DNA of 63,961 bases, filler included, from Klebsormidium nitens (Eukaryota; Plantae; Klebsormidiophyceae): the NCBI GenBank assembly GCA_000708835.1. It is 5 parts of 5 records of this genome, joined end to end, with 100 filler letters (N's around TTAATTAATTAA, not from the genome) between each part and the next. Parts side by side here need not be neighbours in the genome. Positions count along the whole stretch, not along the records: positions 1 to 21,614 come from DF237517.1; 4 more parts are not named here. One strand, 5' to 3'. Each line of letters starts with the position of its first letter. Position 1 is the first letter of the stretch. A model generated the notes under the pieces. That model was not told where the DNA came from and did not search any database. It worked only from the letters and a program-made list of their open reading frames with translations. Position numbers and translations under genes: made by a program. This document shows, in pieces, positions 1 through 63,961 of the stretch.

Positions 1-1
1 A

Positions 2-283
2 TTCAAGTTCCGGGCATTATTCTGGGCTCGTCTACTCCGGTCCATTTCGCCCGGGCAGTATCACCTACTATTCTGGTCCATGTTGTCCGTCCCAATAATT
101 TTGCTACTCTACGGCATGGACCGTGCATGGTTTCTCATATTGATGGCAGCAGCCACATGTGCCATTCTTCTTGCAGCAAAGAAGCGCGACCGAAGAGAGC
201 TGCTTGTGGACATTGACAGGTTTCCAGTGTATTGTGTTACTAACCTGGAAAAGACATCTGCAAACTGTCGAGCTCTCAGGTGA
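2..283 (+). CDS. 3' end of a hypothetical membrane protein (5' end outside window)
   Basis: Frame open from nt 2 to TGA at 281-283 (FKFRALFWARLL...MLSVPIILLLYGMDRAWFLILMAAATCAILLAAKKRDRR...). Two hydrophobic stretches followed by a basic patch. Overlaps the convergent stop of the next ORF by 8 nt. Confidence 0.45.
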   Translation, partial: FKFRALFWARLLRSISPGQYHLLFWSMLSVPIILLLYGMDRAWFLILMAAATCAILLAAKKRDRRELLVDIDRFPVYCVTNLEKTSANCRALR

Positions 284-3200
284 GCTTTGGGAGCAATCTA
301 TCAAGTGCAACGATTGCTGCACGTTTCTGGGAAATATGTGACTTTTCTCGCTCGATGAGCAATCCCAGTGCTACCGCGTCACTCCCCTGCAACCCGTGGA
401 TGATTGTGAGAGGGGCAATCTCACCTGCAGGACCACCCCCCTGCAGTCTCCCTTGCTTTGTGAGAATGGTGGTGACAGCAATCGGTGCTCGGGTGAGCTC
501 TTGAGGAATGGGTATGTCGTGGACCCTCTGTGTCATAGTTGCGGGAACCTGTCCGCGTGCAGCTTGTTTTGCAGCCTTGCCATAGTAAAGGGACCGTTTA
601 TCATTGGGTGAGAATGCTGTCCAGCCAGAGCTTCTTGTGGGTGCTGCGGGGCTAACACGCTTGAGCTCAGTGCTTGGTGGTGTAACAACAGCTGCTTGCA
701 GTGCTTCTTGCCAATTGCGAATCCCTGACTTTCCTGGCTGAGTGGCTGCAATCATGTGCTTGCCTGGCAGCACGGGGTTGGTTCCAGAGCTCGTAGTTTC
801 TTGCTGCTGCTTGGCCCTCTGCGCCATGTTTTCTCTCCATTGTTGCTCTATGGCGTTCAGCCTTTCTCTTCTTTTCCTGTTCTGTTCATTCTCGACCTTT
901 TGCGCCCGTTCTCTGTAAGCATTCATCGCCTGCTTCTGGGCCATCTCTTTATTCAATTCTTCTTGCAGATTTCTTATACCCTCATCTTCTTTCCCTTGCT
1001 GTTTGACCCGTTTCAATTCATTCTTGAGCTTCTGGGCCTTGTCAGAGCGTTCTTTCGCGGCCTGCTTGTTGGCCCTATTCTGTACATTTCTACTCTCTTG
1101 CTGTTGCCTGTCCTTCTGCTCATTCTGTTCTGCAACAAACCCTCCAGTACGGACTTGCTTGTTGGAATCACTAGTTGCAGTTCTTCTGTCTCCTTTCCTG
1201 TAGCCCCAAGGAGAGGACCAGCCCTTGAACCAGCTGGACGCTTGTTTCGAGCTCCCGTCACCACCAGAGTCCCTTTCACTCTCGTGCTGAGCCTTCTGTG
1301 CTCTCCCCTTCCACCAAGTGACAAACCCTCCAGATTGCTTGTTGGACTCATTTGTTGGACTACTTGTGTTCCCTTGCCTTTGGCCCCAGCCCTTGAACCA
1401 ACTGGACGCCTGTTTTGAGCTTCCGTCAACGTCAGAATTTGTTTTAATCCTCGTGTACCCTGTTGTTCGGCCCCCAAAGAGAGACCAGCTGCTCGGCTTT
1501 TCTGTCTTGCGTGCACGATTGCTTCCTTGAGAGAATTGATTCAAGAGAGGCTTGCGATTATTGTGCTTCTTGAATGCGAGTGACCTTTCCAGCTTTCCCA
1601 CCGGGCCTCTGCTGCCTAAACGGCTTTCTGTGGTGCTTCCCTGAGGAGTTGTAAAAGTCGAGCCAATGTCCAGTTGAGGCCCTGGATTGTCGTGCTTATT
1701 CGAGGCGAGTTTTCCCACCGGCCCTCTGTTGCCTGAACGTGCGCGAAGCTTACTATACTCTCTCAATCGGATTGGAGGTAGATTTGAAGACCCCCTATCC
1801 TGAAAGGGAGGGGCAGTGAAAGTGTTTGGCATTCGGTCTTCAGCACGTCGTTTTCTGAGCGGAGTGACGATGGGACCAATCAATGACGGCAGATCCTCAT
1901 GGAGTCCAGACGAGCGGTTACGTGGAAGGGGGGCTATGGGAGGTTCATTATCGAAAAGTCCTTGACCTCGTAATCTGAGTGGAGTGGACATCTTATCAAT
2001 AGGGGGAGGAAGATCATTCGCAAGCGATTCAACTTGATATTTATGTCGGGTTTTTTGAGGTGTGGTGGCAGTGACACTGTTCATGGGTGGAAGGTCGTCA
2101 AAGGAAAGACCAACCCGCCTCGTCCGCAAGGTAGGGACTCTCAGGTTGCCTGTTGGTGGAAGATCCTCCACGAAACTAGAGCGCCTCTTTCTCATTGGTG
2201 GCACCAAGATATTGCCCGGTGTTGGCAGGTTAGGAGATTCAAAACCTGGCAGCTTTATGGCACGTGGCCGGTAGGGCGGGGCCGCAGGCTTGTACGGAGC
2301 AGGCAAGTTCTCAGTAGCTGTTGGATGTCGTTCACGCAGGTAAACGCGATCGAACAGCGGGTGACCCTTGCGGGGCATCGGGAGCTCGTTCTCAACCAGC
2401 TTGGGCTCCAGATGATTATCCCACTCGTCCTCATCGGTCACAGGCAAAGCGCCAACTTCATAGAAGTAGGGGCGAGGTCGAAGTTTTGGGAATGACGGGC
2501 GTTCAAGCCTGAGCTGCTCCAGCCTTTGCACCTCCTCCCTCTCATCGTTGTTTGCTAGCTTTGCTAGATCTGTCTCTTGTAAGCTGTTGTAGATGTTGTT
2601 GTCAATCGTCCGCACTTCCGCCCCACGTTTTCTCGCGGTGGGCGGCTGCGGTTCCTGATAGTCGGGCAGGGTGGCATCTATCTGCGACGGCCTCTTACCA
2701 TGAGAGCTCTTGAGCAGCCGTAAGCTGCTCCTCACGTTCGGGGCGCTTGGCTTGAAGAGTGGGTTGTTGTGACTGGTTACCACCGCTCCGCCAAGATTTC
2801 GTCGAGGTGCCGGGACGGACACGGAGTGCTGTTGGGCACTGTTTTCAAAGAGTGGGTTGTTCCGGGCCGCCCCTGCCAGTGCAATTGCTTTCGCAGGCTG
2901 CCTATCATTGTTTTGCTTGAGTGCTCTATCCACGGCACCCCTTTGGTCCAATTCAATCTGGCTCACGTTCTGAGTGCTTGAGGTTGGTTCGGGAGCCACG
3001 TTGTGGACAGGTTGGTGGATCGGATTGTTCTTCTTCTTCCCCTTTCCTTGCTTGCTGAGCTCCCGGCCCATTGCAGCTCTCTCTCCCAGTGCAATCTGTC
3101 TGCGCAAGGTGGCTGCCTCCTCTTCATTGAATGCATGGAGCCTTTTCCGTCCAGCATCAATTGCATCTTGAAGCTCTTTGTCTTTCTTCTGTTTCTCTCG

Positions 3201-3356
3201 TGCGCTCAGCCTACTCTGAAGCTTTTCCTTATCCCACTTCTCCTTGTTCTTCACAGCTCTCCTATACTGAGCGTCTAATTCAGCACGTTTGTCAGATCTC
3301 GCGCTCTGGACCTCCAACCCTTTCTCGTTGCGAGCCTTTTTTTGCATCGGGGCCAT
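276..3356 (-). CDS. Hypothetical 1026-aa intronless, low-complexity/coiled-coil protein with internal repeats
   Basis: Uninterrupted 3.1-kb ORF. K/E/Q/R-rich helical segments near both ends, a Pro-rich middle with recurring DLPP-like motifs, and duplicated DGSSKQASSWFKGW (1218-1263, 1386-1430) and RGPVGKL (1594, 1711). No recognisable family. Confidence 0.75.
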   Translation of the reverse strand: MAPMQKKARNEKGLEVQSARSDKRAELDAQYRRAVKNKEKWDKEKLQSRLSAREKQKKDKELQDAIDAGRKRLHAFNEEEAATLRRQIALGERAAMGRELSKQGKGKKKNNPIHQPVHNVAPEPTSSTQNVSQIELDQRGAVDRALKQNNDRQPAKAIALAGAARNNPLFENSAQQHSVSVPAPRRNLGGAVVTSHNNPLFKPSAPNVRSSLRLLKSSHGKRPSQIDATLPDYQEPQPPTARKRGAEVRTIDNNIYNSLQETDLAKLANNDEREEVQRLEQLRLERPSFPKLRPRPYFYEVGALPVTDEDEWDNHLEPKLVENELPMPRKGHPLFDRVYLRERHPTATENLPAPYKPAAPPYRPRAIKLPGFESPNLPTPGNILVPPMRKRRSSFVEDLPPTGNLRVPTLRTRRVGLSFDDLPPMNSVTATTPQKTRHKYQVESLANDLPPPIDKMSTPLRLRGQGLFDNEPPIAPLPRNRSSGLHEDLPSLIGPIVTPLRKRRAEDRMPNTFTAPPFQDRGSSNLPPIRLREYSKLRARSGNRGPVGKLASNKHDNPGPQLDIGSTFTTPQGSTTESRLGSRGPVGKLERSLAFKKHNNRKPLLNQFSQGSNRARKTEKPSSWSLFGGRTTGYTRIKTNSDVDGSSKQASSWFKGWGQRQGNTSSPTNESNKQSGGFVTWWKGRAQKAQHESERDSGGDGSSKQASSWFKGWSSPWGYRKGDRRTATSDSNKQVRTGGFVAEQNEQKDRQQQESRNVQNRANKQAAKERSDKAQKLKNELKRVKQQGKEDEGIRNLQEELNKEMAQKQAMNAYRERAQKVENEQNRKRRERLNAIEQQWRENMAQRAKQQQETTSSGTNPVLPGKHMIAATQPGKSGIRNWQEALQAAVVTPPSTELKRVSPAAPTRSSGWTAFSPNDKRSLYYGKAAKQAARGQVPATMTQRVHDIPIPQELTRAPIAVTTILTKQGRLQGGGPAGEIAPLTIIHGLQGSDAVALGLLIEREKSHISQKRAAIVALDRLLPKLT

Positions 3357-3406
3357 CCACCTCCTGCAATAAGTGAGAGGAAATTGAGGAAGTAGGCAGT
3401 GGAAGT

Positions 3407-4228
3407 CTACGGTTCACCAGTACTTTCAATCATTAGTTCGTGAAGCACGGCACCAATTATGGACCCGCTCAGTGGTGCAATCACATGGACCCAAGCATCT
3501 TTCCAGCCTGCCGTGAATGTTGCAATTGCAAGACTCCGTGCGGGGTTGACAGTACCATCAGCGAATGGAGACACCGCCACCATGCTTGCAGTCATCAGAA
3601 AGCCCATGATAACAGGAGCCGCAGGGTTTTGCACACCCTTCTTGGCTCGAAGCCCCATGGATGTGATTGTGAGGATGCATGCTGCAATCAGTTCCAGCAA
3701 GAAAGCCCTTTCGAGCGACCATGCATGGAGGCGGTTGGTAGAAAGGGAGACAGGGTATGCTACTACTGCAAGCCCGGTCGCTCCAAAGGATGCGGCGCAT
3801 TGTGCCAATATCATGTACATGGCTCGTAGCATGCTCAACCGTCCCGTTATGGCGTAGGCAAATGTCAAGGATGGGTTGCAGTGCCCCACTCCATTGGTGG
3901 CACCCAAGGCGGTGCCTACGGACAGTGCGAGGCCGTTTGAAAGGCCCGATGCGAGGAGTGCCGATGTGCTCTGGATCCTAGAGTCGGGGCTCAGCCCACA
4001 TGCAATTACTGATCCGACACCCAAGTACACAAACATGAACGTTGCAATGAATTCTGTAGATACTGCCTGCCATGCACCACCTGTGACAGCAGCCGTTTGC
4101 TCATGAATCCTACGAAAGAATCTGAGGCCTCTGGCGGGCACAGGGCTTGGAGGCGGGCTGTAAGATGGTGCAGGGGCAGGCTTCTTAGTCTCTGGGGTAA
4201 GCGGCACGTGATTGAACTCAGCTGCCAT
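3407..4228 (-). CDS. Major intrinsic protein (aquaporin), TIP-like, intronless
   Basis: 273 aa with the MIP signatures EFIATFMFVYLGVG (helix 1), GHCNPSLTFA (loop B, NPS) and GTVNPARSLA (loop E, NPA-R), plus WVHVIAPLSG near the C-terminus. Six hydrophobic segments. Confidence 0.95.
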   Translation of the reverse strand: MAAEFNHVPLTPETKKPAPAPSYSPPPSPVPARGLRFFRRIHEQTAAVTGGAWQAVSTEFIATFMFVYLGVGSVIACGLSPDSRIQSTSALLASGLSNGLALSVGTALGATNGVGHCNPSLTFAYAITGRLSMLRAMYMILAQCAASFGATGLAVVAYPVSLSTNRLHAWSLERAFLLELIAACILTITSMGLRAKKGVQNPAAPVIMGFLMTASMVAVSPFADGTVNPARSLAIATFTAGWKDAWVHVIAPLSGSIIGAVLHELMIESTGEP

Positions 4229-4320
4229 ACGACTTATGGTTGTAATGTTGGAAAGAATTTGTCTCTTCTTAACGACACCTCAAAACTCCTCGTCGCTAAT
4301 GTCCGATATGTCTGCAAAAC

Positions 4321-5367
4321 TCAGACCACCGACCCCTGCCCGCTGGATGCTCCTTGCGTAATGCGCGCCAGCTGTGCCAATGGGTCATCGGCAAAGTCGA
4401 CGCGATAACTCTCCGTCCAGTGAACGCCCTGTGTGTGCACAGCATTCCTGGCCGTCACCAGGCGATGCGGGTACACAAGGACGGCCGCGGAAGACTTGGC
4501 AGCGTTGCCGGCAAGACTATGATCGGCCAGTATGCTCTGCGGGATCACGTAGCAGCAGTGCAAGGTCTTGGGGGCCTCGGGGAGTTGGATGCAGAGGAAG
4601 TCAAAATCACCGACTTCATACTGCCTCTGTGTCTTCTTCCCGTTCACTCTGCCTGCTTGCTTATGGCAACCCACGGAGTAGTAATCAGATTTACGATTGT
4701 ATCGGGCCAACTTCAGCTGCCACCTCCTGCCATCCACGATATAATCGTAGCTCAGGAACTCGGCTGGAGGGTCCATGAAAAGGACCGGTAACGAGCGCTG
4801 AAGACGCTGGAAGGCGTTGTACTCCGCCAAGGCGTTCCGTTCCGTGGGCTTCTCGTGGTCCCTTGGGCTGCGAAGCACGTAGTTGCTAGAGCCTGATAGG
4901 GCTGCCATATAGATTGTGTAGATTGCGTCTGCCAGGGTGGCGAGCTTTATCTCTTGTAGTCTGTCAGACCTCATGCGCCGCCGGAGGGTTCCTGGAATTG
5001 TAACCGTCATACTGATCACCCTGGATCCATCCGCAAGCCAGATGCGCGGGGTCTCCAAGTGGAGGGCCACAAAGATCATCAACAAGCCAGCGTATCCATT
5101 TGTCCGTCCGAAGATATAGTACTCATAGCCCGCATTCAGTTCTAATGTCACACCCGTGGTTTTGACCTGTACTCCAAGTGCGGGCGAACCAGGTGTATAT
5201 ACGCAGAAGTCAGCAAGAGCCTTCTCAAACGACTTGTGGAACTTGAGACGGCCGTCCTCCTGAAGTGCACGCGAGATCAGTCGCAGACCTTGCGCTTCTT
5301 TGTTGTGGTTGTTCCCGTAGGTTGCCAGATTGGCGGCCCGTGCAACGGTGATAGCAGCAGCATCCAT
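4321..5367 (-). CDS. Protein with two tandem PD-(D/E)XK-like nuclease domains (QxK variant)
   Basis: Motif set 1: KEAQG...LADFCVY...GVQVKTT. Motif set 2: LAEYNAF...SYDYIVDGRRWQLKLA, followed by YEVGDFDFLCIQLP...CYVIP, which is typical of the post-catalytic strands of small restriction-like nucleases. Confidence 0.65.
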   Translation of the reverse strand: MDAAAITVARAANLATYGNNHNKEAQGLRLISRALQEDGRLKFHKSFEKALADFCVYTPGSPALGVQVKTTGVTLELNAGYEYYIFGRTNGYAGLLMIFVALHLETPRIWLADGSRVISMTVTIPGTLRRRMRSDRLQEIKLATLADAIYTIYMAALSGSSNYVLRSPRDHEKPTERNALAEYNAFQRLQRSLPVLFMDPPAEFLSYDYIVDGRRWQLKLARYNRKSDYYSVGCHKQAGRVNGKKTQRQYEVGDFDFLCIQLPEAPKTLHCCYVIPQSILADHSLAGNAAKSSAAVLVYPHRLVTARNAVHTQGVHWTESYRVDFADDPLAQLARITQGASSGQGSVV

Positions 5368-5602
5368 CTGTAGGTTGGTGCTCTAAGAGCAGATGTGTTC
5401 CCCTAAGTGTGTGTATCAAGCACTTACAATCCTTCATGATGACATCTCTCGCAGTTGTCATAGCTGCATCTCCCAATAGCCAGACATGCATGATTTGCAA
5501 TCGCACAATACACAGAGAGCACAGGCTCAGGGCTATTAAGCAGTATAAAAATCGTGTGCATGCTTGTCCTCAACAAACTTTGGACTTCTGAGCTTCTTAT
5601 CT

Positions 5603-6589
5603 TTAAAAGTCCAACTCATCGGTCCTAATGTTTGACATGTCTGCGAAACTCTGTCCACCGACCCCTGCGCGTTGATAGGCGGACACCTTCCTCTCAAAGA
5701 AGTTTGCTTTTCCATCGAGCGCGATCAGGTCCATAAAACTGAAAGGGTTGGTGGTGCCGTATATTGCCTCGTACCCCAGCTGCTGGCAGAGCCTGTCTGC
5801 AACAAACTCAATGTACTCCGACATCAGGGAAGCATTGATTCCAATAAGACTGCAGGGTAGCGCCTCACAGATAAAAGCCTGCTCAATCTTCACAGCATCA
5901 GTGACAATGTCCCTCACGGTCTGAGCTGGCAGCTTCTCCTGGAGGGTCTCGTAGAGCTGGCACGCGAAGTCGGTGTGCAGCCCCTCATCGCGGCTGATGA
6001 GCTCATTGGCAAAACAAAGGCCGGGCATGAGTCCCCGCTTCTTCAGCCAGAAGATGGCGCAGAATGACCCCGAGAAGTGGATACCCTCCACGCATGCAAA
6101 GGCAACGAGCCTCTCTCCAAACGACCGTCCGCGCTCGATCCACTTGGTTGCCCAGTCCGCCTTCCTCTGGACACATGGGATTGAGTCGATGGCGCCGAAC
6201 ATCTCGTCCTTCTCCTGAGAGTCCTTCACGTAGGCATCAATGAGGAGGCTATACTGCTCAGAGTGGATGGTCTCAATCGCCATCTGCATGGAGTAGAATG
6301 CCCGTGCTTCTGGAATCTGCACCTCTGCAAAGAACCTGAGGGCCAGGTTTTCCAGGACAATCCCGTCACTGGCAGCGAAGAAGGCCAACACTCGAGAGAT
6401 GAAGAACCTCTCCTTGCTAGTGAGCTTCTCCCAGTGGGGCAGGTCATCGCTGAGGTCCACCTCCTCTGTTGTCCAGAAGCTAGCCACAGCCTCCTTGTAC
6501 AGTTTCCATAGCTCATCGTACTTGACTGGGAACATTGTGAACCTGGCGTTGGATGCAGCAAGGATGGGCTCTGCGGGGGCAGGCTCCAT
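5603..6589 (-). CDS. RNR2: Ribonucleoside-diphosphate reductase small (beta/R2) subunit, class Ia, intronless
   Basis: [34 protein letters not shown] (ExxH plus radical Tyr), [38 protein letters not shown], and a C-terminal R1-binding DF tail. Short N-terminus. Confidence 0.97.
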
Positions 6590-6763
6590 GTTGTCTCACT
6601 GGTGGGATTTAATCACTTGTGCGAACGAGCCTGCCTTATGTCTCCTGATTTGCGGGGCGCTGCTGTTGCGCACTCTGGCTGCTCTCGGCGACCTCTGGGG
6701 ACGGGTGTTGCAATTAACCATCTGACTTTGGCTACTTAAGTGATCGCACAAGTTCCCTCCGTT

Positions 6764-6856
6764 ATCGACGGTGTACCGGCGGGTGGTTTTGAGAGATCGA
6801 CGGGCACTCGCGGGTGGCCGTACGTGATCGACGGCCAACTTGCAGGTAATCGACGG
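6764..6856. promoter_or_regulatory. Cluster of four ATCGACGG boxes (plus two GCGGGTGG) upstream of RNR2
   Basis: ATCGACGG at 6764, 6796, 6827 and 6849; GCGGGTGG lies between the first three copies. 6794-6802 reads AGATCGACG. The cluster is 175-270 nt upstream of the RNR2 ATG. Confidence 0.45.
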
Positions 6857-7142
6857 TCGATTTTGGGGGGCAGCTCAGGCTTTAATTAACTAACAGGTGT
6901 CTACAGGTGATCAACGGCTCACTCACGGGTATAATCAAGTGATGCATGGTGAGCAGCGGTGCAGTGTCAGAAGCGTATGTGCCTGTTGAGAGGGAATTGT
7001 GGACACTGGGGCTAGCACTTGGATGCAGCCAAGCCAGGACAGAGTCGAGTGTTGAAAAGTCTGTACCAAGGCCGTTCACCACAGTTCAAGCCCCCTTTGA
7101 CTCAATGGGCGCCAGAAGCGCTTCCGACTGGATGGAAATGGG

Positions 7143-7879
7143 ATGGACTGGGGTGGTATTGATGCTCTTGCACCAAAACCTGGCGTCCTGCCTCCATTCA
7201 AGCTCTTGGTCGCCTCAATGATGCAAGAGGCATGGCCTTATGTCACCAGGCTGGCATCGGAGTTTGACGACATCTTCTTCCTGTAAGTCCCGCTTTTCTG
7301 TGTTTGCAATCCTGCCTTGTTGAGCTGTGCAGTTCTTCAGCCTTTAGCTGCATGCTGCAGCATCTTTCAGTGCCTCAAGCACTGAATCCATCCTGCAGGA
7401 TGCCGTTCACCTGGAAACAGCTGGTCAAGCCCAAAGACCAGAGGACGCCAGCTGACGTTCCAATCATCGCTGTACCGATCGATGCTGAGGACTATCCAGT
7501 GCCAAACCGTGTGCCAGGCTCGATACTGTTCAGGATTGAGGTGCAAAATCGGCTCAGCGACCGCGACAATGGCTCCCTATGGGTTGAGCTGCCAGCTGAG
7601 AAGGACTTTCCGCTCGCAGATCTATCAGACAGGTGGGAGGTGACAGGTAGCAAAGTAGAACTTGATGTTACGCAAGTAGACAGGCTGCTTGGCAGAATGT
7701 CTCTTGTCACTGACTCCTGCTTGGTCTGCAATCAGCATACCAAACAAAGGTGCTCACCAGTGCAAGCAGGCAGCATTTTGCTCCAAAGCCTGCTTCAAAA
7801 TAGCTTGGAAGGGACACAAAGAAGCTTGTTTGAGGTCAGCAGCACGCAAGTAGTAAGAGAGTCGGGTGAGACTGAGTGA
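7143..7879 (+). CDS. Hypothetical spliced gene (exons ~7143-7282 and 7399-7879)
   Basis: CT|GTAAGT donor at 7283 and CCTGCAG|G acceptor at 7398 form a 116-nt phase-2 intron. It joins MDWGGIDALAPKPGVLPPFKLLVASMMQEAWPYVTRLASEFDDIFFL in frame to MPFTWKQLVKP... The 5' end is uncertain. Confidence 0.45.
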
Positions 7880-7948
7880 AGGTGTACTCGTTGCTCGATG
7901 CATCCTCTGTCATGTCTCTTTTCTTCCATCATGATAGGGTGCCGCGTG

Positions 7949-10900
7949 ATGTACACGGCCAAATCATACTCTGGCACTGTTCGGTTCGGTAAGGTATATG
8001 CAACTGAGTTTTACAAGGGCAACGTGCCACTGGAATCAAGCGGTGGAGGCGCTTCTGCCCCAACTTCCAACTTCAACCCTGCAACTGATAACAGTGTAAG
8101 TCTTGGTGCGTCCAATCTGCAATACAAAGGCGTGTATGCCACAACTCTCTACCAAGGAGGGCAACCACTGAAACGTATAGCCACAAGCGCATCCGCAGCC
8201 GATGTTGAGCTTGGTACCTTCAACGTGGGCTCCTTTGCAACGAGTGTGGTGCCTGTTGGCAGCCAGAGCCTGGGAAGCTCAAATGCACCATGGGACACCC
8301 TCTATTCGAGGAGGGTTGGAGTTGGCACCTCTAACCCCCAAGCCTCCTTGCATGTTGCAAATGGTGATGCCCGGTTTGACAGCAACGTGACAATCAATGG
8401 GCGCCTTGACGTGAAGGGGCCAATCAATTATGTAACCAGTACCGACCTCCTAGTCGAGGATCGAACCATCACTCTTGCTCAGTCAGATAGCCCGTCTGAT
8501 GTGAATGCTGATGGGGCTGGCATTAGGGTAATGGGTGATGATTTTGCAGATGATCCAGGCGCAATCTCTTTCACGTGGAATGATGTGGACGGAGGCGTGT
8601 GGTTGGCAAAGGGAGGTGCCGTCGGGTTGCAAGCAGGAAGCAATCAGATCCGCTTCACAGGAGGTGGGGCAGGCGGCCTGAGAATTGTTGATGAGGACTC
8701 GAGCACTGTGGCTTTTGACATGCCCATCGTGCCAGTGGGCTCAAACACTCTGGGCACCGCGTCAGATGCTTGGGAGACTCTGTACGCCAATACCGGTCAC
8801 TTTTACCAGCTCGGGTCTGCAGATGACCCCCTTCAGAGCCTCTACACATCCGTTGCATCTATCAAGGATGAGCTCAGCGTTGATGAGGGGGGCACCATAA
8901 CCCTCTCTGCCGACGTGCTCTCTGGCAGTAACGGAACATATGACCTGGGCTCAGACTCAAACACATGGAAGTCTGTTCATGCAGTGGATGCAACTCTGAG
9001 CGGGCCACTGATTGCTGGAGGGGCCACACTGTCTGGCGACCTCGACATGAGGAGCAACAGCATCTCGTGCTCAGGCGACCTCGGGTCTTTAAATGACCCC
9101 CTTCAAACCCTCTACACATCGGTTGCATCAATCAAGAATGAGCTCAGCGTTGATGAGGGGGGCACCATAACACTCTCTGCTGACGTGCTCTCTGGCAGTG
9201 ATGGAACTTACGACCTGGGCTCAGACTCAAACACCNNNNNNNNNNNNNNNNNNNNNNNNNNNNNNNNNNNNNNNNNNNNNNNNNNNNNNNNNNNNNNNNN
9301 NNNNNNNNNNNNNNNNNNNNNNNNNNNNNNNNNNNNNNNNNNNNNNNNNNNNNNNNNNNNNNNNNNNNNNNNNNNNNNNNNNNNNNNNNNNNNNNNNNNN
9401 NNNNNNNNNNNNNNNNNNNNNNNNNNNNNNNNNNNNNNNNNNNNNNNNNNNNNNNNNNNNNNNNNNNNNNNNNNNNNNNNNNNNNNNNNNNNNNNNNNNN
9501 NNNNNNNNNNNNNNNNNNNNNNNNNNNNNNNNNNNNNNNNNNNNNNNNNNNNNNNNNNNNNNNNNNNNNNNNNNNNNNNNNNNNNNNNNNNNNNNNNNNN
9601 NNNNNNNNNNNNNNNNNNNNNNNNNNNNNNNNNNNNNNNNNNNNNNNNNNNNNNNNNNNNNNNNNNNNNNNNNNNNNNNNNNNNNNNNNNNNNNNNNNNN
9701 NNNNNNNNNNNNNNNNNNNNNNNNNNNNNNNNNNNNNNNNNNNNNNNNNNNNNNNNNNNNNNNNNNNNNNNNNNNNNNNNNNNAGGTGACCTCGACATGG
9801 GGAGCAACAGCATATCGTGCTCAGGTGACCTCGGGTCTTCAAATGACCCCCTTCAAACCCTCTACACATCGGTTGCATCAATCAAGAATGAGCTCAGCGT
9901 TGATGAGGGGGGCACTATAACACTCTCTGCTGACGTGCTCTCTGGTAGTGATGGAACTTACGACCTGGGCTCAGACTCAAACACATGGAAGTCAATTCAT
10001 GCAGTAGACGCAACTCTGAGCGGCCCCCTGACCGCTGGAGGGGCCACACTGTCCGGTGACCTCGACATGGGGAGTAACAGCATCAGCTGTGCGGGAAACT
10101 TGGGCACTCTGGCAAGCCTCGCCGCCGAAACCGCTGACTTGGGGTCCCTAGAGGTGAGCGAGCAGTTCAACGTCCGGGATGGTTCGACCACATCGCTTGC
10201 GGCTCCGCTCATCCCTGGCAGCAACAATCAATATGACGTCGGCTCTGTGTCCAACTCGTGGCGCACGGTCTATGCCAGCAACGCGACCCTCGCTGGCTCT
10301 TTGACGGCGCGTGGCGCATCTCTGTCGGCGCCCATCTCACTGGGCAACAATGGGGTGACCCTCACCGGCCAGATTGCCAGCTCGAGCAGCAGAGCATCTG
10401 CCCTCTACTCGTCCGTTGCAGACGTTAACACGTCTCTTGTGAACAGCAACCTGACCTTACAACCTGGCTCTACCACCAACCTCTCAGCAGATTTACAGCC
10501 AGGGAGCAACTCGACCTTCAGCCTTGGCAGCTCAAATAGCAGCTGGAAAACCTTGTACGCAAGCAATGCCATCCTTAGTGCCGGGCTCACCTGCAAGGGT
10601 GTGGATACACAAGGGTCAAATATCACTGTGGGTTCGGGGAGCCTGACCGGAGCCTCTGCCAGTGTGTCCAACCTGACCGTCAACGGGGGCGGTTCGACCG
10701 CGTTCTATACATCGCTCACGCCAGGCAGCAATGGAGCATATGATATCGGGTCTGCTTCAGTGATTTGGCGGAACGTGTATGCGAGCAACCTGACGGTCAC
10801 TGGCACACTGAACCTGAGCAGCAATGCAACGACTTCGACCCAGGGGTCTCCAAGCAGCAGGGTTGCAGTTTATGGGACAACAGTTGATGCGAACTATGTT

Positions 10901-13900
10901 GTGATCAACAATGACCTTACTGTTGGGTCAGGTGCAACGACCAACTTTGCAACCTCGCTTTTGCCTGGAAGCAATGGCATCTATAACATCGGGGCTGCTG
11001 GCAACGCCTGGAATGCAATCTATGGGTCCAACGTTACACTCTCAGGACAATTGAAAGCGGCTTCTGGCATCACATCATCGAATGGTCTCACAGTCGCGGC
11101 TGGATCGGCTTCTTTTGGGAGCAACGTTTCGGTGGCTGGCCCGTTGACGGTCGCAGGTGGGCTGACCTCGTCTAACGGGCTCTCAGTTGCAGCAGGCACA
11201 GCAAGTTTTGGGAGCAATGTTGCGGTCTCGGGCCCGCTTGTAGCGTCGGGCGGGCTTACTTCGTCAAACGGTCTCACTGTGGCTGCTGGTTCAGCTTCTT
11301 TCGGGAGCAATGTGTCAATCACTGGCCCGTTGACAGCCGCAGGCGGATTGACCTCGTCTAACGGGCTGTCAGTTTCCGCGGGCACCGCGGCTTTTGGAAG
11401 CAATGTTGCAGTTTCAGGACCACTGACAGCGTCAGGTGGGCTTACCTCGTCGAACGGCCTCACTGTGACAGCTGGTACNNNNNNNNNNNNNNNNNNNNNN
11501 NNNNNNNNNNNNNNNNNNNNNNNNNNNNNNNNNNNNNNNNNNNNNNNNNNNNNNNNNNNNNNNNNNNNNNNNNNNNNNNNNNNNNNNNNNNNNNNNNNNN
11601 NNNNNNNNNNNNNNNNNNNNNNNNNNNNNNNNNNNNNNNNNNNNNNNNNNNNNNNNNNNNNNNNNNNNNNNNNNNNNNNNNNNNNNNNNNNNNNNNNNNN
11701 NNNNNNNNNNNNNNNNNNNNNNNNNNNNNNNNNNNNNNNNNNNNNNNNNNNNNNNNNNNNNNNNNNNNNNNNNNNNNNNNNNNNNNNNNNNNNNNNNNNN
11801 NNNNNNNNNNNNNNNNNNNNNNNNNNNNNNNNNNNNNNNNNNNNNNNNNNNNNNNNNNNNNNNNNNNNNNNNNNNNNNNNNNNNNNNNNNNNNNNNNNNN
11901 NNNNNNNNNNNNNNNNNNNNNNNNNNNNNCACTGTGACAGCTGGTACGGCATCCTTTGGTAGCAACTTGTCGGTGACAGGCGCAGCGAGCTTTGGGAGCA
12001 ATGTGGGAGTCTCGGGCCCGCTCGTAGCGTCAGGTGGGCTCACCTCGTCAAACGGACTCACTGTAGCCGCTGGGTCCGCTTCTTTTGGGAGTAATGTGTC
12101 AGTCACCGGCCCATTGACGGCCGCAGGCGGACTGACCTCATCTAACGGACTGTCAGTTTCCGCGGGCACCGCAACTTTTGGAAGCAATGTTTCGATTTCG
12201 GGGCCACTGACAGCGTCAGGTGGGATTACCTCTTCGAATGGTCTGACGGTTTCTGCTGGAACAGCGACGTTTGGCAGCAACCTCGTAGCATCAGGCACTA
12301 TCACCGGTTCGAATGGCCTGACGGTAGCGGGGGGAAGTGTTAGCTTTGCGAGCAATCTCACAGTTGCTGGGGCGATTGTCTCATCGAACGGTGTGACCGG
12401 GTCTTCCTTCAGCACGACTGGGGCGATCAGTGCAGGAACGGGTAATTTTTCTGGAGACGTGACAGTGAGTGGAAACTTCAATGTTGGGGGCCGCATTGAT
12501 TATGTCAGCACTTCGGAGCTGCTGGTTGCGGATAAGCATATTACGCTCGCATCCTCGTCCAATCCAACCGACGCACTTGCCAGTGGGGCGGGACTCTACA
12601 TACAAGGGTCCAACTATGCAGCTTCCAACAGCACCATATCTCTCACGTGGAACACCGGTGCAAACGGGAACTACTGGCTGACAATGGGAGGGAACGTGGC
12701 GCTTCAGGGGACGAGCGGGTCCAAGATGGTGACCCTCTCAACGGCTTCTGACGGGTCCTTGAAGCTTCTCTCTGATGACGGGACGACCGCTACCAGCACG
12801 GCTGCTTTTGGTGTACCTCTCATACCCGCCAGCTCCGCCCTGGACATTGGCAGCTCCTCTAACCTTTGGGGGACGCTGTACGCATCGAGCGTTGGGAGTG
12901 CATCGAAGCTCGTCCCTGTCTTTGCATCTACCATCAGCTGCAGCAACCTGACAGCAACAGCTGCGGTCACCGGAGGAAGCCTATCTGCTGGTGCTGGTTC
13001 GCTCACGGCTGGTGCGGCAACACTCGGGGCCCTCTCGTGCACAACGATATCCACAAACAATTGCAACATCTCTGTTGGCACCGGTTCAATAACGGCTGGT
13101 GCAGTGACTTTTGGGGCGGTCACGTGCGGTTCAATTGGAACCCAAGGCAATTCGATCAGTGCAGGAGTGATTTCGTGCACGGGTGTAAGCCCCGGAGCTT
13201 CCAACTCGTATGACGTGGGAAGCAGCTCGCTGACATGGCGCAACGCCTACTTTGCCGGCACGGTGAGTGCAAGCACTTACTCCGGCCTCACCCGAAAGTA
13301 TTGGAACAAGTACAACATGGGGCTCATCAATGAGACCACGGGCTATCACAAGATTGCAACGTTGCTCCCCTGGACTGGGGCAAACAATTCGGTCTTGAGG
13401 CTGTCCGGGCAGTTTGGTGGCGAGGCTGCCTTTGCAGTGCTGGACATGTACATCTCGACGCGCCCCACCCCGCTCACGGTTTCGGGGACCGCTTATGGCA
13501 ATCTGGCTGCTGCCAAGGCGTACGGGGATATCGCAATATACTTGGAAACCTCCTCGAACTACAGCGTGTACCTGTCATCGACGAAGCAATTTGGTTCCTG
13601 GGACCTGAGCGTGGAGGGCAGTTCGGGAAATGTTCTCTTGGAGCCATCTGCCTCAAACACGGCCGCGCCAACCGGCACACTTCAGACCCCTTCGCCGTTG
13701 AGCCAGCTCAATATCTCGACAGAGCTGTCGACCAAGGTCACAACGCTGTCCACAAATCTCTCATGCAGCAATCTAACTGCAGCGGGCACCTTCAGCTTGG
13801 GACCTCTCACGGGGAGCTATAGCAATGCTGCAGGGCCGTTCGTCGTCTCCGCTGGCTTTGATGCGGTCGGGTCGAATCACAGCATCCCATTGCCGCCCGG

Positions 13901-14150
13901 AGAGAGGAATCAGGCAGGCATACTGACCGTTTTTGCAAAGAATCTGAACGGATCTTATGGTGGGTCAAAGGCTGGTTATCTGAGGATATTCTACAGTTCA
14001 TTAGCAGGTGATGTGAACAACGCTTTCGGGGTGATTGAATCATATGCACCACGCATGACGACGTTTTCCGCCACTGCCAACGGGCAGGGCTGCACAATAG
14101 CCACTGATGCTGATTGTGCGGTTGCATACAAGTTCGAAGGTGCATGCTGA
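7949..14150 (+). CDS. Giant Gly/Ser/Thr-rich virion fibre/tail-fibre-like protein 1 (~2000 aa, interrupted by two N gaps)
   Basis: ORF 7898-11962 and ORF 11934-14150 carry the same repeats on both sides of gap 11479-11930. The two gap flanks share ACTGTGACAGCTGGTAC and join in frame. Contains VGVGTSNPQASLHV, many P-x(4-5)-YDLG-x(4)-W motifs, and 90-aa and 31-aa tandem repeats. Likely start MYTAKSY at 7949. Confidence 0.8.
8822..10080 (+). repeat. 270-bp (90-aa) tandem repeat within fibre 1
   Basis: Unit starts ATGACCCCCTTCA at 8822/9092 and again at 9842 after gap 9236-9783. Unit peptide: DPLQSLYTSVASIKDELSVDEGGTITLSADVLSGSNGTYDLGSDSNTW... Confidence 0.92.
11070..12370 (+). repeat. 93-bp (31-aa) tandem repeat with 186-bp higher-order periodicity within fibre 1
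   Basis: Unit GPLTVAGGLTSSNGLSVAAGTASFGSNVAVS. GGCCCGTTGAC recurs at 11138 and 11324 (186 bp). The array spans gap 11479-11930. Confidence 0.92.
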
Positions 14151-14234
14151 TTCCAATTCTTATCAGTCGGAGGAGTCATATCTGCAAAATGGCCTCTCTA
14201 CCAAACACTCGCTCCTTATGCGATGCATAAGCCT

Positions 14235-14683
14235 TCAAAACAAACGTCTTTGCGCTCCGTCACCAACTTGAAGCCGAGCCCATCCATCTCCCGGGTCATC
14301 TTCGCTCCTGTCAGCGAGGTCGCCAGCTCCTCTGATGAAAGCTTTGGACGCGTCACTAGAGCTGTGAGTACTGACGGCCATGATCACATCGATCACGCTC
14401 CCCTTGCCGCGGTGTTGGCTGCAGTTACCTCCTCGGAGTTGCGGCCTGCCCGACGAACGTAATCCCTTCCCTCCTCGAGTGCGAGAGCCGTGAGCTTGCA
14501 AATCGCTCCCACCCTAGTCTCGTACTTGAGGAACTCTGCAGCCTCGTCAATAAGGATCGGGAAGGCTTCTTCAGAAGACCACACCTTGACCAGGGACTCT
14601 CCGATGCCAAGCCTATTCTCCAGGTCGGCCCCCTGTACTGTTGGGTTCGCGAGGACTACTTGAGCGAGAGAAAGAGGAGCCAT
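14235..14683 (-). pseudogene. Frameshifted MSV199/AntA-like (KilA/Bro-type) DNA-binding protein gene
   Basis: EAFPILIDEAAEFLKYETRVGAICKLTALALEEGRDYV resembles the F-x-I-x-L-D-x(2)-W-x-W-L-G-Y...F-x-E-G-x-D-Y pattern of NCLDV MSV199/antirepressor-like domains. A one-base shift at ~14400 (GCAAGGGGAGC) continues into SVIDVIMAVSTHSSSDASKAF, which is Bro-N-like. Confidence 0.5.
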
Positions 14684-14880
14684 GCTGATTGATGCCTTTT
14701 ATTGCAGAACCGGTCACAGGCCTCAAGAATGCTCTTGATGTGGTGGAGGCCAACCGCTAGTTCTAAGTTGAAATTCGTGCTGTTCCTAGCTCCTAAGCCA
14801 CAATCTTCTGAGCCTGTGGATCTTTCTACTGCTGGGAATTTTCTTCCAAGGCTGTCCCAGAAGCCAGCACTCGCAACCTC

Positions 14881-17800
14881 CTATGCCACCCTTTGCTCAA
14901 GGACAGCTAATCTACCAACGAGTGATGCTACCATATCCTTGAGCTCTTTGATCTCGCGGTCTTTTTGTGCCCGAAGCTCCTTTACGGCTTCGACCATGTT
15001 TGCGTGAAAGGCATCCCCGATGCCGTATGACTTGACCCCATCCGGGCACAGCTCTTCTTCCTCCTTGCACTGTGCTGTTCCCGCACAGGACAGCTCCGGA
15101 AAGGCCTCGTCGATTTCTTGGGCGATAAAGCCCGTCACGCCCTTGTCGCCGTTGTGAGCTTCCGGGAATTTGTAGTCGAAGACGCGCCCCGTCATCCCGC
15201 ATATCCTGTCTAGCGCCCCGGTGACGGGCCGGATGTTCGTCTTGACGCGCTTATCGGAACTCATGGCTGCGATCGCTGTGCTCTGTGCGTGGATCACACC
15301 GCCGTTATCGAAATAGACTCGCTTGGTGAAGAAAGACGTCGTGTATTGACTGGCCGTCCCACTGCTCTGTTGAAAAAAATTCAGGCAAAAGCCCCCGGTT
15401 GTTAACTTCCACTTTGCATTGACTACATCATCGAGGACGATGCCTGCCCCTGCGGAAGACGCTCCCAGGATGAGCGTGTTGTCGTCCGTGTTTGGTGTTG
15501 CAAACATGTGAAACGGAGCCGCTGGAGTGAATGCCGTGGTGGAGTTTGCGGTCATGCCGCACGCTCCGGTAGAGTAGTGCTTGCCGCTCGTATACAAGTC
15601 CACCCAAGGAAGTGCAGACGTCCCTAGACAGTAGCCGGACCCTCCAACCGTAGTTGGAGTGATGGTCCCAAAGTCGCACGTGTTTCCGTTTGCACTGATG
15701 GCTCCGGTGTTGGCTTGGTTGATCCAGACGTTGCCAGTCCGTGCAGAGGACGATCCGATGGTGCCAGTCACCAATAGGTTGGTTTGCACTCTCGCAGAAC
15801 CGTTGATGTCGAGGTGGTACTGGGGTGACGTTGTGTAGAGGCCGAAATTCCCGTTGCCACATGCATTAAAGGTCTGCGTTCCAACAGAGTAACCGTACAT
15901 TCCAAACGAGGCATAGTTGCTCGAAGACCCCGCACCTGCAGTATTGTTGAAGCCGACATAACCGCAGTTGTTGGCCGAGAGTGCAGTCCCGAAGTCGGCG
16001 AGCAGATAGTTCCCAGCCGCCAACGACGATGCCAAGAAGGTCACCATGTTGCCAATACTCACGACCGCTGGTGAGGTGACCCCGAGCCCCGCTGATGAGG
16101 TCAATCCTGCACACATGACGCTACCAGAGCTAGAGATGGAGCCGCAGGATATCGACCCGCTGTTGGAGCTGCCAGACACCGTCCACACATTTGAGCCGGT
16201 GGACCACGTGTAACCCCCAAGACTCGTGATTGGGGCGTTCATGGTGGTGGTGTCAGTGACGTTGTTCAGATATGAGAGGACGTCCACCGTCACGAGCGTG
16301 CCGCTCGGGGCTGCTGTGTTGGAGGTGGTACTGGGCTCATATAGAGTGTTCTGTTGCTGGTCGCACTCTACACATAGATCCCAGATGCAAAAATTCTGCC
16401 GATTGACGACATAAATGTCGAAAGTCGTGCCAGAGTTTGTGGTGTAGAGAGCAATATTGCAGTAGCTCCTCGCGGTCGCATAGGGGCCCGTTAGGGACCC
16501 GTTGATGGACAGGCCTCCCCTGGAAACGAGAGTCACGTCAATAGTTGCAACTTGGCCCGATGTATACCCGCCAATATGCCCGGTTATGCGCACCCCGCCA
16601 GCAGTTCCCCCAGAGCTATAGTTGCCAAGAGACGCGAGCTTGTAGTATGCATTGCTAGCGTTGACCAGGCCGGTTGCACCCATGGAGATAGCGTTCCAAA
16701 AGCGTCTCGGTAGTGCCAGGTATGTGCCCCTCAGGCTAGCCGCAGTCACTGGTCCACATGATATCGCTCCTGTGGAGTGCGTGACGTTGACTTGCCCGTT
16801 TGCCATCGAAACATTCCCAGTGCTCAAAGCTACCTGATAAGGCCGGAGGCTGTTGAATTGTCCGGTGGAGTCGCCCGGGTTTGTCATGAGCTGATAGTAC
16901 GTCCCACCGTCCGAGTATTGGATGAATCCAGTGCTGCCAAAGGTACATTGCAGGAAGCCGTTCACGCCGCTGTTGCTGGTGGCCCAAAGAATTGGGGTTG
17001 CAATGCTGGTCGATACGTTGACGTTGCTGGAGAATGTTGCAGTTCCCGTGTGTGATGTGGTGCCAGTAAAGGTGCAAGCTCCGGCCGACAGCGCCCCACT
17101 GATAGCAGCCGAACCGGTCACATTCAACGTACTTGATCCGGTCCCGCTGGTGCCCACTGTCAAAGAACCCAAAAAATTGGCATTACCGGTACGTGTGTCA
17201 AACATGTGCCTTTCCGTGCTATCCCAAGTACACCTGAGACTGATTCCCCACCAGGAAGCCAGACCTCCTTCGTTGCTCCCCCCGTAACCCGTACCATCGT
17301 AATTGTTCGTCCACAGTTTAACGCCCATATTTGGATCAGCCCCGCTGTATAGGGATACTTGTGCTGCTTTCACACTCAGATTGGATCCAGATCCCATGGT
17401 GACAGTGTTTGCTGTCAACTGGCCCGTCCCTGCATTGATGTTGCTGTTGCTCGTCGTTATCGCACCACAAGTGATCGCAGTGGTCCCGAAACCGCCCACC
17501 GAAAATGCGCCCGAATTTATCTTGCTGGCATCCAAACTCGGAATCTGGGACGCCGTGAAGGTACCCGTGGTCGATGCGGCAGCGATGGAGCCCGCCGGAA
17601 GACTTATTGTTCCAGCGGAGACGGTCAGCCCGTTGGATGAGGTTAGGCCGCTGACAACGACGAGGTTGCTGCTGCATGTAGTAGTGCCGCTGAAGGTGGC
17701 TGCAGCGGTTGATAGCGTTCCTGTCGTAACAAGATTTGTGCTCCCGAATGCCCCGATAGAAAACGTTCCTGAATTTATGTTGCTGGCATTGAGGTTTGGA

Positions 17801-20724
17801 ATCTGAGAGGCCGCAAAGGTGCCGGTTGTTGCGGCTGCAGCAATACTGCTATTTGGGAAGGACACAGTCCCAGCAACGGTGATGCCATTATCGAATTGAG
17901 CTGTGCCGCCCGAAACGTGCAGCATGTTGGCCGGAGAGACGGTCCCAATGCCCAGACGGTTGTTGTACCAGTCCATGAAGCACGGGCCTCCCAAGGCCGA
18001 TGGCTTTGGTTGTGTCTGATCGTAGGCGAGATTGGATCCCGGGATGTCCGTGGCCGCGAACGTCGTGCCGGTGGTCTGAGCCCATTGCAACTTGAATTGC
18101 TGACCCCCGCCGCCCGAGTTCTGGTATGCAATCAGAATGTTCTTCCAACCTGCACTTGCAAAGGTCGTGCTTTGTGACACGGTACCGGCTGTGTAACCAG
18201 TCTGCCCAAGAACGAGGCTGCCATCGATAAAGACTCTGATGTTGTCGTCGACGCCGACCGATGAGAATGTGTAGGTCGCTGCTGCCGGGATGTTGATGTA
18301 ACCGCTGATGTTCAGGTTGTAGAAAGCATTCAGACCACTAAAAATATTAGACAGAGATGCGTAACTATGCACGTTGGCTGTATCCAGTGGGCCAGCACCG
18401 CCTGTCAAAGTTTTTGTCAGGATAAACGAGCCCATGGACCTTGCCGTGCCACTCACGATATTGATCACGCTGGCAATCAGGCCGCCCGTAGTAGCGGCAT
18501 TGAAGGCCCCGGAAGAATTCACGGTCCCAGCCACGTCCAGCTGATACTGAGGGCTCTTGGTCCCGATACCCACGTAGTTGCTAGTGCTGTTGATGCAGAT
18601 GGCAGACGCGCCAACACCGCTCTGGAGCAGCAGGTTGCCGGCGTAAGCCCGTAGGATTGCATCGCCTGTCGCAGCATCCGTGCTGTAGGCCCCTGTACCT
18701 CCCGCCAAGCCGAATTGTGCAGTGTTTGTAGTCGCTCCACTGATGAGGCCAAACTGAGTACTCGAAGCATTGGAGGCCGACACGTTTACTGCATGCGTTC
18801 CTACCGAGAAGGCTCCGGAAGTGATCTGTGATGCAGGGAGACTTCCGATAGCAAAGGCCGAAATGGACGCACTCGGCAGAGATACTGAGCCTGCCGAAAC
18901 CGTCAGGCCGTTGGATGCCGTCAAGAGGCCTGCCACTGCTGCAGGTCCAGTAATGGAGACGTTACTGCTGAACGTTCCTGTTCCGGATACTGTCAATGCG
19001 TTGGACCCTGTAATAGCACCCCCGACCGACAGGTTGCTGGACAAGTAAGCACTCCGCCATGCGGTTGCAGAGGCACCCAGGTCGTAAGTTGCACTGGTAG
19101 TGGGATTGTGCTGACCGCTCGTTATAGAACCGCTTCCCACAGTGATGTTGCTGTTTCCAGTGCTCATGGTCGTGCAAGTCAGTGCCCCCAGAGTGCTAGC
19201 CCCAGCCCCCAGGGTTCCCGTAGTGCTGATATTCGTACTACCGAACGAGCCCACCGAAAACGTGCCCGAAGTGATCTGAGATGCAGGGAGATTTCCCACA
19301 GAAGAGGCCGAGATAGACCCACTTGGCAGAGAGACCGTCCCTCCAGAGATTGTCAGGCCGTTGGATCCAGTAATAGCACCGCCTACGGTTATGTTGCTCG
19401 ATAGGTAAGCACTCCTCCACGCCGTGCCGGACGCCCCCAGGTCGTATGTTGCTGTGGCTGATGGGTTGAGCTGCCCGCTGGTGATACTGCCGCTCAGTAT
19501 CGATCCAGAGTTCGAAGATCCGATAAGATTCCAAACGGGATTTCCGGACGACGCGGAATTCGAAAAGCTGAAGTTGTTGAAGCTCGTCGTTACCGTTCCT
19601 GACGAGAATTCGGATGAGGTAGTGAGGATGCTCAGCACCGATGAAGTCACGAGGGTGCCAGTAGGGGCTGTTATGGCCGTCGAGGTGGGTTCGTAGAGGG
19701 TCGTACCGAAGCCACCCTCGACGCTGAGGTCCCAGACCGAGAACTGTGCGGGGTTGTAATAGTAGACGCTGTATTGCCCGTTAGTCTCCATATAAACGAC
19801 GATATCAGCGCGCTGCTTGGCCCCTGAAATGAAGCCTTGGATCGTGCCTTTCACATAAAAGTTGCCTCGAGATACTATGGTGCAGTCGACCGTTGCCGTC
19901 TGTGAGTTCCCGAAACCACCGAGCTGCCCGACGATCCGAAGACCCTGTCCGCTGCCAGTATCACTGCTATCGAGCAGAGTTGCCAACTTGAAGTAGCTGT
20001 TGGCGGCTATCGACTGGATTCCGAGCGCCCCTGCGTTCCAAAACTTTCTCTGCAGGCCGACGAAATTACTTGCCGTTATCGTGCCTGACAGATATGCATT
20101 CCTCCATGTGGTTCCAGAAGCACCCAGGTCGTAAGTTGCACTGGTAGTGGGATTGTGCTGACCGCTCGTTATAGAACCGCTTTCCACAGTGATATTGCTG
20201 TTTCCAGTGCTGATCGTCGTGCAAGTCAGTGCCCCCAGAGTGCTAGCCCCAGCCCCCAGGGTTCCCGTAGTGCTGATATTCGTACTACCGAACGAGCCCA
20301 CCGAAAACGTGCCCGAAGTGATCTGAGATGCGGGTATACTTCCAAAGGACGAGGCCGTAATGGACCCATTCGGCAATGAAACGGATCCTGCCGAGACAGT
20401 CAGTCCGTTGGATGCCGTCAAGAGGCCCGCCACTGAGAGGTTTGAGCTGAAGTTTCCAGTACTTGCAAAGACGTTTGACCATTGATTCGAGGATGTTCCC
20501 AGGGTATACGCGTTGGTTGCATTTGGCGTCACAGAACTGCCAAAAGAACCTACAGAAAAGACCCCCGAAGTCAGGTTTGACGCCGACAGGTTGGGGATGT
20601 TTGAGGATGCCAGCACGCCAGAGAGGGATGCTGCCGAGACAGACCCAGCTGGCAGACTCACCGTTCCCGAAGGTACAGTCAGCCCATTGGCTGTCAGGGT
20701 ATTTGCAAAGAGATTGAAGGACAT
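14881..20724 (-). CDS. Giant virion fibre/tailspike-like protein 2 (~1947 aa) with PA14 domain and C-terminal peptidase S74 intramolecular chaperone
   Basis: Intronless ORF, probable start MSFNLFAN at 20724. C-terminus SSDKRVKTNIRPVTGALDRICGMTGRVFDYK...GFIAQEIDEAFPEL...MVEAVKEL plus a coiled coil = S74/ICA. YNLNISGYINIPAAATYTFSSVGVDDNIRVFIDG...IAYQNSGGG...LQW (~18080-18320) = PA14. VGIGTKSPQYQLDVAG and LGIGTVSPANMLHV are fibre motifs. Confidence 0.9.
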   Translation of the reverse strand: MSFNLFANTLTANGLTVPSGTVSLPAGSVSAASLSGVLASSNIPNLSASNLTSGVFSVGSFGSSVTPNATNAYTLGTSSNQWSNVFASTGNFSSNLSVAGLLTASNGLTVSAGSVSLPNGSITASSFGSIPASQITSGTFSVGSFGSTNISTTGTLGAGASTLGALTCTTISTGNSNITVESGSITSGQHNPTTSATYDLGASGTTWRNAYLSGTITASNFVGLQRKFWNAGALGIQSIAANSYFKLATLLDSSDTGSGQGLRIVGQLGGFGNSQTATVDCTIVSRGNFYVKGTIQGFISGAKQRADIVVYMETNGQYSVYYYNPAQFSVWDLSVEGGFGTTLYEPTSTAITAPTGTLVTSSVLSILTTSSEFSSGTVTTSFNNFSFSNSASSGNPVWNLIGSSNSGSILSGSITSGQLNPSATATYDLGASGTAWRSAYLSSNITVGGAITGSNGLTISGGTVSLPSGSISASSVGNLPASQITSGTFSVGSFGSTNISTTGTLGAGASTLGALTCTTMSTGNSNITVGSGSITSGQHNPTTSATYDLGASATAWRSAYLSSNLSVGGAITGSNALTVSGTGTFSSNVSITGPAAVAGLLTASNGLTVSAGSVSLPSASISAFAIGSLPASQITSGAFSVGTHAVNVSASNASSTQFGLISGATTNTAQFGLAGGTGAYSTDAATGDAILRAYAGNLLLQSGVGASAICINSTSNYVGIGTKSPQYQLDVAGTVNSSGAFNAATTGGLIASVINIVSGTARSMGSFILTKTLTGGAGPLDTANVHSYASLSNIFSGLNAFYNLNISGYINIPAAATYTFSSVGVDDNIRVFIDGSLVLGQTGYTAGTVSQSTTFASAGWKNILIAYQNSGGGGQQFKLQWAQTTGTTFAATDIPGSNLAYDQTQPKPSALGGPCFMDWYNNRLGIGTVSPANMLHVSGGTAQFDNGITVAGTVSFPNSSIAAAATTGTFAASQIPNLNASNINSGTFSIGAFGSTNLVTTGTLSTAAATFSGTTTCSSNLVVVSGLTSSNGLTVSAGTISLPAGSIAAASTTGTFTASQIPSLDASKINSGAFSVGGFGTTAITCGAITTSNSNINAGTGQLTANTVTMGSGSNLSVKAAQVSLYSGADPNMGVKLWTNNYDGTGYGGSNEGGLASWWGISLRCTWDSTERHMFDTRTGNANFLGSLTVGTSGTGSSTLNVTGSAAISGALSAGACTFTGTTSHTGTATFSSNVNVSTSIATPILWATSNSGVNGFLQCTFGSTGFIQYSDGGTYYQLMTNPGDSTGQFNSLRPYQVALSTGNVSMANGQVNVTHSTGAISCGPVTAASLRGTYLALPRRFWNAISMGATGLVNASNAYYKLASLGNYSSGGTAGGVRITGHIGGYTSGQVATIDVTLVSRGGLSINGSLTGPYATARSYCNIALYTTNSGTTFDIYVVNRQNFCIWDLCVECDQQQNTLYEPSTTSNTAAPSGTLVTVDVLSYLNNVTDTTTMNAPITSLGGYTWSTGSNVWTVSGSSNSGSISCGSISSSGSVMCAGLTSSAGLGVTSPAVVSIGNMVTFLASSLAAGNYLLADFGTALSANNCGYVGFNNTAGAGSSSNYASFGMYGYSVGTQTFNACGNGNFGLYTTSPQYHLDINGSARVQTNLLVTGTIGSSSARTGNVWINQANTGAISANGNTCDFGTITPTTVGGSGYCLGTSALPWVDLYTSGKHYSTGACGMTANSTTAFTPAAPFHMFATPNTDDNTLILGASSAGAGIVLDDVVNAKWKLTTGGFCLNFFQQSSGTASQYTTSFFTKRVYFDNGGVIHAQSTAIAAMSSDKRVKTNIRPVTGALDRICGMTGRVFDYKFPEAHNGDKGVTGFIAQEIDEAFPELSCAGTAQCKEEEELCPDGVKSYGIGDAFHANMVEAVKELRAQKDREIKELKDMVASLVGRLAVLEQRVA
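19073..20331. repeat. Two near-identical 212-bp direct repeats inside fibre 2 (19073-19284 and 20120-20331)
   Basis: By-eye alignment shows 4 mismatches. Offset 1047 bp (349 codons, in frame). Confidence 0.9.
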
Positions 20725-20836
20725 CCTCCTTCCTACTAGCCACCAAGATATAATCACAAGGCACTTAGGAGTGTGTTGAAAGAAGACTTTCATGGCGCCG
20801 TGCTTGTTCTTGAAGAGCTGTCATGTCGCATGCATC

Positions 20837-21256
20837 ATGGACACCGACCTAGCTCAGGTCTCAAAGTACAAGGTTCAGCTTCCAATCATGTGGAAACGAG
20901 CTTACAAGGCTCGCTTCAACATAGATCTGCTCGAGGAAGCACGGAAGGTGGTTCAGGATGTAGAAGGAGTTCACCTGGCGGTGCTCAAAGGCCGTTCACT
21001 GCTAGTGTATCTCGGGGCGCCCCACATGGCTGAAGAGGTCATGAACGAGATCAGGGCTGAGAGGGCGCTGCGCGAAGCGGCTGTAACTTGGGAACGTGAG
21101 GCACACGTGTGCAACAGCCTGCAGTGGGCCATCATCTCGAGGTTCTTGAAGGATGACGAGTTCAAGACCCACGCTTTCATTGCTTATACTTCCGAGCATG
21201 GCTCTGAAGCAGCCATGAGAGCACTATACAACGTCAGGGTTTGGAGTCCTCAATGA
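20837..21256 (+). CDS. Hypothetical intronless protein (~139 aa)
   Basis: ORF 20792-21256, likely start MDTDLAQ at 20837. Divergent from fibre 2, protein-like composition, no recognised family. Confidence 0.55.
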   Translation: MDTDLAQVSKYKVQLPIMWKRAYKARFNIDLLEEARKVVQDVEGVHLAVLKGRSLLVYLGAPHMAEEVMNEIRAERALREAAVTWEREAHVCNSLQWAIISRFLKDDEFKTHAFIAYTSEHGSEAAMRALYNVRVWSPQ

Positions 21257-21614
21257 TGCGTTCTGCCTGGCCCGTTTGAATTCTGACACACTACCAGGAG
21301 TCGAATGGTCAAGATAATCGAAGCGCCCTTGCAGAGAGTGCTGCTTGTCTCTACACATGTGGGGCAAACAACAGGATGTCAAAGTTTGCACGTGGGCTAA
21401 CATGCTTGAAATGTTGAGAAGGTTGACAACGGTAGAAACCAGGTCTGTGTCGAAGTTGAAGGAACTGGAGGAATTTGTACAAAGGTGAAGAAACAGGAGA
21501 TGTACAACGTTAATCCTGACGTCTTGGAACTTGCCTGCATGTGTTGTGTTGTGTTGTGAACATCACCCGCGAAGCCTGTCAACCTCTTGCGTTCAGTTGG
21601 ACCGCTTCATTAGC

Positions 21615-21714
21615 NNNNNNNNNNNNNNNNNNNNNNNNNNNNNNNNNNNNNNNNNNNNTTAATTAATTAANNNNNNNNNNNNNNNNNNNNNNNNNNNNNN
21701 NNNNNNNNNNNNNN
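21615..21714. other. Artificial assembly spacer (44 N + TTAATTAATTAA + 44 N)
   Basis: Six-frame-stop linker at 21659-21670; identical structure at three other sites. Confidence 0.95.
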
Positions 21715-22051
21715 AAATCTGGGGCCCTCCCTTTAGGGTGATATTCTTCTTGGCAAAGTTGGAGGCTGTGAGCCACTGACGGCACACCAGAGAGCAGGCC
21801 TTGAGGGCTTCGTCTTGGGGCGCCGGTCTTTCAACGTCAATCTTGTGCTCCTGCTCTAGGTGCCACATAATGCGGGAAAGGCACTGCGTGTCAAGATCGT
21901 AAATCGTTGTGACGTGTTCCCTAGCACAGGTAACCTCACGGTCCGCTCCTTCCCCTCCTCCCATAGACTTTGGCCACTCCACATTCGGAGCTTGTTCTTG
22001 TTTCTCACGACAGCCCAACTCATTATGAAAGGCTGCTTTTGGCTCCGCCAT
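21715..22051 (-). CDS. 5' part of an F-box-like protein, truncated by the spacer
   Basis: MAEPKAAF... then TTIYDLDTQCLSRIMWHL...LKACSLVCRQWLTAS, matching the F-box L-P-x-E-x-L-x-x-I...L-x-x-x-S-L-V-C-K-x-W pattern with an insertion. Confidence 0.55.
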
Positions 22052-24644
22052 AGCTTTACTCCTCGCACCACCGCAAAAGCTGCTATCTGGAATCAAAAAG
22101 CAAGCTTTCAACTTTTAGCTTTCAGCTTTTAGCTCCTTCAGAGCCCCTTCACTTGTTGGAAGCGAGTGGGCTGCCTTCCTTTTGGTTACTGCCGAGCGCA
22201 GGACAGGGAAGCTTTCCTTTTGTTCTTTGGCCTTCGAAGACAATTCAAGGCGCCATGCCACAACGAGGGCTTAAACGGACAGTGGGCAAACCAGAAAGCT
22301 TTTATCTCGAAAAGCGGGACTCAGCGTGACGTGACTACTGCACGTAAAGGTCCAAGCTCCAGAGAGTAAGTGGGCCTCCAAGCGGATTGGTCTTGTCTTC
22401 ACATGACAAGACGCTTTTTCCATATCGGAGCGGGGTTGGTACAATCGTTCGGAATTGGCAGCTTCTGTTCGGTTTCGCAAACGGTCTCGTCATGTCGAGG
22501 GGAGTCGATGACATTTTCTGCGGGCATATCTGGCTCGTGTCCAGTTCTTCCGCTCAGAGGGTCATATGATTTCATTCAGGACCCCCGGCTTGCAGTTATT
22601 CAGGTCGATGTAGAGGATGCTTGCTTGCGAAAGTTCTTCGAAAGTCATTTCAAGCCGCCGACCTCCGGGCTCGTGCTATTATCAGACGGGGAAGTCCTAT
22701 TGTGCTCCCTGTGGCCATTCGCAAATGGCATGCACTGTAGCCGGTGGATTGTTAGCCGATTATGTGACCTACATGTTTCTCTGAAGGTCCCTTTCTATTC
22801 GAGACGTCATGAACAGTAGAGGGGCACCAGAGCATTGATGAATGTGCCCGGCAAGAGCTGATTCTGCAAACGCTTGAGAACAGGCATCACACCACCGCTG
22901 AGTTTCGAAACAAGACGCAGTAGGAATCGCTTGTAGCATGGATGCTCATAGCGGTCACGGTTGGGAGCACTCAGATAGAAGCAAGTATTTACGTAGTTTG
23001 GTTTTGCATGCGCTGTTGGACGTCAAGTGGGTGTGACAAATCATAGGCTAGACCGAGAGGACCCAAGAGCTTTCAAGACTGTACTCCAACCTTACGTTTT
23101 GCCATAAGGTTCAAATCCGTCTTTCGTATGGTCACTTCCGCCTGGACTCGATCTCGGATGTGCGTGCCTTCTCGGGCTCGCAAGCGTCGCCGACACCTGT
23201 TTTCAGCTTTCCAAGAAGCTGTCCTCGCCGCTCCGCGTCGTTGGCCGACCGTCGGATTCCAAGCCCTTTTTTTGCAGCCGTTGATTCTGACACGTGGCAT
23301 CATCGGACGGCTGGATGGCCATGTTCTGCCACCCCACAAAGTCTGTTCTGCACGTAAGACGGCTTTATATACAGGAAAGCTGCCCCTCTCTGCAACGTCT
23401 GCTAGGCGTTCAGGGCTGCGGTCCCCGCAGGGCTGCGGTCCCTGGGTTCTCTGACTTCCTTACCGGGCTGCGGTCCCGGTCCAGGCTGCGGTCCTGGGGA
23501 ACACGCGCTACGGGTGATCATACATGACATCATTAGCGCATGTTCCAACAAACGTTGCACCTTTTGCTGCCGAAAAAACGTTTCTGGTTGGGCTCGCTTA
23601 GGAGTTGCGGCTTCCTTAAGCGTGACCACGGCGCAAGAGGCTATTACGTCATCATACAGCATCTTCTGCGGTTTTGTTCAAGCTTTTGCGTCAAAGTCGC
23701 ATAGGTGTTTCCGATTGGCTTCATGGCAGTTTCACATATTGGCATGTGTCAAGTGCAGCTAGCTTCTGCCATAAAATGTACAGCAGCTTGCTTCCCGACG
23801 AGGCTGGCAATCACAAAGCTAGTGTTTGTTCACTTTTCCAAGCCACTCAACGTCACGAAACAACGTTGCAGAACGAACGAACCACGAAACGCATAGCTCA
23901 TTTCGTGTAGCTCTTTCGAGTTTAATAACATCTCATATTTGACTTCCAGAACTCCCCCGCTACTTCAAAGTAAATTAGAAAGTGAAGAAGCGAAACCCGC
24001 TTCGAGGGCTTCCCAGCTTCCATTCTCCCGCGGACAAAATTGGCTTCATTTGGCTTCGTTCCCCCCTTAAAAATCAGATATTGAGACGTCAGGGCACCAC
24101 TTCGAAGGTCTTTGAGCTTGTGACTCTTGTATATTCCGCATAACACGATCAATGAATCAATTTCAGCACTGAAGGCAGACTGAAGGCTGTCAGCAGCATG
24201 ACGAATTCGTAACTGAGTTAAGCGGATTTGCTACGCGCGCGCTTCTGAGCAAGAACGCTTGACGTCCGATCCGAGATCAGACATTATCGAACGGTACAGA
24301 TCTTCGGCACCCAAAAAAGTTCAAGGACCTCAATTGAGTCCTTGCATGCATGATGCATTCAACACTTTAATGAGGGAACAAAAAGGGGAGGGTGCATTGC
24401 ATTAGGCGCCTGGCGCACCACAAAGAAAAAGTCGAGCATGGGCGCACTCCTCTCTTGATATGGCAACAGCGAAGCACCTGCATGACTACAAACCATAGAT
24501 GCCCTCATTTGACGGGGATTTGACGCTGGTAAATAATCCTATTCTGACACAGGGCAAGATTTGAGATCACATTCCTCTAGTATGCAAGACGACAGCTGCG
24601 CGCAATACGAACAAATGAGTGATCTGGAAGAATAGACAGGAGCA

Positions 24645-27600
24645 ATGGCTGCAAGTGCTTCCAATGTAGACAACTTGGTTCTGATACGCAACTATGGGTT
24701 CGCCCTTTTGGACGCGGGTACTCCCCAGCAGTTTGATCTGAGAGCATTGCAGAGCGCAGTCGATGCAGGAGGAGGACAGGTCCATGGGGGCCGTGAGAAG
24801 CAAATGTTGAAGTCAGTCTGCAAGGAAATACTCCAGAGCGGCCAGCTTTCTTTCGTCCGGAGGTGGCGAGCCAAGAAGTTGCTCGACCTCATTGAGGAGG
24901 ACACACACCAGAAGCATCAAGTAAGTTTCCGGCTAGCGATGGTTGAGCCAATGAAGCTGGTGCATCTTGACGCAAGACGATGCGACTAGGCAGACTTCTT
25001 TTCGAGGGTCAGTGCTTATGTGAGGTCATGTGTTTGTCAGTGTGTGCCTGATCATACATGCTGTTTGTCTGAAAAAGCGTCGAATAGAATGTAGCCTCTT
25101 GTTGGTAGCGGCCTCACAGATTGCTTCTTCTTGCAGAAAAAGTGGGAGAGGTTCACAAAAAGCTCTAACAACTCGAAGTGGGGTCACGACGACAAGCAGA
25201 TTTTGGACCCCACACAAAGGTGATTATGCGGACGGTGTTTGGCTAACAAGTCAATGGTACCTCTTTTGTTGGGCCAGGCAGCCCTATGCTGACTTGTTGG
25301 AGGTTGCCTGTGCTTCTGCGCCACGGTGTGCTCTCATACCCGCAAGATCGTGAATGTCATGCTGACCACAAGAGTTTGCGCTAGCAGTGTGAGGACCTTC
25401 TTTGTTCAGGACATTCTTGACACACTTCCCTCCGTCACTGGTTGTCTGTGTTCACGTTGCTGACCTTACCGTCTGACATATGGCATATCTCATTCCATAA
25501 GAATAACAGCACTTCAGAGCCAGGACCAGACAAGACAGTGACATCATTGCGGCATTGCGTACTGTTGGTCTTTTCTCAGGAGCCCAGACGTTGCACAGAC
25601 TACAATGCGTACTGTTGGTCTTTGTCAGGAGCCCAAACGTTGCACAGACTACAATGCAAACGGCAGAGAAGGGGCCATCGGGACTGGGAAGGGCACCGGA
25701 CTGAAAGGTATCGTAATGCTCGATTATCTTTCTTGCCTCCTATGCTACCTGCAGTAGTTCTTGCCGTGAAAGAGCAAACAGCCAAGTTGGCGCCAGTCGG
25801 TCTGCTCAGCCCCCTCCTTGCGCAATCTATGAACGCAGGAATTGATGACCATTGGACATCTTACGTGACGCTCTTCTGTCAATGGACACTTATGCTGAAG
25901 TCTGGAGCGCAATGCATCTGTTCAAATTTTCATCCCAGTCTACGTAAGATACCACACTAAGAAGCCTGCGTCTGGTGACCATCGCAGGTGGCCGCCGACA
26001 GCTGGAGTTGCCGAGATGGAGGATTCTGTGGCCGTAGACAGGTAGGAAGCCAAGCACCTTTGTGTAAGCTCAACATCCAGTTTTTGCATGCCTCTCGTCG
26101 AGTGTGTGCCTGAGGTTGTGCGGTTGTAAAGTTCTGACGGAACCGCGAGCACAAGCAGTCAATGCCCTGTTGTGGCAGGTAGAGGCTCAATGTCTCACTT
26201 ACTCTGTAAGGGTCTTAAGCGTAAACACATGTTGGCTGACGAGAATGTTTTGTCTTGCCGGGGTGCTCTGCTGGAAATGTTCTAATCTGACATAACCGCA
26301 AGCACAGACAGTCAATGACCTGTTCTGGCAGGCAGAGGCTCAATGTCTGACTTGCTTTCAAATGTCTTCAGCATAATTTCATGTTGGCTGATAAAACTGT
26401 TTCTCTTGCCTGGGTGCTCTGCTGACTGTCCCCCCTCGGCACCTGTCAAGAGTCCCTGCTGGTGTGACGGAGTAGACTGACACTGGTGAAACTCCTATGA
26501 GAGTAGGCTGAAAATGGCGAAACTAACCCTTTCTGCAGGCTAGCTGCCGAGGCTGTCGCGCATGGTTACATTTTGGACAAGATGGTGGAGGGAGACCGAT
26601 TTCTCGGCGGGGCCAAGTCGGACCAAGGCGCACGAAGCAGTGTTCTAGATGACGCCTATCCGCAGCAGGAGGAGCTCAGGTGAGATACTCAGCTGCATGT
26701 ATATCATGGCTTTCATCCAGCAGCTGACATTGTAAGCAGCGCTGCGTGGCACCACCCTTGACCTCCTTACAGAAGGGACCGTGTCAAAATGGTGGAGTTC
26801 AACTTAAGTTCCATCATGATTCTGAACCTATATTTGACATAACCTGTCCATGCCTTCAGTCCTCTTTTGCAAGCAAGCCGCGACCTCTTCTCAAAATCTT
26901 GTCACCTCTTGATGAAGACTGCTTGCAGCAATTCTGAAGTCCAAGTAGGAGAGTTTCTTCTTTCCGCGATCTCTAACAAACTGATAGATCCTAGCAATCA
27001 GCGTCTTTCACCTGCAATGTTTCAGGTTTTGAGAACCAGATACATCCCTGAATCATCTGATTATCAGCTCTTAGGCCCTATGTTCAAAAAAAATTATTCG
27101 CCAGTATAAGCAAGAGCTAAAGTGTACCCTCCTGCTTTCCTGCCAGAGAACCGAGGCCCCCGTCCTTCACAATCGCCCGGCCCGCTTCCAATCCCCCGTC
27201 ACAGCCCTACCCCGTCGTTGCCCGCGAAACCTTAGACCCTCCACCTCCCCCACTCGAAAACCACATTCTGAGACCGGTGCCTGCAAACGTTCAGCTTCCT
27301 CAGGGTGCGGCGTCGCTGTCAAAGGTCGTAAAGACGGGGTTTCAGAATGTGGGGGTAGGGACTGCTGCGAAGTTTAGTGGCGAGCAGGACCCTACACCTG
27401 ACAAGAAAAGCCCCATGATTGCTCATGGCCAACCCCGGAAGACTGTGGCAGGGGCCGAGGAGGGCTCGTTTGGAACTTGCGGACGGGGCGAGGGGCGTGC
27501 TGACGTTCAGGTTGCGGACGAAATGAGCTCTAACCGGGCAGAGCTGGGGGGTGGCATAGGACCGCCAGTTTTCGATTCGCTTTGGAATCTGCACAGCGAC

Positions 27601-30600
27601 GATATGGGACCCTTTTGGTTCGGGCGGCAGCTGGCGGGGCAGGATGGATTCCCACCCTACGCGGAGCCGAACACCAGCGACGGCGGCGAAACTGGAAGCC
27701 CGGGTTACAGCGTGGAAAGCGGGGCGGGCGACGAGATGGCTGACAGCCAGGAGAGCGGGGGGCGAAGGACAGTCATCACTGGGCCCCCGAAAAGGAGCTG
27801 GGAACAGGAAAGCCGCGGCATGGAGGGGCGTGCAAAGAGGGCGAGCCTGGGAGGGGGCCAGTGGGCGTCGGCAGTGCCTGATACGGAGATGCAACATGTA
27901 AGTGCTCACTTAGACGATTTGATCGACTTATGGTTCAAGATGCTCCCTTTCTGCCCTGTTTACAAGATAGGGATGCTTCCGAGCTCAAGTAGACAGTATG
28001 GTAGCGCTTTCTGCTTTGAATTCAAATGTTTGAGGCACTGTGTAGGCACGTATGCTTCCAAACACTTTCTGCATGTGATCAGAAAGCTTGGATTTAAAAG
28101 TTGAGCGAACTGCAGTCTTCTCTTCGATTGCTTCCCCCTTTCTCTTACCAATTTCTTGTTTTCTTTTGAGTCAATTTTGCTGAGATTCACAGTATGGGAG
28201 GTGAATTTGGAGAGCGAATCATTTCTTTTATTTTCAGACACGGCGCATTCTGCTCTTTTACAAATTATTGAATTGGCTATCAACACTTTCTTATGCTTTC
28301 CCTACGATCGTCTTTGTGAGCCGATGCCGGGAAGCATGGGTGGCTCGAGTCATACATTTTACATCGCGTTCGACCAGCATCAGCTCTCCTCGTTGTTGAG
28401 CGTTATTTCCGTCTTGTGCAAGCAAAACCCTGCACGTTGAGTCCGACAGACAAGCTTCCCTCTCTTTCTTTTTTATCCGGTCCATTTTGTGCAAGCCGAG
28501 TGAGTGAGTGTTGAATCTTTATCATAGCCAGTTTCTTCAAGAGCCGATTTCAAATTTCTCCAAGCTGCCCCTTCCAGCTGATCCGCAAGATGGTTGTCTC
28601 ATTGAGACCCCGGTTTAGGGCTGCTCGACAACATTTTGTCGATAGCGGCAACCTACTTTGGAAACGGACTACGCATCGCAGACCCAAATGATCGCCAACC
28701 ACAGGCATGCTGTCTAATCTCAAGGTTCTTCTTTTACAGCTTGCCGACGGCTTGTTTGAACCCCCTCCATCTCCACAGCCCCGCTCCGACTGTAACCGTG
28801 CCCCTTCCAAGTCTGCGAGCGCTGCATTCCAAAACCACCCCAAGAAGAAGCGCCACTGCCCTCATGCCCCGCGCCTCCCTCCCTTTTCCACTGCCAACCA
28901 AACCCCGCCCGCTGCGGTTCCTGCGCTCGAGACCCTGTAAGTTCCGGCCCCCGAACACAGCGAAGAGCGTCAGTCCCCTTCGAACGCCCGCTATACTTCA
29001 GACGAGCCGTCGAATCTTCCCTTCGCCCCGTTTGCCTCCCGCGGTGGCCTCCAGAGAGAAGGGGCTGATGGGGTCAGGCCGGCCCTCTGGAGCAGCGCCC
29101 CCTTGCCGATCTCGCAGCAGCTGCCAAATGCTGACCGGGACTGGTCTACGCAGTACTGTTTCCTGGGGGGCCCCGCGCTTCGCAAAGCAGCAGCGCTGTG
29201 CGGTGACGAGGGAAGGGACGGTGGGGAACATGGCGCGGGGGGATCGGAAGTGGAGGGACTTGCGGGGCGAGCCATGAGGGCTCTCACTCTGACGGAACAT
29301 GCACCGGTGCCTGGCGCGTACTCTGCGCATTCCGCTGCACTCCCTGACGGTGTCATCAAACCCTCCTCCATAACCCCGGTTATCAACGCCTGCCCCAGTC
29401 TGCCCAAGGAGAGCGCCGACGGCTTCGGGGGCAGCTCGCGTGTGCGAAGCGGCGGGTTCCAGCTGGAACCGATCTTCGGCCGGCAGCCAGAGCAAGATGG
29501 TCAGCGCCATGCTTCGGCAGAAGTGTGCGAGACTGTCGGCGGCCGCTCGGGGGCCTTCCCCGGGACAGTGGCCCTTCCCTTCAAGAAACGGAAATGGCGC
29601 TTGGGGTTGGAAGGCGGAAGCAAGTCAGGAGCGAGCGAAAGGCGGCAGCAGACCACCGACACCTGGGAAGGCGACGAGTGCCGAGAAGAGAGAGCTGCAA
29701 GAGGCGGGGAGAGAAAGTGGTCTCCGCCGAGTGAGGGAGAAGACGGAGAGCGCGTGCGCCAGGCGTGGGACGAAATGCATTTGAACAGTGCGCCCCCACA
29801 AGAAACCTCCTCAAGCGGTGGGGAAACAAAAGGCGACTGGGAGGAGCCAGGAGAAGAAACGGGGCAGCTGGCGAAAGCGAAAAGTTTGATTACGCAGATG
29901 CGGCACAGTGTGATTTCGGAGCGGAAGTCGAACTGGGCGGCGAAGACAGGATGGAGTTCGGAGAACGTGTTGAGAGTGAGGGTTTAGGGGAGGGTTACGG
30001 GCACGGTTACGAGGCGGGTCTCCAGAGTGGTTACGATGAAAGGTTCAACTGGCACGGGGGTTTTTCAAATTTAAACAGGGCGACTGGGAGAGAGACTGGG
30101 CTGCGCGGTGGGGGCGGAGAGCGCTGGTTTGGAAAGAATGCTCCTGGAAGTAGCTCGCTGAATCGTTGGATGACCCCCCGCACGAACCCTTTTCAGCAGC
30201 GCTCGGATAGGGCTCCGCCTTCACAGACCGGAGAATTGTCAGAGAGCCACGTGGTCTATTCTTTCAACGGCTGCCCCAGCGACGTGTCCTCCGCTCCGTG
30301 GGGGCTGGTCGGGCCCCCCCTGGAGGGGGGCTTCTGGGATGGCCTCCCCGAAAATGTGCGGAGTGTCAATTCGTTCCGGGGCGCCCCGCAGTCAGGCCCT
30401 GTCGGCGATGATGTACGAAGCGAGGGGCTGGAGTCACCGGGGAAAGGGCCCGGGGATGAAACCTGGTCGGGTAACCACGGCGGGGTGGGTGTGCGGGGTG
30501 CTGTGAGGAGACCGGTGCAGATCCCCGAGCAGGGCGAGACGGTGCCGGAAAGCAACCGGAACGAGGGGTTTGAACGACGCGGGCATCACGAATTCCAGCG

Positions 30601-30628
30601 TCGATTTGGGCGGCGAGGATTGTGTTAG
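24645..30628 (+). CDS. Multi-exon hypothetical low-complexity host gene (possibly disrupted)
   Basis: Exons with canonical sites: 24645-24920 (CAA|GTAAGT), 26539-26679 (GCAG|...AG|GTGAGA), ~27270-27897 (CAT|GTAAGT) and ~28740-30628 (G/E/S/P-rich). In-frame TAA at 28938-28940 and a frame change near 29900. Full model unresolved. Confidence 0.42.
25556..25657. repeat. ~50-bp tandem duplication (2 copies)
   Basis: TGCGTACTGTTGGTCTTT..CAGGAGCCCA.ACGTTGCACAGACTACAA at 25556 and 25606. Confidence 0.85.
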
Positions 30629-30631
30629 AAG

Positions 30632-30731
30632 NNNNNNNNNNNNNNNNNNNNNNNNNNNNNNNNNNNNNNNNNNNNTTAATTAATTAANNNNNNNNNNNNN
30701 NNNNNNNNNNNNNNNNNNNNNNNNNNNNNNN
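30632..30731. other. Artificial assembly spacer
   Basis: 44 N + TTAATTAATTAA (30676-30687) + 44 N. Confidence 0.95.
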
Positions 30732-31044
30732 ATGACATTAGGATGTGCCGTTCGCCTGTTGGTGAGTTGGAAAATCCCTGCCTGCCGTCTATTCTGACGG
30801 CCAAACACCCACTGACCTCCTGTATGCAAATAACTTCTGCAATATGTAGAGATGAAGTTTGCAAATTATTCTTGTTGTAATCTTCAGAAGTTGTTGGCAG
30901 AAGCGCCCTCCTCAGCATTCTTTAAGTCTTACATGCACAAGGCTGCGGGCGCTCGGGAGCATCTTCATCCGAACCTTTTGAGCCAACGAAGCAATTCTGC
31001 TCATGTAGCCACGTGCCTCTCAGCATCTATCTCCTGTTCTGCGA

Positions 31045-34000
31045 ATGGAGTTTGGCGGCCTGAGCATGCTCGAAATCGCAAACAAGTATGAGGCGGCTGG
31101 CCAAAAGAAAGAGGAAAACTCCCTGACGGAGCCGCCTGTATTGGTGAACAAATCGGACGCTGAGCCTGATGGGGGTCCGGAGAAGACGAACAGGAAGGAA
31201 GCTAATTTTCCAGATGATGAGGTATGTGTCTGCATTCCACAGAATTTTTAGAGCATTCAATGCATTGGTATCTGAAATGGTGTCAGCTTTTATCAATGTT
31301 TACATTGAAGGTGCGGTGATTTGCTGCCAATTGTGAGCGAGTGTGTGCCCTCTACAAACGCTCTTGTGCACATTTCGTGCCTTGGGCTGCTTAATGCTGT
31401 GCCTTTTCTTAGCGTAAGACTGGTCAATCCAACGCAGGTCACATCAGCAACGAGTACCTGCTCGTTCCTTGACTCCTTCACTTTCGCCCCAGTCATGACC
31501 AATAAGGAATCTGCTCAGACTCCTGAATGATCTTGCGGCTAGCGGCAATCACAGTCTAGTCTATGTCATGAAAGTACTGGACGCATTCCTCATTTTCAGC
31601 ATCGGACACACCAAAGTTTCAGTCCTCTTAGGTCTTGAAAAGCAGAACATATCATCAATCCAGGGGACGTATCTTCAATTCAACGAATGAAAAGTAACAT
31701 CACCGGCCTAGGTTATCTCCAACAATGTCCCACCTCACGTTGGGTTACAACTTAATCAAAACCAATGCCATAAGTCATTGATAGCTTCCTTCCTTATATC
31801 GTGCCACTGTGCTTTACTAGATTACTTTATATCGTAGCAGAGACACAAGCTATGTATTCGTCAGTTTGGTTTGCAGCCTGATCCTGCTGAAAAGCTGCTA
31901 GAAAACTCGTTTAGACTATGTTCGTTGTTACTTTTGTGCTATGCAATACAGCAATTCCCGATATCTTCTTCATACTACGAGTCCCCTCTTCTCCAAATGC
32001 AGCCAAACCCCGCAGAAGAGGCTCTGAAAGAGGCCAGCCTGGCGGCCCAACAAGCTGCTCAAAAAGCTGCGGCAGCCGTCTCACAGGTATGCATTAACAC
32101 TGCTTTAAACAGTCTGTAAGAGGAGATTGCGGAATTTTGGGAGTAACTGTGGAAAGCGCCTTCGTAGTATGCTCTGGGATTGTAAGCAGAGATTGCTAGT
32201 GGAATCTGAAAGGAGGCGTTTGAAAAGCGCGCAGGGTCTGAGAGAGGTAGCCGGAAGTCAGCACTTTTGTGAAATCTTTTGACATGCAAGAGAATTTTTC
32301 TAAGTGCATCTTCCTGTGGTTCCAAAAAGCATGCTAGCTTTGAATCTCAAACAGCCCGAATCGTTTTCGGAAGTAGTAAGTCTAGGACCCTTGATTTTGT
32401 ATCTCTACTTTTCAAATCTTGACAAAGCACCAGGAAAGCACCGAACACTTTTTCTGCAGCTTGGGGGCAAGTTGTCGACTTGGTGGACCAACCTGGATCC
32501 CCCCGCCGGCACAGAGTCCCAGATAAATCTTGCAGACAGCCGGACACTCGACGCGGCTCCGCAGGTTGCGCAGGAGGTCAACCTGCAAAGCACGTTTGGT
32601 CTGGGCGCTGAGGAGAATCTGATCGAGGGTGAGCATAAGGGCAACAGCGTATCATAAGAGCAACAGCGCATCATGTAAGGAAAGATGGATTTGAGAGTGG
32701 AGCAACCATGTCCCAACTGGAGAAAGTAAGGCGATGCTTGTTGAAGGAGAAGGAAAACCGTTGTGATGGAGGTGATTGATCATTAGCGACTGGGAGGGAG
32801 TATTTTGAAGGGTCAAAGAAAGGGGGGCTTCGAGGGCTTTCTTTGCGCAGCCCGTTGGCTTTCTGCTTCTATAAGCCAAAGGGCTTCCAACTCTGTTGTT
32901 CTTGGAAGAGCTGGATTCTAGATTTTGTCACAAACGGGGACTCCTGCAAGTCTGTGTGCGATGCTTTTTTCCATGAGGATTCAAGTAAAGACTGTTTCAC
33001 AGTCTTCCATCAAGTGTCAAAACTACACGGTTCATCCGCAATGCTTTAAGCAGCCAAACGCTTTCGCTGTTCGAAAAGCTCAACATGCAATACGAGTGGT
33101 CGATCTGACTTCGGGTTGAGAAACGACCCATCAGAATCAGGGGTTTGCCTGTAAAGCTCGTCCCGTTCGTAACTGAGCGTCCAACCCCCACTCATTCGGT
33201 GCAGCTACTTAATACTTATGCCATGCGAGATGGCACTACCGGCGCCTCAAGCAACCGCACACGTCAAAACAGATCACTATCAACGGCTAAGAAAGAGGAA
33301 AGTATACGCCACCTGTCTCAGTTTCGTGGTTCATCTCTCCGCAGCGTTTGCCTGTACACTGGTGCAAACGTACCGGTGTTTGCACAACGGCTACACCCCC
33401 GAACTCGTGAAGACGTACCGAGGGACCCTGTACATAACGGAAAAGCACACGTGCTTCCTCTCGACCTCGGACGGCGAAACTGAAACTGCGGTAAGGCGTT
33501 TTGTGCTGAACATTTTCTTCTTGCGATTCGACTTCCCGGTTCGAGCCGCCTTTCTATGGAGCCACGGCTCAAGCAACTTTTTGAAAAGTCAGGAAACAAT
33601 CAGTCCCTACAGGTTTTCTGGTTTCTGCGTTCATCCGGCGGAATCAATTACGAACTCCCTTGACGAATCGGGCTGCTTGAGCGAGTCTTTCAGGGTGAAT
33701 CTCTTGTTGGGAAGATTGTCTCAGATGGTGCGACTGCAAAACTTTCAAACCTGGATCTAATACACGCAAAGCGTTCCAATGAGCTTCTTCACTGAATCCT
33801 TCTGTAGACGAAGGCTAAGCATTGTTATGACGTACGAAGCAGAGTTTCTGACAGGAGACATTCACGCCCCGCCCAACGGCTGTCCCGCAGGAGCGCAACA
33901 GAGATCAATCACCAAGTTTTTTGGTGCCTTGCTAGCATCTTCGTCTCTACAACTCGCCTTCCGGCGGCCACAAGCCATTCTTTCGTGCCTTGGCTACTTA

Positions 34001-34480
34001 TTAAGGTTCTTCATTCCCTGTCTCTAGCAAAAGCGACGAGCATCTGTGTACTTTTCATACTTAGTCTCTGCCCTTCCGATCTGCAGTTCACTCTCGAGCA
34101 TGCAAAGGTGACGAGCGTTCTTCGACAGAGCCCCACGAGGGCCAACCAATCGGCAACGCTCAAGCTCGTACAAAGTTCCGACAACTGGGTAAGAGCGTCC
34201 GTTTGCTTCCTGAACAAATTTGCTGCAGGTGTCTTTGACAACTCCCGACCTTTTCTCCTTTCTTGCATCGTTCTCTGTCTAGGTAGATTAGCGAGAGTTC
34301 GTCGCTAGCGTTGTGATCATTCTCGCTGTGATTTCCCGGCATGCAAGGACACAAGCATAACGTTTTGCATACGAGTGACGTCCCTGTTTTGTTCAGATTG
34401 CCGTGCAGGACTTTGCCAGTGACGAGGAACTGGAGAGCGCCTTTGCCCTGTTGGAGCACAAGACAGACGAAACAAGCTAA
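31045..34480 (+). CDS. GRAM (PH-like) domain protein, six exons, ~253 aa
   Basis: Phase-consistent GT-AG model: 31045-31221, 32003-32086, 32460-32628, 33345-33490, 34087-34188, 34397-34480 (762 nt, TAA). The spliced product contains FGLGAEENLIEAFACTL...YRGTLYITEKHTCFLS, the GRAM F-x-L-P-x-x-E-x-L-x-x-x-F-x-C...G-x-L-Y-I-S/T...CF pattern. Confidence 0.75.
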
Positions 34481-35817
34481 TGTAAAGTAGAACATACAGC
34501 CGTCGCTTCCCATGCAACACTCGTCTTTTCCTGAGCGTCATGCGGAGATTCCTGGAACCGTCTGTACATATAAGTGGCTCCCTCTGATAACTGCTTAACG
34601 AGCACTATACCGGCAGGGAAGGGAGTCGTGCCAATTTGACTAGCTGTAAGATACTGCCAGGATACTGCCTGGGTCAGTGCTTCACTTACCTGCACCGTTT
34701 GAAGATGCAAGGCTCCCATTCAGCAGATACCAGGGCCGCGTCTCAGTAGTTGATCCATATCCTATTGTGCGCCGTTCAGCATGACGCAGTTTGTCCACGC
34801 TGGCTGACATCCGTGCGACTTCGTCTGACGATCCCTTCTCGAATCTGGACTCAGCAGACGTTGTGTGGCTCTAGCAAGACTCCGAAGGTCCGGCTAGTTT
34901 GGAGACAACATTGTCAAAGACCAGATTGGGCAGAACTCAGGAAATCATTAGGTGCCCGACTGCGACACAGTGAGCAGCTTTGTAGCATTGGCGATCTCAG
35001 TAAACAAGGTCGACGTACTTAGTCGTCCGAGGCTGTCCGGATATGCAAATGCAGATCGAATTATCGTACGCGCCCGGCGAAAGCACATGTGCACGCGCCA
35101 ATGCGTCGGACCATCACGCTGCATGCCAAATGCGCACGCAATGACGTTGATTATATGGCGGCATTATGATCTGTCAATCGATTGCCTAGCGATGTGCGTG
35201 CATGCCTTAAGTTGCGCCCGCGGGTGCATGCCAGGCCGCGGCGCGGCGCACTGACAGCTATGTATGCCAAACGACTGCAGGTCCACCGCGGCCCCCGTGG
35301 CAATATAGGGTAACCGGCTCCATGGGCTCGCGTACATGATTATATATGCAGACATACTAAGAGTGGCAGTGGTCGTCGATTGCATGAAACTGCGTTAAGT
35401 CTTTAGGCTTGATTGGGCATGATCGCGGCGTAGACGGCCAATATCCGCCGTTGTAGGAGGTCCCAAGTTTATTATTGGGCTAAATGAAAAGGCTCGGGCC
35501 CGGCCCTAAATTCCCAAGTAGTTGTTTTCAACAGACTTCAACCCCATAATCTGTTTAAGGCGTGGTATATGTGAATTCGTCGAATCCCTTCCAAGTCTGC
35601 GCCCATAATGCATCTGCAGATTGGGCGTGCAACAACTTGGGTGCGAGGTTAAGGGGCCCGAGCATGTATCAATCGGCTGCATGATTCAGACATAGGGCAT
35701 CAAGCACTTTACATCAGTGCCGAGGCCGCGACCATTGTAAGCTGCGCTGTTGTAATATGGGTTCTGCCATGAGATGAACGAACAGATTACCAAATTACTA
35801 TATTATTTACCAGATTC

Positions 35818-38800
35818 TCAAAGCTCGATTGTTGGCAGAGCACTCTTACTTTTTGGCGTCCGTTTACCAGACTGCGTGAACTCCCTTTCTTCCACAATCT
35901 GATTACCAAACAGGCTCACTAAATTGTTCCCCAGCTTCATCTGGAAGATGGACCCTCGCTTAGGGACCACTGCATAAAGAAACAATCTTCGTCGGTAGGC
36001 ATTCGGAAAGAACAGGAAAAGAAGGAAAAGGGATTGGATTGAGCTGACGGCAACAGCATGCGTCAAAGAGCCAACCAGAGCAAGCCTAATAATCAGCGGC
36101 GGGTGGATCACCGAAACTTGACACATCATGCTCCGGGTATTGATGCAGTCATTGTTCTCTTGGTGATCAATGTGATTGTTTCTCACTGCCTACATCGTGC
36201 TCAAGGGAGCGTAACTGAAATCAACAGAAGGACGCCTCAGCCAAACCACGCCCTTGAGCTTTTCTGAAGCCGTTCTGTTTTGAGAACGAGCCTCGAGTGT
36301 CTCAAGAACGGCAATGCGGATCTTTGCAAAGATGATTTTCAGAACCTTTCTCGTTCTTTTTCTTCCGCACGCTCTTGGCTATTTTCCGGCAACAAAAATC
36401 AGCTAAGGCAGGCGGATTGATGGCAACGCTCACCTTGCAGACGATTCTGGGTCGTTACCATCTGGAACGTGTTTTGCGTCTCCCGCACGATCAGGCCCTC
36501 AGTTCCAATGTACGTCGGATCCTTGGACGCGCTGACTGTTAAGATATGGACAGCACAACATTAGTGCGCAGCTAAAGTCTTCCTGCCAGACGGCTGACTC
36601 GCCTCACCACGAGTTTGCGCTTTACTTTGACAAAGATGCGAGCCTCATCTCCGGAGCAGAGAACAATGCGGAAGTCTGATGGACGCTCTCCGTGACTCTG
36701 CAGGTTCCAACATCAAGTATAACACGGATTGAGCGCTATTGCCACAAGCACTACTTTCGTTACTTTCGATAACGACTTCATCCAAGAGCAAGCGGCACAA
36801 AAGGACTCAAGTTTTAGATACAACGGCTGCGCGACTTACCGGACAGGAACGCACCATGGTAGTCGGCTGTGAGCAGGCGGGACATGAGTGCCTGGCCGCT
36901 GCAAAGGACAATAGATGCCACGTCAGCTTCCCTGGAGCCCTCACCTCAAAGCATTTGTTCGCAAAATCTTGAGGGACGACGATGAAACGGGAAAATGCTG
37001 GATATGTTTCAAGGCTTTCACCTGACCTGGTCGCACAAAACGGCTCTCTGACTCTGCCAGCTCTGCTTCGGCTGGATCCAGATTATGAGTGGAAAAAGTG
37101 ATTGCAAATGATATGGAGTTTCGACAGCCTCTCGAGAGAAACGGCCGACTCCTGATCTCTCAAAAGCCTGACTGAGCTGACGAAGTACTTGAAACGCAGC
37201 ATATCAAAATTGAACTTTTTGAGCTCCGAATGCTTTGCCAACCCTCCGACCTTAGCTGGTCAGGAAAAAGACCACGAGGTAGTGCCTGCAGCAGGCAAAG
37301 GCGAACTTGAAAGTTTGCCAGTACTCGGTCTCCTGTCTGCAGGATAAGCGCTGCCAGCATAGCTGCTTCGCTGATCTGAGCCTTTCTCATCTGCCCCGCA
37401 AACCTGACGGTTTCCAGGCAACTTCAAGTTGGTTGAAGGGACTATCAGATTGCAGTTGAGTGCTCACCCGCATCCTTGCGTTAGCTTCAGGATGTACTCC
37501 TGCCAGATAGCCTGTAAAGGCTCGTACAGTTCAAATCTGCATTTAGAGGAGCCGTCCGAGTTAGCAATTCAGTCAAAATGACGACAACACACATGAGCGC
37601 GGTTGGGAAGGACCTCTCAAGCAAGTCGTTACGGAAGTGACATACAAATGAACGGGTGTTGTTACAGGGAAGCCAGATCCATCAGGATCAGCGAGTTTTC
37701 AGTGCCAGAAAAAGATGGATGACCAATCTCTTAAAATCTAAACCAGGGCAAAAAGATTGTGAGGGACATCACAAGTTAGTGCCGTTGCTGGTACCTCAAC
37801 TCGGCAGAACCAGATCTCCTCCATGGCACAGGACACTTGTCCGGCCGACAAGACATTACCCAAGTCGAAGTCAGGGTTGCCTAGTCGGCCAGATTTGGCA
37901 GCTGACGCCAACAGCAACCATGCTTCTCAAGTCAGAGTCTATTCCTAGTTGGGTAAAGGGGCCAGTGATCGGGGGTCCATGTGCACTGAGGTTCTTGGCA
38001 GAGTCGACTGATGGCTTGGCAGGCTGGCACACAAATCAGGAGCCTTGTTGGTAGAGAAACAAGAACGGGGCTTAAGTATCGTACTATGACCTTACAACAG
38101 CTCGATCTCAAAGTTTGGAGCTCACCGTTGGAGCTCGGGTGGGATCTTGAATGTCCCATTTCGCCGGTGCTCCCTTAGGCTCATGTGCTTCAGACATCGG
38201 ACCGTCCGGCTTTGTGCATCTCGGTCCCTCCTGCTTTTGCCAAGTGCGGGATTGTCTAGGAGAACAATCTTGTCCTTGACTCGAGTACTGATTATCTCGT
38301 CGGGTCTGGTGACATCCCCCAGTAGAAGATTTGTTAGGAATGATTCAATGAAGGAGGATGGATCATCAACCTGCAAAGCAAACAATCCATCAGCTTGAAT
38401 CAATTTGTTCTGTGCCTGCGACAAGAAAGGTGCATCATAACCTGTAAACAACGCTTGAAACTGTCCCAGTTATGAGTACTTTTGCAAGAGCCTGCTTGTC
38501 AGGAATCAGGAGAATCATATTTGATAAAATGGCACAACCCTTGTGTAGCTGAAAACACATTCCCAAGTCTCACCAGAGATCGCACTTCAACAAGGGAATC
38601 TCTCAGTGAGCCTGGAAGACCAGCTACATGTAGTTCACCTGCAACATACAAGCACTGTATTCAGGTGACGTGGAAAACTGCATCTCAAAATCTGTCAACA
38701 TATTTCTGTGGGTCAAGTAGATGCAACTCATTTAAAGAGCATGTTTAAACTCATGGCACATGCTGTATCAACTCAACGACCAGTATCCAAGCACAACGTC

Positions 38801-39149
38801 GCAGCCTTTCCGGCAAACCAGTGCTGTCTGAGTATCCTTGCAAGTCATCCGCAATGTTCCTGCAAGGTTTCATTGCCCATTAGTAGATGGCAAAGTGTGT
38901 CTTTGATTCCAAAAGCAGCACCATCTGCAACACCACCTTGCAGACACTTTCTATGCATCTCAAACGTGGTTAGCATAAACAAATATTGATTGAACACCAA
39001 CCTTTTGATATTTTGTCTGATATCAGTCTTCTACTTGGGGACGATTCCTGGATTTGAAAACCTTCCTTGCAGATCGTCGACTTGGCTTGCCGTTCTTCTA
39101 AAGCAGCAAGGCGCTTGCGTTTTGCGTCAGACACGGCTGCGAGAGACAT
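35818..39149 (-). CDS. POP4: RNase P/MRP protein subunit p29 (POP4/RPP29)
   Basis: Phase-consistent exons 38370-38126, 37536-37468, 36898-36840, 36535-36434 and 35969-35818. They encode VKDKIVLLDNP...KHMSLREHRRNGTFKIP...FELYEPLQAIWQEYI...RLLTADYHGAFLSVSASKDPTYIGTEGLIVRETQNTFQMVT...VVPKRGSIF...TIEL. First exon from ATG 39149 (KRKRLAALEERQA); exon(s) between 39000 and 38370 are uncertain. Confidence 0.92.
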
Positions 39150-39346
39150 TGCGCATCAGAAATCTGAAGCACACGTCTTAAAGTTCTCTTCTGTTTCTTT
39201 GTCAAATTCAAACCAATTCAACGCTCTTGGATTCTTTTTCAGCATGGCTGGGGTTGAAACTGGAAAGTTTTCTCTGAAGGGGCTCTGCATGAATGATGAA
39301 GGCTTCTGCCTGATCGACATGTGCATGACATAGGTACCTTTTCAAG

Positions 39347-39776
39347 GGGTACCGTCACTTTGTAGTGGCACCCGGTTAGGTATTTTGGAGGCACTTTGCC
39401 AAAAAGTGTCTCAAGGCCCCCCCCCTCCCCGGCCTTGTCATCACTGGCAAGGTCAAGGTCCCAGTCCGGTGCGCTACCAACCGGGCAATTCTTTGGTTAA
39501 AAAGCACCATCATATACATGAATCCGGCCCGATTTTGGTGCTGAAAAGTGCTTCTTTTTTTTGTTCTCGGGCTGAAAAGTCGGAACGTTTAACAAAATAA
39601 GGGTAACTGTGCATGAAAATGCATGCTTCTCTCTTGAAACCTGGCTGGGGCTCCGCCCCAAGCAAAAGGCCTCAAGCGCCGCCCCCCCCCTCCCTACCTT
39701 TGCTTGGCTGATCCGAACCAAGCCGCCCCCCCCCCCAGAATACCTAAGGGGGTGCCACTTCAAAGTGACGGCACCC
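39347..39776. mobile_element. MITE-like element with ~42-bp imperfect terminal inverted repeats
   Basis: Left 39347-39388 GGGTACCGTCACTTTGTAGTGGCACCCGGTTAGGTATTTTGG versus the reverse complement of 39735-39776, GGGTGCCGTCACTTTGAAGTGGCACCCCCTTAGGTATTCTGG. No clear TSD. Confidence 0.7.
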
Positions 39777-39788
39777 TCGATGCCATTG

Positions 39789-40278
39789 GGCTGCCTCCAC
39801 ACTGCCGGATACTTGGGTCGTCGAGTACCCCCCTCTGGAGTATCCCGGGCAAGTAGCCCGTCCAGACTGCGGGATACTTCACCCGGCTACTTTGCGTTCC
39901 GCGATGTTCAGCTGCTACTTCTCCTTCTCACGTGTGGACGAGTAGCCCGGCAAGTATCCTTCGAGAAGTAGGCTACTCGGCCGGCCGGCGGCTACTCGGC
40001 GATCGGCCAATCAGATTTGACTAGAACGGTCGAGTTGTCGAATCGGACGCGTGTGAACACTGACAGTCCGGTTTCTTGAATAATTGCGCGAATCTTTTAG
40101 TCAACGTGGCACGCGGAGAGCGACCGGCGGAACTAGCCGATGTCCAAAGTAGCCCCCGGTATGGAAGCGGCTACTTCATCTCCCGCATTCTGCGGATGAG
40201 CTCCCGGCTCCTTGGAGAAACTTGAGAAGTAGCCGGGTACTCGAGTATCCCCAAGTATCCCCCAGTGTGGAGGCAGCC
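39789..40278. mobile_element. PIF/Harbinger-like MITE (490 bp) with 3-bp TTG target-site duplication
   Basis: Perfect 16-bp TIR GGCTGCCTCCACACTG / CAGTGTGGAGGCAGCC, extending imperfectly to GGATACTT. TTG flanks both ends (39786-88, 40279-81). About 14 AGTA(G/T)CC subterminal motifs in both orientations. Confidence 0.85.
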
Positions 40279-40450
40279 TTGGCGTCAGATTTCAATACTA
40301 GGAACACTCGCAAAGTGCATCTGAGCCATTTCTGCAGTGCCAAAAGCTTGCGCCCCATGAGAAAACTTGAACTTAAAGTAACAGCCTAGAGGCGCAGGCT
40401 GGGCGCAGGGCCGTCCTTCCAGCTTCTGAATTGCTAAGCAAAGGGCCTCA

Positions 40451-42215
40451 ATGGCTGCCGCAACGTTGGGTCGTACTGTTGGCTCAACAAATAAAGTCCT
40501 TCTGTCCTTTCAATACGATGCCAATGAGTCATCGACGAGCAGAGTGCATATGGCTATTGCAAAGCCACTCTCTCATAACTTGCTGGTACAACCAGCTTTC
40601 AGCACGTTCCAGAGGTTGCAGTGCAATCATACATCCAGTAGGTCTGCTCAGGCAACTGCAAACCATGTCAGGTTCGTTCGTCAGCTTTGCATTTCGACAG
40701 CTATGGTAGTATTGAAAGAGATGGCCTCTTGCGTTCAGATTGGAGCACCAACTAGCTGTTTGTTACTTTCTGCATGATAAATCATGCATCGTCCAAACGA
40801 AGGGCCTGGAAAGCCGGCATGCAGAGCCATAGAGAAGATTTATTGTCGGCTCCTTAAGGTTGTATGTCTTTCTAGGTAATTTACTCTGATCTATTCTGGT
40901 CTGCAGAAGACGCGTGCTTGCATCCTTGGTCAGTGCTTTCATTCTCTTAAAGGTTATTCATAGTTCTGGTGCCAGGTGCTGAGGCCCAAATCTTAGGCCT
41001 CTTTCCTTTACTATAGGAAGGGGCAGCTGGATGTGAGGGAAAGTCAAAGGGGCACCAGTCGGGAAGGAGAAGCGTCGGCGAGGAAAGCAGAGGTGAAGGA
41101 CTGACTTCTTTGCTTGATCCTCAGCGAACTTGAAGCTTGCCGTGGCGCTCCCGTTTGCTGTTCAACTTTGGTCAGAGATTGGTGGTGTCGTTTTGTTAGA
41201 TGCAGCCAGGAACCAGGCCATCATCTCTTGTGAAAATATATGAGAATGCTCCCTAGATTGTGTGCTCAACCAGTGCCTTGTCTCTTGACTTGAAAACCCA
41301 AAGTGCTCGTCTGATCAACGTTCCAAAATCAACCTTCTTTTGACATTCTTCTGCGTCACGCTGTTTGAGTGTCTCATCAGGTGGCAGAGGTGAACGTGGG
41401 GACGTGCTTGCTGCGCTTTCCTGTCGATCTGCCTGCCAAGGTCATGCAACAGCAGCTTGAAAGTGTATACGGGCCTGGACTGCTGCTAAGGGCCTCAGAC
41501 AGCCTCGCTTTCAGCAACGACGACAAGGTGTCTGCAGGATCGTACGAGTATATCCATGGTGATTTGCCTTTCTCAACTACCTTCTCTGTCACTGTTGCTT
41601 GTTTGCTCGCAAGCTACTTGCCTACGTCAGTGTACGACATGTCTAAAGGACACAGACGCCATATCGCTGGCCCCATTCTGCCTTTTTGAGGGACCCTGTG
41701 TGATGGTGCGCCGTTCTTCAATGTAGTCCAAGGTGATGGTAAGTATGTGCTGTTGGAAAGGGAAACTTGAAAAGTTAACTGAATCCTACTTGGTCTTTGG
41801 ATGGCAGAAGCCCTGGAGCAAACCTTTAGAATCAGCCTAAAATCCTTCTTCCAAGTGCGAATAGAGGGCATTGGATTTGGTGGGAAACAGCATCACTAAT
41901 TCGGCTTTCTCAGTAGGATTGTTGGAATGTATTCCCAATCGAGTCCATTTAGATTAGTGTAAGTTTCAAACTCTGGAAGTCCATCTTTCGACCCCTGTTG
42001 TGTCGAGGGCCACTTCAAGTTTCCTCTGATTTTCCATCCAAGATATTGTTGAGTGTGTGTTGATGGAAAACTGAGCGTTCTCTGTGTTTGTCCTGAGATG
42101 CGATTGGACATAATGTACAGGGGAACATACGGTGAAGCTAGACACGAAGGAAGCGATGGAGGGTCTAAGCAAGGTCCTGGCAAACCTGGAGAAAATCTCA
42201 AGGCTGGTTGAACAG
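40451..42215 (+). CDS. Hypothetical multi-exon host protein, divergent from POP4 (3' end unresolved)
   Basis: Phase-consistent exons 40451-40705 (S/T/R-rich, transit-peptide-like), 41381-41558 (VAEVNVGTCLLRFP...YGPGLL...AGSYEYI) and 42121-42215 (short helical segment), all with GT-AG sites. Confidence 0.5.
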
Positions 42216-42808
42216 GTAAGTGCTTAGAGTAGCTTTACATTGGCAGAGGTCAGGTCTGACCTCTGGTGTTGTGGGTCTACCCACAACATCAGTGACTGAG
42301 TTGCATTCTGACAGGTTAGGCTTTGCTGACTTCAGCCTTGAAGATCCCCGGTGGGCCTCTTGGTCAGGCCCTCAGCGGCGAGGTCAGCGGCGACGAGGCC
42401 GCTCATTTCCGCCTTACCAAGATTCGTTCTGGCTCGTTTTAAGTGTACATGTGTTGACGAGTTTTGTCACCTTGACGTTAATAAAAGTCATTGGCGACTT
42501 AAGGAGTTGTTGTGTGTTGCGTAGTTGATTCCCGAGGTTCAAGGAGGAAAGTCAAATGACCTTGTCCTTTGTCGATTCCTTAGTGAGCCACAAATAGAGG
42601 GTCTGATGGCAACTCATGTTTGAGACTTTGGCCCACTGTTTCTGCCAATTCTGCATATAGCAAAGGTCGTCGACATTGCAGCACACGCGCCCTTGATGAG
42701 CCAACCATGTTCTGCTCATGTTGGAGGAAGTGGTGCAAGGACATGTTCATCATCACGCCGTCAAAGCGTTTTTAAAACCGGGTTGGTATTGTTTTGCAGA
42801 GGAGAAGG

Positions 42809-42901
42809 CGCCGCTGGTTCATCTTTTAAGCAGTGATCTTTCGCAACAAAAGTCGCCGCTGGTTCATCTTTTAAGCAGCGATCTTTCGCAACAACAGTCG
42901 C
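42809..42901 (+). repeat. 45-bp tandem duplication
   Basis: CGCCGCTGGTTCATCTTTTAAGCAG.GATCTTTCGCAACAA.AGT at 42809 and 42854. Confidence 0.85.
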
Positions 42902-45900
42902 TTGTCCATCTTCAAGCTGCCTCCGTCAGCAGGAAAAGTCACTGTGGGCGGACTTATGCATCTCCTGTACAGCTCATATTCACCCAAAGACTCTGGCATT
43001 AGCTTGCCTTCTCGTTTTAGTCGTGTAATCTACCCAGGCAATGGGTGTCCGCCAAGAATACTTCCTCCTTTGCTAGTGAACCAGTGTCTTAATGCATCGC
43101 ACTTGGATTGTTGGCCACAAAATACCAACGGAAGCTTTGATCAACAGTATTTTTCTGGCACTCAGCAATGTTCGGCCAGCGCGCGCAATACCGTGCGGCT
43201 GCCTTTCACCTGGCCAGCCGAAGGCGAATGAGCCAAATGCTGGCATGAACCGAACCATTGCAAACCAAGCATGGCGGTTCAATTCATGGCACTGAGATCC
43301 AACGGACTATCTCATGTAGCGCGGTATACGCAGTGTGGATACAAGCGCGGCCCATGCATACTATATGCATACGAAGCTTTGTTCAAGGTAAGACAACAAT
43401 GACAGTATTGAACCAAAGTGCATCATGTACGGTATACGATGTTTTCGAGACTGCTAGTTGGATGGAACAACGAGCTAGATGGCACACTGAGCACCCGTTC
43501 ATGCTCCTTTCATGCCCCGTCTTCTCAAAGTGGCTCATGACAACATGATGGTGCTCAAAAACCATAGCTTCGAATTGTCAACTATACCGTACATAAGCAA
43601 TTACCAACATATACCAACTTCAATCAAAAGCTCCAATAACTCAACGAGATCGTCGTAGAGCTCTAGACGTACTCGATCGAGCATGACTCCACTAGCTACA
43701 ATAGTATAATAATGATGAGTTGTACCTTGTATCCATGTAATGTTTAATGTTTTTAAGTTCGGTTCGAAGCCGTGATCGGCTCAATTGACGAATCTTATAT
43801 CTTATGATCTGTAGCGAACTCGCATTATACTAAAGCTCTCCTTCGGTTGCAACATATGAAACTTGCCCCCGAAGTTCAACTACCTTCCTAGCTACTGAGA
43901 CACGCGCACATACCAAAAAGTCGATGAAACTTTATCGACGGTTCTGAAGCCGGGACACGTCACCCGGCAGGTTTCGGAGACCCGTCCTGTTTCGTGAAGC
44001 ACACATTTCAGACTTGGTTATGATGCTGACTGGAATGATCGTTACGGTCCCCTAGCTGCTAGGAACAACTGTTTGACGCCCTTGAAATTACAGCTGAATT
44101 GGAAGTAACGCTGTGGGTTTGGGCGACCCAATGGGTTACCTGAAGTGTCCAACCCTAATCCACCAGCCCAGGCCACCAGCTCGACCGTTGTTTGTTGGTT
44201 TAAGGTGCACAGATCCTTACTACAATCCAAAGGCAGAAAGCATTTGACTTCAGAAGTCATCTGTTCAATCAAAGCTCTCTGAGGCTCTGAAACAATCTTG
44301 CTTCTTGGTGCGCCCTTGCACTCTCACTTCTGTACTGCGCACTTGCACCTCTGAGTAATTTTACAGCTTGCACTTAAAGATGTGGGGCAAAGACAGCTAC
44401 TGAGCCTCAAAGCTTGCCGGCTGAGAAGTTATTTCAATGATAGATTGCTCAGCATTTCGTGATAGCTTTGTTAGGCGTGTTAGAAGCAGAGAATGCATGC
44501 GGCACGGTGTTGACTCCAACTTGGAGATCAACCACACCGGCGCAAGCTATGAGCAGTGGTTATCAGTGAGGTTCCAGAAGATCAGGTGATCAACGTGCAG
44601 CAGGCAACGAGGCGGGTCTCTTTAGATGCATGCTGAGGTGAGTCCTTCACATCTTTATGGCATTGCTCGCAATCTTCATTGGGATCTGCTTCATCTTTTC
44701 AGCATCTAAGGTACTTGCACCTAGAATATCATGCCATCTGATCAGTGGCAGCGTGCGATGCTACATGAAATTAATGCTGGTGCAGGTGCTGCACCAGTGA
44801 AGACCACCCTTGCCAACCAAACAGTGATTGAGGCGACTGTGTCTCAAGTCAGTATTTGCCTTCCAGCTTCAGGCTCTGAACAGAGTTTTTCTTATGGATG
44901 ACTGACGCCTTGTTGTTCAGTACCAAAAGCTAGGTCTCAAGTAAGCACTGGCTAATTGAAATCTATGGATCATAGTCAAATTCCTACTTAAAAGAGCTTG
45001 TCAGATGTAATGTCTCACTCAAATCACAGGGGCCAAGAAGGTCAAAGAGTCTGGTTAAAGAAAGCATGTCATATGTTTGGAGCTACTGTCCAAGTCTTTC
45101 ACATGCGTATTTGACTCTCTTTGTGAAACATATTGTTTCATCATGGTGCATTTCATCATGGTGCATTTGATATTTCCCACGGGTAAGTTTTGCCCTTGCA
45201 AATCCGAGGGCACTTTCACAATTGTCTTGATGAGGTGGCATGTCTTATTTCTGCTTATGAGGGAACCACTTCTCCTCAGCAATTGCCTGAAAACAACCTC
45301 CATCAAAGGATGTGTACCAGCTTTCAGACCTAAGGAGGCCACTTCGCATCTGTTAAAAGAGCTCAGATTTGCCAGCCTCATCTCAGGCCGCCTTCTTTGC
45401 TTAAGATTTTCAGCTACATTGCACTAATGGCAATTGCATTGGTTTGGTGCGTTCGATACTTTTGAAAATTTGCTCTGACCTTTTGCAGTGCCCTCAGAGA
45501 TTCATCTCACATTACATTGCATTCATCAGTGTTCAAAGGATTTCATTAATTGTTGAATGCCTAGATTTGCGCATGTCTCCAAACAGAATTCTCCTCAGTT
45601 TTGTTTTGTTTCTTGTAGTCTAAGTTTCCTATTCTGTGCTGACTAAGACTTCTCCCCTGTCCTGTTGCAGCCAAGGGACGGTGCTCGAATAGGGGTCCTG
45701 GAGCGGAGTGGCGACGCTGGTGATTAGAAGAGCTGGACTCATAACCCTCCTCTAATGCGGGCACTTGGTTGGGTAGAAGCAGTGGGGCCTTCCCCGGCGA
45801 GCTCGTTGTTACGCACCTTGATACAAACCAAGGCATCCTCAAGACGCCAAGGCCGGAGCTGAGGTGGGCACATTCTCTGGCCCTTGGTTCTTGGCGGAAC

Positions 45901-46899
45901 TCGTCAGGAGTAATGTTTCCACTCGTTGCGAAAACAACTTTACTGTTGCTTCAGACGGTATAATCGAATCGCAGCAGTCTTGTATGTGTTGATTGTCACT
46001 CGATTGACATCAACCAGCCTCGTTGGCATACAGATTGCAACCTTTGCTTTGCTGATACGTTTGATGAGATGCCCAAGTATCTAGTTCCGAACTTCGATCG
46101 CACTTTCGCGCGCCTATATTTGAGAATCTCACGATGGAAAACTTTCTCGACTTTTAGCTGTTTGGTAGATCAGCATCTTGCGCTTTGTTCTTTGAGCGGT
46201 AGGCTGTGAAGGCGGGACAGTTTCCAGCTCCGTTCCTCAGGGCTCTAGTCTCAGTCTGGCAGCTTTTTGTTATGGTCACATACGCCCGGCTTGTAGGGCC
46301 CTTGCGACCGGGCACTTTGCTGGCCTTCAAGCCAAGTGTTGAGTTTGTCCAGGTGCTGCTCCAAGAGAAAGCCATTGTGCCTTACCAGATCAGCGGCTAG
46401 AAAACGAGTTCATGTTCTCATGTTCAAGTCGAGTTCATGTTTCCGGTCCGAAAAGTCGTTTGATGTGATTTTCCCCCTTTGAATGGACACCTTCGACAAT
46501 CCTGCAGTCGCCTTCCGGCGCCCTTCGTATAACTCTTTGAGAGCAAAAGGCCAGCTTTGGAAGGATTGCCGTTTTGAATGATCAAACGACGACCTATCTG
46601 AGGCTCTCAGAGACATTATCCTCTTAGAGCAAGTCCCCTGTGGTCCTCGAGATTCTGGCCAAAGAAGACCAGGTGTGTCATCGCCGTGGTCATGCTCAGC
46701 GATTCAAATGTCTTCCTGTCGAAGCTTGACGAGTATTCAGCCCTTTTCGTCCGCAGGTTTGCGTGAAAAGCAACGCAATCAGGCCATCGCCGACGAGACT
46801 CAAAGGAACAAGCGACACTCATTCCCGTTTCGGACGTTCTCAAGCCCTAGGCGCTCCTCACCGTCGGCTGCGCTCCCGTATTGAGGTACGAGCGGCAGA

Positions 46900-47015
46900 A
46901 ACGCTCGCTCCTCGTGCTCCCTCACTGACGTCATCATGACGGTGCCAGGAAGCACCGAGGGCGGCGGTGGCGTGTGCTGCGAGCGGCTGCACCTGGTGGA
47001 CCTGGCGAGCAGCAA
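46900..47015 (+). pseudogene. Degenerate kinesin motor-domain fragment (switch I / switch II)
   Basis: NARSSCSLTDVIMTV...CERLHLVDLASSKQ in one frame, matching N-x-x-SSRSH...KLHLVDLAGSE with the catalytic R, H, G and E substituted. No P-loop exon seen nearby. Confidence 0.6.
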
Positions 47016-50000
47016 GCAAACGGGCACGCGTGCGGGGCGGGGGCGCCTAGCTTGCAAGGGTGAGGAAAGAAGATTGGATTTCACGCAACAATCTCATACG
47101 GTGTCCTTATTGCAGAATATCCAAGCAGGAACGCTGCGGAGATTGCAGTTAAAGCTAGTGGCAGCTGATTCAAAAGTCAACAGGACATCTTTTGGCCCTC
47201 CAGTAGCTCTCAGTAAATGGTCTGATTGCAGTCGTTGTCCATCATGCTAGCCATGTCGGCCTTAAGCACCTGATTGCACGCTCTTCACTGCGTGAATTTG
47301 GCTCTTCGTCTAATTAGAATTAGTACAAGGTTTCGACGTTCCGGATCTGGCCGACTGTTCAACCTCGACACTGCGACGTGTCTTTTCAAAGTTCCCTATT
47401 TGAGCATTTATGCGCTCATTATTGTAGTCGTATCACGAGTCTGTCGAGTATTTCCGTGCGGCGGAACGCGGCGGAAACGAAACGGACAATCTTCGGCTGG
47501 ATAGTGTTGCGTGTCTCAGAGGAGCTGGACCTGCATTGACGAGTTGTCGCCTCACAATCTGTGACCATAAAACTGCGTTGCTCCTTTTCTCTTCTTACAC
47601 TTAGCTTGGTCTACGTTCCGGGAGCCCCGAACTTATCCCAGATGGTCATACTTTGTTTTGTTGCGAGGCGCCCGGCGCGAAGGCTGGCGACGAGCCGCTG
47701 CTGTTGCGGGGCCGCATCAGAGCAGGGCCTCCTGGCAAGGCACATGCTGGTGGGCGTCGATTAATGGCGGCTCTCTTATCTTACGAACTGTGATTTCATT
47801 ATGTTTCGTCAAATGCCTGCTCAATGTGGGGATATTGGAACTTGGCGACGCACGTGTATCTGTATGTACGTCTTCGTTCTGTGATCATCCATACTTTTAA
47901 AACCTGTCCACTCTAATGGACTTTAGGAAACCAAAACCAGACTTCAGGGTTGAATGCAAAAAAGAAGAAAAGAAAGAGCGCATTTGAGTTCTTCAGCATC
48001 AGCCCATTCAAGCTCTTCTAAATACCTGTTTGGCTGTTTTGGAGATCGGTGCCTACGATAAACTTGAGACTGCCGGATTTCGGCGAACTCTTTGAACGCG
48101 TTCTCTGCGCCTCGTTCTAGATGTCACTCCTCTTCTCCTAGCGGAATTTTGGCCTTAGCACCCTTACACAACCGGCCACATTGCTCCGGCCGTCTCTAGC
48201 CTCACCAAAACCCTCCCCCCTCCAAACCGACATGCGGCTTCCTGCTCCAGCAGCTACATAAAATTGACCCATCGCTCATATTGATGTCACCTCTGCAGTG
48301 AGCATCTACCGGCGGAGAAACCGCCCAGCGGCGCGCTCGGCGCTGCCTCGTATCTGCAAGTCGCGACCTATGTCAAACCTCGTGGCCGCTCACGCCGCGG
48401 CCGCGCTGCTGACGTCCAACCGCCTCCTGCCGCCAAGCTGCCGTCACCTTTGCGCAAAATCCCTTGGATAACGTCACCGTTGTCTGGCGACCCGAAAATC
48501 AACAAAAGCTCGCGGAAACCTTCGTAGCAGGGTTTGGAAGCAGCCAGTCACGCGGGTGCGAGGGATTGCTAGGGCGCACGTGGGGCTGGAGTGCTGACGT
48601 AATGCGTGCAATCAGTCCACCAGCGAAAGCCGCGGGGGACCCCCCTCTGCCGCCGTCGGTTCTGGACAATCTGTAATAAAAATGCGCGTACCGACGGTTT
48701 TAGCGAGCAAGGGAGTCAAGTGGGGGAATGGAACGCTTGAGCCACTTCAACCGGGGTGGATGTAGATGCACGGTACCAAGTCCCCGGGTTGTTTTGAGCA
48801 GCCGAAGCATCGTTTGCGAATCCGGCCGGAGTCGCTTCTCATCTTGGGCTGCAGTTTAGGCAGACCAAGCCAGGGGAGCTCGCTAACCACGTCTCAAGTC
48901 CGGGTTAAGGCAGACCTGCAGGGTAGAGGGTCAATCCGGTTTACAAGGCCGCCCTTTTGGAGAGCGCTAACCCGCGTACTGTTGTCTCTACTTCCGACGG
49001 AACGTCGCCCGGAAAGGCGTCAGATGACGAAGTTAACGTTTGTGACCGATTAAATTAGAGATCCGCGATTTAAGGGGGGGGGAGCGCGGGTTATGCGGCG
49101 GCGGCCAGGTTCGGGGCACCAACAAGCGCAAGTCGGACGGTGCTGGAAGGAACGAGGCGACCGCGAGGTCCGATCGATTTGCGCTGTACATGTAAGTACA
49201 CTGTAAGTTGCTACATGGACTTGAGGAGAGATGTATACTCTGGATTGAGAGTTTTTGACTGATGTATTTGTCACGCTGCCCTTTGGAATCTGCGATCCAC
49301 CGTCTGTGATAAGCAGACTTTGGGTATTTCTAAGTTCTGAGGCCACGAGGCCAAATACAATTATCTTCTTCTTTCGGAAATCCATTATCTGCCCTCAATT
49401 CCGTCGGAGGTAAATTTTCAATGTCCTCATTTCACCCACAGCCTGAAAGATTTTGTTGGCAACCTGACTCCGTACCATCCAAATTCTGAAGCCCATGTCG
49501 GAACTTCTGAATCGCGATTCAGGTTTGAACATGCTGACAACTCCGTCGGTCATCTTTTCGGGCCAATTCTGCCCCGTGCTTTGTCGAAGAATCATGCAGA
49601 GTCGCATCGCGCTTGCTCGTACCTTCCTGTATGGGGCATGTTGTGGTCGTCGCTCCAGAAGGTTACTGAAAATATCACGCAAGAAGGAATGGCAAAATGG
49701 ACTGTTTCTATTCCACGATTGAATCCTTCGAAGCTTCCCAACGGTCCTTTTTATCCATTCAACTTCACAATTGCAGGAACGACATGCTTCTCAAAACCTT
49801 TCGGTAACGTACACCCGGATGCGCACCGTGTGGGCCATGTGATCTGGTGGCGCTGTGAAACTGGACACATAGCGCGTGTGCCCGAATGCGCCATTGGCCG
49901 AGATGCGGGGCGCGCTTCTAACGTCTCATAGTGCCATGTGGCTCTGCCTAATTGGTGAGTACATTTCTAAAAGAGTTTAGATACATTATAGCTAGTCCTA

Positions 50001-53000
50001 TGATGTATGCTTCAAATTGGTTTGAAAATAGACTTGGAAGGAACTTACGTGTATCCTGGTACGTGAAGCGAAGCATGCGCTCCGTGCAAAGTGTCCATCA
50101 CTTGCTCCGGTTTTCCGTCAGAAGTGTCGAGGTCGATTGAATCGAAGCGTGCGTCTTATCTGGTGTTACTCTGTATTCCTCCAGATTTCGCATGGGATCA
50201 GCATGTCAACAGAACTAGCTTCTTTCGTTCCGTTAGCCCTGCCCGGTTTAGGAACCTTGCAAACCAGCCTATCTGAGGGCGGTAGCACGGTTAGGTCGGC
50301 CATTTTTCGGCGATCCGGAACACGGCAATTCGATATCGAAAGTTCGATACCAATTTTCTACGGTCGCGCTACGGGCGATTTAACCGTAAATTCAATTTAA
50401 ATTCCGCAGTTCTCACTGTGCGCGGTGAAATATGGACGTTTTCACGGAGGGCACCTTTCATAAGTCAGCCGATACTTATCCAAAAAATGCATATGAGGGC
50501 TATAAAAATTGCTCATAACCAGACCGACCAGCCTAGCTGTTCGGATTTTGAGTTTGAAGTGTCCAGGTCGAAACACAAATTCCAAGGTTTTCAAAATTAA
50601 CTGAGATAAAAATGGTGCTTAGGGCACCCCCGGTTACTCACGATTTCTTGGGTACTTTTGAAATCTGAGGTATGGGAGAACTCGGGGCACCCCTTGGGGA
50701 CCCCCACAACATCTAAGATGGATCAAAATGGGTTTTGCCCGGTTATGAAATTGGTGCAATTGGGTACATGTTTAAATTGCCAGAGGCACAACTTTATGAC
50801 GGCGTTTCCGGTGACGTCGTCGATGGAATTTATTTGGGAGCGGTCAACATTGCAAGACTGATCGTAGCCTTCCAAAAGAGCCCAATTTCCGGACAAACGG
50901 CCAAGTAACGAGAAAGTTATTGGCAATTATATGCATGTATTTCTGGAAAAAGACGCTCTGGAATTGGACCATCAGGGCAGTCTTCGCAGCGCCCGGTAAT
51001 GACGTCAGCATGGGCCCGGTCCGGTGCGGGAAGTCACAAGTTCGATTTTCGTAGTACACATTTGAACTTTGTTTCACTACTTTTAGCCAAGAATTGCTCA
51101 AGTTATGGTGCTTCAAACTTCAACAACTGTTCTGAAAACAGATTCTAGCGGACCTAACCGTGCTACCGCCCTAGATCGACTCTGGGTCTACTTCTGACGT
51201 CCTGTTCAACCGTCTACTTTTTTGGGAAAATTTTGTACTTTGAAAAAGGCCGCCATTCTGACACGAAACAACGTCGAAGCACTACGAGGATCTGTACGTT
51301 TGCGTCTGCGTCTCTTTTTTTTTCCATCTTCACCTACTCTGATCGAGTATGTAATTCCCACTTCTCCTTCTTGCAGCGGTTGACTTCTTTCCCGGCCCCG
51401 AGCGAAGAGCCGACCTCATGCACGTCCCTTGCAAGTTCCACGAACTTTACAGTTGTTCGGAGGTCGTCCCAGGAAGCCTCGAGTTAGCGTTATCAGCAAT
51501 CAGCAGCAAAAATAGCTGGAGCTCACCGACGGATAGGGAGTAGACCTATAAGATGCATCCTGACTATACCACAATCGATGTTGCCAATTCCAAGAGTAGG
51601 TGGTGCGTTAAAACCAGGCCTGTAATTTCTTGAGAACATCTTGCTTTTGACTTGTGCGGGTCCAGGACCTACTTCTGCAAAGCCAATTGCGCAACTTTTA
51701 CCTGGTCCCTGTCGTTTTCAAGCGCGGTTTGCTTGAATCTACTCCGGGTCGAGGCCCATGCTCACGAACCGGGCGTAGCAAGAGTATGGTTTGCGCAAAC
51801 CGGACTCTGAAAAGGCGCAAGTCTGTGAAGCGGAACCGGTTCGCTGTCAAACCGGAGCTGGGTCCCGGTTGCAAAGTCGGGATCGGCTTTGAGGCAGGAA
51901 CCGGAGCCGAACCGGAGTCGTTCCGGTCCGTGGGTGCCAACCCGTGCTGTGAGTCAGCTTCGCACACGAATGCACAAGCGGTTCTTGTGTTTCGCATTCC
52001 GTGATCGAAACCGTCAGCCTGCATAGATCAGTAAATTGCATAAAGAATCCAGACCACATCCGCACTTTGAGTCTTTGACGGGTCAAGAACCGGCCCTGCG
52101 CGCTAGGAACAAAGAGGTGTTGCTGATTCCAGTAAATGCATGCCGGACATTTCTACCTTAGCTATGTTGGGCTTTGCATGGCATGCTTGCACGGCAGCAA
52201 CGTGCTTCAACGGAATCTGTGCAGATGGAATAGTTTCGAGGAACACGGAGAGCCGCCACAAGCTTGAAGCTAGCTAAAGCAAATGATCTGAGCTTCTTTT
52301 GAGACGTAGAAAGTCGGTGCATTTCCAGGCTAGGATTGTGCTTCGAAAGATTATTCGCTTCTGATTCTGCAACGGCTTTCGAACAGAGTCAGAACTGTGG
52401 TTTGGAACATGGCGGCTTCTAGCTGCAGCGTCCGCCCGCAACGGTTCGAGCCATCAGGGAAGGCTGCGGCCATCAGCTGCGCAATTGCGAGCCCCCTCAA
52501 AGCAAAAGGGCTGGGTGGACTGGGAGGGAGGCAAGCTCTGACGAGCTTCATGAAATTGGAGAAGACAATTGTGTGCAGGGTAAGATGGCATGTTTCCTGG
52601 TGATGCTAGAAGCACCTGTAGAGCTGGCTTTGGCATGGTGAATGCTCTTACAGCCACAATCTGAAACATGCTTTTATGCGGCACGTGGTTGTGCTTCGAT
52701 GCTCCTGACTCCAGCTTCACTCCACTATGAAGGATTGGTCCCCGTTTCTTCAGCTGATGTTTCGGTGTGGCGCTTAGCTCCGCCCGGACAGATGCGTTCG
52801 AAGATGGCTAGATCTCACCGCTGTATATGATTCGGATCGTTGCAATCTCTTGATTTCCTTGTCTTGAAATCCACCAAAAACTATGCCGTTGAATCCTTAC
52901 CCGGTCGTTCAGAAATGAAGAGCTGGTCCCTTCTCCTCGTTATAGGCCTTTATTGATTACAGACTTAGAGGTTAGATTCAAGCAATCTGGTAAAATCGAC

Positions 53001-53100
53001 CACTCCGATAGTATGTTGTTGTGACGTTTGGGCTATGGTTAAGTCTAACCACTCAAATCCACAGATCTAAACGACGCTCACCCATTCAATGGGTACGCGA

Positions 53101-53200
53101 NNNNNNNNNNNNNNNNNNNNNNNNNNNNNNNNNNNNNNNNNNNNTTAATTAATTAANNNNNNNNNNNNNNNNNNNNNNNNNNNNNNNNNNNNNNNNNNNN
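53101..53200. other. Artificial assembly spacer
   Basis: 44 N + TTAATTAATTAA (53145-53156) + 44 N. Confidence 0.95.
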
Positions 53201-54639
53201 GAAAGCCGCTTGTGAGGCGCTTCGTGTTCCTCTTAGGATGCATGGCTGCCATCAACGTGTGATGAGCATGAGTGCCGGGCAACTACGATAAGACCCGATG
53301 ACGAGTGAAACCACACAATTCTAGTCCCCTACAAGGTGAATCTCAACAGGCCGCCTGCACTGGGTCGTCGGGGACTGCTCGCGCATCCACGTCCATGTCG
53401 TCTGCACTTGTAACGCCATCTTCGTGCAGACCCGTCCTAGCTTGAGCGGAACGATGTCACTTGTCCTAGCTCCCTCTACTGCGTCCGAGTTGGAGTGTCG
53501 CGAGTCTCCGTCAGATTGGCCGCGGTCGCTGGTATTTGACCGGGGACTTTGAGCGGCGGGGTGTGGGACCGAGGCGGTTGCGCTACGGGCGGCGGAGGGT
53601 ACATATCTCTCCACGGGCGTTCCACGTAGTTGTGGCTGAGGAGTCTGTAAAGGACACAAACGGCTCGTGAGTGGACGATGAAAGTCATGCGCTGGGCGAT
53701 GGGCGCGCAATCATTACGATCGCTGCCAGGTTTCCGTGTTCAGCACGCCAGTTGCACTTGAGAATGCGGCTCCGTTTTTTCTGCCACTTCATCGCCCCTA
53801 GGCATTTCCTCGCAAGAAAAGAGAAGGGTCGGACCACAGCACGGCGTCCAGACTCAGCTCCCATTTCTGGCAGTGTCGGGAGCCAGCCTCGAGCTGTTCG
53901 GTCTCACCTCTAAGGCACGAGGGCTAGCCAGCTTCCCCAGAGCTGACGCTGCGGTCGCCGGCCCGTCGAAGTCCCCTGCGGCAGCTAGAAAGGAAGGGCC
54001 CGCGCTCTCGGGATGAGTGCAAGCTGAGATTTCGTCGCGTAGTCCGCCCCTGCAAATAGCAAAAGCTCAGATGCGACGCCATGATATCCCACGAATTGCT
54101 CAGGACCTGACCGTACAACTTGTAGCAAACCGCAGAGCTTGGTTGCAACGCCAAAGTAGCTGGCAAGATGGCCAAGGTATGTTAGACAGAGCGTTTTGCA
54201 GCGCCGTCTTTTCAAGTGATTGAGACCAAGAATTGTAAGAGAGAACCACAGCACGTGCAACAGAACGTTCCCCGCCTCTCGCTGCCGAAATGTCAGCGCA
54301 GGCTGTGCGCTAATGGCCTATTGTCTGCAGCCCTCTCTTGAGCCCCTCCGTGCCCTCTCGGTTTTCAACCACTCGACCACCTCTCAAGAAAGGGCCTTAT
54401 TGGTCCGCAGGGCCGGACTTCTTCTCGGCTCGAGAGCATCACCTCGACTGGAGTGCAGAACTCGAATTCAAGACAGATGCCGTCCCTCCAAATCGTAGGA
54501 TCTGAGACAAAGCTGAGAAGAAGCACGAAGAGAAAGCAGAACGGAAGGCGTCGGTCTCGAATCTCTTGGATCAGGCACAAACAACTGCACAATGATTGGA
54601 TGGGCTCTTGCAAAGCCACGAGCTCGAGGTTTTCCAATG

Positions 54640-56194
54640 AGAGAGAAATGAGATCGACAACGTGCCTCCGTTCTCCGCCTTCCGCCGCATGTCGTTCCTC
54701 GTCCACGTTGCGCTCCTTGCCCGCCGTTGGCGCACTGACTAGCCCACAGTTCGACGGTGCCACGCCCCACTCTTGGTCCAGCGCCTTGCTCGCTGCGCTC
54801 AGCGAGATGCGCCATGCCTCAAGGCGCTCCGCAAGCGCAGAGACAGCATCCTCGGTTTGGGGCAATCCTTCCGTCCCTGCCCCGCTGGCCCTCATGGCGC
54901 GCCTGAACTCACGAAATCGCCGCCCTAGCGCGGAGAAGCGTCTCCTGGGCCTGCAACGCTTGCACAAACGCAAGTCGGACGAGCTGTCCGCACAGAACAA
55001 CGCAAGCCTGGGAACCTGGAATTCGCTGGAGCTAAACCTAAAGCGCATTCTTTTCAAGTCGTCGCTTTCGACTGTCGCATTTCTCAACAGCTAGTGCAGT
55101 CTGCAACACGTGAAGAAGCAGAGGGATTTGTTTCTCAAGGTCCCAGCAGTATCTCTACTCTTTCAATTGCAGTGCTGCCGCCGCCCTTTGCGAGAATGTT
55201 TAGCCTGGATCACGTGGTCCTCCCTTTGTCGGCATATACAAACGACGTGTATATCACCTCTCCAGCACGGCATCCACGCCTGCTGCCGAAAGCAGCCGCG
55301 CCTGCAATGCGCTGACGTCCTTGCGCACCTCAAGGTCTGACAGCCAATAGCTCAAGACAAACAACAGGTCGTAGAGAAAGGCGAGCTCTCAGTACTCCGC
55401 AGGGGAATCAGGTCCAAAAAGCATGCTCTTTGGAAACAGTTCATCACAGAGTCGGGGGCTAGGTACTTGAGGCCCCACTGCATCGGCGATGCACTGGAGT
55501 AGTTGCTGCGTCTTTGAGCAGGCAGGTCTGCTTTACGTCGTTGTGACACTCGGAAGTGTCTTCTTAAGGGACAGGTGGACTTAGGGCAGCACTACAGAGA
55601 ATTTGTTGAGATTGCAACGACGAGGACTTTCGGCAAATACAATCAATGAGCTATGAACTTGAAGACAAGATCACCTCGTGAACTCGATGCAGGAGCTTTC
55701 TTATAAAAGGCTCCTATCTCCATGGTTGATCTACAGAACCGCGCCCGAGGCCAACACTGTCAGGGAATATTGCACTTCCGCTTGCTGCCAGAAACTGACC
55801 TGGAAGTCCGCCAACGCCTCGAGCCTTTTGCCCAGGGCCTTCCGTGCTAGTGCACGGGTGTGAAACGCCTCCACGCACGCTCCATCCAGGTCGATGGCCT
55901 CGCGAGCGTCCGCCTCGGCGTCCTCATAGCGGCCCAGCCTGACGCGACACTGAGCTCTACTACTCAGCACGGTGGCGCCGTCACCGTGGCGGACCTTGCG
56001 CTTGACAGACTCAGGCCGTATGAGCAATCTGCTTCATTAAATTGGCCTGCAGCGGCGAAAGCGTCCCCCTTCTTCCTCCACTCTTCAGCAACTGTAGTCC
56101 CATCCTGTTCCCTTGAAACCTGTCCCGTCATCTCTGGGCGCTCCATTGTGCGCTCCTCTCAAGATTCCGCCTGGCGGTCACTCTTTGCCACCAT
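54640..56194 (-). pseudogene. Disrupted TPR-repeat protein gene
   Basis: AEEWRKKGDAFAAAGQFNEADCSYGLSL and VLSSRAQCRVRLGRYEDAEADAREAIDLDGACVEAFHTRALARKALGKRLEALADFQ are three TPR-like units. In-frame TGA soon after ATG 56194 and a frameshift near 56000. Downstream exon-like pieces continue to ~54640. Confidence 0.6.
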
Positions 56195-57708
56195 TGCTCA
56201 TCCAACTATGGACGATCCCGAGAATCCTGGTCAGAACAAATGCAAACTGACAGCCTTCTTCCTACCAATCGCAACCGAGATACGGTAATCTCTACTTGAT
56301 AAAGCTGCAGACCTACCAGGTGCCTCGTGTGTCAAGCCACACTGCGATGGCAGACCTGGCGCCCTGAAACCCATGCTTCACACGAGTCTCCTAGCTTCTC
56401 TACACATTTGCATGCATGAGGCTGGAAATCCCTTGAGTTTCGCTTTTCATGAACACCACAAAATCTGATAGCAATCCAAACATTGTCACTTTAATATGGC
56501 CAATGTCACCGACTGGAGCGGGTTGGGTTGGTTTGTGGCTTTGGGTGGGTACGAATGCGGAGCCCGATCTTTGTTGGGTTAGGGCTTTTGGTTTTGCGAA
56601 TCTCCGGGCAGAAGCTTCAAGTAACATTGGCCTAATAAGTGACATCTATTCGACCGCTTAGCATCAAAATCTGCCAGGTATGAAAATAGGCGCCCGGGAG
56701 GCGTGTAGGCTCTTAGGGTTGGTCCATTGTTAGGGTGTGCATGGGCGCGTAGCGCGTCGTTAACCGGGTTAGGCTTTTCAGTTGGAAATCCCGGGTGCTT
56801 CGAAGTCCGCAAAATGGCGGGAGTTTTGCTGCAGCTGAACATTTAAGCCGTGCGATGAGAAGATCTTGACAGTGTAATGACCCGCGATATGATGAGCTTT
56901 AACCCGGCGCGCGGCCGCGGAAACCGTTTTGAAAAGCCTTTTCAAGTTTGCTGTGCGGGCTTGCTTAAAATGCTGCTGAAACCTCATGTCGATCCTGGGT
57001 TGTATTCATAAACCCGTCGAGATTTTTCGCCCAATACATGTTCTGGGCAGAAGTTTCATGGAGGGCTTTTTAATTCTTTACAGTTGAGTCATGCTGCAGA
57101 TTTTCGTTACCACAACGCAAAAAGGGCCTTTTCTCATACGATTCTTCTTGCTGCAAGGATCGGAGCTAGGGCAGTTGAAGAAGACTGGCCGCTAGCGCGA
57201 GCAGAATAGCAATGTGATCGATTCTATAGGTTAGATAACGGTATGTTGTCCTTCCAACCCGCACGTAATCTACATGTAGACTAACCTGCCGAATTTGTAT
57301 CTTTGAAACGCAATAGACTCGGACAATCTGCGGCGTTTTATCCGCATGCAAATCATCGTGCCAACTTTCAGGGTCTTGTATGTCTATATTCGACAAAAGA
57401 TCAATTTTCGGCAGGCACACAAATCAGTGTATCTAGCCTGCTTATTTGAATTCGTCCTTCAAAGACCATGTGGCCGCAGACATCGTGCGCAAGCGTGCAA
57501 CAAAGTGGCACATTACTCGGTGCAAATCAGCCTATGGTTCTCTCTTGTCAATGAAGGCATCGGTGGGGGCGGTCTGCTATATCACGGGTGCTTTGAGCCA
57601 AGTGACACTTGAAAGTCCTGTAAGGAAGATCAAGTGGCAGGGAACGCCTAAAAGGAAATTTTCCACCTTTGGTCCTCAGAAAGAGTGAAAGGGAAAGCAA
57701 AGTCTAAA

Positions 57709-57773
57709 ATGGCTGACGGGATGAAAGTCCACATAGACAAGCTTGGTGTAGACAACTACATCAATTGGAGTCG
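57709..57773 (+). mobile_element. Possible start of a Ty1/copia gag ORF, cut by the spacer
   Basis: MADGMKVHIDKLGVDNYINWS resembles the copia gag N-terminal K-L-x-x-x-N-Y-x-x-W motif. Only 21 codons visible; no LTR or PBS recognised. Confidence 0.35.
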
Positions 57774-57873
57774 NNNNNNNNNNNNNNNNNNNNNNNNNNN
57801 NNNNNNNNNNNNNNNNNTTAATTAATTAANNNNNNNNNNNNNNNNNNNNNNNNNNNNNNNNNNNNNNNNNNNN
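57774..57873. other. Artificial assembly spacer
   Basis: 44 N + TTAATTAATTAA (57818-57829) + 44 N. Confidence 0.95.
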
Positions 57874-58540
57874 AACCAGTCGTAATCGTTACAATGTCGG
57901 GCAAGCACAACATTCTTCATATTCTGACTCCCTCCTAATGTGAAGGAGAGGACAGAACCAATCACTGGAGTAGCAGATAGCTAAAGAGGACAGGATACGA
58001 ATGTCGATGTCTTCGGCAGTGTGTGGGGTGAAGAATCTGGCTCAGTTTTCTGGATCAGAACTTGGTCAAAAACGTCAGGTCAAGGAACTTGAGACCTAGT
58101 CATTCCTTTCGAAGCTCGAGCTTCCACGTTTTCGATGTTGTTTGAATCGCTTTTTCGAGCTTTGACAAACTTGAGATGTATCAAGTAGTTTTTCTGCGGA
58201 CAAAACATTGCAGGAAGGTTGGTCTTTGACAAAACGTCTTCAAATTAGGAACCAAAGTACTTTCTGGCTGGAAGAATCTTGTTGACCGTTTGAGTCCGTC
58301 TACGAAAGCGAAAATCAGGCCGTCCACTCGAGCTCTTTAAATGTCAGCGGGCAACGATCAGCGGCCTGCGTGCCACGGATCGTCCACGTCAGCAATCTCT
58401 CGCTTCTGATTTTGCCCAACACTGCCCTGCAAAATTCCGGAGTTCTTAAGTGGACGGGGTAAGTACTTCTGAGAGCTTGTGTGCTAGACTTGATGCTTCG
58501 TATCGAAATGAATCTCAAGCTGGAGGTATCTTTTCTTCAG

Positions 58541-61500
58541 GCGTGACGCCAGCGCCAACCACTGCTGCCCCGACCACGCCTGCCCCGACCACTCAAGCCC
58601 CGATAACTCCTGCCCCGACAACTGCCGCCCCGACTACCCTCCCCCCCGTTACGCTGCCCCCCGTCACTCTTCCCCCGACCACCCCGGCCCCTACGACCGC
58701 TGCCCCGACCACTCCCTCCCCGACAACTGCCGCCCCGAGTACCCTTCCCCCCGTTACGCTCCCTCCCGTAACACTTCCACCGACCACTCCGGCCCCTACA
58801 GGTGAGCTCACGTGGAATTTCAAAATAGACGTTTGCCCATTCATTCTTACTTTGTGTGTAGACGCCAATGCTCGTGTTGCTTGTCGGGCTCGGCCAGATG
58901 GTGGCTTTTGGTTCCGCTCAGGAATCTTAGCAACCAGTTTGTGGTTTCTGAATTAGTCGAAAGTATGGGTTTGGCTTCTCTATCAGAACTTATAGCAGTG
59001 CTAAGAACACTGCAGAGTTTGCAGTCCCAATCGGTTCCTACCTCTGACCAGGGTTTAACGGATCCGTCCGTCGCACAATGATTCCGTCTTAAGAATGTCT
59101 GGTGCTTCTAAACAGCGGAAGGTCTTGGTACGTACTCAGTGTTAAAGGGGGCGTCTGCGACGCGTACCCCTTCCGTCAGGCCCACGATGCCGACGGCACT
59201 GTTTTACCCCAGACTTGGTGCCGACGGCAGCTGCCGCCCGTATTTTTCGGGCATTTTCGTGGCGAACTTTACCCCCAAGAATACGCCATAGTGTCGCTGC
59301 GAAACCAAGGCCCCGACGCCCCTTTTAATACGCTTGATTGTCAAGGATATAAACTTGATGATTGGGCACATTCTAAGCTGGATCTTGCGAAAGCGGAACT
59401 GGTTCACAAATGATATTCAAACCCTAAATCAGGAGTTACCTGTCTTTGACTGTGCGACAAAAGTATATCGAGCATTTGTCAAACGGGAGCCTTTTGAGCA
59501 CATTCTGAACTCACCAGAGGATAATCGAGACTCCGGTTCCGGGGTTCAATCCATCGCAGGAAGGGGCCGGATCTATGAAGCAGACGTGTTCAAACCCTGC
59601 AGCCGGTTTCATTCTTGTTGAAAACGATCTTGTTAGCGCCGTGCGTTTACGAAGGGGATTCGGATTGTCCAAAGAGTGCCTTTGCCTAACCGAGAATTTT
59701 AGAAGAAAGTCCCGAGGAGCAACGATCAGCGGCCTGCCTTTTCACCCGACATTCGCATCAAGGTTCTTTCGTTCCTGCTCTGCTAAGACATCAAAGTTGA
59801 TAACTGGACTGGGTAAGTGCCTTCGAAAGGTTGTGTGCTGGACTCGGTTGTATTGTTGGAAGGAAACTAAAGCTGGACGTATCTTGTCTTCAGGCGTGAC
59901 GCCAGCGCCAACCACTTCTGCCCCGACAACCGCAGCCCCCGTAACCCTCCCCCCCGTAACCCTTCCCCCGACCACGCCTGCTCCGACCACTCCCAAACCC
60001 ACAACCCCTGCCCNNNNNNNNNNNNNNNNNNNNNNNNNNNNNNNNNNNNNNNNNNNNNNNNNNNNNNNNNNNNNNNNNNNNNNNNNNNNNNNNNNNNNNN
60101 NNNNNNNNNNNNNNNNNNNNNNNNNNNNNNNNNNNNNNNNNNNNNNNNNNNNNNNNNNNNNNNNNNNNNNNNNNNNNNNNNNNNNNNNNNNNNNNNNNNN
60201 NNNNNNNNNNNNNNNNNNNNNNNNNNNNNNNNNNNNNNNNNNNNNNNNNNNNNNNNNNNNNNNNNNNNNNNNNNNNNNNNNNNNNNNNNNNNNNNNNNNN
60301 NNNNNNNNNNNNNNNNNNNNNNNNNNNNNNNNNNNNNNNNNNNNNNNNNNNNNNNNNNNNNNNNNNNNNNNNNNNNNNNNNNNNNNNNNNNNNNNNNNNN
60401 NNNNNNNNNNNNNNNNNNNNNNNNNNNNNNNNNNNNNNNNNNNNNNNNNNNNNNNNNNNNNNNNNNNNNNNNNNNNNNNNNNNNNNNNNNNNNNNNNNNN
60501 NNNNNNNNNNNNNNNNNNNNNNNNNNNNNNNNNNNNNNNNNNNNNNNNNNNNNNNNNNNNNNNNNNNNNNNNNNNNNNNNNNNNNNNNNNNNNNNNNNNN
60601 NNNNNNNNNNNNNNNNNNNNNNNNNNNNNNNNNNNNNNNNNNNNNNNNNNNNNNNNNNNNNNNNNNNNNNNNNNNNNNNNNNNNNNNNNNNNNNNNNNNN
60701 NNNNNNNNNNNNNNNNNNNNNNNNNNNNNNNNNNNNNNNNNNNNNNNNNNNNNNNNNNNNNNNNNNNNNNNNNNNNNNNNNNNNNNNNNNNNNNNNNNNN
60801 NNCGCTTCCCCCCGTAACTCTTCCACCGACTACTCCGGCCCCGACAACTGCCGCCCCGACCACCCTTCCTCCCATTACGCTGCCCCCCGTGACCCTTCCG
60901 CCGATTACCCCGGCCCCTACGACCGCTGCCCCAACCCTCGCCCCTGTTACGCTCCCCCCTGTAACTCTTCCGCCAACCACCCCAGCCCCAACTACCGCTG
61001 CCCCGACCACCCCGGGCCCGACAACTGCTGCCCCGACCACCCTCCCCCCAGTTACTCTCCCCCCTGTAACTCTTCCGCCGACCACCCCGGCCCCTACAAC
61101 TGGCGCCCCGACTACTCCCTCCCCAACAACTGCCGCCCCGACTACCCTTCCCCCCGTTACGCTTCCCCCTGTTACTCTCCCGCCGACCACCCCGGCCCCG
61201 ACAACCGCAGCCCCGGTTACGCTGGCCCCCGTAACTCTTCCACCGATCACCCCTGCCCCGACCACTCAGGCTCCGATAACTCCTGCACCGACAACTGCCG
61301 CCCCGACTACCCTTCCCCCGGTTACGCTTCCCCCGGTAACTCTTCCACCGGTCACCCCGGGCCCTACGACCGCTGCCCCGACCACCCTGGCCCCAACAAC
61401 TGCTGCCCCGACCACTCCTGCGCCTACTGGTGAGTTGCTTCAAAAATGATGAAAGCTGTGAACGTTTCGTGTCTCGTGGAAAAAGCCCCCCTCCGCTTCA

Positions 61501-63446
61501 CAATTTGTTAGAAGTAGGATCAGAATCTTTCTGATAGTTGAGCTCGTTCAGATGCAAAGAGATGAAGCTGATCGCAGATCCGGTCGTTTCCTAAGAGTTC
61601 CGCTGATTTCCAAATCGCACACGATACAACTTCACTCTACGTTTTGGCAGCAGCTTCCGTTCGAGGTTATGGCACACGTTTCCGGCAAGGATTGCGGAGA
61701 AAGTGTGCAGAGACCGTAACAGATCGACATGCGAGCACAAAGGACGAAGTGTCTTATGGTCAAACGGCCGTTCAGATGCCATGATTTCCACGTCTAGCCT
61801 CCGTACGATTGACTCCTTGCTGAGAAACGGCCAACCGCTTTGCTTTCGACGCTTGATCAGTGCCTTTGACCGTAACAGTGTACTCAAAAGCAGACAATTG
61901 AGCGCCTTTTTTTTGTCTTCTGTCTAGTTGGCAACCCATCGCCGACCACCGCGGCCCCTGTAACTCCTTCTCCGACAACCGCGGCCCCGACCACTGTTGC
62001 CCCGGTCACCGCTGCGCCGGTTACTCCGTCTCCAACAACCCCGGCTCCAACTACTGCCCCGACTACTCAGTCTCCAACAACCCCGGCTCCAACCACTCAA
62101 GCCCCGGTCAATCCGGCCACTCCTGCACCGACTTCCCTTCCCCCTGTAACCGCTTCCCCGGTGACTCAGTCTCCAACCACTCCGGCCCCGACTACACTTT
62201 CCTCGGTAACCCCTTCCCCGACCACTTCAACTCCGACTACCCCAGCCCCGACCTCTCTTCCGGGGTCTCCGGCAACCGCTGCCCCGATTACGGCTTCTCC
62301 TGTAACCCTTTCCCCGACTACCCCAGGGCCAACCACCTCTTCCCCGGCGGTGAATCCGATCACCTCTGCGCCGACCACCCCAGCTCCGACAACTCCCCCA
62401 GGTAAGTCGAGGCGCTCTCAAGGAAAGCTTGTTTATGGGTTGAATTACAGGATCTTCTATCTATCCAGGTCCTGTGAAAGGTTTCGAGCTCTGGATTACG
62501 GTCGAGTCGAAGGTGCGGCAAAAAGGCTTCCGCCGCCGAGTCCGTCAGAAGCGTTCCGCTGACGTCAGCAGCGGATCTTGGCGAGCAGACACTTCGACGC
62601 AACATGATGCAAAGAGACTTGGACTAATCTCTCGCCCCACTGTCGTTTCATTCCAGTACGAAGAGATGATCTTTAGACTCGAGCTTATGAATGAGGACAG
62701 CAAAAATGTAATCATCCTAGTTTGTTCGCCAGAGCCGTCTGTTCACGGAGAATGTTCCTTCCGCTGCGAAAAGCGAGTCGGGCGGAAGGGGCAAACTTGG
62801 AAGTGCCCATTTACGCTTCCGCAAAATCTGAAGGCGGGAGCACATAACGAGGCAGATAATGAGCTAAAGGCTTGCGATTGGGCGATAGCTTGGGTACACA
62901 GAGGTTGAACTCTTTAGACCAACTTCAAAACTTAAGCCGCAAGAGGAGAACAAGATAAGGTGCAGACGGATTCCTGGCGTTGTCTTTCTTGCCGAGAATA
63001 TATCGAGCAGTCAGCACAGAGAGTGCTCAATCTTGTCTCGATCTTATCAGCAACTCAGCCTGCCAGTTTATTAAAAGAATCGCTTTCATCTGCAGGCTCC
63101 AGCCCGGTTCCAACGACGCCTACCCTCAACGTCCCTCCCCCGACCTCCCCTGCCCCGACCATTCCCGGCGCTCCGGCCCCGACCACTTTTCCGCCGACGT
63201 GCAACTGTCCGGGCGCCATTGGCAACATTCCGGCGGAAGAGTACTGCAACATCATCGACTTCTCCACTCTCCGCGGGCCGACCGAGTGTCCGTTCAAGAA
63301 CGACGGCTTCCAGCTGGACACGTGTTTCGTGACGCCGCAGGCGCCGCTGTTTTCAAGTGACGTGTACTGCTGCATCGACCAGCCGCCACGTGACCAGGCG
63401 TGCGGGGACGGGAGAGGCGCGTGCTGCGAGGACCACATCCGTGGAG
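58541..63446 (+). CDS. Internal exons of a mucin-like/HRGP-like Thr-Pro-rich extracellular glycoprotein with a Cys-rich domain (both ends unresolved)
   Basis: Phase-1/phase-1 exons 58541-58801, 59894-61429 (gap 60014-60802), 61928-62401 and 63096-63446. Pentapeptide blocks TTAAP/TTPAP/TTLPP/VTLPP. The last exon has CNCPG...YCNIIDF...ECPF...TCFV...YCCID...ACG...ACCE. Confidence 0.8.
59139..59331. mobile_element. Possible small MITE in the first visible intron of the mucin-like gene
   Basis: GTGTTAAAGGGGGCGTC (59139-59155) versus GACGCCCCTTTTAATAC (59315-59331): 17-bp inverted repeat with 2 mismatches. Two internal TGCCGACGGCA palindromes. No TSD seen. Confidence 0.3.
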
Positions 63447-63961
63447 GTGAGCGGAGTCGAACAATCTTCGAAGTTGTAATTTTCAAATGTAGATGTTTTC
63501 TCTTTTTCTTTTTGAGCAAATGCAAACCGACGTGTCTGTGCATCACATCCGTGGAGGTGAGCGGAATCCAGAACCTTAAGACCCTTTGATACCAATGATC
63601 AGGTTTTAGGGGTTTGTCTCCTTTCCCTCATCGAGCACTTTCAAAACGACGTCATGTTCGTCCATCATCTGCAGAGGAGGGCCAAAAATGCGGAGGCTTT
63701 TCTAAACATAAGAGGGTGCTTCCTATAGTTGATGTACGCTCACAAAAATATGCTCGTAAAATTCCACCGTCGAGTATATAAGCTTCCGGGACTTGGTCCG
63801 CGGTTAATCGCCCAGAAGGAGCTTCCGGATCTTCTGCCGCTCAGTGCACGGTCTACCGGGATTGCGTTCTTGCAAGCTACAGCTTATTGCGTGAACACCC
63901 TCCAGCATTCGTTGTGACCTGGCCTGCTTTCGCAACTGGTCGCATGTGCGGAAATGATCTC

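Follow-up and report, generated by a model that had tools for sequence, protein, structure and literature searches.

Does the densely coded 21.6-kb piece at the start of this window derive from a large DNA virus, and if it does, is it viral DNA inserted in an algal nuclear genome or a virus that was assembled together with the alga? The window is the whole stretch of DNA that was analysed, 63,961 nucleotides in length, and the features of the piece are listed in Table 1. ORFs occupy ~89% of the piece on both strands (ORF map), in agreement with the tight packing described in an earlier sequence-only reading, and all genes of the piece can be read without introns. ORFs of 1970 and of more than 2000 codons cannot be the product of chance at 54% GC. 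The earlier statement that most genes are intact is correct, as one gene of ~9, the MYND-finger gene, is broken. The GC content is 54% in the piece compared with 52-58% across all close relatives. The gene fragment at the left edge has no Pfam match, and 34 aa of it are 50% identical to an ORF of the related locus L084. The 154-aa ORF has no family match even at an E value of 5 and no counterpart in related loci. The MSV199/AntA-like gene of the sequence-only reading was not recovered, and MSV199, AntA, KilA and Bro domains are absent from every ORF of the piece even at E values up to 5. A Bro-N gene adjoins a fibre gene on the related contig L087 and has no counterpart in the piece.

Table 1. 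Features of the 21.6-kb piece, with positions along the window.
Feature	Position	Strand	Remarks
Gene fragment, 3' end, truncated by left edge	2..283	+	Frame open from edge; hydrophobic C-terminal region
1026-aa basic, proline-rich, low-complexity protein	276..3356	-	R+K 17%
MIP / aquaporin	3407..4228	-	Pfam MIP 6.5e-31; divergent
Tandem PD-(D/E)XK-like nuclease, 348 aa, two cores, single ORF	4321..5367	-	Homing-endonuclease-like
RNR small subunit (RNR2, class Ia beta)	5603..6589	-	Pfam 2e-109; apparently intact
MYND-zinc-finger gene with one frameshift	7304..7879	+	Pfam zf-MYND 7.4e-6, above cut-off
Fibre gene 1	7898..14150	+	One gene, three read pieces; PHROG tail-fibre matches
270-nt (90-aa) in-frame tandem repeat array, fibre 1	8810..10084	+	Encloses gap 1 (9236-9783)
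93/186-nt in-frame tandem repeat array, fibre 1	11084..12281	+	TRF; encloses gap 2 (11479-11929)
Beta-sandwich "knob" domain, fibre 1	13257..13811	+	35% identical to fibre 2 copies
Fibre gene 2, 1970 codons	14881..20793	-	Pfam; probable start Met at codon 24
Peptidase_S74 intramolecular chaperone, fibre 2	15091..15258	-	Pfam 2e-12, 47.6 bits vs cut-off 22
Knob domain copy 2, fibre 2	16189..16743	-	AF2 pLDDT 76
Gp34_trimer-like segment, fibre 2	16837-17052	-	Precedes knob copy 2
PA14 domain (carbohydrate-binding type), fibre 2	18064..18351	-	Pfam 2.6e-7, above cut-off
Knob domain copy 1, fibre 2	19531..20085	-	41% identical to copy 2
154-aa ORF	20792..21256	+	Divergent from fibre 2

The RNR small subunit named in the sequence-only reading is borne out by its Pfam match and by an end-to-end alignment with human p53R2 in the PDB (1e-129), with full agreement in the metal-ligand and tyrosyl-radical motifs. 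Its closest matches are metagenomic only, at 73-82% identity, followed by plants at ~64% and giant-virus bins of IMG/VR at 57-66%; the protein is no closer to the cellular copy of K. nitens (64.7%) than to that of any other plant. In an NJ tree, which is a distance tree of this single protein, the window sequence and six metagenomic sequences form a clade (100/100 bootstraps) outside the Viridiplantae clade, within which the K. nitens cellular RNR2 falls. The window clade is joined to a group of giant-virus bins at 45% support only. Of the 120 best matches, every one whose source is named comes from a eukaryote; bacteria and phages are not represented. RNR2 is not a host copy.

The aquaporin call likewise stands on its Pfam MIP match. 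The first pore box of the protein reads NPS and the second reads NPA followed by R. Only ~6 close relatives were found (47-67% identity), the next best matches reach 27-31%, and no cellular relative exceeds 31%. Among solved structures, the profile of the clade matches plant TIP2;1 best (7e-29) and GlpF at just 1e-8. The MIP is a member of a small virus-linked clade. The 1026-aa basic protein, for which no match was found in Pfam, PHROG or NCBIfam, lies directly downstream of the MIP gene in a conserved position. It has an orthologue in L137 (37% identity, ~480 aa, E 4e-53) and weak matches in L003 and L084. The pair of MIP and long basic protein occurs at 5 loci: it is found in L084 and L137, and the longer order fibre 1, RNR2, MIP and long basic protein recurs in L003 and L085.

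Two genes of the piece do not follow this conserved order. The 1.3-kb stretch 6590-7897, which includes the MYND gene, is missing from relatives, and the spacing between RNR2 and the fibre gene is 50-180 bp only in L003 and L085. The zf-MYND match comes from the second-frame piece and covers the second half of the profile only. The second gene, earlier described as a tandem nuclease, is indeed one ORF with two PD-(D/E)XK-like cores. Its match to Pfam PDDEXK_5 is weak (0.0025) and under the curated cut-off. In an alignment of 30 sequences D53..Q67-x-K69 and Q217-x-K219 are invariant and D208 is nearly invariant. Foldseek places I-Ssp6803I at the top for the AF2 model (pLDDT 90), with E 1e-7 and TM 0.68 on the target, followed by single-chain PvuII and EcoRV. 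The window nuclease resembles I-Ssp6803I (PDB 2ost; Pfam PDDEXK_5) in fold and in its behaviour as an inserted mobile gene. However, I-Ssp6803I has one small subunit whereas the window nuclease has two domains per chain, like engineered single-chain PvuII, and both of its cores, unlike I-Ssp6803I, read D...Q-x-K. The gene is missing at the RNR2/MIP junction in L003 and L085, and its closest homologue sits in L090 within an ABC1 kinase gene that is interrupted. The resemblance to I-Ssp6803I and the absence from this junction in relatives make it probable that the gene was inserted between RNR2 and MIP as a mobile unit, and it is therefore a weak marker of lineage.

Two ~6-kb fibre genes had been proposed and both are confirmed, the first with two assembly gaps. 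Fibre 1 probably starts at the Met of codon 18. Its frame is open to all four gap edges, and the three pieces are therefore one gene. At gap 1, the right 200 nt are 96.5% identical to the left 200 nt (blastn) in the same register, with a copy offset of 270 nt. At gap 2, the final 18 nt before the gap are the same as the initial 18 nt after it, and the codon phase is unchanged; the apparent frame shift here is a product of the estimated gap length and not of the gene. The C-terminal 130 aa of fibre 1 are conserved, and orthologues are found in L003 (1354-aa protein, C-terminus 67% identical), L085 and L087 (1895-aa protein, 55%). Of the two fibres, fibre 2 alone is S74-bearing, and Pfam detects no Peptidase_S74 domain in fibre 1.

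The S74 domain of fibre 2 is followed by a coiled-coil tail and has in common with the distal subunit of the phage S16 long tail fibre (6f45) a Ser-Asp-x-Arg-x-Lys domain start. Fibre 2 also matches phage Mu tail fibre S in the PDB (3.9e-6), and its PA14 domain matches a PDB PA14 protein (0.0016). Knob copy 2 finds phage minor tail, tail fibre and gp37 proteins in BFVD (best E 1.7e-8, TM 0.61) and only weak tailspike N-terminal domain matches in the PDB. As in phage S74 fibres and tailspikes (endosialidase type; S16 gp37, PDB 6f45; Mu fibre S, PDB 5yvq), S74 is C-terminal in fibre 2, and phage and window fibres are alike in the Ser...Lys start of S74, a Gp34_trimer-like segment and knobs with a tail-protein fold. 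Unlike phage fibres, the window fibres are two to four times longer, lie among eukaryotic-virus genes, and have a PA14 domain and long Ser/Gly/Thr/Ala-rich repeats. Fibre 2 is 50% identical to K. nitens KFL_009040090, and its last 295 aa are 76% identical to a JGI contig protein. The closest resemblance of the fibres being to phage tail fibres was counted against a large-DNA-virus origin of the piece. So were the absence from the piece of hallmark genes (major capsid protein, PolB, A32 ATPase, VLTF3 and D5; Pfam and PHROG searches) and of a promoter motif common to the genes or an AT-rich intergenic signature.

No relatives of the MIP, the fibre C-termini or the nuclease were found in IMG/VR, and the giant-virus link therefore rests on the neighbours of homologues on other contigs. 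These include topoisomerase II, Erv1/Alr, HIRAN and kinase genes on L001, the RNR large subunit, RNase III and UvrD helicase on L086 (K. nitens DF237853.1), both fibre types with Bro-N, patatin, MscS and dNK on L087, DUF5760, OTU and UvrD on L089 (K. nitens DF237583.1), and a PBCV-1-type minor capsid protein P8 on L090 (5.7e-27). Chloroviruses (PBCV-1, MT325, ATCV-1; Phycodnaviridae) are algal large DNA viruses with RNR and membrane channels including MIP (PMC6163359), and PBCV-derived DUF families accompany P8 on contigs with homologues of the window nuclease. The chlorovirus MIP is an aquaglyceroporin, whereas the window MIP clade matches orthodox TIP and PIP aquaporins best and GlpF poorly. 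No chlorovirus protein is among the named matches of RNR2, MIP, fibre or other window proteins. We know of no ~2000-residue fibre with an S74 chaperone in PBCV-1.

The sole named homologues of window proteins are from K. nitens. The proposed link to a streptophyte alga is supported on this ground, and not by the earlier argument from the other blocks, which are unrelated pieces. The homologues lie on NCLDV-like scaffolds of K. nitens/flaccidum NIES-2285 (GCA_000708835.1; DF237853.1 and DF237583.1 among them), which Gallot-Lavallee & Blanc 2017 described, with an S74 fibre 50% identical in aa and 77% in nt in the chaperone region, and a tandem nuclease 63% identical in aa. Scaffolds and piece resemble each other in a GC content of ~55%, in the dense packing of virus-type genes and in their connection to streptophytes. 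The sequences are distant, so the piece represents a different virus of the lineage and not the element found on those scaffolds. Among the named matches, none from K. nitens corresponds to the module of RNR2, MIP and long protein, and no protein of the piece is present in the protein collection. "Phycodnaviridae"-type NCLDV core genes have been described from K. flaccidum, K. subtile, Interfilum and Entransia (PMC5294986). According to PMC11244446, giant viruses have become endogenous in Klebsormidium, and viral genes of K. nitens are reported as methylated in PMC12344493.

A large-DNA-virus origin, as proposed in the sequence-only reading, is supported because the RNR2 phylogeny, the conserved gene order and the giant-virus neighbours of homologues point to it. 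The piece is very probably part of the genome of a large dsDNA algal virus (Nucleocytoviricota, probably phycodnavirus-like), truncated on either side; besides the piece, this lineage is known from small virus-like scaffolds of the K. nitens assembly and from a few recent metagenome contigs. An even chance is given to the reading first put forward, namely that a giant-virus element was recently integrated into the nuclear DNA of a klebsormidiophycean or a comparable alga and has kept nearly all genes open. K. nitens provides a precedent with homologues on scaffolds annotated as nuclear, the assembly from which the piece was taken is scaffolded and has N gaps, and one gene is frameshifted. The observed/expected CpG of 0.76 in the piece, a moderate depletion, and the TpG/CpA excess of 1.28 are as expected after methylation; however, metagenomic relatives, integrated or not, show the same CpG depletion (0.77-0.88). 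The 8 intact genes of ~9, including two 6-kb ORFs, fit a replicating virus equally well. The piece holds no host-virus junction or host gene, both ends being virus-like or unassigned, and the contrast with intron-rich host genes of blocks 2-5 cannot be used because these blocks are unrelated pieces. In green algae and Amoebidium, giant endogenous viral elements form large blocks of giant-virus genes that are often methylated and in part decayed (PMC11244446, PMC12344493), whereas the piece has no host junction and shows only one broken gene.

It is possible, if less probable, that the DNA is viral without being endogenous and was assembled together with the alga from a free or episomal virus, or from a virus that infects some other organism of the culture. 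The intact and densely packed genes are compatible with this, and relatives occur on separate metagenome contigs of up to 78 kb; a more distant nuclease-bearing contig (L091) is circular with 470 kb. The K. nitens homologues are on scaffolds of 24-52 kb, where the genes in the stretches examined (up to 21 kb) are all virus-like or unassigned. Publications, however, treat the Klebsormidium sequences as insertions (PMC5294986, PMC11244446). The one broken gene also argues against a free virus, and the piece shows no sign of a free genome end or circle.

It is very improbable that these are host genes, or long-domesticated virus-derived genes, and not viral DNA as such. RNR2 belongs to the eukaryotic class Ia and shares ~65% identity with plant proteins, and the MIP clade profile is closest to plant TIP and PIP aquaporins among solved structures; yet RNR2 falls outside Viridiplantae, the MIP lacks close cellular relatives, no gene requires an intron to be read, and the same gene order is found on virus-like contigs. 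We know of no cellular role for 2000-aa fibres that carry an S74 chaperone and phage-type knobs, which also counts against host genes. Bacterial or phage contamination, suggested by the PHROG, Mu fibre S, S16 gp37 chaperone and BFVD matches of the fibres, is scarcely credible given the eukaryotic sources of the named RNR2 matches, the topoisomerase II, Erv1/Alr and PBCV-type minor capsid protein genes that adjoin homologues, the MYND finger, the K. nitens origin of the named fibre homologues, and the absence of tRNAs and bacterial RNA families from the piece.

For the viral fragment, the gene identities, gap continuity, synteny, separate RNR2 clade and nuclease fold are established by the analysis, and all roles in infection are ones that we infer. 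Read outward from its divergent point, the conserved module has fibre 1 in one direction and RNR2, aquaporin and long basic protein in the other, and the second, S74-bearing fibre gene adjoins it. The tandem PD-(D/E)XK gene would be a selfish homing-type endonuclease inserted between the RNR2 and aquaporin genes, and the MYND-finger gene may be decaying. RNR2, together with a large subunit encoded elsewhere, could supply deoxynucleotides for viral DNA synthesis, and the aquaporin might make a membrane of the host, or one associated with the virion, more or less permeable to water at entry or release. Both ~2000-residue fibres would form trimers, aided in fibre 2 by the C-terminal S74 chaperone that would then cleave itself off, and may attach the particle to the alga through PA14 and knob domains that bind cell-wall carbohydrate. 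Giant-virus DNA in Klebsormidium has already been published, and the piece is a further member of this lineage, which has so far been named from Klebsormidium insertions only and whose name is presumptive.

The piece at positions 1-21614 (DF237517.1) has a GC content of 54% without a strong compositional break, and open reading frames (ORFs) on both strands occupy approximately 89% of it. The tightly packed, intron-free coding described in the sequence-only reading is thus borne out, as are the ribonucleotide reductase small subunit (RNR2), the aquaporin (major intrinsic protein, MIP), the tandem nuclease and the two fibre genes of about 6 kb that it had named. The MSV199/AntA-like gene that it had also listed was not recovered: no ORF matched the MSV199, AntA, KilA-N or Bro families of Pfam, at E-values up to 5 for the small ORFs and up to 0.01 for the large ones. 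Its argument from a contrast with intron-rich host genes in blocks 2-5 of the joined stretch falls as well, because those blocks are unrelated pieces. The features of the piece are collected in the following table.

Features of the piece of DF237517.1, with positions along the joined stretch
Feature	Position	Strand	Family match
3' tail of a gene truncated at the left edge	2-283	+	
1026-aa basic low-complexity protein	276-3356	-	
Major intrinsic protein (aquaporin)	3407-4228	-	Pfam MIP, 6.5e-31
348-aa nuclease	4321-5367	-	weak Pfam PDDEXK_5, 0.0025, under its cut-off
RNR small subunit	5603-6589	-	Pfam Ribonuc_red_sm, 2e-109
1.3-kb stretch with MYND-finger ORF	6590-7897 (ORF 7304-7879)	+ (ORF)	
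Fibre gene 1	7898-14150	+	
Fibre gene 2	14881-20793	-	Pfam PA14, Gp34_trimer, Peptidase_S74
154-aa ORF, function unassigned	20792-21256	+	

Only one of the approximately nine genes is broken. The MYND-finger gene matches zf-MYND at 26.4 bits (cut-off 22.7) over the second half of the profile, and the first half is found in another frame, so that one frameshift separates them; all other genes read through. The two MYND frames and the pieces of fibre 1 were each searched separately, never as a joined, repaired or consensus sequence. The MYND gene lies within a stretch missing from relatives. Positions 6590-7303, which form part of this 1.3-kb segment that relatives lack between RNR2 and fibre 1, and positions 21257-21614 are without a convincing ORF, family match or counterpart in related loci. 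Scans of the piece for tRNA genes and Rfam families gave none, and a shared AT-rich promoter motif was not found, no 7-mer being enriched in 106 upstream regions from the piece and eight related loci, where upstream AT content is 49%. Residues 349-528 of the 1026-aa protein contain six to seven short, spaced motifs of acidic-Leu-Pro-Pro type, the number of which varies from 0 to 4 in the orthologues, and the protein also has a duplicated stretch reading Ser-Ser-Lys-Gln-Ala-Ser-Ser-Trp-Phe-Lys-Gly-Trp.

The piece is very probably of viral origin, and this reading is well supported. Dense, intron-free genes on both strands are combined with a metabolic gene, RNR2, whose clade stands apart from that of the host, and homologues of its genes are linked to core or typical genes of giant viruses on five other contigs (L001, L086, L087, L089 and L090). 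A bacterial or phage origin of the piece was rejected. Major capsid protein, PolB, A32 ATPase, VLTF3 and D5 primase-helicase were matched by no ORF of the piece; since it is just 21.6 kb long and truncated at both ends, this absence is no argument against the parent sequence belonging to Nucleocytoviricota.

The order of genes is shared with other contigs. In L003 (ENA) and L085 (Logan) it is kept, with fibre 1 on one strand and RNR2, MIP and the long 1026-aa protein on the other, and the pair of MIP and long protein is retained in two further contigs (L084 and L137), with the L137 protein 37% identical to the 1026-aa protein over approximately 480 residues. A 78-kb JGI contig whose RNR2 is 73% identical (L001) encodes topoisomerase II, Erv1/Alr, HIRAN and a kinase. 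The JGI sample of L001 also yielded L087, which has homologues of both fibres (55% and, at the C-terminus, 76%) together with a Bro-N gene beside a fibre gene, patatin, an MscS channel, dNK and an AAA ATPase; its Bro-N gene has no match anywhere in the piece. The contig with the closest nuclease homologue (L090) also encodes a minor capsid protein P8 of PBCV-1 type (5.7e-27), and a circular 470-kb contig (L091) has a nuclease homologue of 37% identity. The GC content of close relatives is 52-58%. No relatives came up in IMG/VR, which was scanned with the alignments of MIP and of the nuclease and with the C-termini of fibres 1 and 2. RNR2 and six further proteins of the piece, looked up by exact sequence, have no entry in the protein collection, and searching the literature for the relatives' sample accessions returned no publication.

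Several of these contigs show further features. In L084 (ENA ERZ26165376, ctg335110) an IS607-type pair at approximately 5965-8106 immediately follows the genes for MIP and the long protein and precedes a topoisomerase II gene; it comprises a serine resolvase with a MerR-type HTH and a TnpB/OrfB_IS605 protein whose TNB domain is Cas12f1-like. IS607-type transposons of this kind are known in giant viruses. In L001 and L002 (JGI 3300060284/5) the topoisomerase II frame is split over several ORFs; small repeated ORFs of 31 aa and one for an acetyltransferase intervene, an arrangement that could reflect introns, inteins or insertions. L091 (ENA ERZ25067825, ctg182639_35x_c) is circular, 470,663 bp long and covered 35x, has 64% GC in the 21-kb stretch examined, and encodes the PBCV-derived families DUF5672 and DUF5755, NAMPT and a lipase; it is a candidate for a complete giant-virus genome.

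Homologues within K. nitens itself support a link of the piece to streptophytes. Two named proteins, each of K. nitens, came out of the search with fibre 2. One of them, KFL_009040090, is encoded on the 24-kb record DF237853.1 (L086), where an RNR large subunit, RNase III and a UvrD helicase are its neighbours. A homologue of the nuclease, KFL_006340110 (63%), is found on DF237583.1 (L089) with DUF5760, OTU and UvrD. These virus-like copies differ from the piece, sharing with it 50-63% identity in their proteins and 70-77% DNA identity in their conserved genes, and by this measure the piece is a further, clearly different member beside them. The deposited gene models of L086 and L089 are not colinear with the translated DNA and are therefore spliced models; on intron-free viral DNA these may be an annotation artefact, and exact look-ups would then miss the true proteins.

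RNR2 matches Ribonuc_red_sm at 365.7 bits (cut-off 33.6) as a class Ia beta subunit; human p53R2 aligns with it along the entire length and has identical metal-ligand and radical-tyrosine motifs. Its top matches are metagenomic or raw-read contigs (73-82% identity), followed by plants and green algae at approximately 64% and giant-virus bins of IMG/VR at 57-66%. A distance tree of 54 sequences joins the RNR2 of the piece and six metagenomic sequences into one clade in 100 of 100 bootstraps. This clade lies outside the Viridiplantae clade that contains the cellular RNR2 of K. nitens, and a host paralogue was therefore rejected. The clade is joined weakly to one group of giant-virus bins (bootstrap 45).

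The MIP gene next in line scores 108 bits against Pfam (cut-off 25) and has two NPA-type boxes with an Arg after the second. The first box is NPS in the piece and NPA or NPV in relatives; the second is NPA-R. A conserved Cys immediately precedes the first pore box in all seven clade members. Approximately six close relatives are 47-67% identical, and the next best sequences are aquaporin-Z-like (27-31%). A scan of JGI metagenomes with the MIP alignment returned distant aquaporin-Z-like matches of at most 31%, plus two short partial matches at 37%; one locus from a human-gut metagenome, bacterial aquaporin-like, was left out of the analysis. Among solved structures, plant TIP2;1 scores highest against the clade profile (7e-29), PIPs and animal water channels come after it, and GlpF reaches only 7e-9. 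Given these best scores with TIP2;1 and PIPs and the poor score with GlpF, the MIP is, by sequence, an orthodox-type aquaporin. The chlorovirus MIP is by contrast an aquaglyceroporin (PMC6163359). An aquaglyceroporin of chlorovirus AQPV1 type was ruled out for the piece by the low GlpF score, by a score of 22.7 bits against the NCBIfam aquaglyceroporin model (cut-off 400), and by the MIP search, which gave no chlorovirus match.

The nuclease between MIP and RNR2 combines two conserved cores in one 348-aa protein. In an alignment of 30 sequences, D53..Q67-x-K69 is invariant in the first core, and Q217-x-K219 is invariant and D208 nearly so in the second; both cores have Q in the place where D or E is usual. 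The family comprises 135 representative clusters. Against PF11645 (PDDEXK_5) the protein scores 18.3 bits, below the cut-off of 26.1, and a search of PDB sequences with the nuclease profile gave no match. Its modelled fold is of the restriction-endonuclease-like type and closest to that of the PD-(D/E)XK homing endonuclease I-Ssp6803I: the AlphaFold model (pLDDT 90) has this enzyme (2ost) as its top Foldseek match (E 1e-7, probability 1.00, TM relative to the target 0.68), with single-chain PvuII and EcoRV as the next matches. The gene is missing at the RNR2-MIP junction in L003 and L085, so its presence at a conserved site varies, and its homologues occur in unrelated contexts. The closest one (65% aa), in L090 (ENA ERZ25039498, contig_112781), lies on the opposite strand inside an insertion in an ABC1/UbiB-type kinase gene; that gene has a single interruption, and its two ORF halves span consecutive parts of the Pfam profile. 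The genomic context of the K. nitens homologue differs from both. We read the nuclease as a free-standing, homing-type mobile endonuclease gene, with cleavage and homing as predicted activities.

Fibre 1 was read in three pieces separated by two assembly gaps. Gap 1 (9236-9783) interrupts a tandem repeat of 270 nt (90 residues); its right and left flanks of 200 nt are 96.5% identical, with a copy offset that is a multiple of three. Gap 2 (11479-11929) falls inside a 93/186-nt repeat, and the 18 nt before and after it are identical and in the same codon phase. The frame is open to all four gap edges, which together with the repeat register makes the three pieces one gene, and three separate fibre ORFs were rejected. 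The apparent frame change at gap 2 results only from the estimated gap length. Over its length fibre 1 shares 34-46% identity with its counterparts, and for the final 130 residues the identity with L003 is 67%. PDB sequence searches with the fibre 1 pieces gave no match.

Both fibres are long, rich in Ser, Gly, Thr and Ala, built from repeated short modules, and match phage tail-fibre PHROGs. Fibre 2 has two copies and fibre 1 has one copy of a domain of approximately 150 residues (35-41% identity), which is also found in all related fibres. The domain is modelled as a beta sandwich (pLDDT 76) that resembles the predicted structures of minor tail, tail fibre and gp37 proteins from phages (best E 1.7e-8, TM 0.61) and, among solved structures, weakly resembles the N-terminal domains of tailspikes. 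Fibre 2 in addition matches fibre S of phage Mu, contains a PA14 domain and ends in a Peptidase_S74 domain (47.6 bits, cut-off 22), which starts with the Ser-Asp-x-Arg-x-Lys motif also present in the distal fibre subunit of phage S16 (6f45). Of the two fibres, only fibre 2 carries S74; in fibre 1 no such domain was found with Pfam. Both proteins would be trimeric attachment fibres of the virion, and fibre 2 may mature through self-cleavage by its S74 chaperone. The convergent ends of the two genes are separated by a 730-bp spacer without ORF matches (14151-14880). The homologues of these two genes in L087 are instead arranged in tandem, with a 207-aa ORF and the Bro-N gene between them.

No host sequence was found within positions 1-21614. 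The CpG observed/expected ratio of the piece is 0.76, with an excess of TpG/CpA. Relatives that may be either integrated or free have similar ratios of 0.77-0.95, so CpG depletion, considered as a mark of integration, does not discriminate. Core genes of NCLDV of 'Phycodnaviridae' type, with other viral genes adjoining, have been described in the K. flaccidum genome, and core genes of the same type in transcriptomes of K. subtile, Interfilum and Entransia (Gallot-Lavallee & Blanc 2017, PMC5294986). Klebsormidium has also been placed among organisms with giant-virus endogenisation (Sarre et al. 2024, PMC11244446), and the viral fraction of K. nitens genes is enriched in methylation (2025 study, PMC12344493). 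Giant-virus DNA in Klebsormidium is thus an already known phenomenon.

To our knowledge, no virus of klebsormidiophycean or other streptophyte algae has been isolated so far. The piece and its metagenomic relatives might represent a living giant-virus lineage infecting klebsormidiophycean (streptophyte) algae, with a conserved orthodox aquaporin by RNR2 and two phage-style fibres of approximately 2000 residues. On this view the piece would be no old fossil: it would have integrated very recently, or it would be a resident genome that is not integrated. This proposal is tentative, and we consider it rather unlikely. Giant-virus DNA in Klebsormidium and other streptophytes being on record, what is new is gene-level detail for a poorly sampled lineage: a virus-linked clade of orthodox-type aquaporins in fixed order beside RNR2, a pair of very long fibres built from phage tail-fibre parts, and a family of tandem PD-(D/E)XK homing-type endonucleases moving about in these genomes. 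Host junctions on the parent scaffold would make the piece a further, almost intact insertion within a lineage near the land plants, whereas their absence would point to a resident or co-cultured virus worth finding.
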